A stretch of 64,000 nucleotides of DNA from an uncultured bacterium. Lineage in GTDB: Bacteria; Armatimonadota; Abditibacteriia; Abditibacteriales; Abditibacteriaceae. Positions 1 through 64,000 of the stretch are shown here, piece by piece (the first letter of the stretch is position 1; each line of letters opens with the position of its first letter). The translations under genes and the position numbers were made by a program. The notes under the pieces are model-generated. The model did no database searches. It worked only from the letters and a program-made list of their open reading frames with translations, and had not been told where the DNA came from. The DNA lies in contig CAWJLW010000006.1 of assembly GCA_963843795.1 (NCBI GenBank), positions 1,364,001 to 1,428,000 on the forward strand. Direction: 5' to 3'.

Positions 1-1084
1 TCGGCAAGCCAAAATTTTCGCGCACCGACAAGCCCAGCACCAAACCCTGTGATTTGCGATCTTCAGTCAACAGGCAAATGCCGTTTTGAATCGCATCGAC
101 CGGCGAATTGATTTTCAGTTCGCGCCCATCGAGCGTAATTGTGCCGCTTTCGCGCTTGTCGGCACCGAAAAGCAAGCGCGCCACTTCAGTCCGTCCCGCA
201 CCGACCAAACCAGTCAGCCCAAGTACTTCGCCGTGCCGCAAATCGAAACTCACTCCGCGCACGCTGTTGCCACGCCACAAATTGCGCACCTGTAAGCGCG
301 TTTGACCCACTTCCGTGTCGCGTTTGGGAAATTCGCTTTCCAGTTTGCGCCCGACCATCAGTTCGATAATGCGTTCGCGCGACAAATCGGCAACGTTTTC
401 GGTCGTGATATATTCTCCATCGCGCATAATCGTGGCGCGGTCGCACATCGCGAAAATCTCGTCCAAGCGATGGCTGACGTAAAGAATCCCCAAACCCTGC
501 GCCTGCAAATCGCGAATAATGGCAAACAATTTCTCGACTTCACGCCCGCTGAGCGCTGCGGTTGGCTCGTCCATCACCACGATGCGAGCTTTGCGCGCCA
601 GCGCTTTGGCGATTTCCACGATTTGCTGCTGCGCAACTGATAATTGGCTGCACAAAATTTCGGGGTCGATTTCAATGTCCAAGCGCTTGAATAATTCCAG
701 CGCTTCGCGCCGTTCCTCGTTGGGTGAGAGAAATCCGCCTCCGCGCTCTTGGCCCAGAAAAATATTTTCGCGCGCCGAAAGCGTCGGGACGAGATTAAAT
801 TCTTGATAAATCACCGCGACGCCCAATTGCTGCGCATCCAGAGGCGAAGAAATAGCGGCGATTTTACCATCAATGGCAATCGTGCCCGCTTCAGGATGAT
901 GCGCGCCCGAAAGTACTTTGATCATCGTACTTTTGCCCGCGCCGTTTTCGCCCAACAGAGCATGAACTTCGCCCGCGCGTAGTTCGAGTTGTCCGCGTTT
1001 AATGGCGCGGACGCCGGGAAACGATTTTTCGATGCCTTGCATCGAAAGCAGCGGCAATGGTGCGGAAGAAAATTCAGAATTCAT
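1..1084 (-). CDS. Sugar ABC transporter ATP-binding protein (RbsA/MglA-like), 3' end runs off the window
   Basis: Manual minus-strand translation from ATG at 1084 gives MNSEFSSAPLPLLSMQGIEKSFPGVRAIKRGQLELRAGEVHALLGENGAGKSTMIKVLSG (Walker A GENGAGKST). Absent from the ORF track because its stop lies outside the window. Confidence 0.9.
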   Translation of the reverse strand, partial: MNSEFSSAPLPLLSMQGIEKSFPGVRAIKRGQLELRAGEVHALLGENGAGKSTMIKVLSGAHHPEAGTIAIDGKIAAISSPLDAQQLGVAVIYQEFNLVPTLSARENIFLGQERGGGFLSPNEERREALELFKRLDIEIDPEILCSQLSVAQQQIVEIAKALARKARIVVMDEPTAALSGREVEKLFAIIRDLQAQGLGILYVSHRLDEIFAMCDRATIMRDGEYITTENVADLSRERIIELMVGRKLESEFPKRDTEVGQTRLQVRNLWRGNSVRGVSFDLRHGEVLGLTGLVGAGRTEVARLLFGADKRESGTITLDGRELKINSPVDAIQNGICLLTEDRKSQGLVLGLSVRENFGLP

Positions 1085-1587
1085 ACTGCGTTGCAAAGTG
1101 TGAAAGCGATTATTTTGCGGCTTCGAAAATCAAGTCATCCAAACCGCACAACGACTTCAGACCGCTCGATTTCTCGTTGACGCCAACGATTTTCACACGC
1201 AAAGTGCAATGGTTACCGTGCGGCACAAAAATCTCAGATCAATCGGTTCAGATTGCCGCCCAACTGACGCATGCCATCGAAATCCAAGGGAATTATATGA
1301 CCATTTATGGGAAAGCGAAGTTTAACGTAATCGGACTCTTGAGTTGCGTGCAAAACTAGTCAATACGTGTAGTTTGAATCGGGTATTACTAATTCTACGC
1401 CATACTGTTAAGTCCTGCGATAAATGGTAAATGTGCCAAGGCATGAATTGCATTTGAATCGGGTTTCGATGAAAGAATGAGTTGGATGCAAAATCCCTCT
1501 CCACGTGTTTGCCGAAACGTGCTTGCCTAAACAAATCAGAACTGAGAGGATAAAAGTAATTTTATATTAGGAATTGGAGGCACCACA

Positions 1588-1619
1588 AAAAGCTCCCGCC
1601 AGCAGCGGCGGGAGCTTTT
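1588..1619. terminator. Intrinsic terminator-like hairpin downstream of tRNA-Glu
   Basis: AAAAGCTCCCGCC-agcagc-GGCGGGAGCTTTT: GC stem with A/T tracts on both sides. Confidence 0.8.
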
Positions 1620-1658
1620 GAGTACCTTACTCGACTTTATGTCCTCAAGGTTGATGAG

Positions 1659-1732
1659 TAGCCCGTAGGGGATTCGAACCCCTGATCTTCAGAATGAGAA
1701 TCTGATGTCCTGGGCCTCTAGACGAACGGGCC
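1659..1732 (-). tRNA. tRNA-Glu(CTC), 3' CCA not encoded
   Basis: Reverse complement GGCCCGTTCGTCTAGAGGCCCAGGACATCAGATTCTCATTCTGAAGATCAGGGGTTCGAATCCCCTACGGGCTA: acceptor stem, anticodon arm TCAGA-TTCTCAT-TCTGA, T-loop GTTCGAATC. Confidence 0.95.
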
Positions 1733-1822
1733 ATCTGCGCTAAAAGCACCAGAAAATTTAACAAATTCCTCTGCAGTGCGCAAGTTCTATGTGCAAGTAC
1801 TTGCACATAGAACTTAATCGTT

Positions 1823-3973
1823 TTACGAGTTCTGCGCTTGACCTTGCTTGGCCGATTTTGACACGATTTGCATGAAATCGGCGTTGGTTTTGGTATTACG
1901 CAAACGGTCGATGAGAAGGGTAATTGACTTGTCGTTGTCCAAGTTTGCCAGCGTGCGACGTAGGTGATACACCGCCGTCAAATCGTCTTTGCTCATCAGC
2001 AAATCGTCGCGACGTGTGCCGCTGCGGTTGATGTCGATGGCAGGGAAAATGCGCTGGTCGAACAGACTGCGATCCAAGACCAAATCCAAATTGCCCGTAC
2101 CCTTGAATTCCTCGAAAATATACTCGTCCATGCGGCTTCCGGTATCCACCAAAGCCGTTGCCAAAATTGTCAAACTGCCACCTTCTTCGATGTTGCGCGC
2201 CGCACCAAACATCTTTTTCGGCTTGTGCATCGCGGCAGGATCAAGTCCGCCCGACATCGTGCGCCCCGAAGTCGGGACGACAAGGTTAGAAGCGCGCGAT
2301 AAACGCGTAATCGAGTCGAGCAGAATGACTACATCGTGTTTTTGTTCGGCCAAACGTTTGGCCCGTTCCATCACCATTTCTGCTACGCGCATATGGTTTT
2401 CGGCAGTTTCATCGAAAGTCGAAGCCACGACTTCGCCGCGCACGCTGCGCGAAATATCGGTCACTTCTTCGGGACGTTCGTCAATCAACAGCACGATCAG
2501 AATCGCTTCGGGATGATTGCGCGAAATCGAGTTGGCGATGCTTTTAATCAGTGTTGTTTTGCCGGCTTTGGGCGGTGCGACGATCAAGCCGCGTTGACCT
2601 TTGCCGATGGGTGAAACCAGTTCGATAATGCGTGCGGTAATGTTCGATTGCTCGGTTTCCAGATTCCACTTTTCTTCGGGGAAAATTGGCGTTAACTTCT
2701 CGAAGTCCTTGCGCGTTTTCATGTTGTCCGGTGGTTCACCGTTAATCGACTCGACGCGCAGCAAGCCGTAATGGCGCTCGGCGTCTTTGGGTGAACGCGC
2801 CTGACCTGCGACCATATCGCCGGTTTTTAGATTAAAACGTTTGATTTGCGATGACGAAACGTACACATCTCCGTCACCTGCGAGATATCCATTGACGCGC
2901 AAAAAGCCGCGACTGTCAGGCAGAATTTCTAACACGCCTCGTTTGTAAGTGAAGCCCTGAGCAGCTGCCTGCGCTTCCAACAAGCGAGTAATCAATTGGC
3001 TTTTTTCCAATTCGGGCGCGGTTTCCACGTTCAGTTCAGAAGCCAGTAAAGTTAGTTCTTCTGGGCTCTTGCCCTCGAGTGCGACCAGATCGTAATCGGG
3101 CCGCGCGCGTTGCGCTTCGCGCTCGTAACGATCCATGCCACGATTCTCGTTGCCGCCACGATTCTCGTTACCACCACGATTCTCGTTGCGATTACCACGA
3201 TTATCGTTGCGATTGCCACGATTGTCGTTGCGGTTGCCCCGAACTTCGTTGCGATTATCGTTGCTGCGATTATCGTTGCGCTGGTTATCATTACGGTTGT
3301 TGCCGCGCGCGTTGTCGTTCCGTCCATGATCATTGCGCGCGGTTTCGTTGCGACCTTCGCGGCCTCGAAAGCGTAACACGCGACCTTCGCCACGCGCGTT
3401 ATCGCTGCGACCGTCACCCCGATTCTCGGCGCGCGAATTATCGCTGTCGCGGGCTTCGTCGCTCTCGGATTCTCTATGGCCCGATTCTCTATTGCGCGGC
3501 TCTTCGCTGCGCGCTTCAGAGTTGTCGGCTGCGACTTGCGCTTCCGCAGCTAATTTTTCGGTGCTGGGAATAGCGTTTTGAGAATGGTTTGCTGGCGAAT
3601 TTTCTGCTTCAGAGCTGGGTGCGTGGGCGTTGCCGTTTTGCGAATCGTCTTTGTCTGCCGTGCCAAATTCCAGCGCAGGTTGTGAACGGCTGTCAGCGTC
3701 GCTGTTGGTTTCGTCGTTTGGATTTGCCGCGTCTTTTTTCGTGCGCGTGGTTTTGGCGCGCGGATTTTTGGGCGCAGTGTCTTTTTTGGCACGCGCAGTT
3801 TTGGCAGTTGCTGTTTTCGTCGTTGCAGATTTGGTTGTTTTTGCCGCCGCTTTGCGGCGCGTCGGGGCGGCAGCCTCCTCGGTAGCGCTGACAGGCGCAT
3901 CGGCAGCAGGCGCAACGGCGACGGGCGCTTCGGTTAAAGACGGTGTTTCGGAAACGTTCACAGCATCATTCAT
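1823..3973 (-). CDS. rho: Transcription termination factor Rho with long low-complexity N-terminal extension
   Basis: PIGKGQRGLIVAPPKAGKT, LIDERPEEVTD, DSITRL, EEFKGTGN, FPAIDINRSGTRRD; ATG at 3973 chosen as start. Confidence 0.97.
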   Translation of the reverse strand: MNDAVNVSETPSLTEAPVAVAPAADAPVSATEEAAAPTRRKAAAKTTKSATTKTATAKTARAKKDTAPKNPRAKTTRTKKDAANPNDETNSDADSRSQPALEFGTADKDDSQNGNAHAPSSEAENSPANHSQNAIPSTEKLAAEAQVAADNSEARSEEPRNRESGHRESESDEARDSDNSRAENRGDGRSDNARGEGRVLRFRGREGRNETARNDHGRNDNARGNNRNDNQRNDNRSNDNRNEVRGNRNDNRGNRNDNRGNRNENRGGNENRGGNENRGMDRYEREAQRARPDYDLVALEGKSPEELTLLASELNVETAPELEKSQLITRLLEAQAAAQGFTYKRGVLEILPDSRGFLRVNGYLAGDGDVYVSSSQIKRFNLKTGDMVAGQARSPKDAERHYGLLRVESINGEPPDNMKTRKDFEKLTPIFPEEKWNLETEQSNITARIIELVSPIGKGQRGLIVAPPKAGKTTLIKSIANSISRNHPEAILIVLLIDERPEEVTDISRSVRGEVVASTFDETAENHMRVAEMVMERAKRLAEQKHDVVILLDSITRLSRASNLVVPTSGRTMSGGLDPAAMHKPKKMFGAARNIEEGGSLTILATALVDTGSRMDEYIFEEFKGTGNLDLVLDRSLFDQRIFPAIDINRSGTRRDDLLMSKDDLTAVYHLRRTLANLDNDKSITLLIDRLRNTKTNADFMQIVSKSAKQGQAQNS

Positions 3974-4109
3974 GACAAAAACCTTTGACAAAAGACGAAC
4001 CACAAAAAATTAAACCAACAAAATGGGAGTGAAAACGGGAATGAAATGAATCAGAAAATTTCGTCCCAACTATCGAATGAAGTGACAGGTCGCAAAGCTA
4101 CAAGAAACA

Positions 4110-4147
4110 GTCGCGCGCACTTGCGTATGTCGCGCGCACTTGCGTAT
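4110..4147. repeat. Perfect 19-bp tandem duplication GTCGCGCGCACTTGCGTAT x2 in the rho upstream region
   Basis: 4110-4128 is identical to 4129-4147. Confidence 0.85.
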
Positions 4148-4502
4148 AGCGGTCTGTTGATGAATTACGACAAAATGAAAAGCGCTGAAAAGGCGCTACA
4201 ATGGTGTGCGCTCTCGACAAAATTCGAGCGCAAATAACTTAACCAAGGCCCTGCAAGTACTTGCAGGGCACGAAGTATTCAATTGGAAATAACGCGCGTC
4301 CGATAACCCAAAAAATTCAACGCACAAGGTACTGATATGAATGGCAAGTACTTGCGGGGTATATCGATTTTGACAAATCACAATTCTGCATCGGTCAGCA
4401 TTTCGCGTGAATGGCGTGGTGCGTTGGTGGCGTTGCGCGAATTTCATCGCACAAGGTTAGGAAGTTTGTGAAACAAAACCCGTATCGGCTGAGGACTTGG
4501 AT

Positions 4503-5093
4503 TTATTTGCCGCCGTAAACTTCGGGGCGCAAGATGCCGACGTAGGGAAGGTTGCGATATTGTTGAGCGAAATCCAGACCATAGCCGACGACAAATTCGT
4601 CTGGCACTTCAAAACCGACGTAATCTACGGCGACATTGGTCAAACGGCGTGAGGGCTTGTCGAGCATCGTACACGTTTTCACGCTCGCCACGTTGCGATG
4701 ACGCATGCTTTCCAGCAAGTAATTCAAAGTTAGGCCGGTATCCACGATGTCCTCGATAATCAAAACGTGACGACTTTCCACGCTTTCATCGAGGTCTTTA
4801 ATTAAGCGTACCACGCCCGAGGAGCGCGATTCTTTACCATATGACGAGATCGCCACGAAATCGAGCAGGCACGGTGTCGTGATATGACGCAGCAGATCAG
4901 CGGTAAAAACGACGGCACCGACCAAAACCGAGACCAAAACCGGATTTTTTCCGGCGTAGTCGCGCGAAATCTGTTCGCCCAACGCAGCGATGCGCTCTTG
5001 CATCTGCGTGGCCGAAATCAAGACTTCCTGCACATCCGCTTCGGATGGCAAAACTTCGGATGACAACTGTTCAGGACGAAATGGATGGAGCAT
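4503..5093 (-). CDS. hpt: Hypoxanthine phosphoribosyltransferase
   Basis: VLIIEDIVDTGLTL PRPP-binding motif and FVVGYGLD; start uncertain. Confidence 0.95.
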   Translation of the reverse strand: MLHPFRPEQLSSEVLPSEADVQEVLISATQMQERIAALGEQISRDYAGKNPVLVSVLVGAVVFTADLLRHITTPCLLDFVAISSYGKESRSSGVVRLIKDLDESVESRHVLIIEDIVDTGLTLNYLLESMRHRNVASVKTCTMLDKPSRRLTNVAVDYVGFEVPDEFVVGYGLDFAQQYRNLPYVGILRPEVYGGK

Positions 5094-5260
5094 AAATAAG
5101 CGACTTTCAATAACCAACAATTCAAATGACCAACTCAATCGACTTGCACCAACAACCGACTTTGACTACACAATTATTCCCAGCAACCACACAAATCGAA
5201 CCTTATCGCAACCAACTAACTGCTGATTGCAGCAGCTAATTGCAGCAGATTAGCCAGTGC

Positions 5261-5488
5261 TCAAGCTTCGCTATCAACGGGTTCGGAAACCAGACGCAAG
5301 ACGATGGTGCGCAAAAGCGCCACTTCGTGTTCCAGTTCCAAATGGCGTTGCGCCAATTCTTGCAACGCTGCTTCGCTCGTCAAATGATCGAAATCAATCG
5401 GAGAGCGCGATTGGCCCGTCTGCATTTTATGCATTTCTTCTTCAACCGCTTGACGAAAAGCCAACACCACATCATCTTCGTGAGCCAT
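5261..5488 (-). CDS. Small hypothetical protein (75 aa, coiled-coil-like)
   Basis: ATG at 5488 preceded by GAGG RBS; co-oriented between guaA and hpt. Confidence 0.65.
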   Translation of the reverse strand: MAHEDDVVLAFRQAVEEEMHKMQTGQSRSPIDFDHLTSEAALQELAQRHLELEHEVALLRTIVLRLVSEPVDSEA

Positions 5489-5527
5489 ATTTTGTCCTCG
5501 ATTTATGGGGCAAGTACTTGCCACACA

Positions 5528-7078
5528 TCATTCCCATTCAATCGTTGCCGGCGGCTTGGACGTAATATCATACGTCACACGATTGATGCCCTCGACTTCG
5601 TTAACAATTCGATTCGCGATGCGCTCTAAAACTTCATACGGAATGCGCGCCCAATCGCTGGTCATGCCGTCTTCACTCGTTACCGCGCGCAAAACCACCG
5701 GATGCGCATAGGTTCGCTGATCACCCATCACGCCAACGCTACGCACGCTCGGCGTTAAAACAGCGAAACATTGCCAAATCTGGCGATACAAACCGGCACG
5801 TTTGATTTCTTCGATTAAAACTGCATCGGCGTCGCGCGCGATTTTTAAACGTTCTTCGGTCACTTCGCCGATAATACGAATTGCGAGTCCAGGCCCCGGA
5901 AACGGTTGGCGCCAGATAATTTCGCTCGGCATTCCCATTTCTTCGCCCAAGGCGCGCACTTCGTCTTTAAACAAGGTGCGGAACGGCTCGATCAACTCAA
6001 AATCCATATCTTCGGGCAAGCCACCGACATTGTGATGGGTTTTGATTTTAGCTGCGGTCCCTGTTCCACTTTCGATAACGTCGGGATACAAAGTGCCTTG
6101 GGCCAAGTATTTCATCTTGCCCAGACGCTTGGTTTCGCGCTCGAAGGTCGCCACGAATTCGTTGCCGATGATCACACGCTTTTCTTCGGGCTTGGTCACA
6201 CCTTTTAACTTTGCCAGAAATTCGTGCGAAGCGTCAACATATTCAAAGTTCAGGCCGGTGTAATCTCCGGTTGTGAACGTTTTGCACACCTGCTCGGCTT
6301 CATTTTGACGCAAAAATCCGTGATTGACAAACAAACATGTCAATTGATCGCCGACCGCGCGATGGATCAAAACCGCTGCCACGGCGGAATCGACTCCGCC
6401 TGAAAGCGCGCACAACACGCGATCTTTGCCGACCATTTCGCGGATGCGTTCGGTTTCGGTATCGACGAAGTTTTCCATCGTCCATTCGCCGGTGCAATCG
6501 CAAAAATCATACAGAAAGTTGCGTATAATTTCGACGCCCCAAGGCGTGTGCACGACTTCGGGATGGAACTGCACGCCGAACAATTTCTTTTCTACGTTTG
6601 CCATCGAAGCGACCGGACAACTGACCGTTTTTGACGTCGCTACAAAGCCCGGTGGCACTTCTAAAACGTAATCGCCGTGGCTCATCCAGCAGATAAGCTG
6701 CTTGTTCAACCCATTATAAAGCGGCGCATTATCGGCGACGTGAAGTTCGGTTTTGCCGAACTCGCGTTTATCGGCAGGCGTAACGCGACCGCCCATCATG
6801 TGCGCCATCACCTGATGACCGTAACAAATGCCTAGAATTGGCACGCCCGAATGAAACAGCGCATCAGCGCAGCGTGGCGCTTGCGTTTCATAGACCGAAG
6901 ACGGGCCGCCGGAAAAAATTACGCCTTTGGGATTAAGCGCGAGAATCTCTTCGGGCGCGATATCGAAGGGCAAAATTTCGCAATAAACATTGCACTGGCG
7001 CACTTTGCGCGCGATAAGCTGCGCGTATTGCGCGCCAAAATCAAGCACGACGATGGTTTCGTTGGAAATCGGATTCAT
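5528..7078 (-). CDS. guaA: GMP synthase (glutamine-hydrolysing)
   Basis: [44 protein letters not shown]-terminus. Confidence 0.98.
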
Positions 7079-7196
7079 TTCAATTTGAGAGGGAAGAAAG
7101 AGAGTGTAAGAGGGAAAATTTGGCCAGCAAGTACTTGCAAGGCGTATGGACATTTAACAACTGTTCATTTGTCTCATCTCTTAGCTCTCTCCCTCT

Positions 7197-8354
7197 TTAT
7201 TTGCCCTGTCCGACGTGCTGGTCGAACTGCTGGCGTTTGCCTTCGGTTTGCAGTGAGGGCGCAACTAAAATCTCGACGGTCTGCATCTCGCGAATTGTCT
7301 TGACGCCGCAACTGCCCATGCCGAGTTTGAGCGCGCCAATAAAGTTCATCGACCCATTATCGCTCACAGCGGGACCGAACAAAACCTGTTCCAAAGAAGC
7401 ATTGGTTCCGACTGTAATGCGCGTGCCGCGCGGCAATCCCGCCGAACTGGTTGCCATGCCCCAATGATGGCCGCGACCCGGCGCTTCGTGTGTGCTGGCA
7501 ATTGGCTGTCCCATCATCACGCCATCGGCACCGCACGCGATGGCTTTGCACACATCGCCACCAGTACGCAAACCACCGTCGGCAATAATTGGCACATATT
7601 TTCCTGTCTGCTCGAAATACTCATCGCGCGCCTGTGCGCTGTCGGCAATTGCGGTTCCCTGAGGAACGCCCAGCCCTAGAACCCGGCGCGTGGTGCAAGC
7701 TGCGCCCGGTCCGACGCCCACCAAAACCGCAGCGGCTCCGGCTTCGATAATCGATTTGGTGCCTTCGTAAGTGCAGCAGTTACCGATAATAACCGGAACT
7801 TTGGTCGCGGCGCAAATTTCGGCCAAGTCGAAATCGGAGCCTTTGCTCGATTCAAATTTCACCGTTGTCGCGCTTGATTGAATCACGATAATATCGGCGC
7901 CGGCTTCGACTGCTGCGGGAATCAAATGTACGCCGAGCGGTGTAAAAGATAATGCCGCGAGACCGCCACCGTCCTTAATGGCGCGAATACGCTTTTCGAT
8001 GAGTTCGGGTTTGACGGGTTCGCGATAAACACTTTGGATAAGAGGGATAACTGAACTCATCGGCTCATTGACAATGCGTTCAATTACCGCGTCGGGGTCA
8101 TCGTAACGCGTCTGAAGACCTTCGCCGTTGAGAACGGCGAGTCCGCCCAGTCGGCTCATTTCGAGAGCCATTTTTACGTCAACTGCACCATCCATCGCTG
8201 AAGCCAGAACGGGAATATCTAACGTCAGGTCACCGATTTGAAGACTGATCTGTGCGTCTGCAGGATCGACGGCGATGGTGCCCGGCGCCAGCGCCAGTTC
8301 ATCCAGACCATAAGCGCGCCGCGCTTCGCGTTTGCCACCGATTAACAAGACCAC
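7197..8354 (-). CDS. guaB3: GuaB3-family IMP dehydrogenase-related protein
   Basis: RRAYGLDE N-terminus, ASAMDG, VGVGPGAACTTR, IADGG; GTG start at 8354 after GAGGT RBS. Confidence 0.88.
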   Translation of the reverse strand: MVLLIGGKREARRAYGLDELALAPGTIAVDPADAQISLQIGDLTLDIPVLASAMDGAVDVKMALEMSRLGGLAVLNGEGLQTRYDDPDAVIERIVNEPMSSVIPLIQSVYREPVKPELIEKRIRAIKDGGGLAALSFTPLGVHLIPAAVEAGADIIVIQSSATTVKFESSKGSDFDLAEICAATKVPVIIGNCCTYEGTKSIIEAGAAAVLVGVGPGAACTTRRVLGLGVPQGTAIADSAQARDEYFEQTGKYVPIIADGGLRTGGDVCKAIACGADGVMMGQPIASTHEAPGRGHHWGMATSSAGLPRGTRITVGTNASLEQVLFGPAVSDNGSMNFIGALKLGMGSCGVKTIREMQTVEILVAPSLQTEGKRQQFDQHVGQGK

Positions 8355-8499
8355 ACCTCGAACGAAATAGTTGCCATAACTGATTAATAACGCTTCGCAT
8401 AAGCACGACGCCGAGTCGGCTATGGAAAACGTGGGAATTAAATGAATGAAAAGGGGAAGGCGTCCGGCCTCTACCGTGTTTGTAGCGAACGCGTGTCGC

Positions 8500-8528
8500 A
8501 GTGTAAAAGTTCGACCGCATAAAGTCAA
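8500..8528 (-). promoter_or_regulatory. Sigma70-type promoter for guaB3-guaA
   Basis: Minus strand TTGACT-N17-TACACT. Confidence 0.7.
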
Positions 8529-8757
8529 ACCTGATTTCCAAATGCTGTAAATTTTGCGAACTAGTTATGTGGCCTACCACCTGGCACTTTGCGGGAAAAC
8601 GCTTGGGACTTTTGAAAAACACGTTATTGGGTCACGACAGTTAGCGAGATTAATTGATTTTGACATCACTGAGTTGAAATTGTATTGGCTACAATGGCGC
8701 TCTGTTGCAATTTGGCACATTTCGCTAAATGGGCACTGCAAGTACTTGCAGCTCCGT

Positions 8758-11232
8758 TTAGCCCTTGAATCTCAACAAACGCAGCGCGTTTGCCACCACG
8801 ACTAACGTACTTCCTTCGTGGAAAATTACCGCCACGCTTAATTGCGCGAAACCGAACAGTGTCGAAGGAACTAAGAGCGCGATGACCCCGAGCGCGATCC
8901 ACAAATTCTGTCGAATGATCGCGCGCGATTGACGGCTCAGTGCGACCGCGAATGGCAGCCTCGATAAATCATCGCCCATCAGCGCCACATCGGCGGTTTC
9001 TAAGGCCACGTCGGTGCCGCCCGCTCCCATCGCAATACCAACCGTCGCATTCGCCAGTGCGGGCGCGTCGTTGACACCGTCGCCGACCATGGCGACTTGT
9101 CCGTGTTCGGCCAGCAATTCCTTGATGGCTGTGACTTTGTGTTCCGGCAGCAAATCGGCGCGCACATCGGTAACGCCTGCTTTGTCGGCGATGGTTTGGG
9201 CCACGCGCGCGTTGTCGCCGGTCAACATAATCAGGCTCGTGATGCCCAGCGCGCGCAATTGTTGCAGCGAAGCGGGCGTTTCGTTGCGCAGTCCATCGGC
9301 TAAAGCCAGTACGCCAAGTACTTGGGAGCCGCGCCCGATGAGCATAGTCGGCTTGCCACTGTCGCCCAATTGCTGCATTTGGGTTCGCAATTCGTTTGAT
9401 ACGACAATGCTCGCTTCTTCAAACATCCGCAAGTTGCCGATGCGCACGATTTCATTTCCCACGGCGCTTTCCACTCCGCGTCCCTGCAAATTGATGAGTT
9501 CGCCCGTCGTCTCCAACTTTAAATTATCAACCTGCGCGCGTCGCACCACCGCTAAAGCAAGAGGATGATTGGAACGCGTTTCCACGCTTGCCGCGAGCGT
9601 CAGTAATTCAATTTCGCTGATATTGGCAGCGGGCACAATGTCGGAAACTTCGGGCCGTCCACGCGTTAACGTGCCGGTTTTGTCTAATGCGATGGCATTC
9701 AGTTTCCCCAGATTTTCCAGATGTACGCCGCCTTTTATCAAAACACCGTTGCGCGCTGCCTGCCCGATGCCAGCCAAAACTGCTGCTGGAGTGGCCAAGG
9801 CTAATGCGCATGGTGATGCGGCGACCAAGGTTGAAATCGCGCGCAAAAACGCTTCCTTCCAACTTAGCCAACCGGCGATTGGCGGCACAATCGCTGCCAA
9901 AATCACGATGCCTAGAATACAAGGCACGAAGATGCGCTCGAAATTTTCGGCGAAAGTTTGCGTTGGCGATTTCTGGCTTTGCGCTTCTTCGACCATTTGC
10001 ACCACGCGCGCCATCGTGGTGTCTTTGGCCAGCTTTGTCACCGTCACTTCCAACGCGCCATCACCGTTGATGGAACCCGCGAACACATCGTCACCGGATT
10101 CTTTATCGACCGGCACGCTTTCGCCAGTAATCGGGCTTTGATCGAGGGAAGAATGCCCTGTAAGTACTTGCCCTTCCACTGCGACACGATCTCCGGGCCG
10201 AATAATGGCAATATCGCCGATTTGCAATTGTTCTACCGGCACTTCGATTTCCTGATTAGACCCAGAAGGAGTTTCTCGCCGCACGCGCGCCGTTTTCGGC
10301 GTGAGCTTGCCCAAGGCATTAATTGCATTACGCGCCTTTTCCATCGCACCATGTTCCATTGCATGGCCCAGAGAAAAAAGGAAGAGCAGAAATGCGCCTT
10401 CGGCCCATTCTCCCAGCAAAGCCGCGCCGACTGCGCCTGCCAGCATCAGAAAATCCACGTCGAAACGACCGTGTAACATTGAAGGAATCGCATGGCGCGC
10501 CAGGTTATAACCACCTGCTACATAAGCGCCGAGATAACAGGTCAGCGCGATAGGAAACGGTAGGTTTGAAGCGCGGTCAATCACGAAACCCAGCACCAAG
10601 AAAACGCCCGCTAGTAGCGACATGCCCAGCTCACGGTTTCGCGCCCACCAACCGCCGCCCTCTGGGACCTCGTGCGCGTGGTCGTCGTGCTCATCGCGTT
10701 CAACTGTTGGGTGCTCGTGACCTTCATGCTCGCGCGGAGCGACGGTTAGATCGACTGTATTTTGCGATGGCACGCGGTAGCCCAATTTGCCGACGGTTTT
10801 GACGATTTGCGCGCGGTCGGTAAGCGTGGAATCGTATTCGACTTTCATTTTTCCGGTAGGGTAATTCACATTGACGTGCGTCACGCCGGACGCTTTGCCG
10901 ACGATTTGTTCCAGACCCCCCGCGCAACTGGCGCAGTCCATGCCCGCAATCGGCAATGTCTCGTGCTTGAATCGTTGTGTAATAGCTGCGCCTTCATCGC
11001 GCGCCAAACGTTCCAATTTTTCCAGCGTGACCAGATTTGGATCGTAGTGCAAACATAGGTGCGGTTTGCCACGATCTGTGTCTATGTGGGCTTGTTCGAT
11101 TCCGGTTTGTGTGCTGAGAAGAGTTTGTAAGCGCGCGATGCAGCCATCCTGTGCATCATCGACGCCAGGCAGCACAACAGGCAATTCGAGTTGCAACGTT
11201 TGCTGACCGGGTTTGATTTTGTGTTCAGACAT
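8758..11232 (-). CDS. Heavy-metal P1B-type ATPase (ZntA/CadA-like) with HMA domain and His-rich linker
   Basis: GMDCASC, TGES, SPCALAL, DKTGT, HP, GDGVNDAP. Confidence 0.95.
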   Translation of the reverse strand: MSEHKIKPGQQTLQLELPVVLPGVDDAQDGCIARLQTLLSTQTGIEQAHIDTDRGKPHLCLHYDPNLVTLEKLERLARDEGAAITQRFKHETLPIAGMDCASCAGGLEQIVGKASGVTHVNVNYPTGKMKVEYDSTLTDRAQIVKTVGKLGYRVPSQNTVDLTVAPREHEGHEHPTVERDEHDDHAHEVPEGGGWWARNRELGMSLLAGVFLVLGFVIDRASNLPFPIALTCYLGAYVAGGYNLARHAIPSMLHGRFDVDFLMLAGAVGAALLGEWAEGAFLLFLFSLGHAMEHGAMEKARNAINALGKLTPKTARVRRETPSGSNQEIEVPVEQLQIGDIAIIRPGDRVAVEGQVLTGHSSLDQSPITGESVPVDKESGDDVFAGSINGDGALEVTVTKLAKDTTMARVVQMVEEAQSQKSPTQTFAENFERIFVPCILGIVILAAIVPPIAGWLSWKEAFLRAISTLVAASPCALALATPAAVLAGIGQAARNGVLIKGGVHLENLGKLNAIALDKTGTLTRGRPEVSDIVPAANISEIELLTLAASVETRSNHPLALAVVRRAQVDNLKLETTGELINLQGRGVESAVGNEIVRIGNLRMFEEASIVVSNELRTQMQQLGDSGKPTMLIGRGSQVLGVLALADGLRNETPASLQQLRALGITSLIMLTGDNARVAQTIADKAGVTDVRADLLPEHKVTAIKELLAEHGQVAMVGDGVNDAPALANATVGIAMGAGGTDVALETADVALMGDDLSRLPFAVALSRQSRAIIRQNLWIALGVIALLVPSTLFGFAQLSVAVIFHEGSTLVVVANALRLLRFKG

Positions 11233-11472
11233 AATCTTTTGGAAGGGACATTATAGAAAGCGTGATTTTAAGCGCAGAGTAAGATTTGAAGCCACGCTGC
11301 AAGTTACTTGCAGAGCATGTTCTGCGTTACATTGGAACCTGTCATCCCAATTTACCCAAGTTCTGAGTGTAGCCGCTGAATGGCGTTCCTTGAATTGAGG
11401 CGAGATTGGCGTAAGATATGCAGCAATGCTACGGCCGCAAACGAAAATCCAAAATCAATAAGGAGCTACGTT

Positions 11473-12381
11473 ATGTCAGACAAAGAACTGCCTCAAGGTC
11501 CGTTGGGTCGCACTGGATTGAATGTGACCAAGTTGGGCTATGGCGCGATGGAAGTGCGCGGCCCACGCATCTGGGGCGGGCGGCCCATCGAGGAAAGCGA
11601 AGCCGAAACCATTCTCAACGCCGTTCTGGACGAAGGCATCAATTTCATTGACACGGCCAACGATTACGGACGCAGCGAAGAATTTATTGGCAAATTTCTG
11701 GCGCACCGACGCGACGAATTCGTTCTCGCCACCAAATGCGGCTGCACAGTGGTTCACAAAGACGAGAATACCGACGACACGCCGCATGTCTGGACGCGCG
11801 AGAATTTATTTCGTGGCCTGAACGAATCGCTCGAACGCATGAAAACCGATTATATCGACTTGATGCAGCTTCACAATCCCAGCGTGGAGCAAGTCGACGA
11901 AGGGGATTTGGTGGACGCTCTGCAACAAATGAAAAAACAGGGAAAAGTGCGTCACATCGGCATTTCTTCGACCAATCCGCACTTGCAGACCTATATTGAA
12001 CGCGGCGTCTTCGAAGCTTTTCAAATTCCCTATTCGGCACTTGAACGCGATCACGAATCCTTAATTCAGCAGGCCGCAGATTCTGGCGCGGGCGTCATCG
12101 TGCGTGGTGGCGTGGCGCGCGGTGAGCCGGGCGCGGGGCTGGGTAGCGGTGAACGTTGGGAGCTTTGGGAGAAAGCCAAATTGGACGAGCTACTGGATGA
12201 AGGCGAAAATCGCACGCAGTTTTTGCTGCGCTTTACCAATTCTCATCCCGGCATGAGCACCAATATCGTCGGTACCAAAAACCCTGAACATCTGCGCGAA
12301 AACGTGCGCGCTGCCGCACGCGGCCCACTGGCACCGGATGTTTATGAGGAAGCCAAAAAGCGTTTGGACGCGGCGGCTTAA
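11473..12381 (+). CDS. Aldo/keto reductase
   Basis: LGYGAM, IDTANDYGRSEE, LATK, DYIDLMQLH, GKVRHIGIS; AGGAG RBS before ATG 11473. Confidence 0.92.
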   Translation: MSDKELPQGPLGRTGLNVTKLGYGAMEVRGPRIWGGRPIEESEAETILNAVLDEGINFIDTANDYGRSEEFIGKFLAHRRDEFVLATKCGCTVVHKDENTDDTPHVWTRENLFRGLNESLERMKTDYIDLMQLHNPSVEQVDEGDLVDALQQMKKQGKVRHIGISSTNPHLQTYIERGVFEAFQIPYSALERDHESLIQQAADSGAGVIVRGGVARGEPGAGLGSGERWELWEKAKLDELLDEGENRTQFLLRFTNSHPGMSTNIVGTKNPEHLRENVRAAARGPLAPDVYEEAKKRLDAAA

Positions 12382-12514
12382 AACCTGAGTCGACACCTTT
12401 TCGTTTTTCGTTAATACCGCGAACCTATCATTGCGAAGGAGCTTTGTGACTGCAGCAAAGCTCCTTCGAATTGGCACTTTGTTAATACACCACTTTGTTT
12501 CAAATTCAACTCCT

Positions 12515-13393
12515 ATGAAAATTCTCGTTACGGGCGCGGGCGGCAATCTCGCGCAAGGAATCGTGCCTCGCTTACGTGCCGCAGGTCACCAACTGGTGCT
12601 GCACGATTTGCGGCGTCTGCCCGACGAATTCGTTGGCGATGCGGCTTTTGTTCAGGGCGATGGGCAGCAGGGCATCGGACTCGACCGAGCGGCTCAAGAT
12701 TGCGACCTGATTTTGCACATGCCTGCATGGCACGGCATTCACTGGCGTTCGAATACCGAAGTCGATTTCTGGCGTTTGAACGTAGATGGAACGTTTTGGA
12801 TGTTTCAAGCCGCCGTTAATCAAAAAGTCAAACATGTTGTCTTTATGTCGTCGATGGCGTGGCATGGCCATTACGACAAATACGGTTTCACCAAGCGAAT
12901 CGGCGAGGAAATGTGCGAATATTATCGGCGTAATCACGGCATTGGCTACGTCGCGGTACGGCCCAGCTCGGTGACGCCCTGGGACGAATTTCCCGAATAT
13001 GGCACGCGCTTTTTGTACGGAGGCGTGCATCGCGAAGATGTGCTCGATTGCATTCAGCGCTCGGTCGAATATCTCGCGCCTGCGTTCGAAGGCGAAGCAC
13101 CTGGTTTCACGGTAAATGCAATGGCTGCCAATGCTTACACCCAAGAGCAAATCGAAAACTGGGAAAGCGATCCGTTAGGAACTGTTGAAACGATTTTTCC
13201 AAATTCGCGTGCTCTCGTTGAAAAATATCAGATGAAAATCGAACGTCGACCGCATTTATATGATTTGGGTGAAGGCGCGCCGCGCATTGGCTACAAACCC
13301 ACGCGGCATTTCGGTACTTTTTTGGAAGAATTGCGCGCGCTGGACGAAAGCGGCGGAGTCGCAGCCGTAAACGCCGTGCGCTGTCATTATTGA
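12515..13393 (+). CDS. NAD-dependent epimerase/dehydratase (extended SDR)
   Basis: ILVTGAGGNLA, YGFTK (YxxxK). Confidence 0.88.
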   Translation: MKILVTGAGGNLAQGIVPRLRAAGHQLVLHDLRRLPDEFVGDAAFVQGDGQQGIGLDRAAQDCDLILHMPAWHGIHWRSNTEVDFWRLNVDGTFWMFQAAVNQKVKHVVFMSSMAWHGHYDKYGFTKRIGEEMCEYYRRNHGIGYVAVRPSSVTPWDEFPEYGTRFLYGGVHREDVLDCIQRSVEYLAPAFEGEAPGFTVNAMAANAYTQEQIENWESDPLGTVETIFPNSRALVEKYQMKIERRPHLYDLGEGAPRIGYKPTRHFGTFLEELRALDESGGVAAVNAVRCHY

Positions 13394-13495
13394 TAACAAT
13401 TTGCTGCAAATATTGGCGGCATTATTTTTCTTGATTAGTCAAGCGTCGTTTGACAAATTCACAATTCAGTCGGGAAAAGGAAATCGAAGAAATTT

Positions 13496-14377
13496 ATGGC
13501 TTTCAAAGTTTTAGTGACGGGCGGTGCTGGCGTTGCGGGCCGCTTGACTTGCAATTTGTTGCTCGAAAACGGCTTTGAAGTGCGTATGGTCGATGTGGGC
13601 GCGCCACCGGAATCTTGGCGCACTGGTGAGGGTCGAGATTACCAGCGTTGCGATACTCGCACACCCGCCGACTGTCGACGCGCAGTTGAAGGTTGCGATG
13701 CCGTAGTGCATCTGGCCGCGTGGCATTGTGCCCATCAGCCGCCGGTTTCGGATGAAACTATCTGGGCCGTCAACAGCGATGGCACTTTCAATATTTTTCA
13801 GGCGTGCCGCGAAGCCGGAGTGCGCGCGGTTGTTTACGCGTCGTCCATGGCGTATGGTTGGGGAGGTGTGTATTCCGTCACTAAAGTGGTAGGCGAAGAT
13901 TTATGCCGCTGCTATCACGAAAGTACCGGTGCAACCGTTGTGATGCTGCGCTATCACGATTTCGTGCCCAAACCGTATTTGGCTTTCGGCGAAAAATTGC
14001 TGCGCAACGGTGTCGATGCGCGAGATGTGGCTGCTTCCAATGTGGCCGCCGTGCGCGCCGGACTGGAAGAACGCTTTGGCTTATTCATGTCCATCGTTCA
14101 CACCGCGCACGGACTACCCGATGAAGCGGTAGAAAACTTTCGCGAATATGGCCCCGACTGGTGTGAAAGCGTTCTGCCGGGCGCGCGCGAGCTGATTGCC
14201 AAATATCAACTCGATCTACCTATGCGCGTCGAACAACACGACCTGAGTCAGGCTGCGCAGAAGCTGGATTGGAAACCGCAAATCGGTTTTCTCGAATTTC
14301 TGCGCGATTTACAAGCGCGCGATGCAAGCGGTGAAAACGTGCGGCAACTTTGGGCAGAGGGTCAGTTGCCGACTTGA
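13496..14377 (+). CDS. NAD-dependent epimerase/dehydratase (extended SDR), paralog of the previous gene
   Basis: VLVTGGAGVAG, HLAA, YSVTK. Confidence 0.88.
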   Translation: MAFKVLVTGGAGVAGRLTCNLLLENGFEVRMVDVGAPPESWRTGEGRDYQRCDTRTPADCRRAVEGCDAVVHLAAWHCAHQPPVSDETIWAVNSDGTFNIFQACREAGVRAVVYASSMAYGWGGVYSVTKVVGEDLCRCYHESTGATVVMLRYHDFVPKPYLAFGEKLLRNGVDARDVAASNVAAVRAGLEERFGLFMSIVHTAHGLPDEAVENFREYGPDWCESVLPGARELIAKYQLDLPMRVEQHDLSQAAQKLDWKPQIGFLEFLRDLQARDASGENVRQLWAEGQLPT

Positions 14378-14485
14378 ACTGTGTTTATTTTCCTCGCGAT
14401 GAAAGTCAAGCTCGCAAGTACTTGCAGCGCTATAACGCTCCAAAACCAAACGCACCATTTCAGATTCAGATTCAAAGGTTAATTT

Positions 14486-15847
14486 ATGGCTTCTTATCAA
14501 TTTCCACGCAATTTTCAATGGGGCGTCGCTGCGGCTTCGGCGCAAATCGAAGGCGCAATTTCCGCCGATGGCAAAGGCGAATCGATCTGGGATCGTTTTT
14601 CACAAACCGCGGGTAACATCGCTGATGGCAGTTCGACCGAACCGGCGTGCGATCACTACCATCGCTACCGCGAAGACATCGCCTTAATGCAGCAGATGGG
14701 CGTGAAGAATTATCGTTTGTCTATCGCGTGGCCGCGTATTTTTCCACACGGCATTGGCGCGCCCAATTTGCCCGGACTGGAATTTTACGACCGCGTCATC
14801 GATACGCTTTTAGAAGCGGGTATCACGCCTTGGGTGACGATGTTTCACTGGGACTTGCCACAAGAATTAGAAGATCAGGGCGGCTGGACGAATCGCGACA
14901 TCGTGCGCGCTTTTGAAGGTTATGTTCACACTATTGTGCCGCGCTATGCCGACCGCGTGAAAAATTGGTTCACACTCAATGAAATGCCCTGTTTTATTGG
15001 TCTGGGTTATCAAACCGGTATCCACGCGCCCGGTCGTAAGGAAGATCCGAGAATTGTCAATCAGGCTTATCATCACGCGCTGTTGTGTCATGGCGCGGGT
15101 GTGCGCGCCGTGCGCCAATATGGCGGCAAAGATGCGCGGGTCGGTTTGGTGCACAATCCGCCGACGCCGATTCCCTTGACCGAAACCAAAGCCGATATGG
15201 CCGCTGCGCAGATGGAATACAAGCGTGTGACCTCACAATTGATGGCGCCGGTTTACAAAAGTGGCTACGGCGTGGAATTTCTGCAGGACGCGGGTGAAGC
15301 GCGCCCCGAAATCAGCGGCGATGATATGAAATTGATCAACGAACCGGGCGATTATCTCGGGTTGAATTTGTATGCGGGCTATTATGTGCGCGCGAAATTT
15401 ACCGATGAAAAGCAGAAGAATTTCGTGCCCGAAATCGTCCCGTTTTCGGAAAGTTTTCCACGTGGCGATTTGCCCTGGATTCACATCACGCCACAAACGT
15501 TGTATTGGGCGGTGCGCCACGCTTACGATGTGCATGGCGTGCGCAATTTTTATATCGCCGAAAACGGCATGGCAGCGCCGGATGTGATGAATGGCGATGG
15601 CGAAATATTAGATTTGGACAGGCGCGAATATCTGCGCAATTATCTGGTTGGATTGCATCGCGCAGTCGATGAAGGTTACAAGGTCGGCGGCTATTTTCTC
15701 TGGACGTGGATGGACAATTTCGAGTGGGCCGAAGGTTACGCCAAACGCTTTGGCATCGTTTACAATAATTACGATACACAAGAGCGCACACCGAAGTTAT
15801 CCGCGCAGTGGTATCAGCAACTCATGGCCGAAAATCGAATTGTGTAG
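14486..15847 (+). CDS. GH1 beta-glucosidase
   Basis: FQWGVAAASAQIEG, CDHYHRY, TLNEMP, YIAENG, DNFEWAEGY. Confidence 0.96.
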   Translation: MASYQFPRNFQWGVAAASAQIEGAISADGKGESIWDRFSQTAGNIADGSSTEPACDHYHRYREDIALMQQMGVKNYRLSIAWPRIFPHGIGAPNLPGLEFYDRVIDTLLEAGITPWVTMFHWDLPQELEDQGGWTNRDIVRAFEGYVHTIVPRYADRVKNWFTLNEMPCFIGLGYQTGIHAPGRKEDPRIVNQAYHHALLCHGAGVRAVRQYGGKDARVGLVHNPPTPIPLTETKADMAAAQMEYKRVTSQLMAPVYKSGYGVEFLQDAGEARPEISGDDMKLINEPGDYLGLNLYAGYYVRAKFTDEKQKNFVPEIVPFSESFPRGDLPWIHITPQTLYWAVRHAYDVHGVRNFYIAENGMAAPDVMNGDGEILDLDRREYLRNYLVGLHRAVDEGYKVGGYFLWTWMDNFEWAEGYAKRFGIVYNNYDTQERTPKLSAQWYQQLMAENRIV

Positions 15848-15856
15848 TTGAATTAA

Positions 15857-15896
15857 CAAAAAAGCGCCCTGCAAGTACTTGCAGGGCGCTTTTTTG
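15857..15896. terminator. 40-bp perfect palindrome centred on the 12-mer; bidirectional terminator-like, between convergent genes
   Basis: CAAAAAAGCGCCCT-GCAAGTACTTGC-AGGGCGCTTTTTTG. Confidence 0.85.
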
Positions 15897-15953
15897 GAAA
15901 AGAAAACCGCTGTTTCTTTTGGGAAAACAGCGGTTTTGATTGTAGTGAAGTTG

Positions 15954-16229
15954 TCAGACGCGGCGGCCTTGGCCGGTGACGGCTTTGTAAATCGCGATAA
16001 CGATACAAGCGCCAATAATGCCAAAGATGAGCTGCATGATGCTAAATCCGGCACCTAAAGCTCCCATACCCAGCAGGCTGGAAATAAAGCCCCCAACGAA
16101 AGCTCCGAGAATGCCAGCGACAATGTTCGCAATCGCACCCATCGAAGCGTCAGTGTTCATGATCTTCGAAGCAATCCAACCAATGAACGCGCCCGCCAAA
16201 ATCGTGATGATCAAACCCATGTAACTCAC
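15954..16229 (-). CDS. GlsB/YeaQ/YmgE family stress-response membrane protein
   Basis: GAFIGWIASKIM...GAIANIVAGILGAFVGG pattern. Confidence 0.9.
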   Translation of the reverse strand: MSYMGLIITILAGAFIGWIASKIMNTDASMGAIANIVAGILGAFVGGFISSLLGMGALGAGFSIMQLIFGIIGACIVIAIYKAVTGQGRRV

Positions 16230-16461
16230 ACTCCTTGAAATTCCGCATTTTTGGAAACCTCGACAACTGGCCTCTGATTTTGCGCGGATAAATAACTTTT
16301 ACCGCAACTCTGGTGCCAACCTTTCACTTTTCTCCGAGCCAGGCAGATTTTTCAAGCGCGGCAAAAATTGTCGATTGTAGAGCGATAGAGTAAACCGATG
16401 AGGAATTTCAGCACAAGATAAAAATAGCTCAGTAGGTACTTGCTGGCTTTTGAGGAGAATA

Positions 16462-17517
16462 ATGGCATTGCGAATTGGCGTAATTGAAGGCGATGGAGTC
16501 GGGCCCGAAGTCGTGTCATGGGGCGTTTCGGTTTTGGAGGCGATCTCACGACGAGGAAACTTAGATTTAGAATTCATTAAAGCTCCAGTTGGCGGTACGA
16601 CCTATCTGGAAACCGGACAGGTTTTGCCCGCGACTTCGTTGCAAGACCTGCGTGGTTGCGCGGCGATTTTGAAAGGCCCGATGGGGCGGCCCGATATTGA
16701 AGCGGGCGTCGTCGAGCGCGACGGCATTCTGGCGCTGCGTCAGCATTTGGAACAATACGTTAATCTACGTCCGGTAAAACTTTTTCGCGGCTTGGAAGCC
16801 GCTTCACCCCTGAAAGACGCGCTGTTAGAGAGAGGCGTTGATTTTCTGATTGTGCGCGAAAATAGCGAAGGTTTATATTCGCGCATGGGCGGCCTTACTT
16901 CGCACAGCGCAACCGATATTAACCTGTTCACCGAGCGCGGCGTGCGGCGCATTTTGGAATTCGCTTTCGCAATGGCGGCCAAGCGCAATAAGAATCTGGT
17001 GAGTGTCGATAAAGCCAATGTGCTTTCGGCTTCCTTGTTCTGGCGTCGAATGTTCGATGCGATGAGCGAATCTCATCCCGATATCAAATGTTCGACGCAA
17101 CTGGTCGATTCGTTTTGCTTGTTGGTTTTGCAAGACCCCAGCCCGCGCAAATGGGATGTTATCGTGACCGACAATATGTTCGGCGATATTATCGCCGATG
17201 AAGCTGCTGCGATTGTCGGTAGTTTGGGCATGAGTCCTTCGGCGAACCTGAATCCCGGCGGCATCGGCATGGTCGAACCGGTTCACGGCAGCGCACCCGA
17301 CATCGCTGGTCAAGGCATCGTCAATCCGCTCGCGACAATTTTGTCGTGCGCCCTGATGATGCGTCATTGTTTCGACCGCGATGACTTGGCCGTAGAAATC
17401 GAAAACGCAGTGCAAAGCGCGTTGGACGATGGTTTCCGCACCGTCGATATCGCCGCCGGTGGCGCGAAATGCACGACCGAAGAAATGGGCGCAGCAGTCT
17501 TGAAACACTTGAATTGA
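16462..17517 (+). CDS. leuB: 3-isopropylmalate dehydrogenase (or close paralog)
   Basis: GDGVGPEV, NLRP, VRENSEGLY, VDKANVL, NMFGDI, EPVHGSAPDIAGQG. Confidence 0.85.
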   Translation: MALRIGVIEGDGVGPEVVSWGVSVLEAISRRGNLDLEFIKAPVGGTTYLETGQVLPATSLQDLRGCAAILKGPMGRPDIEAGVVERDGILALRQHLEQYVNLRPVKLFRGLEAASPLKDALLERGVDFLIVRENSEGLYSRMGGLTSHSATDINLFTERGVRRILEFAFAMAAKRNKNLVSVDKANVLSASLFWRRMFDAMSESHPDIKCSTQLVDSFCLLVLQDPSPRKWDVIVTDNMFGDIIADEAAAIVGSLGMSPSANLNPGGIGMVEPVHGSAPDIAGQGIVNPLATILSCALMMRHCFDRDDLAVEIENAVQSALDDGFRTVDIAAGGAKCTTEEMGAAVLKHLN

Positions 17518-17524
17518 AAATCAT

Positions 17525-17629
17525 CACAGAGAACACGGAGGACACAGAGTTTTTAGGAAAAAGTTCTTCTGCAAGTACTTGCAGGGGAAAATTCTATAAG
17601 AAATTTCTGTGTCCTCCGTGTTCTCTGTG
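17525..17629. repeat. 105-bp element with 24-bp perfect terminal inverted repeats and the 12-mer palindrome inside
   Basis: CACAGAGAACACGGAGGACACAGA (17525-17548) and TCTGTGTCCTCCGTGTTCTCTGTG (17606-17629). Confidence 0.85.
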
Positions 17630-17649
17630 GTTTATTAAAAGTCTGAAAT

Positions 17650-18636
17650 ATGAATCGAACTGAAATTTCACAACTCATCATGTTGGGCATTCCGTCCGAC
17701 AATGATTTATCGAGCGTGCGCCACCTTCAACCCGGCGGCATCATTTTGATGGGACGCAACGCGGGCACGCGAGCCGAAGTGCGCCGCCTGACGCGCGCGA
17801 TTTTGCAGGAATGTGGCGAAGCCCCACTCATCGCGACCGATCAAGAAGGTGGGCGCGTGCAGCGTTTGACTGATGGTTTCACAAAAATTTCCTCGATGCG
17901 CGAATTGGGCGAGCAGGGAGCGACCGCCGTTGGTTTGATGGCGATGAACGTCGCGGCAGAACTTCGCGCGGTTGGTGTGAATGTCAACTTCGCGCCGGTT
18001 TGCGATGTGCCGACACACGCTGAAGACAGCGTTATCGGCGACCGCGCGTTTGCGAATGATCCGATTCGCGGCGGGCTTTTGGCGGCAGAATATATTCGTG
18101 GCGCCCAGCCGACGGTTTTGTGCGTGGCCAAACATTTTCCTGGTCACGGCGGCGTTGGTGTCGATTCGCACAAAGCTTTGCCGACTGACGAAAGCGATTT
18201 GGAAACTTGGCGCGCCAATCACCGCATGGCGTTTCAAGCCGCAATTGCCGCAGGTGTTCACGGCATGATGATCGGACATCTGAATTTTCCGAAACTGGAT
18301 GCCGATGAAATCGACGGCATTCCGGTTCCGGCCACTTTATCGCAGCCGATTGTCACCGATTTATTGCGCGGCGAACTGCGCTTTCGCGGCGTAGTTTTCA
18401 CCGACGACTTGGAAATGAAAGCCTTAAGCGGCCTTGATGCGGGCGAAATCGCGGTGCGCGCCATTGCTGCAGGCTGCGATCAATTGTTGTGGTGCCACAG
18501 CGCGGATAAAGCCAAACAATCGATTGATGCCATTGAGCGCGCGCTGGATAACCAAACTCTGGACATCGCGCGCGTGCAAGATGCGATTGATCGCGTGCGC
18601 TGGGCCAAACATCAGTGTGGAGTTTTGGGCGGTTAA
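17650..18636 (+). CDS. nagZ: GH3 beta-N-acetylhexosaminidase (NagZ-like)
   Basis: DQEGGRVQRL, NFAPVCD, KHFPGHG..DSH, TDDLEM. Confidence 0.88.
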   Translation: MNRTEISQLIMLGIPSDNDLSSVRHLQPGGIILMGRNAGTRAEVRRLTRAILQECGEAPLIATDQEGGRVQRLTDGFTKISSMRELGEQGATAVGLMAMNVAAELRAVGVNVNFAPVCDVPTHAEDSVIGDRAFANDPIRGGLLAAEYIRGAQPTVLCVAKHFPGHGGVGVDSHKALPTDESDLETWRANHRMAFQAAIAAGVHGMMIGHLNFPKLDADEIDGIPVPATLSQPIVTDLLRGELRFRGVVFTDDLEMKALSGLDAGEIAVRAIAAGCDQLLWCHSADKAKQSIDAIERALDNQTLDIARVQDAIDRVRWAKHQCGVLGG

Positions 18637-18725
18637 ATCTCGTTCAATGCGCCTCGCAAGTCCTTGCGAGGCGCATTTTGTGGAAAAGTAAGCGGGACGA
18701 AAAATTTTGTGGTGGGGAGTTATCT

Positions 18726-20258
18726 GTGGGGCGCACAGTTGGCATTGATTTGGGAACCACGTATTCGGCGGTTGCGTGGGTGGACGAATACGGCAAACCG
18801 GCGATTTTAAAAAACGCCGATGGACAGGTCACGACACCTTCGGTCGTTTTTATCGACGCGCCCAATTTTGTGGTCGGCGAAACCGCGCTGCAAAGCACTA
18901 TCACCGATGGCGACCGCGTGGTGCAGTTCATTAAACGCCAGATGGGAGTGCCCAATTATCGCGCCATTATCGGCGGCGAAGAATATTCGCCGGAATTTCT
19001 GAGCGCGGTCATTATTAAAAAATTGGTGCAAGATGCGGAAATGGAATCGGGCGAGCCGATTTCGCATGCTGTTATCACCGTGCCCGCTTACTTCACTGAA
19101 ACTCAGCGTCAGGCGACAATTGAAGCCGGACAGATGGCCGGTTTGAACGTTCTACGCATTATCAATGAACCGACTGCTGCGGCCCTGAGTTACGGCATCT
19201 CGCGGCGCGGTCATAAGCGCAAAATCTTGGTTTACGATTTGGGCGGCGGCACTTTCGACGTGACGATTTTGCAGATCGAGCAAGACGAAATGAATGTGCT
19301 GTCGGTCGGCGGCGATCATCATCTGGGCGGCAAAGATTGGGACGACCGCATCATCGAATACGTCGAAGACGAATTGGAAAATCGTCATGGTGTTGCCATC
19401 CGCGATGATGTGGAACTTGCTTCGGAACTGCGACTGAAAGCCGAAGCCGCCAAGCGCCAGCTCACCGGTCGCCAGATGGTTCCGATTACGCTCAAAGCGC
19501 CAGTCAAAAACGACGATGGTTCGATCAGTGGTAAAACCGTGCCCGCCAAAGTCGAAATAACACGCGAAATTTTGGCCGAATTAACGCGTGATTTACTGGA
19601 CAGAACCGAAATGCTGCTCGAAGCGGTTCTGACTAAAGCCGGTTTGGAATGGCAGGATATTGACGATGTGCTTTCGGTCGGCGGCAGTTCGCGCATGCCG
19701 ATGGTCAACGAAATGCTTGAACGCATTACTGGCAAAAAGCCCTTATTGCACGATCCCGATGAATGCGTTGCCAAAGGCGCGGCATTGCAAGCCGCGCTGC
19801 TGTTGAAAAATCAAGCGGTTCCCGATGTCGCAGTCGGTCACGTGCTCTCTCATTCGCTGGGCGTTGCCGTTATGGAAAATGGCCGTCCGATAATCGACCA
19901 TATCGTGCCCGCTTTGACGCGCCTGCCGACGGTGCAAGTTCGCGATGGATACACGACTTCGCAAGACAACCAGACTTTGGTGCAGGTGCGCGTTTACGAA
20001 GGCGAAAGCAAAGATTTGGAATCGTATGGCAAAGGCCCGATTGGCATTTTCGACATCGATAGTAGCCCGCCGCGTCCGCGCGGTCGCCCGCAAATTTCCC
20101 TCGAATTTCGCTGCGATGAAAACGGCAAAATCACCGCGCTGGGCCGCGACCGTGATACCGGAAAAGAAAGTAGCCTGACAATTGCGTTGCAGGGTTTGCG
20201 CTCGGAAACCGAACAGTCGGCAGAAGCTGCGCAACTGGCTAACGCTTCGATTTCCTAA
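18726..20258 (+). CDS. Hsp70-family protein (510 aa, no C-terminal lid)
   Basis: GIDLGTTYS, TVPAYF, NEPTAAA, DLGGGTFD, VGGSSRMP; GTG start after GGAG. Confidence 0.92.
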   Translation: MGRTVGIDLGTTYSAVAWVDEYGKPAILKNADGQVTTPSVVFIDAPNFVVGETALQSTITDGDRVVQFIKRQMGVPNYRAIIGGEEYSPEFLSAVIIKKLVQDAEMESGEPISHAVITVPAYFTETQRQATIEAGQMAGLNVLRIINEPTAAALSYGISRRGHKRKILVYDLGGGTFDVTILQIEQDEMNVLSVGGDHHLGGKDWDDRIIEYVEDELENRHGVAIRDDVELASELRLKAEAAKRQLTGRQMVPITLKAPVKNDDGSISGKTVPAKVEITREILAELTRDLLDRTEMLLEAVLTKAGLEWQDIDDVLSVGGSSRMPMVNEMLERITGKKPLLHDPDECVAKGAALQAALLLKNQAVPDVAVGHVLSHSLGVAVMENGRPIIDHIVPALTRLPTVQVRDGYTTSQDNQTLVQVRVYEGESKDLESYGKGPIGIFDIDSSPPRPRGRPQISLEFRCDENGKITALGRDRDTGKESSLTIALQGLRSETEQSAEAAQLANASIS

Positions 20259-20315
20259 TCTTGAAAACAAAAAATAAGCGCTGCAAGTACTTGCAAGGCG
20301 TGATAAACGAAAATT

Positions 20316-20567
20316 ATGGCTTATCAACTTAACGACCGCGTGATTATTTTGCGTGGTGGCATCGAAGGCTTTCCAAGCGTCAGCTTGGACAACATCCCGG
20401 GCCGCGTCTGCTCCACACACGCCAACGCCCTACCGGGTATGATTTCGGTATGGGTCGATTGGTCGAAAACCAAATACGCCCACATCGAAGGTCTCCCGCC
20501 CGTTATCAACAATTTCCCCGCCGACCTCAAACCCTTCGACGAGCGCCCGAAATTGAAAATGGTATAA
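20316..20567 (+). CDS. Small hypothetical protein (83 aa)
   Basis: Co-oriented after the Hsp70 gene and followed by a terminator hairpin. Confidence 0.65.
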   Translation: MAYQLNDRVIILRGGIEGFPSVSLDNIPGRVCSTHANALPGMISVWVDWSKTKYAHIEGLPPVINNFPADLKPFDERPKLKMV

Positions 20568-20586
20568 ATATTCAAGAGCAGACACG

Positions 20587-20622
20587 AAAAAGCGTCAAAG
20601 GCCGCGGCCTTGACGCTTTTTT
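20587..20622. terminator. Bidirectional terminator-like hairpin
   Basis: AAAAAGCGTCAAAGGCC-GC-GGCCTTGACGCTTTTTT between convergent genes. Confidence 0.75.
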
Positions 20623-20664
20623 CTTTGGCTTTAGCGGTTGCTTTTTCTGTGGATCGAAGCGTCA

Positions 20665-21099
20665 CTATTGATAAGTGCGCCCGTTGTGTTTAAGCCAACC
20701 TGATATGTGGTGTCCTTTGGGGTCGTGGTGCGTCCAGTGGACAATACCACCCTGATTGTTCCACACGTATTCTCCGAAGAAACGTAGGCTATCGTTCTTT
20801 TGTATCCCAACGATTCTCGGTGCGATATCGATGTTATGCGTAATGAGTACCGTCTGGCCCGATGCGAGGCGGACGACCAAACGCTGATGACTACTGCCTT
20901 CAAGGTCGTCCGGCAAAATGCGAATGACCACGCCTTCGCCCTCTACCTGAACATTGCTCGCTCCCTTTTCGAACGCGCGCCCGATTGAATTGTCGCTGTT
21001 GACCGCACTTGCGTTTGGCTTCGCGAACTGAACTGCACGCCCATAGCCTGTCCAGTTCAAAGCGCACACAAATAGTGCAGCAATGTAAATCCGTTTCAT
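20665..21099 (-). CDS. DUF3465 domain exported protein
   Basis: Signal peptide MKRIYIAALF; LPDDLEGSSHQR, HNIDIAPR, GGIVHWTHHDP. Confidence 0.85.
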   Translation of the reverse strand: MKRIYIAALFVCALNWTGYGRAVQFAKPNASAVNSDNSIGRAFEKGASNVQVEGEGVVIRILPDDLEGSSHQRLVVRLASGQTVLITHNIDIAPRIVGIQKNDSLRFFGEYVWNNQGGIVHWTHHDPKGHHISGWLKHNGRTYQ

Positions 21100-21197
21100 A
21101 GGTAATTGCTCCCAACTTTGCTTCAATGTGATTAGGGAATTGTAACCCAACTTGGCTTCGATTTACGAGATTTTCGCACGGTTGTTAGATAAATTCA

Positions 21198-22421
21198 TCA
21201 TTGGTGCGACGAATGGAATCGCACATCGCTTTGCATCACCATCACTTGATACGGATTCCACGTCGATAGCGTATAAAATATTCGGCAGCCGCGTGGTAAT
21301 AAACCCGTCGCGGGCAACGCTTTGGTAAAGCGCGCCATCAGATACGGCCCATATTCGCCGCCCCATTCGGCTTCGCGTCCCGCATCGCTCAATTTGTCGG
21401 CGTCTGCTTTGAACTGCGATGAAATATGCATGAATTTGCCGTAGCCACCATCGCGCCACGGATCGAAAATTAGTTCGGCATCCGTCCAAGGGCCAGCCGG
21501 TCTAAGCGCCGAGCGCATTACAACGCCGCGCGGGTTGCTCGAATTGTATAACATTAGCCAGCGCCCGATCGGTTCGCAATACGCGACCGAAAATTCGCCC
21601 ACCGTCGGGTGAATAAACAAAGGTGCGGCCTCGCTTTCTCTTGCCGACCAGCGCGCGTTTCCTGCGCGGTCTTTGCCGCTCCAATACGACCACGCACTTG
21701 CGATTGCGATGTTTTTAGCGCGCGTGCGGGCGAGATAAACGTTGCTTTTACGATATTCGCCGCTGCCGAAAAGATAAATCCAGCCATCTTTCTGCCACAA
21801 CGAAACATTAATAAAATGCTGATGCGAAAGCGGATAGAGCGCGCGAAAAGTGCGCCCATCATCATCGGAAACCGCCAGGATCGAACGGCCCATAATATTG
21901 GCACGCTCGGGCCAGTTCGTCGTAAAAACGACATGAATTTTGCCGCCAACCGAAATGCCGCCGCTGGGGATTTCAAATTCTCGACGCTCGACTCCGGGTG
22001 CAATCGGCGGCAGCCATTCGCCATTGGTATCGCGATAAAAATCTAACTTGATATGCGCTGGGTCGCGGCTCTGGCTCCACGCGACGGCATCGACCAAGCC
22101 GGGTTGTCCCCAAGTATCGCCGAACAGAAAAAACAGTTTGCCCTGGTGCTCGAACGAACTGCCCAAATCGGTTGCATCCGCGCCAAAACGCTGGCCGGTC
22201 AAATTCAACGTCGGCTCGCCTTTGGCGCGATCATAATCGCCGGTTAATTGGCTCAAGCGTTGGGTCGAACCGCTCACGTAACGTAGCGCCTTTTCTTGAG
22301 CATTGGAAGGTTCGAAATTGGCTACTAAAAGCGTTAAGGCAGTCAACAGGACACGATAAAAAGTCGCGCATACAGAACAATTTTTCAATTGCATAGCTGT
22401 CAATTGAAAGTCGTCGCGCAT
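21198..22421 (-). CDS. DUF4185-like secreted beta-propeller protein (possible glycoside hydrolase)
   Basis: ATDLGS, FLFGDTW, GEFSV, YGPY, STWNPYQV; start uncertain. Confidence 0.7.
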   Translation of the reverse strand: MRDDFQLTAMQLKNCSVCATFYRVLLTALTLLVANFEPSNAQEKALRYVSGSTQRLSQLTGDYDRAKGEPTLNLTGQRFGADATDLGSSFEHQGKLFFLFGDTWGQPGLVDAVAWSQSRDPAHIKLDFYRDTNGEWLPPIAPGVERREFEIPSGGISVGGKIHVVFTTNWPERANIMGRSILAVSDDDGRTFRALYPLSHQHFINVSLWQKDGWIYLFGSGEYRKSNVYLARTRAKNIAIASAWSYWSGKDRAGNARWSARESEAAPLFIHPTVGEFSVAYCEPIGRWLMLYNSSNPRGVVMRSALRPAGPWTDAELIFDPWRDGGYGKFMHISSQFKADADKLSDAGREAEWGGEYGPYLMARFTKALPATGLLPRGCRIFYTLSTWNPYQVMVMQSDVRFHSSHQ

Positions 22422-22465
22422 TAATGTTGCGCGCTTTTATAGAAAAGCAAATACCTGCCACGCTT

Positions 22466-23611
22466 TCACGACGAAGAATGACGCGACGCATAGCGCCGCC
22501 ATTCTTCGCGCAACGAACGCGTGAAAATACGCATGAAAAAAGGTAGAGGAGCGCGGTCGCTGAACGCGCCGATAACGGCGAGCAAGATGCGCGGAGAGAA
22601 ATGGGGCGTGTTGGAAATCGCGTAAATCGGTTCCCAATGATGCGGCTGCAAGCGCGTCTTGAAATCGCGCAAACCTCCAAAATTGTAAAAACGGCGTCCG
22701 TGAGCTTCCAGCCACCACCATACTGCGCGCAGCCAAAAAGGATGAGCATGGAGTTCGCGCTGAAATTCTTCCGGCTGCCATAATGGAGTCAATCCCAGCG
22801 TAAAATAATCGCAGCCACCGCGCGCACTGGCCTGCAACGCGCTGTCCACCAGTAGTTGCGTAGTGCCGTTGGGCGCATCGCTTCGTCGCACGATTTGTTC
22901 GACCAGCCAACCAGCGCGCGCGGGCACCGGCGTCAAAACCAGATATGCTACCACGCGATTCCCAAACCGTGCTACAAAAATCTGGCGGTCACTCAAACGT
23001 GGCAGGAGTTGCGGCTCAACCAAGAAATGCAGTGGCGGCAGGGGGCGCGTGTCCAGCCAATCGTCCAACGCGCCGCGCAGTTCATCCAACACGTCTTCGG
23101 TCAGCGTGGCGCAAGTTTCATCGTCGCTACAACTTGGCGCGTGGTCGCCGCGATAACGTTCGATGATTACGTCCTTGTTGCGAGCGCGCTGAATCTGGCC
23201 ACGCAGCGAACTGTGTTTTTTCACGACATCGGACCAATCGCACGGGCGCCACACCGGTTGAGCACCCAGCAAAATCGTGGCGTAACGCGAGGAGAAAGGC
23301 GCGGAGTCGAACACATTTTTTAAACGCGTTCCGGCACCAAAATAACACACGGTTTCGGCATTTTTGGTCGCCTCCTTTTCCCACAATTGCAACACCTGAT
23401 GCAAATCATTGTCGTGGCAAATTGGCGCGCCCGCCACCATGCGCACGCGATGGCGCCGCGCATATGCAATGACAGCGCATGGTGCATCATCGCGCGTGAC
23501 GAACCAAAAGCGCAAACGCGGATGCAATATTTGATATGACGAAGCGTTCCAGCCGTGACGCAGCACCAATTGGCGCGCGTCTTCTAGTTGTCGCTGGCGA
23601 ATCGCATTCAT
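22466..23611 (-). CDS. DUF2156 / phosphatidylglycerol lysyltransferase C-terminal-like domain protein
   Basis: VAGAPIC, RRSDAPNGT, TLGLTPL, FYNFGGLRDFKTRLQPHHWEP. Confidence 0.8.
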   Translation of the reverse strand: MNAIRQRQLEDARQLVLRHGWNASSYQILHPRLRFWFVTRDDAPCAVIAYARRHRVRMVAGAPICHDNDLHQVLQLWEKEATKNAETVCYFGAGTRLKNVFDSAPFSSRYATILLGAQPVWRPCDWSDVVKKHSSLRGQIQRARNKDVIIERYRGDHAPSCSDDETCATLTEDVLDELRGALDDWLDTRPLPPLHFLVEPQLLPRLSDRQIFVARFGNRVVAYLVLTPVPARAGWLVEQIVRRSDAPNGTTQLLVDSALQASARGGCDYFTLGLTPLWQPEEFQRELHAHPFWLRAVWWWLEAHGRRFYNFGGLRDFKTRLQPHHWEPIYAISNTPHFSPRILLAVIGAFSDRAPLPFFMRIFTRSLREEWRRYASRHSSS

Positions 23612-23857
23612 GACAATCGTTGGCTCAGCTCCGCCTGAACTCTCGCAAGTACCTGCAACGCATTTGGAAACTTCCTCCCGAGTTTATGAATAATCATGCA
23701 GCAAGTGACCTTAATAACGCCCCTCAACAACCATTTTCATATAATCCGGCACTGAACTCTCGGGAAAGAGAAAACCACTCAAAGCTCAAAATTAACGCCC
23801 GCAAGTACTTGCAAGTACTTGCGGGCGTTGTTTAGCATTCACTGGAAATTGAAATGC

Positions 23858-25162
23858 TTATTGAGCGGGCGCGGGTTCGGCCAACGCTTTGGTAATGGCA
23901 GCTTCAAGCGCTTCGCCGCGCGCGTTTAAAGCGGCGATTTTGCCGTCGCGACCGATGATCATGGCAAAAGGAATCGCGCGCACACCGAAAGTTTTGCCAG
24001 CTTCACTTTCCCATCCTTTGCCGTCGAAAACCTGACGCCACGGCATTTTATTGTCCGCGATATATTTGTCCAGTGCGCCTTTGTCTTCGTCGAGCGAAAT
24101 GCCAACGATATCGAAGCCCTGATCGTGATATTTGTTGTAGTTCGCGATTACATTAGGCATTTCCGCTCGGCACGGCGGGCACCACGTCGCCCAAAAATCG
24201 ACCAGCACAACTTTTCCTTTGTAATCATTGAACGAAATCGGAGCGCCCTTCAAATCGGTCGCTTTGAGTTCAATGGGCACCGCACCGGTGCGCAAACGCT
24301 CGTCGTAAGTCGGGTTCAAGTCATCGACCAGTTGCGCAGTCGCAGCGGGTGTGAATTTGAGCGCGGTCGCTTCGATTTTCGGATTGACTTTAACATTGGT
24401 ATAGCTTTCGATTTGCGAAATCGCGCGCGCACCCACTTTGTAATTGACGCTGAAACGGCGCACCAGCTTGTCTTTGGCACCCAGCACATAACTCATAGCG
24501 ACGGGCAAGGTGTTCGGCCCCTGTTTAATTTCCAAACCGATATTAACGACTTTCAATTCGGTGGGCTTCAAGTCCAAACCTGTGGCTTCTTCAGCAGTTG
24601 CGACGTGCGAATTCAAGGTTTTGATACTGTCGCCGTAAGCAGCCAGCGGATCGGCATCGGTCAAAAATGTGCCCAAAGAAAGTCCGACCTGCCCGATTTC
24701 GCTCATCGCTTCGGCCAGTACACTTGTCGCTTCGCCTGCGGGTGCGCTGGTATATCGGGTGGCATCGCCCACGACTTTGGTTTCGATAACCTTTCTATCG
24801 CTCACATATTTTTGATAGGTTTGCGGCCCCATTTTCACTTCGGCCATCAGCATATTGGGGCGCTGCCATGCTACTTTACCTCTCAAAGGCTGAGCGGTGC
24901 CGTTGTTCCACGTCACGTCCGAGCTGTAGCTGTTTAAACTTTTGTAGGCCGTTGCGCTGTCTTTCATGAGCTGGCGCGCTGCCTTCATTGCAGCAACGGC
25001 GCTGGCGTCGGTTCTGGCAACGGTGGGCTTGGCTTTAGTCGCTTTGGCAGAGGAAGCTTTGGTAGCAGGTTTTGCCGTTTTAGTCTGGGCGTGGGCGCTG
25101 CTGTGCAGCGAAATCAGGGCTGCCAGCGCCAGCGGTGACAGGGTGCGAACAATGGGTTTCAT
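23858..25162 (-). CDS. Exported TlpA-family thiol:disulfide oxidoreductase with N-terminal LolA/DUF2092-like region
   Basis: Signal peptide; GKVVLVDFWATWCPPC, GISLD, VRAIP. Confidence 0.85.
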   Translation of the reverse strand: MKPIVRTLSPLALAALISLHSSAHAQTKTAKPATKASSAKATKAKPTVARTDASAVAAMKAARQLMKDSATAYKSLNSYSSDVTWNNGTAQPLRGKVAWQRPNMLMAEVKMGPQTYQKYVSDRKVIETKVVGDATRYTSAPAGEATSVLAEAMSEIGQVGLSLGTFLTDADPLAAYGDSIKTLNSHVATAEEATGLDLKPTELKVVNIGLEIKQGPNTLPVAMSYVLGAKDKLVRRFSVNYKVGARAISQIESYTNVKVNPKIEATALKFTPAATAQLVDDLNPTYDERLRTGAVPIELKATDLKGAPISFNDYKGKVVLVDFWATWCPPCRAEMPNVIANYNKYHDQGFDIVGISLDEDKGALDKYIADNKMPWRQVFDGKGWESEAGKTFGVRAIPFAMIIGRDGKIAALNARGEALEAAITKALAEPAPAQ

Positions 25163-25366
25163 AATGTTTTGATTTTCCTTAAATCACAAAGTGAACGGCA
25201 AACGTTGAAATTGCAAACGTTTGAAATTAACGCAGGCTTGCGACCTCTTGAAGCGCCCAAAGTTCCGCAAAACTCTGACATCGCTTCTGTCACTGCCGAC
25301 TCAGTTCACATAACTGAATATACATCGGACAAGATATAGAGAATGTGTGGGCCCTTTTCGGTTTGG

Positions 25367-26338
25367 TCAGGTTTCGTCAGTGGGAAGATTGAATTTGCGC
25401 TTCAACATTTTGCCCATTTCGCCCATTCTGAAATAGCGCCCGTAAAGTTTCAACACCGCGCCCAGAGCGCGCGCGCCCACACCCAGCAGGACAATCGGAG
25501 CAAAAATGATTTTCGGACCGCGCAAATAATGTTTGAAAGCAAAACGCAGCATCGAAGCGTGAAAACGTCGAATCATTGCGCCTTGCGCCCAGTCGCTTGA
25601 AGCGCCGATGCGGTGCGTAATTGTAGCGACCGGCGCATAAAATCGTGGCCAACCGGCGGCTTTCAAGCGATAGCACACATCGACATCTTCGCAATACATG
25701 AAAAATGCCTCGTCCCACAACTGCTCCCCGCGCGCGATTTGATCCATAGCTTCGCGTCGAATGAGTAGCGCGCAACCTGAAAGCCAGTCGACAGCGCTGG
25801 CACGATTATGATCGAAGCCTGCCATCAGATATCCGCGCGTCCAGGGGTTGTTAGGCCATAATCGGCCCAGCGGAGTGTTGCGAAAAAAGCCCGCGCCCAG
25901 CGAGGGAAAAGCGCGACACGAGGCTTGCAACGAACCATCAGGATTGAAAATTTTTGGTCCGCAAGCGCCCACTCTGGGATTGGCATCCATCCAATCAACC
26001 AGCGCGTCAAGCGCACCTTCGTGAACAATCGTATCGGGATTGAGAAACAGCACATAGCGTCCGCGCGCGCGCTGCAAACCGATGTTGTTACCGCCCGCGA
26101 AACCGGTGTTGCGTTGCAGCGCCAGCAGTTCAAATTGCGGAAATTCAGCGCGCACCATCTGCGCCGAATCATCCAAGAGCGAATAATTATCGACCACGAT
26201 TATTTGAATCGTGTGGCGATGCGCTTGATCCGCGATGGAACGGAGGCAGGCGCGCAAATAATTCTCAGCGTTCCAATTCAGAATTACGACCGATAAATCG
26301 ACTGGCGTTGAATTGTCGTTGGATGCGAGCAGGGGCAT
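25367..26338 (-). CDS. GT2 glycosyltransferase (WbbL-like)
   Basis: SVVILNWN, VVDN, NTGFAGGNN, FLNPD, FFMYCEDVD. Confidence 0.92.
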   Translation of the reverse strand: MPLLASNDNSTPVDLSVVILNWNAENYLRACLRSIADQAHRHTIQIIVVDNYSLLDDSAQMVRAEFPQFELLALQRNTGFAGGNNIGLQRARGRYVLFLNPDTIVHEGALDALVDWMDANPRVGACGPKIFNPDGSLQASCRAFPSLGAGFFRNTPLGRLWPNNPWTRGYLMAGFDHNRASAVDWLSGCALLIRREAMDQIARGEQLWDEAFFMYCEDVDVCYRLKAAGWPRFYAPVATITHRIGASSDWAQGAMIRRFHASMLRFAFKHYLRGPKIIFAPIVLLGVGARALGAVLKLYGRYFRMGEMGKMLKRKFNLPTDET

Positions 26339-26361
26339 AGTGCAAGTACTTGCAGTGTGCT

Positions 26362-26604
26362 TTAAGCCGATTTCTCGGAATCGGAATTGGTTACCAGTTC
26401 GGGCGCGCCGCACTGCGCGGCATCGTATTCGGGCGTGACGACAGCATCTTGCAGCATCATAATGGGCAACCCGTCTTCGACGGGAAATGCGAGGTGGCAG
26501 CGCGTGCAGACGAGTTGAGAGGCGGTCTCGTTTTCATTCAGTGCGGCGCGGTGCGGGCACGGACAGGTGAGAATTTCTTGAAGATGAGCGTCGATTAAAG
26601 CCAT
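26362..26604 (-). CDS. Trm112/YcaR family protein
   Basis: EILTCPC...LVCTRCHLAFPVEDGLPIM. Confidence 0.85.
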   Translation of the reverse strand: MALIDAHLQEILTCPCPHRAALNENETASQLVCTRCHLAFPVEDGLPIMMLQDAVVTPEYDAAQCGAPELVTNSDSEKSA

Positions 26605-26690
26605 GAAAAATTTCCTTTGCGGGTTGAAAAACGAGTCGGCAAAAAGCGCTGCAAGTACTTGCGGGCACTTGCGATTATACTTTCAAATCT

Positions 26691-28019
26691 ATGAACGCCG
26701 CCATCCAAACCCCCGTCGCCACCGATTCGCCGCTGCTGCAACGCGTTTGTCACATCTCGCACGCCGTGCAAGAAAATGGTGGCCGCGCTCTTTTAGTCGG
26801 CGGCTTCGTGCGCGACGAGTTGCTGGGCTTGCAGCCCAAAGATGCCGATATTGAAGTGTTCGGCATGGAGGCCGAAACCTTGCGCCAACTGTTGAAACTC
26901 TTTGGTCGCATCAATTGTGTGGGCGAGAGTTTTCAAGTTTATAAATTGGCGTGGCACCAGAGGGGGCAACGCTATGAACTCGATATTTCCATTCCACGCC
27001 ACGAACGTAAAATTGGCGCGGGCCACCGAGGTTTCATCACGCAAGGCGACCCCAACGCCAGCGTGGAAGACGCAGCGCGACGGCGCGATTTCACCATCAA
27101 TGCAATTCTGCGCGATCCCTTAACCGGTGAAATTCTCGACCCTTTTCATGGACGACAGGACTTGGAAGTGCGCCTATTGCGTATGGTCGATGCCGCCCAT
27201 TTCGGTGAAGATTCGCTGCGCGTTCTGCGAGCCGCACAGTTCGCCGCACGTTTCGAAATGACGATAGAAACCGAAACCTGCGAATTATGTCGCACGTTAG
27301 ATTTGGGCGATTTGCCCAAAGAGCGCGTGTGGGGCGAATGGGAAAAATTGTTGATGAAATCGGCGTGGCCTTCGCTGGGTGTGCGCGCGCTTTTCGCGAC
27401 TGGTGCACTGCCACAATTGCATCCGTATCTGGTCACGGCTTTGATGCGCCAGCGCCAGAAAATGTGCGACGCTTTGGACGGTGCGGCACGCGAACGCCAA
27501 AGTTTGGATTATACACGCGGCGTGACTTTGATGCTGGCCTGTCTGGGCAGTTTTTTGGGACATTGGCGCGCCCAAAACGGTCACGGAATCGTGCGTTTGC
27601 TGGACGATTTGAACATCTTCACGCTGAACAACTACGATGTGCGCAAAAACGCGATTTTGCTGTGCGGCGAACGCAAACGGGCCGCCGATTGGTTCCGCGC
27701 GCGCGACCAGATTACTGATCGCGATTTTCGGTTTTTAGCGGCGCGCGTCAATCCGCGCCTGATTTATCATCTCGCTCGCGCGCGTGGTGAAATTGAAGCC
27801 GCGCAATGGTTTCGCGAACGCATGGAAAGTTTAGACGTGTTCGATGGGCCGCCCGCACCGCTATTGATGGGTCGCCATCTGTTGGAAATGGGATTAAAAC
27901 CCGGCCCCGCAATCGGGCGCATCACCAATGCGGTGTGGATCGCGCAACTGAGCGGCGATGTGACCAACTTGGAGGAAGCGCTGGAAAGCGCGCGCAGGGA
28001 AATCGAAAGCGCCTCATAA
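26691..28019 (+). CDS. CCA-adding tRNA nucleotidyltransferase / poly(A) polymerase family
   Basis: VGGFVRD..DADIE, RRDFTINA, FGEDSLRVLRAAQFAARF, GLKPGPAIG. Confidence 0.9.
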   Translation: MNAAIQTPVATDSPLLQRVCHISHAVQENGGRALLVGGFVRDELLGLQPKDADIEVFGMEAETLRQLLKLFGRINCVGESFQVYKLAWHQRGQRYELDISIPRHERKIGAGHRGFITQGDPNASVEDAARRRDFTINAILRDPLTGEILDPFHGRQDLEVRLLRMVDAAHFGEDSLRVLRAAQFAARFEMTIETETCELCRTLDLGDLPKERVWGEWEKLLMKSAWPSLGVRALFATGALPQLHPYLVTALMRQRQKMCDALDGAARERQSLDYTRGVTLMLACLGSFLGHWRAQNGHGIVRLLDDLNIFTLNNYDVRKNAILLCGERKRAADWFRARDQITDRDFRFLAARVNPRLIYHLARARGEIEAAQWFRERMESLDVFDGPPAPLLMGRHLLEMGLKPGPAIGRITNAVWIAQLSGDVTNLEEALESARREIESAS

Positions 28020-28078
28020 CGCTGCAAGTACTTGCAGCGCTGTTTAATCTCATCAAACTCAAAAACTCACAAATAATT

Positions 28079-29473
28079 ATGCAAACACTGACTATTATCG
28101 GCGGCGGCCTGGCCGGTTGCGAAGCCGCGTGGCAGGCCGCCAAAAGTGGCGTTCCCGTACGTTTATATGAAATGCGCCCGACGCGCTCGACAACCGTACA
28201 TCGCGGCGGAGATTTGGCTGAACTAGTTTGTTCCAATTCGCTCAAAAGCAACAATTTGGATAAAGCCTCCGGCTTGCTGAAAAGCGAAATGCGACGCTTC
28301 GATTCGCTGATTATCGGTTGCGCCGATCAATCATGCGTGCCCGCTGGCAGTGCCTTAGCGGTTGATCGCGCCAAGTTCTCGATGCTTATCGAAAGTCGGT
28401 TGGCTGCGTTGCCGAACTTGGAGATCGTGCGCGAGGAAGTGCCGGATTTGCCCGATACGCCGTGCATCGTGGCATCTGGCCCGCTGACTTCGCCTGCTTT
28501 GGCCGCGCAGCTCCAAAGCGTTTTGGGTAGCGAATTCTTCAACTTTTTCGATGCCGTCGCGCCGATTGTCGATGCCGATTCTCTCGATTACGACACGCTG
28601 TTTCTGGCTTCGCGCTACGACAAAGGTGAGGCGGCATATTGGAACAGCGCACTGGACGAAGCGGCTTACGACCGTTTCCGTGACGCGCTACTGAGCGCTG
28701 AACAGGCGACTTCGCATAACGAAGACGATGTGCCGTATTTCGAGAGTTGCATGCCGATAGAAGAAATGGCACAACGCGGACGTTTGACAATGCGCTACGG
28801 GCCGTTGCGCGGCGCGGGTTTGACCGATCCAAAAACCGGTCGCTGGCCCTTTGCGTGTGTGCAACTGCGGGCAGAAAATACGCCCGCCACGATGTACAAT
28901 CTGGTCGGATTTCAAACGCGCTTGAAGTGGCCCGAACAAACGCGCGTTTTGCGACTTTTACCGGGTTTACAAAACGTCGAAATCGTGCGATTCGGTGTGA
29001 TTCACAAAAATATTTTCATCAATTCGCCCGCCGTTTTGCGTCCGACTTTGCAATCGCAAGTGCGCGATAACTTGTGGTTCGCTGGCCAGTTAACCGGTGT
29101 CGAAGGTTATGTTGAAAGCGCGGCATGTGGCCTGATGGCGGGCCTCAATGCGGCGCGTTATTTGGGTGGAGAAGCGGGTCTGGTGTGGCCGCGCGATAGT
29201 TTAATGGGAGCCCTGACTCACTACATCACCAGCGCACCTGCCAGGCATTTTCAGCCAATGAATTCGAACTGGGCCTTATTGTCGCCGCTGGAGATCGCGC
29301 CGCGCTCCGATGGCAGAAAACGCAAAATTGCCAAAGACGACAAAGCGCGCCTGATGGTCGAGCGCGCGCAGAACGCGCTGGATCTCTGGCTGGAAGAATT
29401 CGATATCGAAGCCGCGCCCATCGCACGCGAAAGTGCAGCTGAAGCGGAAATCGCAAGCGCAGCAAGAGTCTAA
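28079..29473 (+). CDS. trmFO: Folate/FAD-dependent tRNA m5U54 methyltransferase TrmFO (Gid)
   Basis: IIGGGLAGCEAAWQ, AELVCSNS, FFDAVAP, GFQTRL, AGQLTGVEGYVES. Confidence 0.95.
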   Translation: MQTLTIIGGGLAGCEAAWQAAKSGVPVRLYEMRPTRSTTVHRGGDLAELVCSNSLKSNNLDKASGLLKSEMRRFDSLIIGCADQSCVPAGSALAVDRAKFSMLIESRLAALPNLEIVREEVPDLPDTPCIVASGPLTSPALAAQLQSVLGSEFFNFFDAVAPIVDADSLDYDTLFLASRYDKGEAAYWNSALDEAAYDRFRDALLSAEQATSHNEDDVPYFESCMPIEEMAQRGRLTMRYGPLRGAGLTDPKTGRWPFACVQLRAENTPATMYNLVGFQTRLKWPEQTRVLRLLPGLQNVEIVRFGVIHKNIFINSPAVLRPTLQSQVRDNLWFAGQLTGVEGYVESAACGLMAGLNAARYLGGEAGLVWPRDSLMGALTHYITSAPARHFQPMNSNWALLSPLEIAPRSDGRKRKIAKDDKARLMVERAQNALDLWLEEFDIEAAPIARESAAEAEIASAARV

Positions 29474-29493
29474 ACAACGCTGTTTAGGTCTTT

Positions 29494-29526
29494 AAACGCG
29501 GTGCAAGTACTTGCACCGCGTTTTTT
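29494..29526 (+). terminator. Terminator after trmFO built on the 12-mer
   Basis: AAACGCGGT-GCAAGTACTTGC-ACCGCGTTT followed by a T-tract. Confidence 0.8.
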
Positions 29527-29737
29527 GTGTTCTTGATTAGTAGTTTTGTGAAATATAATTATTATTGATAGAAAATTAAGTCAGAGAAAATTCTAAAGTG
29601 ATAAGAGTTAGCGGTCGACACGGTTTTACTCGATGTAAAGGAGGAAACAAATGAATTTATCAGCCAATCTCGGAAATTCGCCTTTCATCGACTTACTATC
29701 CCACTCCTGACTGCCCACATCGCAACTTGATTTACAT

Positions 29738-30417
29738 GTGCCCGGACAATCGCGCAATTCAGGAGTGGCCTCGTTAGCTAACGATGTGTTTCGCATCAGG
29801 GCGCTCGGAGTTTTGGCCAATGATCGCGGACGCATTGGCGTTACATTGTCGGCCAAATTAGCGCAAAATCCGCGCAATGGATGCATCCGTATGAACGCCA
29901 GTGGCAGTTTCGATTACCAGTTCAACAATGGTTTCGCCGGAACCGACGAATTCGCCTACACGCTCAGTGACGGCACTAACACTATCACCGCGCACGTACG
30001 CTTGATCGTTATCGACCGGCGCCCGCCGGAACTGCGCATCGACAAACCCGAACTGCGTTTCGACACGTCGGGCGATAGTGCGACAGTGCCTTTCGTGAAC
30101 GAAATTCGTGGTTGTGTGCGCAACCGTCAAAAGGCAATTTCTGGAAATACGAAGGCACTTTGCCCGTAAACGGCGCTGACAGCGCCAGCGATTTGCCCGA
30201 TGGCAAATCTGCGATGCGCGTGACAGCAGTCGGTAACGCGGGCAATACCAGTCGCCTCACGATTCAATTTGAAGTCCATAACGCTGCGCCCACAATACCC
30301 GATTTCTCCGCTGTGCGTTTGTCCTCAGCGGGCGCATCTGCCGAGCAGGGCGCGATCGTTTTGCGTTTCATCGGCGCTTTAGATGGGGCTTGGGCCACTG
30401 CCGCGATGCACTATTGA
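29738..30417 (+). pseudogene. Degenerate stand-alone copy of the C-terminal module of the two giant exported proteins
   Basis: GVLAND, GSFDY..NGFAGTDEFAYTLSDG, ELRFDT, WKYEG, VRLSSAGASAEQGAIVLRFIGAL; frame change near 30125, internal deletions, no signal peptide, truncated end. Confidence 0.85.
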
Positions 30418-30676
30418 CCGCAGCCTGAACTATAAAACGTGCTGAGCGCGTGGCAAGTACTTGCCGCTAATAATTGCCACGCTCGCTTAATTTTTATGAA
30501 GACACATAATATTTTTCAGATAAAAGAATCAATGTTAGAAGAATTGTAAAAGTAAATTTAGACAAAAAATATGTTGACTATTATTCACAAAAATTAGAAA
30601 AAATAGTTTATAATAGCTTCAAATCGCATTTGAATGAATTTGCGAGTTTTGTCACTATCTGCTGAGTGGAGGGCGT

Positions 30677-33600
30677 ATGTCTCGTATAACGGCAACTGTG
30701 CTTATTCGACGGATATTACTGAGTTTTGCTTTGGCCGGGCTGAGTTTGCTGTATGGCTTGTCGCCGGCGTGGGCGCAACAGACTGACGGGCCGGGCCTCA
30801 GTGCTTCAGTGCAAGCCCAAATCGCGGCATTGCAAGCGGAAAAAGTGGCGCGCACGCCCGCCCAGAAAAAGCTCGATTCTCAGTTGGTGTATGCGGTGAA
30901 AATCAACCGCAATCAGGCTATCGCGCAGGGCGTCACGCAGTTGCAGCCCAGCGTTCAGGAGGCCAATGGGCGCGCTTTGGTGGATATCAAATCCACTGTC
31001 AGCCCCGCGCTTCTGGCACTGATTGCCGACGCGGGCGGCACAATAGTTTCCAGCCACGCCAGCCTGCGCAGGATTCGCGCGTGGCTGCCTTTGGATGCGC
31101 TTGAAGCGATTGCCGGACGCGGCGATGTACAGTTCATTCGTCCCGCGGATATCGCGATGACTTCGCGCCTTTCTCCACGAAATCAAGGTTCCGATGACAG
31201 TGGTGGGATTGGTAGCGCAGATAAGCCGACGACGAACGCCGGTAGCGTGCTTTCTGAAGGCGACGCCGCGCACGCGGCGGCGCTGGCGCGCACGCAGTTT
31301 GGTGTCGATGGCACGGGCATTAAAGTTGGCGTGCTGTCGGATGGCGTGAATACTCTGGCGGCGTCGAAAAGTTCGGGCAATTTGCCCGCCGATGTGACGG
31401 TGCTACCGGGGCAGGCCGGTAATGGCGATGAAGGCACGGCGATGCTAGAAATCGTTCATGACATCGCGCCCGGCGCTCAGTTGTTTTTTGCCACCGGTTT
31501 CAATGGCGCGGCGACGATGGCTCAGAATATTCGCGCTTTGCGAACTGCTGGTTGCGACATTATCATCGACGACATCACGTACGGCTTCGATGACAATCCG
31601 TTTCAAGATGGCCTAATTTCACAGGCCGTCAACGATGTTTCGGCAGATGGCGCGCTTTTCTTTTCCTCGGCGGCCAACTCAGGCAACAAAAACGACGGCA
31701 CTTCGGGCACTTACGAAGGCGATTTTCTCGATGGCGGTGCCACGGCGGCTCCGATCAGCAGCGCGGGCAGGGTGCATGATTTCGGCGGCGCGACTTTCGA
31801 TTCCATCACCTTAGGCAGCAATGCTACCATTTTGTACTGGGCCGACCCGCTGGGCGGATCGAGCAACGACTATGATCTTTATTTGCTCAACGCTGCCGGA
31901 ACCTCGATTGTGCGCTCTTCGACCAACGTTCAGAACGGCACGCAAGACCCTTTGGAATCGTTCGGATCGACCGCTGCGGGCCAACGTTTGGTGGTCACGA
32001 AGTTCTCCGGCGCGGATCGATTTTTTCACATCGATACCTTGCGAGGTCGATTGAACATTAATACGCAGGGCAGCACGCGCGGTCACAACGCTTCGGGCGC
32101 GCCCAACGCTTTTAGCGTGGCGGCCACCGATGCGCAAGTTTCGGCTCCCAATGCGTTCAGTGGAGGCGCGACCAATCCCGTCGAATCTTTCAGTTCCGAT
32201 GGCCCGCGCCGCATCTTCTTCAATGCGACGGGCGCAGCCATCACGCCAGGCAATTTTTCTTCGACTGGCGGACAGGTATTGCAAAAACCTGATATCACTG
32301 CTGCCGATGGTGTGAGAACCGCGACCCCGGGATTCGAACGGTTTTTCGGGACTTCGGCAGCCGCGCCTCACGCAGGCGCGCTCTCAGCGCTGTTGATGCA
32401 ATTCAATTCTTCGCTTTCTCCAACGCAAATTCGTAATCTAATGCAAGGCACGGCGCTCGACATCGAAGACAACGGCGTTGATCGCGATTCGGGTTTCGGC
32501 ATCATCATGGCGAACCGCTTTTTGGCCAGCGCCGCCGGTGTCAGTCTGAATTTCAATTCCAGTGCGGTCGATGGCAGCGCGGGAAATGGTAACAGCACCA
32601 TCGATCCCAACGAGTGCAATCTGCTTCATGTTTCGCTGTTTGGTTCGATGAAAAACGGGCCGTTCACTAACATTACAGCCACGCTCAGCAGTTCCACCAG
32701 CGGTGTATTGATCGCGCAGCCCAATTCGGCTTATCCCGATATTCCCAGCTTGGGCACCGGCACCAATCTCACGCCGTTTCAGGTCAGCACCAGTTCAGCT
32801 TTTATGGCTGGTACACCAATTAATTTCACGCTGAATGTAACCTACGATGGCGGCTCGGATCGCATTCATTTTACGATGCAAACCGGCATTCTTCCCAATA
32901 GCTCGGTCAACGGAAATTTGGATAGCGGCGATGCCACGCAGACCGGACGTTTGAACCGTTTCAGTCCGGCGAGCAGTTGCGGCACCGTCAAAGCCAATCC
33001 CGGCTTATTCGCCACTACCGGCGCGCGCGCTTTCGATAGCTACACGTTTACCAACGGTGGCGGCGATGCTTGTGTCACCGTGTCGCTGAACAATCCTAAC
33101 GGCACCACCGCGTTTGCGGTGGCGTATGCGGGCAGCTTCAATCCGGCGAATCCTTCTGCCAATTATCTGGCCGATATGGGGAGTAGTGCTACCAATGCCA
33201 GTATGTCGTTCGATGTGGCGGCGGGACAAACTGTTGTTATCGTGGTTCACGCAGTCAACCCTGGCGATAGCGTTCCGGGTTACACGCTTACTGTGGGCGG
33301 TTTGATTTCCACCGCCGTGGGAGACGGCACTTGTTCTACACCTGGTTTTCTGGTCGTTACAACCAATGCCGATGAGGACGACGGCACCAGCGACCCGAAT
33401 GTCGGCAGTGGCACCAGCTTGCGCGAAGCGATCAACTTTGCCAACAGCGACCCCGACCCCAGCACGATTACCTTCGATATTCCCGGTTCCAGTCCGCATA
33501 CCATCGCGCTGCTCACCGCGCTGCCCGACCTCAGCACCGACATCCATTTTGATAACAGCGGCGCGGCTGCCGAAGCCATTACCATTGCGCGTTCGAGTGG

Positions 33601-36600
33601 CGCGCCGGGTTTCAATATCTTTACCCTTTTCAAGGATATGACCAGTGGCCCCACGGTTTCGATTTCCACACTTACCCTCAGCAATGGCAGCGGCAACGCT
33701 ACCAACCTTGGTGGTGGCGCCATCTTCAATGCCCTGGGCACGCTGATTATTAACAATTGCACCCTGTCGAACAATTCCGCTAATTTTGGCGGTGCCATCG
33801 CCAACAGTGGCGGCACGCTGCTCGTAACCAACAGCACATTTTCAAACAATCGCGCGCTGGGCACGAACGTCGTGCAAGATGGTGGCGGCGTGCTGGATAA
33901 TTATGGTAACGGCAGCGCCACCTTTGCTTCTTGCACTCTCACCGATAACTCCGCGCCCGATGTGGCCAGCGGCACGCGCGGCGGCTTGTGGATAGAAAAT
34001 GGCACGCTGACATTGAGCAACACCATCGTGTCTGGCAACGCCACGCAGGACATTCAACGCGACGGCGGCACTATCACCAGCGGGGGCTATAACCTTGTCG
34101 GAGTCAGCAACGCTGGCGCTTCATTCAGTGCGCCCGGCGACCAAACCTCTATCACCGATCCCAAACTCGGCCCGTTGCAAAACAATGGCGGTCCAACTTT
34201 CACGCACGCGCTGTTGGCGGGCAGTCCGGCTATCGACAAGGGAAAAACCTCGTTAACTCTCGATCAACGCGGGTTGACGCGACCTGTTGACGATCCCAAC
34301 ATCGCTCCCGCCACTGACGGCGATAACAACGACATCGGCGCGGTGGAATTACAAAGTATCACCAACGCCGCGCCGACCATTGCCAATCTGACGTTGAATA
34401 CCAAAGAAGACACCGCTTTCACTTTCGCAACCGGTAGTTTTGACGCCGGTTTCAGCGATCCCAATGGTGATACGCTGCAAGTGGTGCGCATCGTCTCGTT
34501 GCCTGCCAACGGTGCATTGACTTTGAATAGTGTCGCGGTGACCGCCAATCAAGAAATCGCGCGCGCCGATCTGGTCCATATGGTTTATGCGCCCAACGGC
34601 AATTTCAACGGCAGCGATAGTTTCAATTACAACGCTTCCGATGGAACACTTTTCGCTGTTAATAACGCCACCGTCACTCTGCAAGTACTTGCGGTCAACG
34701 ATGTGCCCTCATTTACGATTGGCGCCAACCAAACCGTTGATGAAGATAGCGGCCCGCAAGTACTTGCAGGCTTCCTCTCCAATATTTCGGCTGGCCCACC
34801 CGATGAAAACACGCAAACGCTGACTTTCAATCTCACCAATGATAACAACTCGCTGTTTGCCACTCAGCCCGCGGTCGCGCCCAATGGAACACTGAGTTAC
34901 ACGCCCGCCAGTAATGCAAATGGCGTGGCTCATGTGATCGTGATTTTGAAGGACAACGGCGGCACGGCGAACGGCGGCGTTGATAGCAGCGCGGGCCAAA
35001 TGTTCACCATTACAGTAAGCGCCGTCAACGACGCTCCAATTGCTAATGACCAAGCGCTCTCGACCTTTCAGGGTACGGCGCTAAACATCACACTCACCGC
35101 CAGCGACATTGACAACGACCCGCTCACGTTTACTGTGCAAAGCGGCCCCAGCAATGGCACGCTTTCCGGCAGCGCGCCGAACCTGACTTATACGCCACAG
35201 GCGAATTTTACCGGCGTGGATTCGTTTACTTTCAAAACCAACGACGGCAAAGTCGATAGCAACCTCGCAACAATCACGCTGCGAGTACTGGCCGCCAACA
35301 ATGCGCCCATTGCGCAGAATCAGAACCTGACCACAAATGAAGACACGCCCAAAGCAATTCTCTTGACGGCCAGCGATAGCGAAAACGACAGCCTGAGTTT
35401 CCGCGTCGTCTCGCCGCCGAAAAACGGCACGCTCAGCGGCAGCGTGCCGAACCTGACTTACACGCCCAATGCCGATTTCAATGGCAGCGACAGTTTTTCT
35501 TTTGTTGCCAATGACGGCAAAGCCGACAGCAACCTTGCGATAGTTACGCTGCAAGTACTTGCGACCAACGATGCGCCGGTGGCCCAAGGTCAAAAATTGC
35601 AGGCTGATAACAGCAAGCCGCTCGGCATCACGCTGAGTGCCAGCGATGCCGATAACGACGCGCTGACTTTCGGTGTTGGCAAAAATTTGCCCAACGATAG
35701 CAGCGAAGCGGGCAAAGGTTACGGACCGATTTACGGCACGCTCAGCGGCACGGCACCGAACCTGATTTACATCGCGCCCAAAGGATATGTGGGACGCGAT
35801 GTGTTCACTTTTTACGTTTCTGATGGCACGACGACTTCGCGACAAGCCAAAATCGAAATTCTGGTCGAAGGCGCGCGCGGCGTCAGCGCGGGCAATGACA
35901 GCTACGACTTGATTCTTGGCCCGCCCAATCAACAGCAAAAAACGGGTATCGCTCTGCTAAGTACGGGCGTGTTTCGCATCTCGGCTCCGGGCGTATTGGC
36001 CAACGATTTTCGTGGCGGCATCGACAAAGCGACGCCGAAATTGGCGACCGCGCTTAAAAACGGGCGCGTGCGTTTGAACGCCGACGGCAGCTTCGATTAT
36101 CTGCCCAGCAACGGCTTCGCGGGAACTGACGAATTCACTTACTCGCTAAGCGATGGCAGAACTTCCGCCACGGCGCGCGTGCGCTTGAACGTTCTCGACC
36201 GTCGCGCGCCCGAACTGCGCTTTGATACGCCAGCCAATGGTTCGGTTATCAAAACCATCGACGAAATTAAAGGCCGCGTGCGCGACCGCCAATCGGGCGT
36301 GCAATCGGTGACTTTGCTGTGGCGCCGCTTCGATGGCAAATTCTGGAACGGGAGCGCGTGGATTAATAAAGCCACGCCGCTGGTAGTCCAAACGGTCGGC
36401 ACGAATTGGAAATACGATGGCAATTTGCCCAAGCCGGGCGATAGTCTTGAAACCGATTTGCTCGATGGCAATTACGATTTGCAGGTGACAGCCGTTGACA
36501 AAAGTGGCAACAGCAGCCGCATCAACAATCTCGTTACCGTCGATAATCGCATCGCTCAAACGCCCGAATTTTCGAACGTGCGCTTGTCATCGGCAGGCGC

Positions 36601-36859
36601 ATCATCGGAGCAAAACACGATTGCACTGCGTTTCACCGGCGCGATGGACAATGTTGCAGCGCGCGACACGATGAATTACGCGATAGAGATTAACGGCATC
36701 GAAATCCAAATCGGTGCAGTTAGCTACGCGAGCAATATCATCACTTTGAGCGGCTTCGATTTGAGTGCGAATGATGAGATCGAACTGCGCATCGATGGTT
36801 TGCGCGATGTAATGGGTAAGCCATTAAACGGCGGAACTATTCGATTGGTTGCGCGCTAA
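30677..36859 (+). CDS. Giant exported protein (2060 aa): S8/S53-like peptidase, CSLREA-type motif with beta-helix, choice-of-anchor Q-like domain, Ig-like (Big_9/tandem-95) repeats, shared C-terminal module
   Basis: Signal peptide (..PAWA-QQ); GVLSDG, DEGTAMLEIVHDIAPGA, SSAANSG, KPDITAADG, GTSAAAPH; GTSLREAI; GPLQNNGGPTFTHALLAGSPAID..DQRG..DIGAVE; repeated YTP..F.G.DSF units. Confidence 0.88.
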   Translation: MSRITATVLIRRILLSFALAGLSLLYGLSPAWAQQTDGPGLSASVQAQIAALQAEKVARTPAQKKLDSQLVYAVKINRNQAIAQGVTQLQPSVQEANGRALVDIKSTVSPALLALIADAGGTIVSSHASLRRIRAWLPLDALEAIAGRGDVQFIRPADIAMTSRLSPRNQGSDDSGGIGSADKPTTNAGSVLSEGDAAHAAALARTQFGVDGTGIKVGVLSDGVNTLAASKSSGNLPADVTVLPGQAGNGDEGTAMLEIVHDIAPGAQLFFATGFNGAATMAQNIRALRTAGCDIIIDDITYGFDDNPFQDGLISQAVNDVSADGALFFSSAANSGNKNDGTSGTYEGDFLDGGATAAPISSAGRVHDFGGATFDSITLGSNATILYWADPLGGSSNDYDLYLLNAAGTSIVRSSTNVQNGTQDPLESFGSTAAGQRLVVTKFSGADRFFHIDTLRGRLNINTQGSTRGHNASGAPNAFSVAATDAQVSAPNAFSGGATNPVESFSSDGPRRIFFNATGAAITPGNFSSTGGQVLQKPDITAADGVRTATPGFERFFGTSAAAPHAGALSALLMQFNSSLSPTQIRNLMQGTALDIEDNGVDRDSGFGIIMANRFLASAAGVSLNFNSSAVDGSAGNGNSTIDPNECNLLHVSLFGSMKNGPFTNITATLSSSTSGVLIAQPNSAYPDIPSLGTGTNLTPFQVSTSSAFMAGTPINFTLNVTYDGGSDRIHFTMQTGILPNSSVNGNLDSGDATQTGRLNRFSPASSCGTVKANPGLFATTGARAFDSYTFTNGGGDACVTVSLNNPNGTTAFAVAYAGSFNPANPSANYLADMGSSATNASMSFDVAAGQTVVIVVHAVNPGDSVPGYTLTVGGLISTAVGDGTCSTPGFLVVTTNADEDDGTSDPNVGSGTSLREAINFANSDPDPSTITFDIPGSSPHTIALLTALPDLSTDIHFDNSGAAAEAITIARSSGAPGFNIFTLFKDMTSGPTVSISTLTLSNGSGNATNLGGGAIFNALGTLIINNCTLSNNSANFGGAIANSGGTLLVTNSTFSNNRALGTNVVQDGGGVLDNYGNGSATFASCTLTDNSAPDVASGTRGGLWIENGTLTLSNTIVSGNATQDIQRDGGTITSGGYNLVGVSNAGASFSAPGDQTSITDPKLGPLQNNGGPTFTHALLAGSPAIDKGKTSLTLDQRGLTRPVDDPNIAPATDGDNNDIGAVELQSITNAAPTIANLTLNTKEDTAFTFATGSFDAGFSDPNGDTLQVVRIVSLPANGALTLNSVAVTANQEIARADLVHMVYAPNGNFNGSDSFNYNASDGTLFAVNNATVTLQVLAVNDVPSFTIGANQTVDEDSGPQVLAGFLSNISAGPPDENTQTLTFNLTNDNNSLFATQPAVAPNGTLSYTPASNANGVAHVIVILKDNGGTANGGVDSSAGQMFTITVSAVNDAPIANDQALSTFQGTALNITLTASDIDNDPLTFTVQSGPSNGTLSGSAPNLTYTPQANFTGVDSFTFKTNDGKVDSNLATITLRVLAANNAPIAQNQNLTTNEDTPKAILLTASDSENDSLSFRVVSPPKNGTLSGSVPNLTYTPNADFNGSDSFSFVANDGKADSNLAIVTLQVLATNDAPVAQGQKLQADNSKPLGITLSASDADNDALTFGVGKNLPNDSSEAGKGYGPIYGTLSGTAPNLIYIAPKGYVGRDVFTFYVSDGTTTSRQAKIEILVEGARGVSAGNDSYDLILGPPNQQQKTGIALLSTGVFRISAPGVLANDFRGGIDKATPKLATALKNGRVRLNADGSFDYLPSNGFAGTDEFTYSLSDGRTSATARVRLNVLDRRAPELRFDTPANGSVIKTIDEIKGRVRDRQSGVQSVTLLWRRFDGKFWNGSAWINKATPLVVQTVGTNWKYDGNLPKPGDSLETDLLDGNYDLQVTAVDKSGNSSRINNLVTVDNRIAQTPEFSNVRLSSAGASSEQNTIALRFTGAMDNVAARDTMNYAIEINGIEIQIGAVSYASNIITLSGFDLSANDEIELRIDGLRDVMGKPLNGGTIRLVAR

Positions 36860-37209
36860 AGCGTTCTCGAAACACACGGCAAGTACTCTGCAGGTAGCAG
36901 TTCGGCCCGCAAGTACTTGCTCCACATTTAAGACACAAATTTCTCTGGAAAACAGTTCTTAGAAGAGATTATTTGTTCAAGATGCCTTTGAAATTCCGAA
37001 GAAAACTGAAAATCTCTTTTCCGGTGAATCACGTTAATGGGCACCGCTAAAAAGCGGCTTTGAGGAGGATTCTGTTTTGAGCTTATCCGATCAGTAACTT
37101 TAAGTGTCAAAAGACTGCTGTCAGTGGACATTTGCTGGGGCTACGTTTGGCGGAAAAGTTGGCCCTGAAGCCTTATGAACTTGAATGTTGACATGGGAGG
37201 CGAAAAAGT

Positions 37210-40200
37210 ATGTTTATGGAGAAAGCGCGCGGTGTTGACCGCGCAAAACCCGTTGGGCGAAACGTTTCAGCGCTGTGCTTTGCGGTGATAGGAGCTGCGA
37301 TTTTGGGGGCGCCAAGTGTGCACGCGGCGACTTTCACTGTCGCCAACAACAACGATAGCGGCGATGGCTCGCTGCGCGCTGCGGTCACGCAGGCTAACGC
37401 GACTGCGGGCGCTGATACGATTGGGTTCGCTTCGAGTGTCGGCAATCCGATTTTGTTGAAAAGTGCGCTGCCGACTTTGAGCGGTGCGCTGATCATCAGC
37501 GGGCCGGGCGTGAGAAATTTGAGTGTCGCGCGCGATAGCACGACGCAATTTCGGATTTTTACCACCGCGACGGACAGCACCGTGACGATTGCGGGCTTGA
37601 ATATCGTGGGCGGCGATGTCAGTGCTCTGGACAGCGAAGATAACTTGGTTGATTCGAGTTTGGGCGGCAATATCTTGAATTTGGGCACGCTAACGATTCG
37701 CGAATGTACGGTGTTTCGCGGCAAAGCTTCTTCGGGTGGCGGCGTTTTGAATAACGGCGGCACCTTGAATATCATTAGTTCGAGTATCACCGGCAACGAT
37801 AGCACCGCCGATGGCACCGGGGCTGGGGTGGCCAATGCCGGAACTTTGAACATCACCAACAGCAGCATCACCAACAACGATGCCGTGGATGATGGCGGTG
37901 GCATTTTTCATCTCACTGGCACGATGACAATTGAAAACTCGACAATCAGCGGCAACGAGTGTGTTTCCGGCGGCGGTGGGATTATTACCGGCGGCAGCGA
38001 TGCTCCGGCTTCTCAACTGGTGGCGCGCATTTCCAATAGCGTAATCAGCAACAACAAATCGTACAACAGCGCTGGCGGCATCGACATCAGCGATGGTAGC
38101 ATGACTATCACTAACACTACTTTCAGTGGCAACACGGCGGGCAGTACGGATGGTGTGAACCGTGGTTCGGGTGGCGCTATCTTTAACCGGCGCGCTACTT
38201 TGACAATTACCGGCAGCACCTTCAGCGCCAACAGCGCCAATAACGGCGGCGCCATCAGCAACAGCGTGGGCGCGTTGACCATCACCAACAGCACTTTCAG
38301 CGGCAACAGCGCCAATTCGGGCGCGGCGATTGGTGGCGGCGACGGGGCGATTACGATTGCCAGTTCGACGATCACTCTCAATAAATCGGGCGTCGGTGCC
38401 GGTATTTTTGGCAGAGCGCGCCTCAGCAATAGCATCGTATCCGGCAATGATGGCCCCGATGTGCAGGGCGCTTCCACCAGTGGCGGCTACAACCTGATTG
38501 GCAATGTCCGCGATGGCGCCACTTTTACCGCGACCGGTGACCGCACGGGCATCAGCGATCCTAAACTCGGCCCCTTGGCTGATAACGGTGGCCCGACTTT
38601 CACTCATCTGCCACAAGCCGGAAGTCCGGCGATTGATGCAGGCGATACGCCATTGACCGCCGATCAGCGCGGTCAGTCGCGGCCCAAAGGCACGCGCGAT
38701 GACATCGGCGCGGTCGAAAGCGGCGCGACGGCTTCGGGCTCGGTTCTCTCGATTGCTAATGCCGGCGCGGTTAAAGAAGGCAACATCGTCAGCGGCGTGG
38801 CGAAATTTGTCGTCACGTTGACGCCAGCGGCAACGGCTGAAGTGCGCGTGGGTTACCGCGCGCAGAACGGCACGGCGATTGAAGACCAAGATTTCGCCAA
38901 GATTCCGGCCAACGCGCAAATCGTGTTTGCTCCGGGCGAAACCAGCAAAACCATCGAAGTGCGTATCGTGGCCGACGACATCGTCGAACCCAATGAAACC
39001 TTTGCGATTCAACTCATCACACCGCAAAACGCCACCATCAACCCGCAGGCGGCGACCGGCACGGCAACTATTGTCGATGATGACACAGCGGCGCTGACCT
39101 TGAGCATTATCCCGGGCACTTTCAGCGAAGCTGCAGGCGCGACTGCCGCGCGCGGCGTCGTTTCGCGCAACAGTTCGACAACTGCTGCTCTGACGGTGAA
39201 TTTGAGCAGCAATAACACGGCGAAAGTCACTGTTCCCGCGACGGTAACAATTCCTGCCGGACAAACTTCGGCGAACTTCAATCTCAGCGCAGTCGATAAC
39301 ACGATTGTCGATGGCTCGAAAGTCGTCGCTATTGGCGCGACCAGCACTGGTTTTGAAGCGGCGAGCATTAATGTTACGGTGACGGATAATGATTCGACCA
39401 CGCCAACTCCAACTCCAACTTCGATTCCAACCCCGAACCAACCGCCGGTCGCGCAAAACCAGAGCATTTCGACCAAAGCGGGCATACCACGGGCGATTAC
39501 GCTTGGCGCGACTGATGCTAACAACGATGTGCTCACGTTCAGCCTCGTAACGCAACCCGCCAACGGCACACTTTCGGGCAACGGCGCGAATGTGACTTAC
39601 ACGCCCAAAGCTGGCTTTGCGGGAACCGATTCGTTCACCTTCAAGGCCAACGATGGCCAAGCCGATTCCAACATCGCTACGATTACGGTGCAAGTACTTG
39701 CAGACAGTCCGCCGCCAACAAATCAAAAAGTTCAAGCCGTCAATGACAGCTACAATTTGATTCTCGGACGCGGCGGCCAGGCCCAGAACGCTGGCGTGGC
39801 TTTGTGGAACGATGATATTTTTCGCATTGCAGCACGCGGCGTTTTGGCTAATGACCGCGCTTTGCCGGGCCGACGTTTATCGGCGCGTTTAACGCGCGGG
39901 CCGCAAAACGGTCGCCTGCAGTTCAACGCTGATGGCAGCTTCGATTATCAACCGAGCAGTGGCTTCGCTGGCACGGACGAGTTCAGTTATACGCTTAGCG
40001 ACGGACAAAACACCGATACTGCGCGCGTGCGCTTGATCATCTTGGATCGGCGCGCCCCGCAACTGCGCTTTGATACGCCGCGCGATAGCGCGACTGTAAG
40101 TGCAGTAAACGCGATTGATGGCCGCGTGCGCGACCGCGAGTCGGGTGTGAAAGCGGTGTCGGTTTTGTGGCGCCGCGAAGCCGATGGCGCGTTCTGGAAC

Positions 40201-40710
40201 GGGCTGGCATGGATCGATAAAGCCACGCCTCTGATTGCGAAAGCGGTGGGCACCAATTGGAAATACGAAGGCGATTTGCCCGCTGCGGGTGATAATCGCG
40301 AAACCGATTTGCTCGATGGCGAATATGCAATGCAGGTCACAGCCATTGACAACGCGGGCAACACCAGTCGCCTCTTGATTCGCTTCGCTATTGGCAGCGC
40401 TGCGCCCGAATCTCCGGAATTGTCGGAGGTGCGTTTGTCGAGTGCGGGCGCTTCGGTAGAGCAGGGCGCTGTTGTGCTGCGTTTCACCGGCGCGTTGAAT
40501 ACAATTTCGGCGAGCGACATCATGAATTACGTGGTGACAATCATCGGCATCGAAACCGAAATCGGCGCGGCAAATTATGCGAACAACGTTGTTGTGCTGA
40601 GCGGATTGGATTTGAGCGCGGATGAGGAAATCGAATTGCGCATTCAGGGATTACACGACGCAATGGGTAAACCATTAAGCGGTGGAAACATTCGATTGAA
40701 TGCGCGCTAG
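37210..40710 (+). CDS. Large exported adhesin-like protein (1166 aa): beta-helix (GGAI/FxxN repeats), choice-of-anchor Q-like, Calx-beta, Big_9, shared C-terminal module
   Basis: Signal peptide (..SVHA-AT); NDSGDGSLRAAV; GPLADNGGPTFTH..SPAID..DQRG..DIGAVE; FAPGETSKTI..DDIVEPNETF (Calx-beta); PT-rich linker. Confidence 0.88.
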   Translation: MFMEKARGVDRAKPVGRNVSALCFAVIGAAILGAPSVHAATFTVANNNDSGDGSLRAAVTQANATAGADTIGFASSVGNPILLKSALPTLSGALIISGPGVRNLSVARDSTTQFRIFTTATDSTVTIAGLNIVGGDVSALDSEDNLVDSSLGGNILNLGTLTIRECTVFRGKASSGGGVLNNGGTLNIISSSITGNDSTADGTGAGVANAGTLNITNSSITNNDAVDDGGGIFHLTGTMTIENSTISGNECVSGGGGIITGGSDAPASQLVARISNSVISNNKSYNSAGGIDISDGSMTITNTTFSGNTAGSTDGVNRGSGGAIFNRRATLTITGSTFSANSANNGGAISNSVGALTITNSTFSGNSANSGAAIGGGDGAITIASSTITLNKSGVGAGIFGRARLSNSIVSGNDGPDVQGASTSGGYNLIGNVRDGATFTATGDRTGISDPKLGPLADNGGPTFTHLPQAGSPAIDAGDTPLTADQRGQSRPKGTRDDIGAVESGATASGSVLSIANAGAVKEGNIVSGVAKFVVTLTPAATAEVRVGYRAQNGTAIEDQDFAKIPANAQIVFAPGETSKTIEVRIVADDIVEPNETFAIQLITPQNATINPQAATGTATIVDDDTAALTLSIIPGTFSEAAGATAARGVVSRNSSTTAALTVNLSSNNTAKVTVPATVTIPAGQTSANFNLSAVDNTIVDGSKVVAIGATSTGFEAASINVTVTDNDSTTPTPTPTSIPTPNQPPVAQNQSISTKAGIPRAITLGATDANNDVLTFSLVTQPANGTLSGNGANVTYTPKAGFAGTDSFTFKANDGQADSNIATITVQVLADSPPPTNQKVQAVNDSYNLILGRGGQAQNAGVALWNDDIFRIAARGVLANDRALPGRRLSARLTRGPQNGRLQFNADGSFDYQPSSGFAGTDEFSYTLSDGQNTDTARVRLIILDRRAPQLRFDTPRDSATVSAVNAIDGRVRDRESGVKAVSVLWRREADGAFWNGLAWIDKATPLIAKAVGTNWKYEGDLPAAGDNRETDLLDGEYAMQVTAIDNAGNTSRLLIRFAIGSAAPESPELSEVRLSSAGASVEQGAVVLRFTGALNTISASDIMNYVVTIIGIETEIGAANYANNVVVLSGLDLSADEEIELRIQGLHDAMGKPLSGGNIRLNAR

Positions 40711-41074
40711 AAGACTTTCGCAAACGCGCGGCAAGTACTTGCCGACCATCTCTCTGATTTGAATTGAGGGTATCAACGCCCCGCAAGTACTTGCGGGGCG
40801 TTGATCTGGCGAGTTTCGGCTCCTGACGACAAAAACTTTGACCATACCGAATGCGACAATTCTTTGTCATGAATGGAGGTTATAATAACGCCGTGCCAGT
40901 GCTGATATGTTGGAATTGAGCTTGTAATAAATTACCTTTTTTATTTATAAATGAAAGCGCTTCTGGTTTCAAAATGGCGTTGTTGAATGCGCGCTGACAT
41001 TTGTCGGATCAAGACATGGAGTCTGTTTGAGCGAAATTTAGCCGGAAGTATAAGTTTGTGGCGGGAGATAATTC

Positions 41075-41836
41075 ATGCCGAAAAAATGTTTCGAGTCGGG
41101 TTGCAAAGGTGTCATTCGCTCCGTTGTCGCAGCGCAGGTACAAACATCGTATTTCGTTGTAGACATGGCGTTTATGGGCCTGATTTTGGGTGTTGGTGTC
41201 AACTTCGCGTTGCGCGCTCTCAATTCGCCAAAACTCGATTGGAGCTTGATAACGGTGTCCGCATCGCGCAATGTGTCATCTGAACCGGCACCGCTCCAAC
41301 TGGCGGGTTTGAAACTCAATACCCAAAATTTTACAAATGCTACGTCATAGCGCTGTACTGACACCGTTCTCAGCGACCCGCTTAACGGTGTGTTTTCGGG
41401 TTCCGGTATCACGCGAACTTACACGCCCCACAATAATTTCAGTGGTTCGGATTCGTTTGCATTTCGGGCCAAGGATGGCAACTTGAATAGCAACACCGCG
41501 ACGGTTTCGATTGCGGTCAATCCTGTGAACGATGGGCCGATTAACCGAGTTCCGGGTGCCCAAATTACGCCGACCAATGGAACGCTGGTTTTCTCCAGCG
41601 CCACTGGCAACGCCATCGGCCCCACGGATGTCGACGCGGGCAACGCCGCTGTGCAGGTCACGCTGACCGTCCACAATGGCACTCTGACTTTGAACGGCAT
41701 CAAGGTGTCCGTTTTCACTGTTGCGCTTGGCCCGACTTCGAACACCTCTCAACTGTTCGAGCTGCAAATCGTCGGTTTGCGCGATGCAGCCGGGCACCGC
41801 TTGGTTAGTGGCAGCATCCGCTTACTATCGCGCTAA
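41075..41836 (+). pseudogene. Decayed paralog of the exported proteins (Ig-like fragment fused to the extreme C-terminal motif)
   Basis: 41390-41836 encodes YTPHNNFSGSDSFAF..DG...VNDGP and ends LQIVGLRDAAGHRLVSGSIRLLSR. The upstream ORF 41075-41350 is in the same frame, separated by a stop; its membership is uncertain. Confidence 0.7.
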
Positions 41837-41844
41837 AACTTGCT

Positions 41845-41884
41845 GTTGGTTGTGCGCTGCAAGTACTTGCAGCGCACAACCAAC
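41845..41884. repeat. 40-bp perfect palindrome centred on the 12-mer
   Basis: GTTGGTTGTGCGCT-GCAAGTACTTGC-AGCGCACAACCAAC. Confidence 0.9.
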
Positions 41885-41982
41885 CTTAAAAAGGCTGGAG
41901 CACCGGCCTCGGGCTTTTTCCTTTGGTTGGAAATGCTTTTTGGCTTTTCCTTCCTTGCGAAACCACGTTACAATACATAATC

Positions 41983-43005
41983 ATGAATTCAAATCATGAC
42001 GTCGCGACAGAAAATGCACGAGACGAAAATGTGTTGAATGAAAATGTGTTGGATGAAAATCCACTGTATGCGCGTATCGTCGAATTCTGCGATCATTTGC
42101 AATTCGGCCGCAACGCGGCTTCGCATACCATTAAAAGCTACCGCAGCGATGTGGTGCAATTCGCCGATTGGTTACGCGCCGAAAACTTATTGTCGCAAAA
42201 CGATTGGGCGCAAGTGACTTACGCGATGCTCAGACGTTACCTCGGCCATCTCAGTGCGCGCGATTACGACCGTCATTCGGTCGTGCGCAAGCTTTCCAGT
42301 TTGAAATCGTTTTATAAGTGGCAGGAGAAAAGTGGCTTAGTGGAACTTAATCCCGCCGCCCAAGTACTTTCACCGCGCACCCAACGCGATTTGCCCGACG
42401 TTTTGAACTTGAGCGAAATCGAAATTCTGCTCGACTTGCCCGATCCCAAAACTCCGTTTGGCATTCGCGACCGCGCTTTGCTGGAAACTTTATATGCGAC
42501 TGGCATTCGCGTGGCCGAAGCCGCCGCTTTGCGGTTGCAAGATGTTGATTGGGAGGCCTGTCGGCGCGAAAACGGCGAAATGCGCGTGCGCGGCAAAGGC
42601 GATAAAGAACGTCTGGTTTTGCTGGGTCGTCCTGCTGGAGCCGCTTTGCTGGACTACGCTAACGGCGCGCGCGCTCTGTTAATGGCGCGACGGCGCAACG
42701 CCGAAGCAGCCGTCGTCGAGCAGTTGTGGATTAATTCTCATGGCACGGCTTTGTCTTCGCACGCAATTTATATGTTGGTCGTGCGCTATGCCAAACAGGC
42801 CGGAATCACTAAAAAAGTTACACCTCACACGCTGCGTCATTCGTTCGCCACGCATCTGCGCGATGGCGGTGCCGATTTGCGCGTCGTTCAGGAACTCCTT
42901 GGCCATAGCAGCTTATCTTCGACGCAAATTTATACGCGTGTCAGCATTGAACACCTCAAACGCGCCGTCGAAGAAGCCCATCCGCGCGCATATTATGAAG
43001 AATGA
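41983..43005 (+). CDS. xerC: Tyrosine recombinase, XerC/XerD type
   Basis: RDRALLETLYATGIRVAE, GKGDKER, HTLRHSFATHL, VQELLGHSSLSSTQIYT, HPRA; located downstream of trmFO. Confidence 0.88.
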   Translation: MNSNHDVATENARDENVLNENVLDENPLYARIVEFCDHLQFGRNAASHTIKSYRSDVVQFADWLRAENLLSQNDWAQVTYAMLRRYLGHLSARDYDRHSVVRKLSSLKSFYKWQEKSGLVELNPAAQVLSPRTQRDLPDVLNLSEIEILLDLPDPKTPFGIRDRALLETLYATGIRVAEAAALRLQDVDWEACRRENGEMRVRGKGDKERLVLLGRPAGAALLDYANGARALLMARRRNAEAAVVEQLWINSHGTALSSHAIYMLVVRYAKQAGITKKVTPHTLRHSFATHLRDGGADLRVVQELLGHSSLSSTQIYTRVSIEHLKRAVEEAHPRAYYEE

Positions 43006-43262
43006 AACGGTGTTATTTGCGTCGCCGGGTCGTCATTTGGGTCAATGAGTGTTACCGTGAAATGTGTAGAACAAGTTTTTGATGTTCTTTAATTATGGTT
43101 CGAGTCGAGACAAAGCTGGCGAAACCCGTGCATGAGTTTTAGCATCGGTAATTATGATTTATCGGGATAGACCGATACCACGATGATTTGTGATAAGACA
43201 AGACCTGTGCCGAGAATATTTTGAGATGTGCGTCGCAAAGCGTGTACGTATAGTGGCGCGCG

Positions 43263-43271
43263 TGCTATAAT
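43263..43271 (+). promoter_or_regulatory. Extended -10 promoter element
   Basis: TGcTATAAT about 230 nt upstream of the GAF-PP2C gene. Confidence 0.55.
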
Positions 43272-43493
43272 GGCGCATATCCTCTTCTGAATCCAGAGGT
43301 GCGGCAGAGAGGGGCCAAACGAGTGAGCTAACTCAAAGCGTGCAGTAACAGGGCAGTTTTTAGTCGTAGTGGAAGTGCGACTGGGAGCGAGTATTTGCGA
43401 GCGAGCGTTTGTGAATAGTTCTCAGATGCTTGCGAGATAAGTGGGATTAAGGCCTGCTGCGCATTGATGCTTTTTTGAAATAAGCGATATGGC

Positions 43494-45720
43494 TTGGTAT
43501 CGCGTGATGGTATGAATGGGTCTTCGTTTGCGGTGATAGCTGTCGGCGTAGTGAATCTGCTGTTACTTACGGCGGGTTTGCTGATGGCGTATTTCGATTG
43601 GAGTGCGGCGCGGCGACGCGAATTCCTCTACCTTTACTTCACCGAAGAACGTCCTGGCTCCAGCTTTTTCTACGCTGCCAAACGGCGTCGCGGTCAGGTT
43701 TCGCGCTTCTTGTTGGCCTTCATTCTGCTTTTGCTGGGCCGCTCGCTCAATAGTTGGCTTGGCATCGTGGTCAGCACGGGTACGATGAATAAGCATTGGA
43801 ACAACTGGTGGGAAAGTGGCTTTTCCCATCCCGACCTCGATGGCATTCTAAAATTGTTTCCGTGGATTTATTGGCTGGAAATCAGCGGATTGCTTTTATT
43901 GGCTTTTGGCGTTTTGTATCCGGCGCGTGCCGAGCGCACTGCGCGCCATGACTTGCTCAATATCGGTATTCTGGTCGTATGGACGCTGTTTTCTCTCGTG
44001 CTCATGATGGGCTTGGTCGGTGAGCGAACGGTGTTTGTGGCGCGCGATGCCGCGTTCGTCATGCGCTCGTTAATTTGCGCTCTGGCTGTTTGGGGTTTGT
44101 TGCGACGTGGCGAAGATAGCCGGGCCGAAGGTTTGCTTTCCCTTAACTCATTCTGGCTGATTTTGACCTTTGTTTTTTGGTGGTTGGGGCAAGCTTTGGC
44201 ATTGTTGTACAAAACTCCGGTGCCCGCGCCAATTTTTATCTCGTTCGCTTATCTTCCTTTATTAGTGGGCTTGGCGCGCAACGTCATGTCGCAGTATGAA
44301 GGCGTTGAAAGTTCGCGTCACCGTCTGGGACGCGAACGCGCGGTGATTTTCTCGTTTTTGCAGCGTATCGGCAACGCTTTCAGCAGCGCGGTTGAAGTTG
44401 AGCAAATTCTGGAAATTGTGCTCGATTCCAGCCTGAAAACCACCGAAGCCTCGGCGGGCGCGATTTATCTTTACCAGCGCAAAACCAGAACTCTCGAGCC
44501 GCGTCTTGGTCAACGCATTTTTCCCGCCATTGTACGTTGATACGCCTGCCGCCACTTCCGAGCATCGCACCGAAGATTTGGAAGAAGAAATGAAGCATCA
44601 ATCTTTCAATCTGGGCGAAGGTATTATCGGCGAAGTCGCCGAAAGTGGACGCGCGCAACTGGTGCAGGACGTGAGCGCAGAGGGCATCATGGTCGGCACC
44701 ACGACTGAATATATGCGCAACCGCTCGATGTTGGTTGTTCCACTACGCGTGCGCGATGAGCCGCTCGGCGTGCTCGCGGTTTTGAATAAGCAGCGCGGTT
44801 CATTCGGACGCGAAGATCAAGGTTTGCTGCAATCGCTGGCCGATCAGGGCGCGTTATCGATTCAATACGCAGTTTTAACCAACGAAGCACGCCAGCAGGA
44901 ACGTTTACGACGCGAATTGCAGATCGCGCGTGATATTCAAAAGCATCTGCTGCCCGAGAAATGTCCCGAAGTCAAAGGTTTTGAAATCGCCGGACGCGCG
45001 ACCAGCGCAACTGAAGTTGGTGGCGATTATTACGATTTCGTACAAATCGATGACGATCATCTCGGCATCGTCTTGGCCGATGTTTCGGGCAAAGGAGTTC
45101 ATGCAGCTCTGGTCGTCGCGATGATTCGTTCGGCGTTTCGCACACAAGCGCGCACCACGACCGATGTGCGGCAGGTGTTGGGCGGAGTCAACGATTTCAT
45201 CACCGAAGATTTGCCAGAAAACATGTTTATTACTTGCGTTTATGGCGTGTTGGAAATTTCGACGCGCACTTTCACATGGGCGCGCGCTGGCCACGAGCCG
45301 CTAATTTTAGCGCATCCCAGTGCGCCGTGTGAATTGATGTCACCCGATGGTTTCGCCCTGGGCGTCATAGAAGGCGCCGATTTCCGCGATCTGCTCGAAG
45401 TGCAAACCATTCAGCTGCATTCTGGCGACCGTATTTTAATGTTCTCCGATGGCCTGACCGAAGCGATGAACAGCGAGGGCGAAGAGTTCGGCATGGAGCG
45501 TATTCTGGAAATTCTCGAGCCGCACGAAGGCCACAATGGATACCACGTCACTAATCAATCGGTTCGTGACGCATTCGCAACCGAAACTTCTGTTTGCGCC
45601 CCTGATTTAGCGCCGGATTCGCCTGATGACTTGATAGAATTGGAAGATGCCGTCGCTACTCACGTCGGTGACGCTGAACAAAGTGATGATTTAACTATGG
45701 TTTATCTGGCTGCCATCTAA
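43494..45720 (+). CDS. Multi-TM + GAF + SpoIIE/PP2C phosphatase (RsbU-like), split by a +1 frameshift near 44506
   Basis: ORF 43494-44540 (TM helices, start of GAF) continues in ORF 44506-45720 (GEGIIGEVA, EVGGDYYD, ADVSGKG, AGHEP, SDGLTEA, DDLT); removing one base joins them. Confidence 0.85.
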
Positions 45721-45730
45721 ATCGTGTCAT

Positions 45731-45778
45731 AGACTCAAAGAGCGCGCTGCAAGTACTTGCAGCGCGCTCTTTGAGTCT
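45731..45778. repeat. 48-bp perfect palindrome centred on the 12-mer, between convergent genes
   Basis: AGACTCAAAGAGCGCGCT-GCAAGTACTTGC-AGCGCGCTCTTTGAGTCT. Confidence 0.92.
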
Positions 45779-45786
45779 GAAATGGC

Positions 45787-47170
45787 TTACCTTTTCTGCG
45801 CCGCCAAAAATTCTTTTGCCACGCTTTTAAACCGGTCGCGCCCTTCATCCAAATCAATTATCGGCTTTGCATAGTCTGGCGGCGGCGTTTCCATCAAGTG
45901 TGGGCAATGCACCCATTCATCCGGCACATCGCGCAATTCGGGAATCCAGCGTCGCAAGTACTTGCCCTGAGGGTCGCGCTTCTGTGCCTGCGAAACCGGA
46001 TTGAAGATGCGAAAATAGGGCGCGGCGTCGACGCCACTTCCGGCAATCCACTGCCAATTCCCAACGTTTTGCGCGCGGTCGCCGCACAATAGCAATCCGC
46101 GAAACATCTCCTCGCCGTCGCGCCAATCGATCAACAAATGTTTGCACAGAAAAGAAGCCGCCGCCATGCGCACGTTATTATGCATAAAACCGGTCGCTTG
46201 TAATTCGCGCATTCCCGCATCGACGTATGGATAGCCAGTTTGCCCGTGCGCCCACAAATCCAGCTGCTTTTGGTCATGGCGCCATGGAAAACCGCGCCAA
46301 TTTTCGCGCGCTTCGTTGTGCGCACTTTCCGGTACGCGATCCATCACATCGGCGAAAAAATCCCACCATGTTAGCTCAAATTTCCATTTGTAGGTCGAAG
46401 CGTGCTGCATCGCCAATCGCGGTGACAAAACCCCAATGTTGAAGTAATACGATAGTTTGGAAGTCGCATCTTCGCGAGCCGGTTCGTTGCGCGTTTTCTG
46501 ATATTCATCTTCGGCGTTTTCGATAAACCAATCCAAACGTGCCCTCGCCGCTTTTTCGCCCGCTTCGGGCAAGGCAATTCCGGCATCGACGTGACGAATT
46601 TCGCCGACTTTAAGTGCATCGTGGCGCGGTAGCGCGGGCATCTTGCGCGGTGTCGGTGCCAATTCGGGAACATCGAGCGTTTGCCATTTCTTGCGATACG
46701 GCGCGAACACGCTGTAACGATTGCCTTCGTTCGTCGTAATCGCGCCCGGCTCGTGCGTATATTGACCGCCGTAAGTGCAAACTTCCACACCCAATTCTTC
46801 CAGCGCGGTCGTCGCCGCTGCATCCCGTTTTTTGCCATATGGCGTATAGTTGCGAATGAAATGCGCGCTTTGAATTGCGTATTTGGAATCTTTCAAGTCG
46901 CGCGCTAATGTGGCAAGTACTCTGCACCGGCTCACCTTCACGCACAATGAGAGTTGCGCCCAATTTGCGATACGATTCACGCAATTGCCTCACATTTTCC
47001 AAAAACCACGCCTGCCGTCGCGGCGTGAGATCGGGCCGCTCAAAAATTTTCGGGTCAATAATCACCAGCGGCACAACCGCCTGGTCGTTGTGTCGTGCGC
47101 GTTCGAGCGCGGCGGCGAGTGCGGGATTGTCGTGAGTGCGGAGATCGTTACGATGCCAGATGAGTTGCAT
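45787..47170 (-). CDS. phrB: Deoxyribodipyrimidine photolyase (class I CPD-like), frameshifted at about 46922
   Basis: N-part WHRNDLRTHDNPAL; C-part TSKLS, TGYPYVDAGMREL, MHNNVRM, NVGNWQW, RIFNP; deleting one base gives a 460-aa ORF. Confidence 0.9.
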
Positions 47171-47227
47171 GCAATGCGCATTGGCAAAGATTGCGCCGAA
47201 GTAATTCGGGCAAGTACTTGCAGCGCT

Positions 47228-50056
47228 TCACTTCACCAATTTCGCGCGGCCCCACGCGCCGCGATCTCCCGAATTGCGCGCGCCGCCGTTCCACATGAAT
47301 TGGCGTCGCCCGTTTGTCGCGTCGTTCAATCCAATATCGAACAGCAGTTCTTGATTTTCTTGTGGCGTAAAGCCCAAACCAGCAAACGGAACTGCGGCTT
47401 CGATGGTGTAGCCGTCGTTGCCGACATTTTTTACTACTTCCATTTTAACTTCGCTTTGCGCGGGCGCATTGTTGAAATACCAGCGATAGCCGTCGGCGCC
47501 TTTGTGCGCGCTGAGAAGTACTTGGCGGTCGCCGAACTGCATTGGGCCGCCTTCGGCTAATTTGTCGTGTCCGATGAACAGTTCGATGGAATCGGCGGCC
47601 CAAATTGAATCGGGCGGGTTATCGTTTTGCATCGGCGTGGGGTCTTTCACAACGGCGAAAAGATACAGATTGGTGTCGTCCCATGCCATGCGAAAGTCGG
47701 CGCTGATGCCCGTGCCATCGGTGCCCATTACCAAGTTCGCGGGCGTGATGCGTTCGGCGGGCAAACCCGGCCAGTTGTCCTGAATGCCATTAATCGTCAT
47801 GCCGGGCAACGCGCGTGGAATCAGCAACACCCTTTGCGCTTCGCCCTGCGTGCCGGAAAAGCGCGCGTCCTGATAACGAAAGGGCGCTTTTTCGCCCAGC
47901 AGAACCGGATAAACATTGGCGTTGGCCTGCGTCGCTTCGGCCAGAAATTCTTTGTAAGGCCGGTCGGCCACATTCACCAGACCGATGTTGCCCTTTTCGC
48001 CATTATCGCCTTCAAACCAACGTCCGGTTAGAGGCTGATCGAGATAAGAAAACCATTCATCCCCAATCACAAAGCCCAGCGCCGCCGCGCCTTCGACGTA
48101 ATTGCGATAAGCCAGACCGCGTTCCTCCTGACTTTTTACCTGACGCGCGCCACCCGACAATCCCTGATTGGTCGCGCCATAATGCCACTCGCTGAGCAAA
48201 ATGGGACGCCCGCCGCTCAGCGTGTGAATTCGCTGGAGGAAATCAGCTTCCAACGCATAGGTATAGTAATTGGCCGAAATTACGTCGAGATATTTGCCCG
48301 CCGCGCGGCACACTTGATCGCTGTTGGCTGTGCTGGATAGCCAACGGCTGCCCAATAGCAAATGATTGGGGCAATATTTATCGTAAGTTTGCGCGATAAG
48401 CTTGTAATAACTGTCCAGAAACAGGTCGAAGTAAGCCCTCACATCTTCGCTGGCCGCTTTGGAAACCACGAACAATTTTAGGTCATTCAAGGCTTCAAAA
48501 TTGGCCGCAGGCGTCTTCATTTCCCAAGCTACATTGAATTTTGCGATGTCACCATATTTTTCTTGAAGCATTGTGACGAGGCGGCGCTTGGCGCCCGATT
48601 TTCCATCCAAACCGGGCACGATTTTCGGAATGTTTTCGAACGGCTGTTCGTTGCCCAGAAAATGACCGATGAGCAGCGCATCATCGTTGGACGCTGCCAG
48701 TGCGCCGGAAAAATTTTTGTCCAGTTGTGCTGCGGCATTATCGGCGAACGGATCCATAATGCCGTGCGTATCGGGAACGCTGTCAATACCACTGAAATCG
48801 AGCCAGCCGACATACGGAAAATTTTGTTTCCGCTGCGCTTCGATGCTGTCGGAAAACGCGCCCGAACTATTGAAGCCGAGTTTGCGTGCACGCTCGATGG
48901 TTTGCGCAGTGAAATCTTCGCGGTTCCACGGCTGGCCAAACTTGCGGGTCCAGTTGGTGTTGTAAAACGAAAAAGAAGTGCCGCCATCAATAAACGAACC
49001 AGCGAATTCACCTTCTTTGGGTGGCAGCCAATCGAATTTATCCGTACGATTTTGCAGCAATGTGTAAGAATCGCCGCCGCTGCCTATCGCGCACAATCCG
49101 ATTTGAAAATATAAATTACCAATGGGGTCGACCAAAACTGGCAACGCACCGCGCTTGGCGTCCTGAATTTGCTCGATGTGAAAGAAGCCGGTTTTTTTCA
49201 GTTTTAGCTTCGCGCCGCTATCGGGCAAGCCTCCATAAATATCGCGCGCGGGCATTTTGAAGCTGTCGTAATAGGTCGTGTCGCGCACTACATCGGCTTT
49301 GAGTTCGTCTTCAGAAGTAACTTTGTCGGGAAAATCGACTAATTTCGATTGGCCGAATTTATCAACGATTTGTTTGGGCAATTGCGGAGCGGGCTTGCCA
49401 ACAGCCACGTCCTCGAATTTGACTTGAAAGCTGGTTCTGTTGGCGTCGCGGCCCATGTCATACAGATAAAGCCATTGAAAAGATGTGTTGTTGTTCCAGA
49501 AACGATTGTCTTGCAATTGTTGCCAATTTTTCGGCGCGTCAATGGCCAAAATCTGTCCCAGAGCACTTTTGATTTCAAAACGTCCGGCTTCGCCTCGCCA
49601 GATATTAAAGCCTTCCGGCCCGGCTTTCAAATCGAGCGGCAGGGGTGTGTCTTGTCCATCGAAGCTCACTGTTCCGCCTTCGCGCAAGGTGAAAGGGACA
49701 AACGCACCCAGCGCGATGGTTTTCGCTTCTGGCGAATGTTGCTTGTAATCGAAAGTCACGGTTTTGCCCGCATTATCGAGAAAAGTCGTGATAACAGTGC
49801 CATCGTGATAGGTATAAATCGCGGTCTGCGCGTCTTTGGACTCGCGCAACACAAAGGGAATTTCTTGTTGATCGGCCTTGCGTAATTGTGGTCCGGTGAG
49901 TGTGAATTTCCCCAGATCGCCTGCGTCAATTATAATGCCCTGATCGGAAAGCGAGAGTGCCATAGGAGCCGCTTGCGCTGGATACTGCACGGTGCGCAGA
50001 GGTGCGATGAGAATCGCGGAAAGAAGGAGCGCACGGAAAAGAAAATTGATTTTCAT
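47228..50056 (-). CDS. Secreted glycoside hydrolase (GH50/beta-agarase-like, clan A) with C-terminal CBM9-like domain
   Basis: Signal peptide; LVDPIG, LGFNS, IGHFLGNE, PNHLLLGSR, DVISANYY, PILLSEW; AWDDTNLYLFAVVKD..GYTIEAAVP. Confidence 0.7.
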   Translation of the reverse strand: MKINFLFRALLLSAILIAPLRTVQYPAQAAPMALSLSDQGIIIDAGDLGKFTLTGPQLRKADQQEIPFVLRESKDAQTAIYTYHDGTVITTFLDNAGKTVTFDYKQHSPEAKTIALGAFVPFTLREGGTVSFDGQDTPLPLDLKAGPEGFNIWRGEAGRFEIKSALGQILAIDAPKNWQQLQDNRFWNNNTSFQWLYLYDMGRDANRTSFQVKFEDVAVGKPAPQLPKQIVDKFGQSKLVDFPDKVTSEDELKADVVRDTTYYDSFKMPARDIYGGLPDSGAKLKLKKTGFFHIEQIQDAKRGALPVLVDPIGNLYFQIGLCAIGSGGDSYTLLQNRTDKFDWLPPKEGEFAGSFIDGGTSFSFYNTNWTRKFGQPWNREDFTAQTIERARKLGFNSSGAFSDSIEAQRKQNFPYVGWLDFSGIDSVPDTHGIMDPFADNAAAQLDKNFSGALAASNDDALLIGHFLGNEQPFENIPKIVPGLDGKSGAKRRLVTMLQEKYGDIAKFNVAWEMKTPAANFEALNDLKLFVVSKAASEDVRAYFDLFLDSYYKLIAQTYDKYCPNHLLLGSRWLSSTANSDQVCRAAGKYLDVISANYYTYALEADFLQRIHTLSGGRPILLSEWHYGATNQGLSGGARQVKSQEERGLAYRNYVEGAAALGFVIGDEWFSYLDQPLTGRWFEGDNGEKGNIGLVNVADRPYKEFLAEATQANANVYPVLLGEKAPFRYQDARFSGTQGEAQRVLLIPRALPGMTINGIQDNWPGLPAERITPANLVMGTDGTGISADFRMAWDDTNLYLFAVVKDPTPMQNDNPPDSIWAADSIELFIGHDKLAEGGPMQFGDRQVLLSAHKGADGYRWYFNNAPAQSEVKMEVVKNVGNDGYTIEAAVPFAGLGFTPQENQELLFDIGLNDATNGRRQFMWNGGARNSGDRGAWGRAKLVK

Positions 50057-50157
50057 AAACGTTGCTTAAGACAATTGTGCTGAGGTTTACCTAAGGGTGG
50101 CTTTCTCAGTAAGTCCGAAATACAAACGTAAAATTGTATTTTTTGAAATTGCAATTG

Positions 50158-50197
50158 AAAACGCCCCGCAAGTACTTGCGGGGCGTTTTGTTTTTTT
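50158..50197. terminator. Terminator-like 32-bp palindrome centred on the 12-mer with A/T tracts
   Basis: AAAACGCCCC-GCAAGTACTTGC-GGGGCGTTTT. Confidence 0.75.
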
Positions 50198-50204
50198 AAA
50201 ACAC

Positions 50205-52385
50205 TCAAAAAGCGCGCGTGGCTAACAACACCTGGCGCTCGTCGTCGCCAGTTTTTTGCAAACGCGCGATGAGGAACGAACCACGCTGTTGCACTTCGAC
50301 GTTGTAATCGGTTGGCTTGCCGTCGAGCTTGGCTTCACCCGTGTTTGGTTTGGCTTTATCGTCGTCTTGCAGTGCGACTTTTAGCAGATTGTTTTCGATG
50401 CGGAATTGCAATTTCACTTCGGGCGCTTGACGGCCCGAAGCCAGCAGAACCACGAATTGTTGTTTGTCGGTCAATTCCGGAACTTGAAATTTCAACTGTC
50501 CATCGCCCCAGAACGCGCCTTTGTGCCACAGTGTGTCCGCTTTTTTGATATCTGCGGGAGTTGCGGCAACCGGCGCAGGTGCGCCGTCGGCTACAGGACG
50601 CACTGGCAGCCAGAAGCCTTCGGGCGTGCTCCAGCCTCCCATAGTTTCAGCTTGCTGTTCGGCTTCATAAAGTTCTGGTACTTTGGCCCACGTCGGGCGC
50701 TTTTCCGGGAATGTCACACTCCACGCTGCGATGCGCGCGGACGCATTTTTGCCCGCGCTGGCTAGAATGCCGGGACGGCCCATCGCTAAATCGGTATCAA
50801 AAGCATCCAGCACACGCCCGTTTTCATTGGAAACTTTCAGATAACCATCGTTTTCGCTGAAACTCCACGCCATTTCGCGGTCGTCGTAATCGCTGCCGCT
50901 TTTAATTTCGGCCAAAATTTGCTTTTTGTCGCCCAATGTTTTGATGATTTGCGTGCGACCAGCGAAGCCATCAGTGCTTTTCGAGCCGCCGATGCGCAAG
51001 GTATAAACGCCGTCTTTGCTCTGGTTCAGCAGCAAACCGCCACTTGCCGTGGCCGGTACTTTGAGGCGCGCACTGACGGTGTAATTTTCCCAATCGTTTT
51101 GTCCGGTCACGGCCTGCGAAAGCGCGATTTGTGAAGTGGCCGCGCCTTTCCAATTCCAATTGCCGTTGAGGGTTTGCCAGCGACCGGGGACGAATTCCTC
51201 GAAATCTTCGTGCAAATCGTGCTCGGAGCGCACGCGCACATCATCGAAAAACGCGCTGCTTTTATCGTCTTTGGTATCAGCTTTAGTCACGGCATACACT
51301 CCGGCCTGACCGCGCCCGAATAAGTTGCTGCGCGCGCGCAGAATTTCGCTATCGTCGATGAAGGCGCGCACCGTGCCACCTTCCACGCTGAGCCGCAAAT
51401 TATACCACTGCATATCTTCAAAGCCGCCGGGCGCGGTGGCCAGAACGCGCATCTGACCGCGTACAATAGCACGTAGTTCAACCGTGCCAGAATTTGCATC
51501 CAACACGTCCGTGCGACGGCTCCAGTGCAGCAGCAAGTAATTGTCCTTGTCCTGCGCGTAAGCCACAACTCCAATCGCCTCGGCACCTTCGGGTCGCGCG
51601 GCGGCTTCGATGCTGTAATCGTTCCAGAATGGACGACCGGTAAACGCCAAATTCAAACCGGGCGCAGCGGTTTTAAACGCGAACGCATTCACGCTTTGCG
51701 CGACCTGAGCTTCAGCGTTTTCGCTGAGACCGGTGGTTTCCCATTTTCCGCTTTGCGCCTGCCATGTGTCGGCGCCATCTTTCACGTCGGCGATGCGAAT
51801 ACCTTTGTGCGGGTCTTTAACGGCTGAGGCGAAGGCGACATCTTCTTTAACGCGCATGAAATCGTCATCAAACGCAATGTCTTCGACCGGCTGCACGCGA
51901 ATGCTGGAAACGCTTTTGGGCTTGCCACGCCAAGCGATTTTTCCGTCCTCAAAATCGCCGTTTTCGCTTTCAAACCAGATGCGCTTGCCCGCGATGATGC
52001 GCCAAGTGCGGCCACGCCGCTGCACGACCCACTCGCCCACAATCGGCTTTTCTTTGCGTTGCGCCAGCACGCTGATTTTGCCATTTTGTTTTTCCGAAAG
52101 CATGATGCCTTCGGGCGCGAAACGCAGAATGTAACCATCGCCATTTTCTTGCTCGGCGAGCATCCATTCGACGGGAAATTGTTGTGCGCCAAAGCTGAGA
52201 TCGAAACCGCTGGCTTCGGCTTCATCATCGAGATAATTCCAGCCCGATGCAGCGACGTTGGCCGTTGTAGCGGGCGTTGCAGTTTGTGGCGGCGTTGCGG
52301 TTTGCGCGAGAGCGGGCAAAGCGATAATCGGGAGCAGTGCGGCGGTGAAAAGAAAATGTCGTGACATGGCAAGTTTGGAGTTCAT
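50205..52385 (-). CDS. Exported hypothetical protein with repeated beta-sandwich (DUF1080/lectin-like) segments
   Basis: Signal peptide; WNDYSIEAA..WYNLRLSVEG..FDDVRV and a second WENYTVSARL unit. Confidence 0.6.
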   Translation of the reverse strand: MNSKLAMSRHFLFTAALLPIIALPALAQTATPPQTATPATTANVAASGWNYLDDEAEASGFDLSFGAQQFPVEWMLAEQENGDGYILRFAPEGIMLSEKQNGKISVLAQRKEKPIVGEWVVQRRGRTWRIIAGKRIWFESENGDFEDGKIAWRGKPKSVSSIRVQPVEDIAFDDDFMRVKEDVAFASAVKDPHKGIRIADVKDGADTWQAQSGKWETTGLSENAEAQVAQSVNAFAFKTAAPGLNLAFTGRPFWNDYSIEAAARPEGAEAIGVVAYAQDKDNYLLLHWSRRTDVLDANSGTVELRAIVRGQMRVLATAPGGFEDMQWYNLRLSVEGGTVRAFIDDSEILRARSNLFGRGQAGVYAVTKADTKDDKSSAFFDDVRVRSEHDLHEDFEEFVPGRWQTLNGNWNWKGAATSQIALSQAVTGQNDWENYTVSARLKVPATASGGLLLNQSKDGVYTLRIGGSKSTDGFAGRTQIIKTLGDKKQILAEIKSGSDYDDREMAWSFSENDGYLKVSNENGRVLDAFDTDLAMGRPGILASAGKNASARIAAWSVTFPEKRPTWAKVPELYEAEQQAETMGGWSTPEGFWLPVRPVADGAPAPVAATPADIKKADTLWHKGAFWGDGQLKFQVPELTDKQQFVVLLASGRQAPEVKLQFRIENNLLKVALQDDDKAKPNTGEAKLDGKPTDYNVEVQQRGSFLIARLQKTGDDERQVLLATRAF

Positions 52386-52498
52386 AACGCTCGTAAAGTC
52401 GCGCGGAATAAAACGCGGTTGCCAAAAATTCTCTCATAAAATTCATTGCAAGTACTTGTAAAGGCGAATTTATCGACTGTAATGAGGTAAATATCGCT

Positions 52499-52960
52499 AT
52501 GCAAACTTTATGGGAAAAATTGAAGCGGCATTGGACGGAGAATCAGGCCGAAATCAATCAACCGGCGACGAGCGAAGCCATCGCACAATTTGAAAATCAG
52601 CGTCAGCTTTTCATACCGTCAGACTTCAAAGCATATTTGTCGAATGTCAATGGCATGAAAGATAAATCTGAAATTGACGAAGATTCCATTGCTTTTTGGT
52701 CGCTGAAAGATTTGAAGCCCTTGACCGAAGACGATTGGTATAACAGTTGGCTCGTCATGGACGATGCCGATGAATTTTTCGTTTTTGCCGATCATTCAAT
52801 GCGCGTTTACGATTTCGCGGTGCGCTTTTCCCGTAGCGCGACCCAAAGCACGCCGGTTTACTTCGTTAGCGGCCCGCCGCGTCAAATTGCGGAAAACTTT
52901 ACGGAATGGATTGAACGCTACCTCGCTGGCGATAACGAGGCGATTTATCCGAATTTCTAA
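52499..52960 (+). CDS. SMI1/KNR4 family protein
   Basis: PATSEAIAQFE..IPSDFKAYLSNVNG...FAD...IAENFTEWIE. Confidence 0.85.
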   Translation: MQTLWEKLKRHWTENQAEINQPATSEAIAQFENQRQLFIPSDFKAYLSNVNGMKDKSEIDEDSIAFWSLKDLKPLTEDDWYNSWLVMDDADEFFVFADHSMRVYDFAVRFSRSATQSTPVYFVSGPPRQIAENFTEWIERYLAGDNEAIYPNF

Positions 52961-53051
52961 AACCAGAAAGCTATCGATATTGAACAAAAAGCGCGCTGCA
53001 AGTACTGCGCAAGTAACTTGCAGCGCGCTTTTCGTCATTGAAGTGACAAAC

Positions 53052-54995
53052 TTATTTTTCGTCTTTATCGGTGTGGAAAGAGTCCGCTGGCAAGCCCGCC
53101 GCGTTATACAGCGAGGCGCGTGGATTATTCGACCAGGCAAAGCGCGCATACATCGGTTTCGGCACTTCAGCGCTTTTCAGCGTAACGGTGTCGCCCTCAA
53201 TTTGAGGCGTCGCCCAAACAAACTTTTTATCGGCACCGGCAATCGCAAAAACGCGGTTGGCGTCGCCTTTGAGATTCAAGCCTTGCGCGTGCGAAAACTT
53301 CAATTGCAGCGCGCCGTTCATCGGTGTCGCGCTCGCTAAAGTTGGGCCGCTGCTTTCGATTTTCTCGCCATAAGTTTGCGATAGCGCGGCCAAAGCTAAA
53401 CGCAAGCCGACATCTTGTTTGTTTTTGGGATGAATATCGCCTTCTTCACCGATGTCGGTGATGATAGCGATTCCAGTATTAGGCAAATTACGCGCGGTCA
53501 TCGACTGCGCTTCGCGCAAGCGCGGCCAGCCGTCGTCGCGTGGCGTGTCGTCGGGTGCCATGAAGTTGGCTAATTGCACAATGTAAAACGGCAGTGGCGT
53601 GGCGAACTTGGCGCGCCAATCGCGAATCATCGTTGGAAGGAGCGTTTGATACTGCTTGGCGCGACCAGCGTTGGCTTCGCCCTGATACCAGATCGCGCCT
53701 TTTATGGCACCGGGCAACAAGGGCGCGATCATGCCGTTATACAATACGGTCGGCGCGTTGGGATTGTTGGGCGGCAGCGGCGTGGCGGGCAAATCTTTTA
53801 AAGCCGCGCCAACTTGCATTTTCCACGGTCCGTTCAAAGGCATCGCGTCGGTCCCGCGTTGCAAATTCATGGCGCTGGCATCGCCACCGAAACCGCCGCC
53901 GCCGCCGGTATCCAGCACGCGCACCGCGATGACGTTGCGTCCGGCTTTGACTTGTGCACCCGGCACAGTGTAGTTGCGCACCGCGTCGTAGCGCTCCGTA
54001 TGGCCGATGGACGTGCCGTTCCAGAAAGTGGTGTCGTTGTCGTCAATCGGGCCTAAATTCAATTTCAAATCTTTGCCAGCCCAGTCTGCAGGAATATCGA
54101 TGGTACGGCGGTACCAAACCACGCCATCGAAATCGGCCATGCCGTTTTGTTCCCACTGGCCGGGCAGAGTTGCCGTTTTCCAATTGTCGTCCGCGAATTC
54201 TTCGGTTTCATAACGTGCTTTAGTGCCGGGATCGTTTTGCCACCACGCTTCCATTTTCTCCGCGAAATTGCTGGCGTTATCCATCGTCTCTTTTTCCAAA
54301 GAAGTCACAGCGGGCGCAAAATCGGGCATAGTTTTGAGTGCCTCGCCGCTTGTCCACGCTTCGGCAGGCGTGCCGCCCCATGTCGAATCGACCAAGCCGA
54401 TGGGAATTTTCAACTCTTGATTCAATTTGCGCCCGAAGAAATAACCCACAGCCGAAAAATTGCCGACGGTTTGCGGCGTAGTGATTTTCCAGCTTTCGTT
54501 ATTGAACGTCTTTTGCGGCGTGGTTTTAATCGAATTGCCGATGTGCAGCAAACGAATGTTGGGATAATCGGCAGCCATTTTTTCATCCGCGGAATTATTA
54601 ACGCCATTGACGGTAAATTCCATGTTCGACTGTCCCGAACACAGCCACACATCGCCGAACAGAAGATTTTCGCGCGTGGCATATTCGCCTTGTTGCGCGC
54701 CGGCCACGACTAATTTGTGCGGGCCGCCCGCTTGGTGCGCAGGAATTGTTGCCATCCAGCGTCCATCGCCTGCGGCTTGCACCGTTTGCGATACGCCATC
54801 GAATTTGATCGTGACTGTTTTGCCCGGAGTCGTCCAGCCCCAGATGGGAACTTCGCGGTCGCGTTGCAAAACTGCATTTTCGGAAAACAGCGGATGCAAA
54901 AATGGCATTTCCGGTTGAGCCTTTTCCTGCGCCTGCGACGTTGTGCTCATCATCAACAATCCAGCGCCTAACGCGCCCATCGTCTTCATCATCAT
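53052..54995 (-). CDS. Sialate O-acetylesterase (SASA) with inserted sugar-binding domain
   Basis: GDVWLCSGQSNM, WGGTPAEAW, LYNGMIAPL, WYQGEAN, DIHP. Confidence 0.92.
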   Translation of the reverse strand: MMMKTMGALGAGLLMMSTTSQAQEKAQPEMPFLHPLFSENAVLQRDREVPIWGWTTPGKTVTIKFDGVSQTVQAAGDGRWMATIPAHQAGGPHKLVVAGAQQGEYATRENLLFGDVWLCSGQSNMEFTVNGVNNSADEKMAADYPNIRLLHIGNSIKTTPQKTFNNESWKITTPQTVGNFSAVGYFFGRKLNQELKIPIGLVDSTWGGTPAEAWTSGEALKTMPDFAPAVTSLEKETMDNASNFAEKMEAWWQNDPGTKARYETEEFADDNWKTATLPGQWEQNGMADFDGVVWYRRTIDIPADWAGKDLKLNLGPIDDNDTTFWNGTSIGHTERYDAVRNYTVPGAQVKAGRNVIAVRVLDTGGGGGFGGDASAMNLQRGTDAMPLNGPWKMQVGAALKDLPATPLPPNNPNAPTVLYNGMIAPLLPGAIKGAIWYQGEANAGRAKQYQTLLPTMIRDWRAKFATPLPFYIVQLANFMAPDDTPRDDGWPRLREAQSMTARNLPNTGIAIITDIGEEGDIHPKNKQDVGLRLALAALSQTYGEKIESSGPTLASATPMNGALQLKFSHAQGLNLKGDANRVFAIAGADKKFVWATPQIEGDTVTLKSAEVPKPMYARFAWSNNPRASLYNAAGLPADSFHTDKDEK

Positions 54996-55039
54996 TCGTT
55001 CCTTGTTGTTTTGAAATCGTGCTGCAAGTACTTGCAGCT

Positions 55040-56146
55040 TTAAACCGCTGCTTTGTCGCGCCCAATCTGCAACGATTGCAGCGGAATGAGCGGCTGATTT
55101 TGATTCAGTGCGCGCAACTGTCCGCACGCGCCCGCGACATCGGCCCCGCGCTGCACACGTTGCGTCACGTTCACGCCCGCGTTTTCCAAGATGCCGCGAA
55201 ATTGCGCCAAATCTTGCGCTCGAGGCGAAACAAACGAATCGCTTTCAAAAGTCGCGTCTGGCACTGCATTCCAGGGAATCAGGTTCACATGACAAGGCCA
55301 ACCCTGACAGAGTTGCGCCAAACGCTTGGCCTGTGCGGGTCGGTCATTAACGCCTCCCAAAACTACATATTCAAACGAAACGCGCCGTCCGGTCGCGCGC
55401 ACATAATCGCGCGCCGACTGGACAATATCTGCGACACCTGTTTTGCGACTGGTTGGAATCAAGCGATGGCGCAGTTCATCATCCGGCGCATGGAGTGAAA
55501 TCGCTAACGTGAGCTGCCATTTGCGCTCGGCCAAACGCGCGATGCCATCCAAAATGCCGACGGTCGAAAGCGTGATGTTGCGCATCGGAATGCCCATTTC
55601 ATCGTGCATCAACTCGATTGTTTTGAACACATTGCGCACATTGAGCAACGGCTCGCCCATGCCCATAAACACGATGTGAGTCGGCACCGTGCGCTGCGCA
55701 TTCGCATCATCGTTTTGATTTTCGCGCATCGCCAAAAGCGGTTGCGCGATGATTTCAGAAACATCTAAATTACGCCGAAAACCACCCAATCCAGTCGCGC
55801 AAAACGCGCACGCCATCGCGCAGCCGGCCTGACTGGAAACGCACACGCTGACGCGGTCGGAGTAGGGCAACCGCACCGTTTCGATGCGCTCGCCATCGTT
55901 CATGCGTAGCAAGTACTTGCACGAACCATCCTGTGATTGATGCCGCTCAATAGTTTCTGGAAAATTGATTTGATGTTTATTTTGGAGCTGCGCGCGCAGT
56001 TCGCCGCTCAAATCGCTCATCTGTGCGAACTTCGTCGCCCCGCGCCGATATAGCCACGCGGCGATTTGGCGTCCACGAAACGGCGCTTGATTCATTTCGC
56101 CCAGCACGCTTTCGAGTTCTGTGGTGTTAAGTCCCAGCAATTGCAT
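55040..56146 (-). CDS. rlmN: Dual-specificity RNA methyltransferase RlmN (radical SAM)
   Basis: CVSSQAGCAMACAFCATG, FMGMGEP, SLHA, NLIP, GACGQL. Confidence 0.96.
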   Translation of the reverse strand: MQLLGLNTTELESVLGEMNQAPFRGRQIAAWLYRRGATKFAQMSDLSGELRAQLQNKHQINFPETIERHQSQDGSCKYLLRMNDGERIETVRLPYSDRVSVCVSSQAGCAMACAFCATGLGGFRRNLDVSEIIAQPLLAMRENQNDDANAQRTVPTHIVFMGMGEPLLNVRNVFKTIELMHDEMGIPMRNITLSTVGILDGIARLAERKWQLTLAISLHAPDDELRHRLIPTSRKTGVADIVQSARDYVRATGRRVSFEYVVLGGVNDRPAQAKRLAQLCQGWPCHVNLIPWNAVPDATFESDSFVSPRAQDLAQFRGILENAGVNVTQRVQRGADVAGACGQLRALNQNQPLIPLQSLQIGRDKAAV

Positions 56147-56327
56147 AGAACGCAGTTTACAACTTCGCCAAAAATCTACTGCGCAAAAAGCGCGCTGCCA
56201 GTACTTGCAGCGCGCTTTTTGCTGGCAGACATTCAGGACACTTTCCTAAAATGCAATTTTCGTAATAAATGCCACACACAACGCTTCCGGTTCCAAAAGT
56301 GATTGCTTGAATTGGTGAGGTCTTCAG

Positions 56328-57779
56328 TCAACGCTTGATCGTTGGCGCTGCGTTCAGGAAATAGGGTGTGTCTACCAATTCCCGATATAAATCAATTTCC
56401 TGCGGCCCGAACGATTTGTCGCCAACGGGCGCGATACCTCCGCCGATGCGGTAATCGGTGTAGGCGTTATCGAACCAGACAATGGTTTCTTTGCCGCCTT
56501 CGATTTTCTTAAGCGGAATCCATTCCGGCTTGGCCAGTTGGAACCACACGATGGCTTTGATTTGCGGAAAATCGCGATCAACAGGCTTCAATAATTTACG
56601 CCCGCTGCGTGCTGCATAGCCTTTGGTGCCGTAAACGCCTTGCATCCAGCCATATTCAGCGTCGTTCCAATAGCCAGTTTTCCATTCGTTGTTGATTAAA
56701 CCGCGCTGCAACTGGCTTAAATCGCTGCGGTAGGAAAGCGTGGCTGAGGTTTCGCAAATCATCATCGGCTTGCGCTTTTGAACGGCAAAAGTTTGATAGA
56801 AATTGACGCTTTCATCTTTCGGCGTTTTCGGGTCGTCCATCATGTCATTGGTGATGCTGTTTGCGAACTGGCCGCCCCATAAATGCGCGCCTGGCATCGG
56901 CATATTGAAGCCGCGTTCGTAAGTGTCCAAACCGACCCAATCGACGACATCATCGCCCGGATAGAATGGTGTGAAAACATCGCGCTGCTTACCACCCAGA
57001 AGTCCGGTATTCGGACACCAGATCAGCGCCGCATTGGGCGCAAACTGCCGGAACATTTTCGCCACATTGCGATAGGCCACTCGATATTTGGCGGCTGTGA
57101 AACCGGTGCCTTCATCGGCATCGCGCTCCAAGTTCTTGTTTTTGTCGGCCCATTCGGCCCACGGATACCACGAGCCGTTCATTTCGTGTGCGAACCGAAT
57201 GAATAACGGTTTATTCCATTGGCCTGCGCCAATCGCGAAACGTTTGGTCGCTTCATAGCATTTGCTGCCCGGCTGCCAATCGTCGACGAATTGAAAAGGA
57301 TTGCCAAAGGGTTCTAGCGTGAGGATTGGCGCCGCGCCGTTGTCATTCGCGGCCTGGGCAAAAGTTTGGGGCGCGAGCCATCCACGCGGGTCGCTGTCCC
57401 ATCGAGGAAAAGTACCATCTTCGGCGGGAAACTGCACGAAACCCATTTGCAGCGCGTGATGCTTGCCACTTTGCGTGTTCCATTCGCGCATCAGACCCGC
57501 AAGTACTTGCGGGCTGCCATTGGCCGCCTGCGCATCGACCGTCACGCCGAGATACGCCCCGTAAGCCGGTTCGTAAGTTTGCTGAAGCAAAGGAGGGATT
57601 TTGGGTGCAACCGGCGCGGTTTTAGACGGCACTTTCTGTGCGTGCGCTTGCACAACCGGCGCGTCGAGAATCGCCGACAAATTCTCCGGCGGCGGAGCGG
57701 GTTCACTCATGCCCCGGATTACAGCGCTGCTGGCCAAACATGGGAGCAAACCGACTAAAATCGCTTTCAAGTAATCCAT
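56328..57779 (-). CDS. GH26-family glycoside hydrolase (exported)
   Basis: IRFAHEMNGSWYPW, YPGDDVVDWVGLD, KPMMICET. Confidence 0.85.
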   Translation of the reverse strand: MDYLKAILVGLLPCLASSAVIRGMSEPAPPPENLSAILDAPVVQAHAQKVPSKTAPVAPKIPPLLQQTYEPAYGAYLGVTVDAQAANGSPQVLAGLMREWNTQSGKHHALQMGFVQFPAEDGTFPRWDSDPRGWLAPQTFAQAANDNGAAPILTLEPFGNPFQFVDDWQPGSKCYEATKRFAIGAGQWNKPLFIRFAHEMNGSWYPWAEWADKNKNLERDADEGTGFTAAKYRVAYRNVAKMFRQFAPNAALIWCPNTGLLGGKQRDVFTPFYPGDDVVDWVGLDTYERGFNMPMPGAHLWGGQFANSITNDMMDDPKTPKDESVNFYQTFAVQKRKPMMICETSATLSYRSDLSQLQRGLINNEWKTGYWNDAEYGWMQGVYGTKGYAARSGRKLLKPVDRDFPQIKAIVWFQLAKPEWIPLKKIEGGKETIVWFDNAYTDYRIGGGIAPVGDKSFGPQEIDLYRELVDTPYFLNAAPTIKR

Positions 57780-57893
57780 CACATTTTTTAAAGCGGAATA
57801 AACACCAAGGGTGCATTGAACAACAAAAGAAGATAATCCAAAGACAATTCGCTTTTCTATTCTTTTGAGATTCTTTGCACCCTTGGCGGTCAA

Positions 57894-59558
57894 TTAAACT
57901 TCCAACACCACCGGCAGAATCATCGGACGCCGCCTGACTGAACTCCAGATATGATCTGAGAGCGTATCGCGGATAATGCGCGCTACGCCTTGCGAGTCGC
58001 TGCGCGCTCCGTTGCGCAAATCGTCCAGTTTGTCTTGCACTTTCTGACTCAGAGTTTTCATCAATTCTTCGTTATTGGGCTGATGCAAAAAGCCGCGCTG
58101 CGTCAAATCCGGGCCGTTCAAAACTGCGCCGCTTTGCTTGTCCAGAATCACCGTCGCCACCAAAACGCCGTCGTCCGACAAATGTTTGCGGTCGCGCAAA
58201 ATCGACTGCCCGACATCTCCAATCGTCAATCCATCCACCAGAACGCTGCCCGAATGCACTTGGCCGACAATTTCGCAGCGATCTGGTGAAACGCTTAAAA
58301 CATCGCCGATTTGCAAAAACGGAATGTTTTCGCGTTTGTAGCTCAATTCCTCGCACAAATCGGCGTAAGCAATCGCGTGGCGCGCTTCGCCGTGATAGGG
58401 AATCGGAAACTTCGGACGCGCCAGATTCAGCAGCATCTTTAAATCTTCGGCGTTGCCGTGACCCGAAACGTGAACGTTGTGGTGAGGCGAACGATAAACG
58501 TGCGCGCCCTTCAAGCTCAAGCCGTTGATGACTTTGAAAATCGCGCTCTCGTTCCCCGGAATCGGCGTAGAACTTAAAATCACCGCATCATTTTCGTGGA
58601 GTTCGATGAAGCGATTCTGACCGCGTGCCACTTTGCTCAATGCGGCCATCGGTTCGCCCTGCGTGCCGGTCATCAAAATACACAGTTCGTGGTCGCCGTA
58701 ATCGTCGATTTCTTCAATTGGAATAAACGGCTGGGGCAGTTTGAGATAACCCAATTCTTCGGCGATTTTAGTAATGAGAAGCATCGACCGACCCGTACAG
58801 GCCACGCGGCGGCCATATAAGTGCGCCACGTCGATAATTTGCTGCACACGATGCACGTTAGAGGCAAACGTAGCCACCAGAATGCGGCCCGGAACATCGG
58901 CGAAGATGCGCTCCAAGCCGGGCCGCACGGAAAGCTCGCTGCCCGCCATGCCGCCGCGTCCCGCATTGGTCGTATCGGATAACAGCGCCAGCACGCCTTC
59001 ATCTCCATAATGCGCAAAACGCGAGAATTGCGGCAAACGATTGTCAACTGGCGTCTGATCAAATTTGAAATCGCCACTTTGAATAATCGTGCCCAGCGGA
59101 GTTTTGATGGCCAAGCCGCAGGCATCGGGAATCGAATGGCCGACGCGAATAAACTCGACTTCAAAGGGGCCAATCTTGATAATGTCGCCCGGATTGGTAA
59201 CGTGCGTGTTCAAGGTTTTTGGATCGACCGGATGGTCGCGCAAACGTCCGGCCATAATGCCGAGCGTTAATGATGCGCCATAAACTGGCACTTCGGGGAA
59301 CTCGCGTAGAAAATAGCCCATCGCTCCGACGTGATCCTCGTGACCATGCGTCAGTACCAAGCCCGCAATGCGTTTGCGATTTTCGCGCAAATACGTCCAA
59401 TCGCAGATTATCAGGTCTACGCCGGGATGTTCTTCATCGGGGAATGAAATGCCGCAATCGACAATGAGAATTTTGTTGTCGTATTCATACAGCATCATGT
59501 TCTTGCCGATTTCGCACACTCCGCCTAGCGGAATGATTTTAATGTCGTCTTTACTCAT
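57894..59558 (-). CDS. rnj: Ribonuclease J
   Basis: PLGGVCEIGKN, THGHEDH, HSIPD, GDFK, TGTQGE, HVSGH, RRPMILPV. Confidence 0.97.
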   Translation of the reverse strand: MSKDDIKIIPLGGVCEIGKNMMLYEYDNKILIVDCGISFPDEEHPGVDLIICDWTYLRENRKRIAGLVLTHGHEDHVGAMGYFLREFPEVPVYGASLTLGIMAGRLRDHPVDPKTLNTHVTNPGDIIKIGPFEVEFIRVGHSIPDACGLAIKTPLGTIIQSGDFKFDQTPVDNRLPQFSRFAHYGDEGVLALLSDTTNAGRGGMAGSELSVRPGLERIFADVPGRILVATFASNVHRVQQIIDVAHLYGRRVACTGRSMLLITKIAEELGYLKLPQPFIPIEEIDDYGDHELCILMTGTQGEPMAALSKVARGQNRFIELHENDAVILSSTPIPGNESAIFKVINGLSLKGAHVYRSPHHNVHVSGHGNAEDLKMLLNLARPKFPIPYHGEARHAIAYADLCEELSYKRENIPFLQIGDVLSVSPDRCEIVGQVHSGSVLVDGLTIGDVGQSILRDRKHLSDDGVLVATVILDKQSGAVLNGPDLTQRGFLHQPNNEELMKTLSQKVQDKLDDLRNGARSDSQGVARIIRDTLSDHIWSSVRRRPMILPVVLEV

Positions 59559-59663
59559 AATTTCCTTTAATTAAACAACGCGCTTTCCCTGCGCGCCGTT
59601 AAAATTGATTCAAAATTCCGTCTGCAAGTACTTGCAGACGGTTGATCTGTTTGGCTTTTTTGC

Positions 59664-60923
59664 CTATTCAAAAATACGACCCGCGTGTGTCAGCGTGTCG
59701 CCTTTATCAACCCATTTTCGCACTGCCTGCGGCCTTTTAGCCACTAACATCTGCCGCGTAAAAGGCAAATCCATGCCCAATCGGTCGTGCAAATGATTGT
59801 ATGCGATTTCCCACGTCGTCTGTCCGCCACCTTGGGGCGGCGCGATGCCGGTCTTAGCAGCCTTGACCGCTTTAATCGTGCCGTCGCACACATCATTTGG
59901 TACGGCTTGCGATCCCGTCATCCAGCTCGCGTGCAATTCCATGAATTCCGCCAAGCGTTTCTTTTCGCCTGTGAAGACATCAATATTCTGATTCCACGCG
60001 GTTTCCGCTCCATACATCATCGAATTGAAACCCAGATTCAAGTGTCCCAGATCGCGGCAGCTTTCCATCGCCAGACCATTGATATAAGTCGTCGATCTGG
60101 CTTGGTCGCGCCAAATTCGAGCGGTTTTGGCATCGCTGCTGTTCGGCCCGTTAATCGGCTTTGGCCCGTCCGAAGTATTGTAAATGTAAGTCGGAACGCG
60201 CACTTTCCAACGCCCGACCGCTGATTCAAACATTTCCCGATTGTCCTGAAAAACTGCAATCGCCATGTGTGCTTCGATGGCCGAAAAAATCCAATTGTTA
60301 CCCGGCATGGTATCGTCGGCTACATAAGGCAGCCATTTGTTTAGCAACACGTTTATCTCTTCAGTGCTGGCTGGCGTCCAATCAGGATAACTGTAGCGCA
60401 AAATTTCTGCGCCGTTTGCATACCAGGGCGCTGCCCACGAAACCACCAGACGCGCATTTGACTGGGTGTTTTTTTGATAAGTCTGCGACCAATCGTGCAC
60501 AATTTCGGCCGCATGCTGCGCGTAGCGCTTGTCCTGAGTGATGACATACATCAGCGCTTGGGCATAAACCGCAATGCCATCCAACACTTGTTGATCGCAG
60601 CCGACGTTGGGCTTGTTATAAGAGCCACAATCGACCGAAACGTATGGCTTGCACTTGTATTCTAATGACGCGTACGGCGAACTTTTTAATTCCAAAAACG
60701 CTGTCTTCCACGGTTCTTCGTTGGCGTTGATTTTTTCAATGAAAAAATTCATCTGCTTTCGGGTGTTCAAAATGCCCGGATGCACAAATTTCGTCATAGT
60801 CGCGTTGTCACCAATCGGCGCGGTCGGCGTAACGGCGCTGTTCTTTTTGCCAAGTAACAGCAGGCACGCGGTAATACCTGCAATTGCCAGCAGTTTGGTC
60901 AAGAAAAACGTCAAATCTTTCAT
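59664..60923 (-). CDS. Alginate lyase-family (alpha/alpha-toroid) exported protein
   Basis: FVHPG, GNNW, ESCRDLGH, WEIAYNH; N-terminal hydrophobic anchor. Confidence 0.72.
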   Translation of the reverse strand: MKDLTFFLTKLLAIAGITACLLLLGKKNSAVTPTAPIGDNATMTKFVHPGILNTRKQMNFFIEKINANEEPWKTAFLELKSSPYASLEYKCKPYVSVDCGSYNKPNVGCDQQVLDGIAVYAQALMYVITQDKRYAQHAAEIVHDWSQTYQKNTQSNARLVVSWAAPWYANGAEILRYSYPDWTPASTEEINVLLNKWLPYVADDTMPGNNWIFSAIEAHMAIAVFQDNREMFESAVGRWKVRVPTYIYNTSDGPKPINGPNSSDAKTARIWRDQARSTTYINGLAMESCRDLGHLNLGFNSMMYGAETAWNQNIDVFTGEKKRLAEFMELHASWMTGSQAVPNDVCDGTIKAVKAAKTGIAPPQGGGQTTWEIAYNHLHDRLGMDLPFTRQMLVAKRPQAVRKWVDKGDTLTHAGRIFE

Positions 60924-60984
60924 TTTGAAAATCAGATTTCCTGCCCTTATCCTCGTCGCAAGTACTTGCAGCGAAGATAAAGCT

Positions 60985-61644
60985 TTAAAACAAGCTCAGG
61001 TTTTCGCTTTCCGGTTCGATGGCCGTCTCGTTCAAGCGCGAGTCGCTGCGAACTTCACTGATGTCGGTGATTTCGCTTTCGGCGATGTCACGCGCGATCA
61101 GTTCTTTCAATTTCAAAATGTCGGCTTCCAGTGTCGGCTGCAGTTGCTGGCGATGCAGTGCGGCAGCGGGATGAAAGAGCGGAATATACAAAATGCCACT
61201 TTTGCGAAAAACTTTGCAGCGCGCCTGCGTAATTTTGAATTGTGGCCCCAACAAACGATGCAAAGCCGGATTACCCAGCGGGCAGATAATTTTCGGCTGT
61301 ACGATGGCAATTTGCGCATCCAGATAATCGCGACACGCTGCGACTTCATCCACCAGTGGTTCGCGGTTTTGCGGCGGACGACATTTCACCACATTGGTAA
61401 TGAAAATATCTTCGCGCGCGATGCCCGCTTTTTCCAAAAGTGAACTAAGAAATGCACCAGCGGGGCCTAAAAATGGTCGTCCCGATTCGTCTTCGCGCGC
61501 GCCTGGCCCTTCGCCAACAAACATTAAACGCGCGTGCGCATTGCCTTCGCCCGGCACCGCGTGCGTGCGCGTCTCGCACAAACGGCATTTGGGGCAGACG
61601 CGAATTTCATCGGCTAATTCTTCCAGCAAGCGCGCGCGATTCAT
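60985..61644 (-). CDS. Uracil-DNA glycosylase family 4
   Basis: CPKCRL, VGEGPG..ED..GRPF, NVVKCRPPQNR, HPAA; ATGA overlap with the dapA stop. Confidence 0.93.
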   Translation of the reverse strand: MNRARLLEELADEIRVCPKCRLCETRTHAVPGEGNAHARLMFVGEGPGAREDESGRPFLGPAGAFLSSLLEKAGIAREDIFITNVVKCRPPQNREPLVDEVAACRDYLDAQIAIVQPKIICPLGNPALHRLLGPQFKITQARCKVFRKSGILYIPLFHPAAALHRQQLQPTLEADILKLKELIARDIAESEITDISEVRSDSRLNETAIEPESENLSLF

Positions 61645-62549
61645 AGTTGCGCCGTTTCCAGAGCGCGTCGCAAATTCTCGCTTTCGGCCGCGCCCGCTTC
61701 CACCAAAGGCAATCGCAAGCCACCGCAATCCAAACCACCAGCTTTCAACGCCGCTTTCAAAGGCGCCGGACTCGGACTTGTGGCAGGAAACAAGGCTTCA
61801 AAAACCGGAAGCAAACGCAGATGCAGTTCTAGAGCGCGCGTCAAATCGCCTTCATTGAATGCCGCTATCATTTCAGAAATTTGCGGCCCGACCAGATGAC
61901 TGGCGACCGAAATTACGCCGCATGCCCCTAAACCTAACATGGGATAGGTATCAGCATCGTTGCCCGAGTAAATCCAGAAATCATCGTCGGTATAAGAACG
62001 GATTTTGGCGATTTGCGTTAAGTCACCGCTGGCTTCTTTGACGCCGATAATGTTGGGAATTTCGGCCAAACGTGCCACAGTTTCGGCTTCCAAATTCCGC
62101 GCGGTGCGAGTCGGCACGTTGTAGAGAATGCACGGCAGTTCGACTGATTTGGCAATCGCGGCGAAATGTTGATATAAACCTTCCTGATTGGGACGGTTGT
62201 AATATGGCACGACGAGTAACAGAGCATCAACGTTTAACTTGGCAGCTTGTTGGGAAAATTCAATGGAAAAGGCGGTTTCGTTATCGCCGGTATTGGCGAT
62301 GACGGGAATCTCGACCGCGTCTTGAACGGCGCGATATAAATCGAGTTTTTCGTCCGGCGTGAGCGTCGGGCTTTCTCCGGTTGTGCCGGTGATGACAAGC
62401 CCGGTCGTGCCATTTTCGACCAGATGGCGCGCCAATTCCTGAGCGCGATTCATATCGAGGTTTTGCTGTGCATCAAAGGGCGTCACCATCGCGGTCACGA
62501 CGGGGCCAAAAGGCGGCGCTGGAGTGGGAATGTTCATAATCGTATTCAA
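61641..62549 (-). CDS. dapA: 4-hydroxy-tetrahydrodipicolinate synthase
   Basis: TAMVTPF, GTTGES, PYYN, LYNVPTRT, GVKEASG, LRLPL. Confidence 0.95.
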   Translation of the reverse strand: MNTIMNIPTPAPPFGPVVTAMVTPFDAQQNLDMNRAQELARHLVENGTTGLVITGTTGESPTLTPDEKLDLYRAVQDAVEIPVIANTGDNETAFSIEFSQQAAKLNVDALLLVVPYYNRPNQEGLYQHFAAIAKSVELPCILYNVPTRTARNLEAETVARLAEIPNIIGVKEASGDLTQIAKIRSYTDDDFWIYSGNDADTYPMLGLGACGVISVASHLVGPQISEMIAAFNEGDLTRALELHLRLLPVFEALFPATSPSPAPLKAALKAGGLDCGGLRLPLVEAGAAESENLRRALETAQL

Positions 62550-62670
62550 TCAAAGGGTATTTTAACAAACGCGCGGTTTACGCCTCGCGTGGAAAATGCC
62601 CTGCAAGTACTTGCAGGGCATTGGATTGACATCGTTCTTCCTGCGGGCTGCCCGCATCATCAAATGAAAA

Positions 62671-63525
62671 TTAACTAAAAGCTGCTGCGTAATCGTGCGC
62701 GAACTGTTGGAAGCTGCGCGGTGCGACACCCGTGACAGCTTCCACATCGGAAGTCACTTCCGCGCCCGCGTTCTGGCTCCACTGCTCATATTCGCCCAGC
62801 AATCCATCCGCTGTCCATTCGGGAAAATGCACGCTTAACAAAATTGCGCGCATGGCGGCAGGCGGAATATCGATGTAGTGAATGGTGCGACCCAAAACCT
62901 CCGAAAGCGTGTCTGCCATATCCGCGTGCGAGAGCGCCTGTGGGCCGGTGAGGTTGTAGGCCTTATTTTCGTGGCCCACTTGCGTGAAAGCGGCTAAGGC
63001 GACTTTGGCGATGTCGCGCACATCAATTACGCTCACGCGGCCTTCACCAATCGGCGCGTAAATCGCGTTTTGCGCTTTGATGGTCGGGGCGGAACTGAGC
63101 ATGGCTTGCATGAACAAGTTGGGCCGCAAAAAGGTGTATGTGATGCCAGAATTTTTGATGGCTGCTTCAACGATGCCATGATATTGCAAAAAGCGAGTGG
63201 GCGCATCGACATCGGCGCCCAACTGCGAAAGCTTAACGATGTGTTTGACACCAGATTTTTTGGCCTCGCGAACGAAATTGGTTTGCAATTCCGCTGCGTT
63301 TTGAAACGAGGGTGTCAGCAAAAAGGCTTTATCGATGCCCTGCAAAGCAGCGCGTAACGTTTCGGGCTGGTCGAAGTCGCCCGACACGATTTCGATGCCG
63401 GGTAATTTGATGGCGTCAGCTTTTGCAGGATGGCGCACCATCGCACGCGCCGAAATACCTTGTGCGACGAGCAATTTAATCAGTTCTGTGCCGTTGGTGC
63501 CGGTGGCACCGGTGATTAAAATCAT
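62671..63525 (-). CDS. NmrA-like / atypical SDR oxidoreductase
   Basis: ILITGATGTNG, LRPNLFMQ, IDVRDIA, YNLTGPQALS. Confidence 0.9.
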   Translation of the reverse strand: MILITGATGTNGTELIKLLVAQGISARAMVRHPAKADAIKLPGIEIVSGDFDQPETLRAALQGIDKAFLLTPSFQNAAELQTNFVREAKKSGVKHIVKLSQLGADVDAPTRFLQYHGIVEAAIKNSGITYTFLRPNLFMQAMLSSAPTIKAQNAIYAPIGEGRVSVIDVRDIAKVALAAFTQVGHENKAYNLTGPQALSHADMADTLSEVLGRTIHYIDIPPAAMRAILLSVHFPEWTADGLLGEYEQWSQNAGAEVTSDVEAVTGVAPRSFQQFAHDYAAAFS

Positions 63526-63576
63526 CAGAGTTTCCTTGTTTGAAGCGGCAAGTACTTGCCGCGCGTATTTGCGACG

Positions 63577-64000
63577 TTATTCCGACCAAGTCAGAGCTTC
63601 GCTGGCTGCACCAGGCTGTTTCACCCACGCTTTACGGTCGCCTTTGCCGTCGTTGGCGATGCGCAAAATCGCTTCCGGCGGTTTTTCGTCCAAACGCGCC
63701 ACATAACGATATGAAGCTTGCGGCTTTTCCTGCGCGATGAGAGTCGCAATGGTCTTGATATCTTCAAGTGGCTGGCGCGAATTCAATTTCGCATATGTGC
63801 CCATATCGTTGTTCGGACGAGGTTTGGTGATATCGAACGAGGGTACGATCCACCACAGCGGCTTGTCCGGCCCGATTTTGCCTATCGCATCGCCCAGAAC
63901 ATTGGTTTCGCTGGGCGGTGGCACGACAGCGGGCGAAGCTATCTGCAACGTGCCATCAAGCGCGGGTTTCAGCGGTTTGGAAAGCAAATTCAACGAGGCT
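63577..64000 (-). CDS. Hypothetical protein, 5' part outside the window
   Basis: Open frame from the window edge to the stop at 63577, followed by a 12-mer palindrome at 63548. Confidence 0.6.
   Translation of the reverse strand, partial: ASLNLLSKPLKPALDGTLQIASPAVVPPPSETNVLGDAIGKIGPDKPLWWIVPSFDITKPRPNNDMGTYAKLNSRQPLEDIKTIATLIAQEKPQASYRYVARLDEKPPEAILRIANDGKGDRKAWVKQPGAASEALTWSE

Follow-up and report, generated by a model that had tools for sequence, protein, structure and literature searches.

A hyper-abundant 12-bp palindrome in Abditibacteriaceae as a candidate DNA-uptake-type self-recognition word

We found that a genome placed in the Abditibacteriaceae is filled with one 12-bp palindrome, present in 2,567 exact copies over 4.3 Mb where 0.45 are expected, together with 505 one-off variants against about 10 expected. 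The palindrome may be the lineage's DNA-uptake-type self-recognition word, kept under molecular drive like the DUS of Neisseria and the USS of Haemophilus, a reading to which we give a probability of about 0.5. The DUS side is favoured by the dialects of the word among relatives, by a dialect whose non-palindromic copies pair to form terminators, by even spacing and by absence from foreign islands. Enrichment confined to the 64-kb stretch of DNA from which the analysis started (the window), set beforehand as refuting by the original prediction, is ruled out by the genome-wide copies.

An exact count in the window gave 36 perfect copies from 1793 to 63559 (shuffled sequences: mean 0.01, largest 1), the number first reported, and our own gene calls agreed with its division into 29 spacer and 7 genic copies, the former being 26 tandem, 2 convergent and 1 divergent. 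The accompanying figure of about 12 one-off variants was right as a total and wrong as a label, since 5 have one mismatch (10160..10171, 18656..18667, 23645..23656, 52448..52459 and 56197..56208) and 7 have two. Perfect palindromic arms of 11-24 bp extend 11 of the 36 copies. Between convergent genes, the core at 15871..15882 centres a bidirectional terminator-like hairpin with 20-bp arms and a GUAC loop (computed fold -31.6 kcal/mol, z -8.0), and that at 45749..45760 has perfect arms of 24 bp; further terminator-like hairpins are centred on 29503..29514 (15-bp arms, T tract) and 50168..50179 (16-bp arms). Tandem spacers hold a copy with 17-bp perfect arms after an rpoD-like gene (1793..1804), copies with arms of 11 bp (4253..4264), 12 bp (59624..59635) and 14 bp (62603..62614), and the cores at 4344..4355, 8738..8749, 14414..14425, 17571..17582, 20283..20294, 26342..26353, 30453..30464, 36909..36920, 47210..47221, 55024..55035, 60958..60969 and 63548..63559, while the divergent spacer has its core at 26651..26662. 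Other copies lie directly beyond the GMP synthase stop (5510..5521), in the spacer upstream of GMP synthase (7127..7138), 4 bp after a stop codon with 10-bp arms (28024..28035) and upstream of a XerC-like gene with 20-bp arms (41859..41870); two cores overlap, 10 bp apart, at 23801..23822, and a pair 52 bp apart is formed by 40731..40742 and 40783..40794, the second with 17-bp arms. The genic copies are three within one gene of about 2,040 aa (34681..34692, 34756..34767 and 35551..35562), one within a gene of about 1,130 aa (39690..39701), one encoding CKYL on the minus strand (55909..55920), and those at 45954..45965 and 57499..57510.

The flanking sequence is unique to each copy, so the earlier point that the word is not a transposed repeat stands; the flanks are nevertheless not free of conservation, as had been claimed, given the palindromic arms, the CT..AG bases next to the core in 66-68% of half-sites genome-wide, and AT-rich tracts at +13..15 and +24..26 from the dyad, which are helically phased. 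The AT peak at +13..15 is also seen in coding copies (50/64/60% against about 45% in controls), and USS are likewise flanked by AT tracts (PMC7811141). Many of the spacer copies, which make up about 70% of the total, are the centre of terminator-like hairpins that fold well when computed. A copy occupies 278 of the 411 convergent spacers, and T tracts stand on both sides of 142 of 200 long-armed convergent copies. Coding copies are only 30% of the total, and of the 292 copies in convergent spacers 178 have arms of at least 16 bp, so the pattern is partly the work of terminator selection; terminator use is likely a secondary role of the palindrome.

The same spacer bias, T tracts and hairpins would suit a REP- or MITE-like element spread by a transposase, or a mere favoured terminator hairpin core; as sole cause, this very improbable explanation is refuted by the coding substitutions. 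Genic copies number 758 of 2,567, of which 486 have no arm beyond the core; they are biased in reading frame (494/146/118), and among the genome's proteins the peptide QVLA occurs 572 times against 30 for the reversed ALVQ. Where genic copies could be aligned to orthologs, 83 of 94 alignments were without a gap and differed mostly by substitutions, in keeping with the predicted lineage-specific short motif of the HIP1/DUS kind that arises in place. Gaps at copies are above background (11/94 against 1.8%), so these positions are tolerant, as reported for DUS too (PMC2817400). Also against an element or hairpin core, arms of at least 10 bp occur in only 8 of 207 copies in the related genome G009, and neither idea predicts the gap filling described below. 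REP/RAYT systems are insertions outside genes whose ends are of the GTAG type and which come with their own RAYT, and the palindrome is not of this kind: the RAYT link raised originally falls away, as the only RAYT-like gene of the genome has unrelated GTAG repeats of its own. Among 27 repair and replication genes chosen by protein motifs, a set of low power, we found no enrichment (11 copies against 9.2 expected); genome-maintenance enrichment is reported for DUS/USS, with the correlation to function called poor in PMC2817400.

Copies are spaced more evenly than chance (CV 0.75 vs 0.84, with 0/500 randomisations as even), and the same holds for G009 (CV 0.60 vs 0.99, 0/1000) and for the positive control, USS in phage HP1 (CV 0.51, 6/1000); even spacing has been called an expected outcome of uptake drive (PMC7811141, section 30). 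A copy is found in most pieces of native DNA of 1-3 kb, and coding copies fill in wherever spacers are without one: gene ends have 0.13 sites/kb next to a site-bearing spacer, 0.25-0.28 next to a site-free spacer and 0.45-0.47 next to a junction of less than 40 bp. Close pairs peak at 20-21, 29-30, 39-41, 50-51 and 62-63 bp, multiples of about 10.5 bp. After removal of spacers that resemble one another and of gaps shorter than 17 bp (153 of 163 pairs kept), the phasing has a Rayleigh p of about 1.5e-8 at 10.6 bp, the best of 8 periods, and 156 independent perfect-to-variant pairs give p of about 1e-5. The phased AT tracts and the phased pair spacing support that the word is read on duplex DNA.

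A different, rather unlikely explanation is an abundant, palindrome-binding dimeric protein that would bend DNA where the phased AT tracts lie and, to give the nucleoid its structure or to protect DNA, would require one site in every 1-2 kb. The strict 12-bp palindrome, the helically phased close pairs and the gap filling would agree with such an intracellular docking lattice, and HIP1 periodicity has been so read (PMC5861425), although the pair phasing may simply reflect the shared phased AT tracts. It is also in line with phage G041, which carries 37 evenly spaced copies of RTGCAAGYRCTTGCAY in 67.8 kb (CV 0.56, 0/1000). The phage lattice matches that of the source genome in its nearly identical word (the exact 12-mer occurs 20 times in the 67.8 kb), its density and evenness and its coding and spacer copies, and differs in that the central two bases are degenerate (TA/CA/TG) with the outer GTGCA strict, in a GC content of 39%, and in that no common reader was found. 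For the uptake reading, it weighs on the other side that even spacing is also expected of a docking lattice and that a phage with a near-identical one exists. Against the lattice, G006, G009 and G012 contain no ParB paralog beyond the chromosomal one, whose recognition helix is unchanged and whose parS sites, of the ordinary kind, lie at the origin, and the ParB-like protein of the phage was unmatched in 5/5 genomes. No unusual protein is common to phage and source genome, and an inspection by eye of small, basic proteins with typical codon usage gave no candidate. The non-palindromic words carried by G006, G007, G016 and G018, and 17 word-free relatives, are ill-suited to an essential structural role.

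Copy density is flat from origin to terminus, with 53-65 copies per 100 kb across the terminus, and two 26-kb IS/restriction islands have zero copies. Mapped in this way, density shows no drop at the terminus, contrary to the SlmA-type reading originally suggested. Sites such as parS, matS and those of SlmA/Noc are few, and confined to or excluded from the ori/ter regions; a reading of this sort fails on the density across the terminus and on the separate canonical parS at the origin. A signal of the Chi or KOPS type, read by a helicase-nuclease or a translocase, would suit the density and even spacing, and GCTGGTGT within the extended word of G016 equals 7/8 of E. coli Chi as printed in PMC1939737. 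This idea is largely refuted and highly improbable: non-palindromic words have no strand polarity in 100-kb stretches (38 vs 28 in G007, 39 vs 34 in G016), single copies in G006 are unpolarised too, and the RecB/AddAB-type PD-(D/E)XK_1 nuclease domain was found in 0/5 genomes by a search that rang in 11/14 controls.

In 30 relatives the exact 12-mer hardly occurs (0-3 copies each), and absence from related genomes was a refuting outcome named with the original prediction; its claim is kept by other spellings of the word, carried by relatives. Among 27 family genomes, ten bear such a word. The AGTAC core is common to seven of them, with six AGTACT-centred palindromes and the non-palindromic GTACGGTCGA, and the separate word CAGCCACG is found in three. 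The core is kept in the dialects CAAAGTACTTTG (G001), TCGAGTACTCGA (G009, G015 and G038) and CGAGTACTCG (G012), spelling differs within one genus, and the AGTACT type occurs in 0/275 other Armatimonadota genomes. We found no published description of AGTACT-dialect words. In G006, GTACGGTCGA has 1,473 + 1,508 copies, is unpolarised and forms inverted pairs with A/T tails, that is, terminators. Compared by eye and without a statistic, it equals the extended Hin-USS (PMC12616744) at 9/11 core positions, and it deviates in the G of GCGG, the core that is critical for uptake. The three words are absent from 17/27 family genomes, though competence genes are present there. An assembly or library artefact, such as a linker or junction sequence, might be considered since the exact 12-mer is abundant in 1/31 genomes only and pilus genes are frameshifted in the assembly. 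This is refuted, and next to impossible, on the frame bias, the ortholog-aligned substitutions, the islands free of the word and the independent dialects in nine other genomes; moreover, 14 metagenome loci carry a close dialect, CAAGTACTTG, about once in every 800 bp, and homologs of the source genome's proteins are present on 13 of them.

We also considered, as another rather unlikely explanation, a HIP1-type intracellular process, biased by methylation or repair, that would make and keep the palindrome, with an orphan methyltransferase marking GTAC or AGTACT and any gain in transformation lying downstream. The sole N6/N4 methyltransferase of the source genome (C6:2517365-2518135, DPPY beta type, with no neighbouring nuclease seen) is conserved in 21/27 family genomes, among them all seven bearers of an AGTAC-type word, and occurs in 0/4 other genomes of the class. 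GTAC lies inside all seven of these words and is depleted in most family genomes, to 0.00-0.45 of expectation in word-free enzyme carriers, and undepleted (0.86-1.02) in G010, G031 and G037, all without the enzyme; these three are a single clade and therefore not independent. There are precedents in methylated HIP1 and Campylobacter RAATTY, for which a transformation gain is reported (PMC4390886, 10.1101/2024.09.10.611283, PMC10046745). On the other hand, the enzyme's best matches outside the family are at most 36% identical and point to no target site; 14 genomes that lack an AGTAC word, G017 among them, carry it, and it was not found in G016, a CAGCCACG carrier; GTAC is avoided in G013 and G016 despite no enzyme; the source genome has no C5 methyltransferase, unlike the GmeC model for HIP1; and biased repair alone predicts neither gap filling nor phased AT tracts. 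HIP1 (GCGATCGC) and alternative HIPs (PMC4390886, PMC5861425, 10.1101/2024.09.10.611283) are similar in being hyper-abundant palindromes in genes and spacers, with non-random spacing and a lineage orphan methyltransferase. HIP1 is by definition a cyanobacterial word, either GCGATCGC or an alternative centred on GC; here the word is another one, in Abditibacteriaceae, with 12 bp instead of 8, spelling that shifts within a genus, a strong spacer and terminator bias and a putative enzyme-word link. The DNA uptake of Campylobacter jejuni that depends on RAATTY methylation by CtsM (PMC10046745) shares a palindromic R-N4-Y core for self-recognition and an adenine methyltransferase, with a 6-bp site there, and 10-12 strict bases with dialects and putative methylation here.

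Under the DNA-uptake reading, a competence component, the putative receptor, would prefer DNA fragments carrying the word; a two-fold symmetric reader, or one needing methylated GTAC, would suit the palindrome. Uptake and recombination would then drive better matches into each tolerant position, the drive would saturate once a fragment holds one site, giving even spacing, and terminators would be a secondary use. The source genome encodes a type IV pilus (some of its genes are frameshifted in the assembly), ComEA, ComEC, DprA and ComM, with ComEC in 27/27 family genomes and a prepilin peptidase in 25/27. We found no receptor: genomes with and without a word resemble each other in their pilin locus, ComEA and ComEC, none of the pilin features follows the word across the family genomes compared, and a ComP_DUS search matched none of 5/5 genomes, its controls being equally silent. 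Likewise, no cognate reader gene was identified among the pilin, ComEA, ComEC, methyltransferase and ParB candidates examined, and competence genes and orphan methyltransferase do not mark word-bearers, both occurring in word-free relatives too. With the DUS of Neisseriaceae and USS of Pasteurellaceae, as described in PMC7811141, PMC2817400, PMC12616744 and PMC1939737, the word shares a density of about one per 1-2 kb, even spacing, a coding share of about 30% that is biased in frame and enriches a peptide, placement at tolerant positions, a lack of copies in foreign DNA, a core kept across dialects, a secondary terminator role and AT tracts adjoining the core, as well as the USS-like word of G006. 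It differs in belonging to another phylum, in being a perfect palindrome and itself the hairpin centre, in that no ComP/ComN-type receptor or repair-gene enrichment was seen, in that most Abditibacteriaceae genomes are without such a word, and in that competence and uptake bias are here predicted. The known DUS/USS lack palindromic symmetry (PMC1939737), which speaks against the uptake reading; the non-palindromic, unpolarised, terminator-pairing character of this class is found in the G006 word and not in the source palindrome.

With somewhat less than an even chance in our judgement, Abditibacteriaceae would be a further family, outside Proteobacteria, with sequence-specific self-DNA uptake, the code having arisen at least twice (AGTAC-type and CAGCCACG-type), including palindromic words and a palindromic/non-palindromic switch within one genus, with a loss in G017 and, in G006, convergence towards a form resembling that of Haemophilus. 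What makes a single short word accumulate across a genome is a question common to DUS/USS and HIP1, and the tests of gap filling and helical phasing are applicable to both as well. The family is a natural experiment in this respect: its words are palindromic in some genomes and non-palindromic in others, seem to have been gained twice separately and lost once, and are missing from 17 relatives, and one member, Abditibacterium utsteinense, is in culture. If the reader were found, it would become clear whether palindromic words of the HIP kind and those of the DUS kind are a single phenomenon, and the tag required for transforming this little-studied group could come to hand.

We found the 12-bp palindrome GCAAGTACTTGC in 36 exact copies in the window (G000:C6:1364001-1428000), against a mean of 0.01 in shuffled sequence, together with 5 variants carrying one mismatch and 7 carrying two; our own gene calls place 29 of the exact copies in spacers and the other 7 inside genes. 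A protein of this genome, G000, has homologs whose source records call them Abditibacterium utsteinense and Abditibacteriaceae. The word is real, and the high iteration claimed by the original prediction extends to the whole genome, where 2,567 copies are present on 11 of 11 contigs and the runner-up 12-bp palindrome reaches 33. Against an order-4 Markov background from which the sites were masked, the expected numbers are 0.45 for exact copies and about 10 for one-off variants, of which 505 were observed. The genomic copies divide into 758 coding (0.21/kb), 1,237 in tandem spacers (3.0/kb), 292 in convergent spacers (3.9/kb), 266 in divergent spacers (1.9/kb) and 14 at gene or contig edges, counts that carry some error because the 3,558 genes were called with our own hexamer script. 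Repair genes showed no enrichment of the word, and a 16-mer scan of a species-genome collection returned 46 single matches and no second enriched genome.

The coding copies are uneven in their reading frames (QVLA 494, KYL 146, ASTC 118) and the word has reshaped the proteome, QVLA occurring 572 times versus 30 for the reversed ALVQ. Ortholog alignments across coding sites were ungapped in 83 of 94 cases (91 distinct sites), often with amino-acid changes; sites touched gaps in the other 11, compared with a background of 1.8%, and therefore coding sites favour tolerant positions. Among the convergent-spacer copies, 178 of 292 are extended by perfect palindromic arms of at least 16 bp, T tracts lie on both sides of 142 of 200 long-armed convergent copies, and five window copies fold into GUAC-loop hairpins (z -5.0 to -9.4). 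In its extended form the consensus reads CT-core-AG and is accompanied by AT peaks +13 to 15 and +24 to 26 from the dyad; these peaks are present in coding copies also, controls being flat or showing codon periodicity only, and the phased AT signal is slight in the related genome G009. At window positions 17526-17630 a second, unrelated repeat of inverted ACAGAG-type units flanks the copy at 17571.

Word density is flat along the chromosome, with 53-65 copies per 100 kb across the inferred terminus and no departure close to the origin, a region with five canonical parS sites beside parB. The two longest word-free gaps (each 26 kb) are islands in which translations, inspected by eye, show IS elements together with type I restriction genes. 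Sites are more evenly spaced (CV 0.75) than under a null that fixes spacer sites and redistributes coding ones (CV 0.84; 0/500). Coding density climbs with distance from a spacer site: it is 0.08/kb in the nearest 200 bp and 0.52/kb when the spacer site is 2-3 kb away. Once gene position is controlled for, the density next to a spacer with a site is 0.13/kb, next to a spacer without one 0.25-0.28/kb, and next to junctions shorter than 40 bp 0.45-0.47/kb. Evenness is replicated in G009 (0/1000) and weakly in G007 (40/1000), two relatives with words of their own; in a third, G016, spacing is no more even than chance (CV 0.97, 476/1000) and close pairs are numerous. Where two copies stand close together with unrelated spacers between them, their separations are multiples of about 10.5 bp (153 pairs retained out of 163; p about 1.5e-8 for the best of 8 periods); this phasing was replicated with variant partners and may stem from phased AT tracts that the two copies share. 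An intracellular lattice of docking sites accounts for much of the same data and we consider it less likely than an uptake role; no nucleoid protein candidate was seen on inspection by eye, no site clusters indicating a regulator were found, and ParB is ordinary, with no extra paralog in G006, G009 or G012.

The exact 12-mer occurs only 0-3 times in each of 30 relatives, several of which carry dialects of it. RAGTACTY is present in 2,695-4,371 copies in 6 of 27 Abditibacteriaceae genomes and in 0-117 in the other 21, and never exceeds 396 copies among the 275 genomes outside the family in a phylum sample of 301. The spelling is CAAAGTACTTTG in G001, TCGAGTACTCGA in G009, G015 and G038, and CGAGTACTCG in G012. 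A separate word, CAGCCACG, is carried by G007, G016 and G018 (2,676-3,503 copies). G006 carries the non-palindromic GTACGGTCGA (2,981 copies, both strands), with an inverted partner in 180 of 230 sampled matches and a weak second half kept by the singles; its word RAGTACGGTCGAWWT (loci L041, L042, L368-L376) matches 9 of the 11 core positions of the extended Haemophilus USS, counted by eye. A further dialect, CAAGTACTTG, was found in 14 metagenome loci (60-69% GC) among the 80 examined out of 116. Sharing of ancestral sites between dialects did not rise above that of control hexamers (10/135 versus 8-33%). We call a genome word-free on the basis of three patterns searched genome-wide plus de novo motif searches in 6-150 kb of sampled sequence; for G032-G036 the samples were below 11 kb each, so another word there is possible. 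G017 has no word (AGTACT twice in 150 kb) and is nested among word-bearing genomes (0.95) in a single-gene ComEC tree that misplaces G011 on a long branch; a GMP synthase tree was poorly resolved. Single contigs with several copies of another lineage's word were seen in G032 (C98), G034 (C179) and G017 (C1 and C30); these are possibly mis-binned or transferred DNA, and words could therefore serve as binning markers. 'Motifs' from the first samples of G005, G008 and G019 proved to be local tandem repeats, and the GTAG-type repeats of G010 and G007 are separate from the words.

An orphan beta-type DNA methyltransferase (G000:C6:2517365-2518135, L117), a candidate CcrM-like lineage methylase, is kept without synteny in 21 of 27 family genomes, namely all seven AGTAC-type genomes and 14 others; neither its homologs nor 10.64898/2026.06.24.734251 revealed its specificity. 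GTAC and CTAG are strongly avoided across much of the family, dropping to 0.00-0.11 of the expected frequency in the majority of genomes sampled from two genera, g2 and g5 (e.g. L099, L101, L047, L100), with G010, G031 and G037 as exceptions to this near-absence. Creation of the word by a HIP1-type drive of methylation or repair likewise accounts for much of the data, and we also regard it as less likely than an uptake role. The RecB/AddAB-type nuclease domain PD-(D/E)XK_1 was found in none of five genomes (G000, G003, G009, G012, G017), and double-strand breaks may be handled by a different pathway in this family. An origin from RAYT/REP elements was rejected, the lone RAYT-like gene of the genome having its own repeats, unrelated to the palindrome. 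This Y1 transposase gene (G000:C6:751650-752480) is flanked by paired GTAG-type repeats and appears to be disrupted close to its start.

The family as a whole has competence genes (ComEC 27/27, prepilin peptidase 25/27), HhH/ComEA-type genes occur in 30 of 31 relatives, and ComEA is ordinary, with no word-linked peculiarity. A type IV pilus locus (G000:C6:385799-402501, L161) encodes unusually large pilin-like proteins of about 300, 600, 350 and 1,300 aa without Pfam globular domains; eight pilus proteins gave N-methyl/DUF1559-type Pfam matches only. Several of these genes are frameshift-split in the assembly, and G007, G012, G016 and G017 have two copies of the 1,300-aa gene. Among the matches listed, from 20 of 27 family genomes, gene order at the locus is identical with or without the word. 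The genome also encodes 38 prepilin-like proteins, mostly of DUF1559 type, dispersed over the chromosome.

A viral scan found a 67.8-kb phage (G041:C1:1-67844, L361-L364) with terminase, portal, primase and helicase genes, 20 exact 12-mers and 37 evenly spaced copies of RTGCAAGYRCTTGCAY. This lattice is common to fragments G039 and G040 and to related loci L382-L384, L388, L389, L393, L401, L422, L431, L432 and L443; in this tailed phage clade RTGCAAGYRCTTGCAY often occupies the gap from a stop codon to the ribosome-binding site that follows, FolE/QueD-type genes are carried and GCGC is at 0.09 of expectation. Phage HP1 has 17 USS in 32 kb and is therefore a precedent for a phage carrying its host's word. 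We count G041 neither for nor against any reading because its word centre is degenerate and the search for its host gave no assignment (G000 has no detected CRISPR array; capsid matches below 29%).

In full-text literature searches, with most subscription journals outside their scope, no paper contained the 12-mer or joined Abditibacteri- with repeat, palindrom- and genome; they otherwise returned known DUS/USS and HIP1 work or unrelated papers. The word behaves like a DUS and differs in being palindromic and in that no receptor was identified, and we do not class it as one, its uptake role being putative. It originates in place and saturates at roughly one copy every 1-2 kb; it has features of duplex DNA, exists in dialects, is absent from foreign DNA and frequently stands in a hairpin context. 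We infer, with a probability of roughly 0.5, that sequence-biased uptake and recombination drive the word, as described for USS in PMC7811141 and PMC2817400. An uptake step would favour DNA bearing the word, recombination would then push it into tolerant positions, and its use in terminators would have arisen later.
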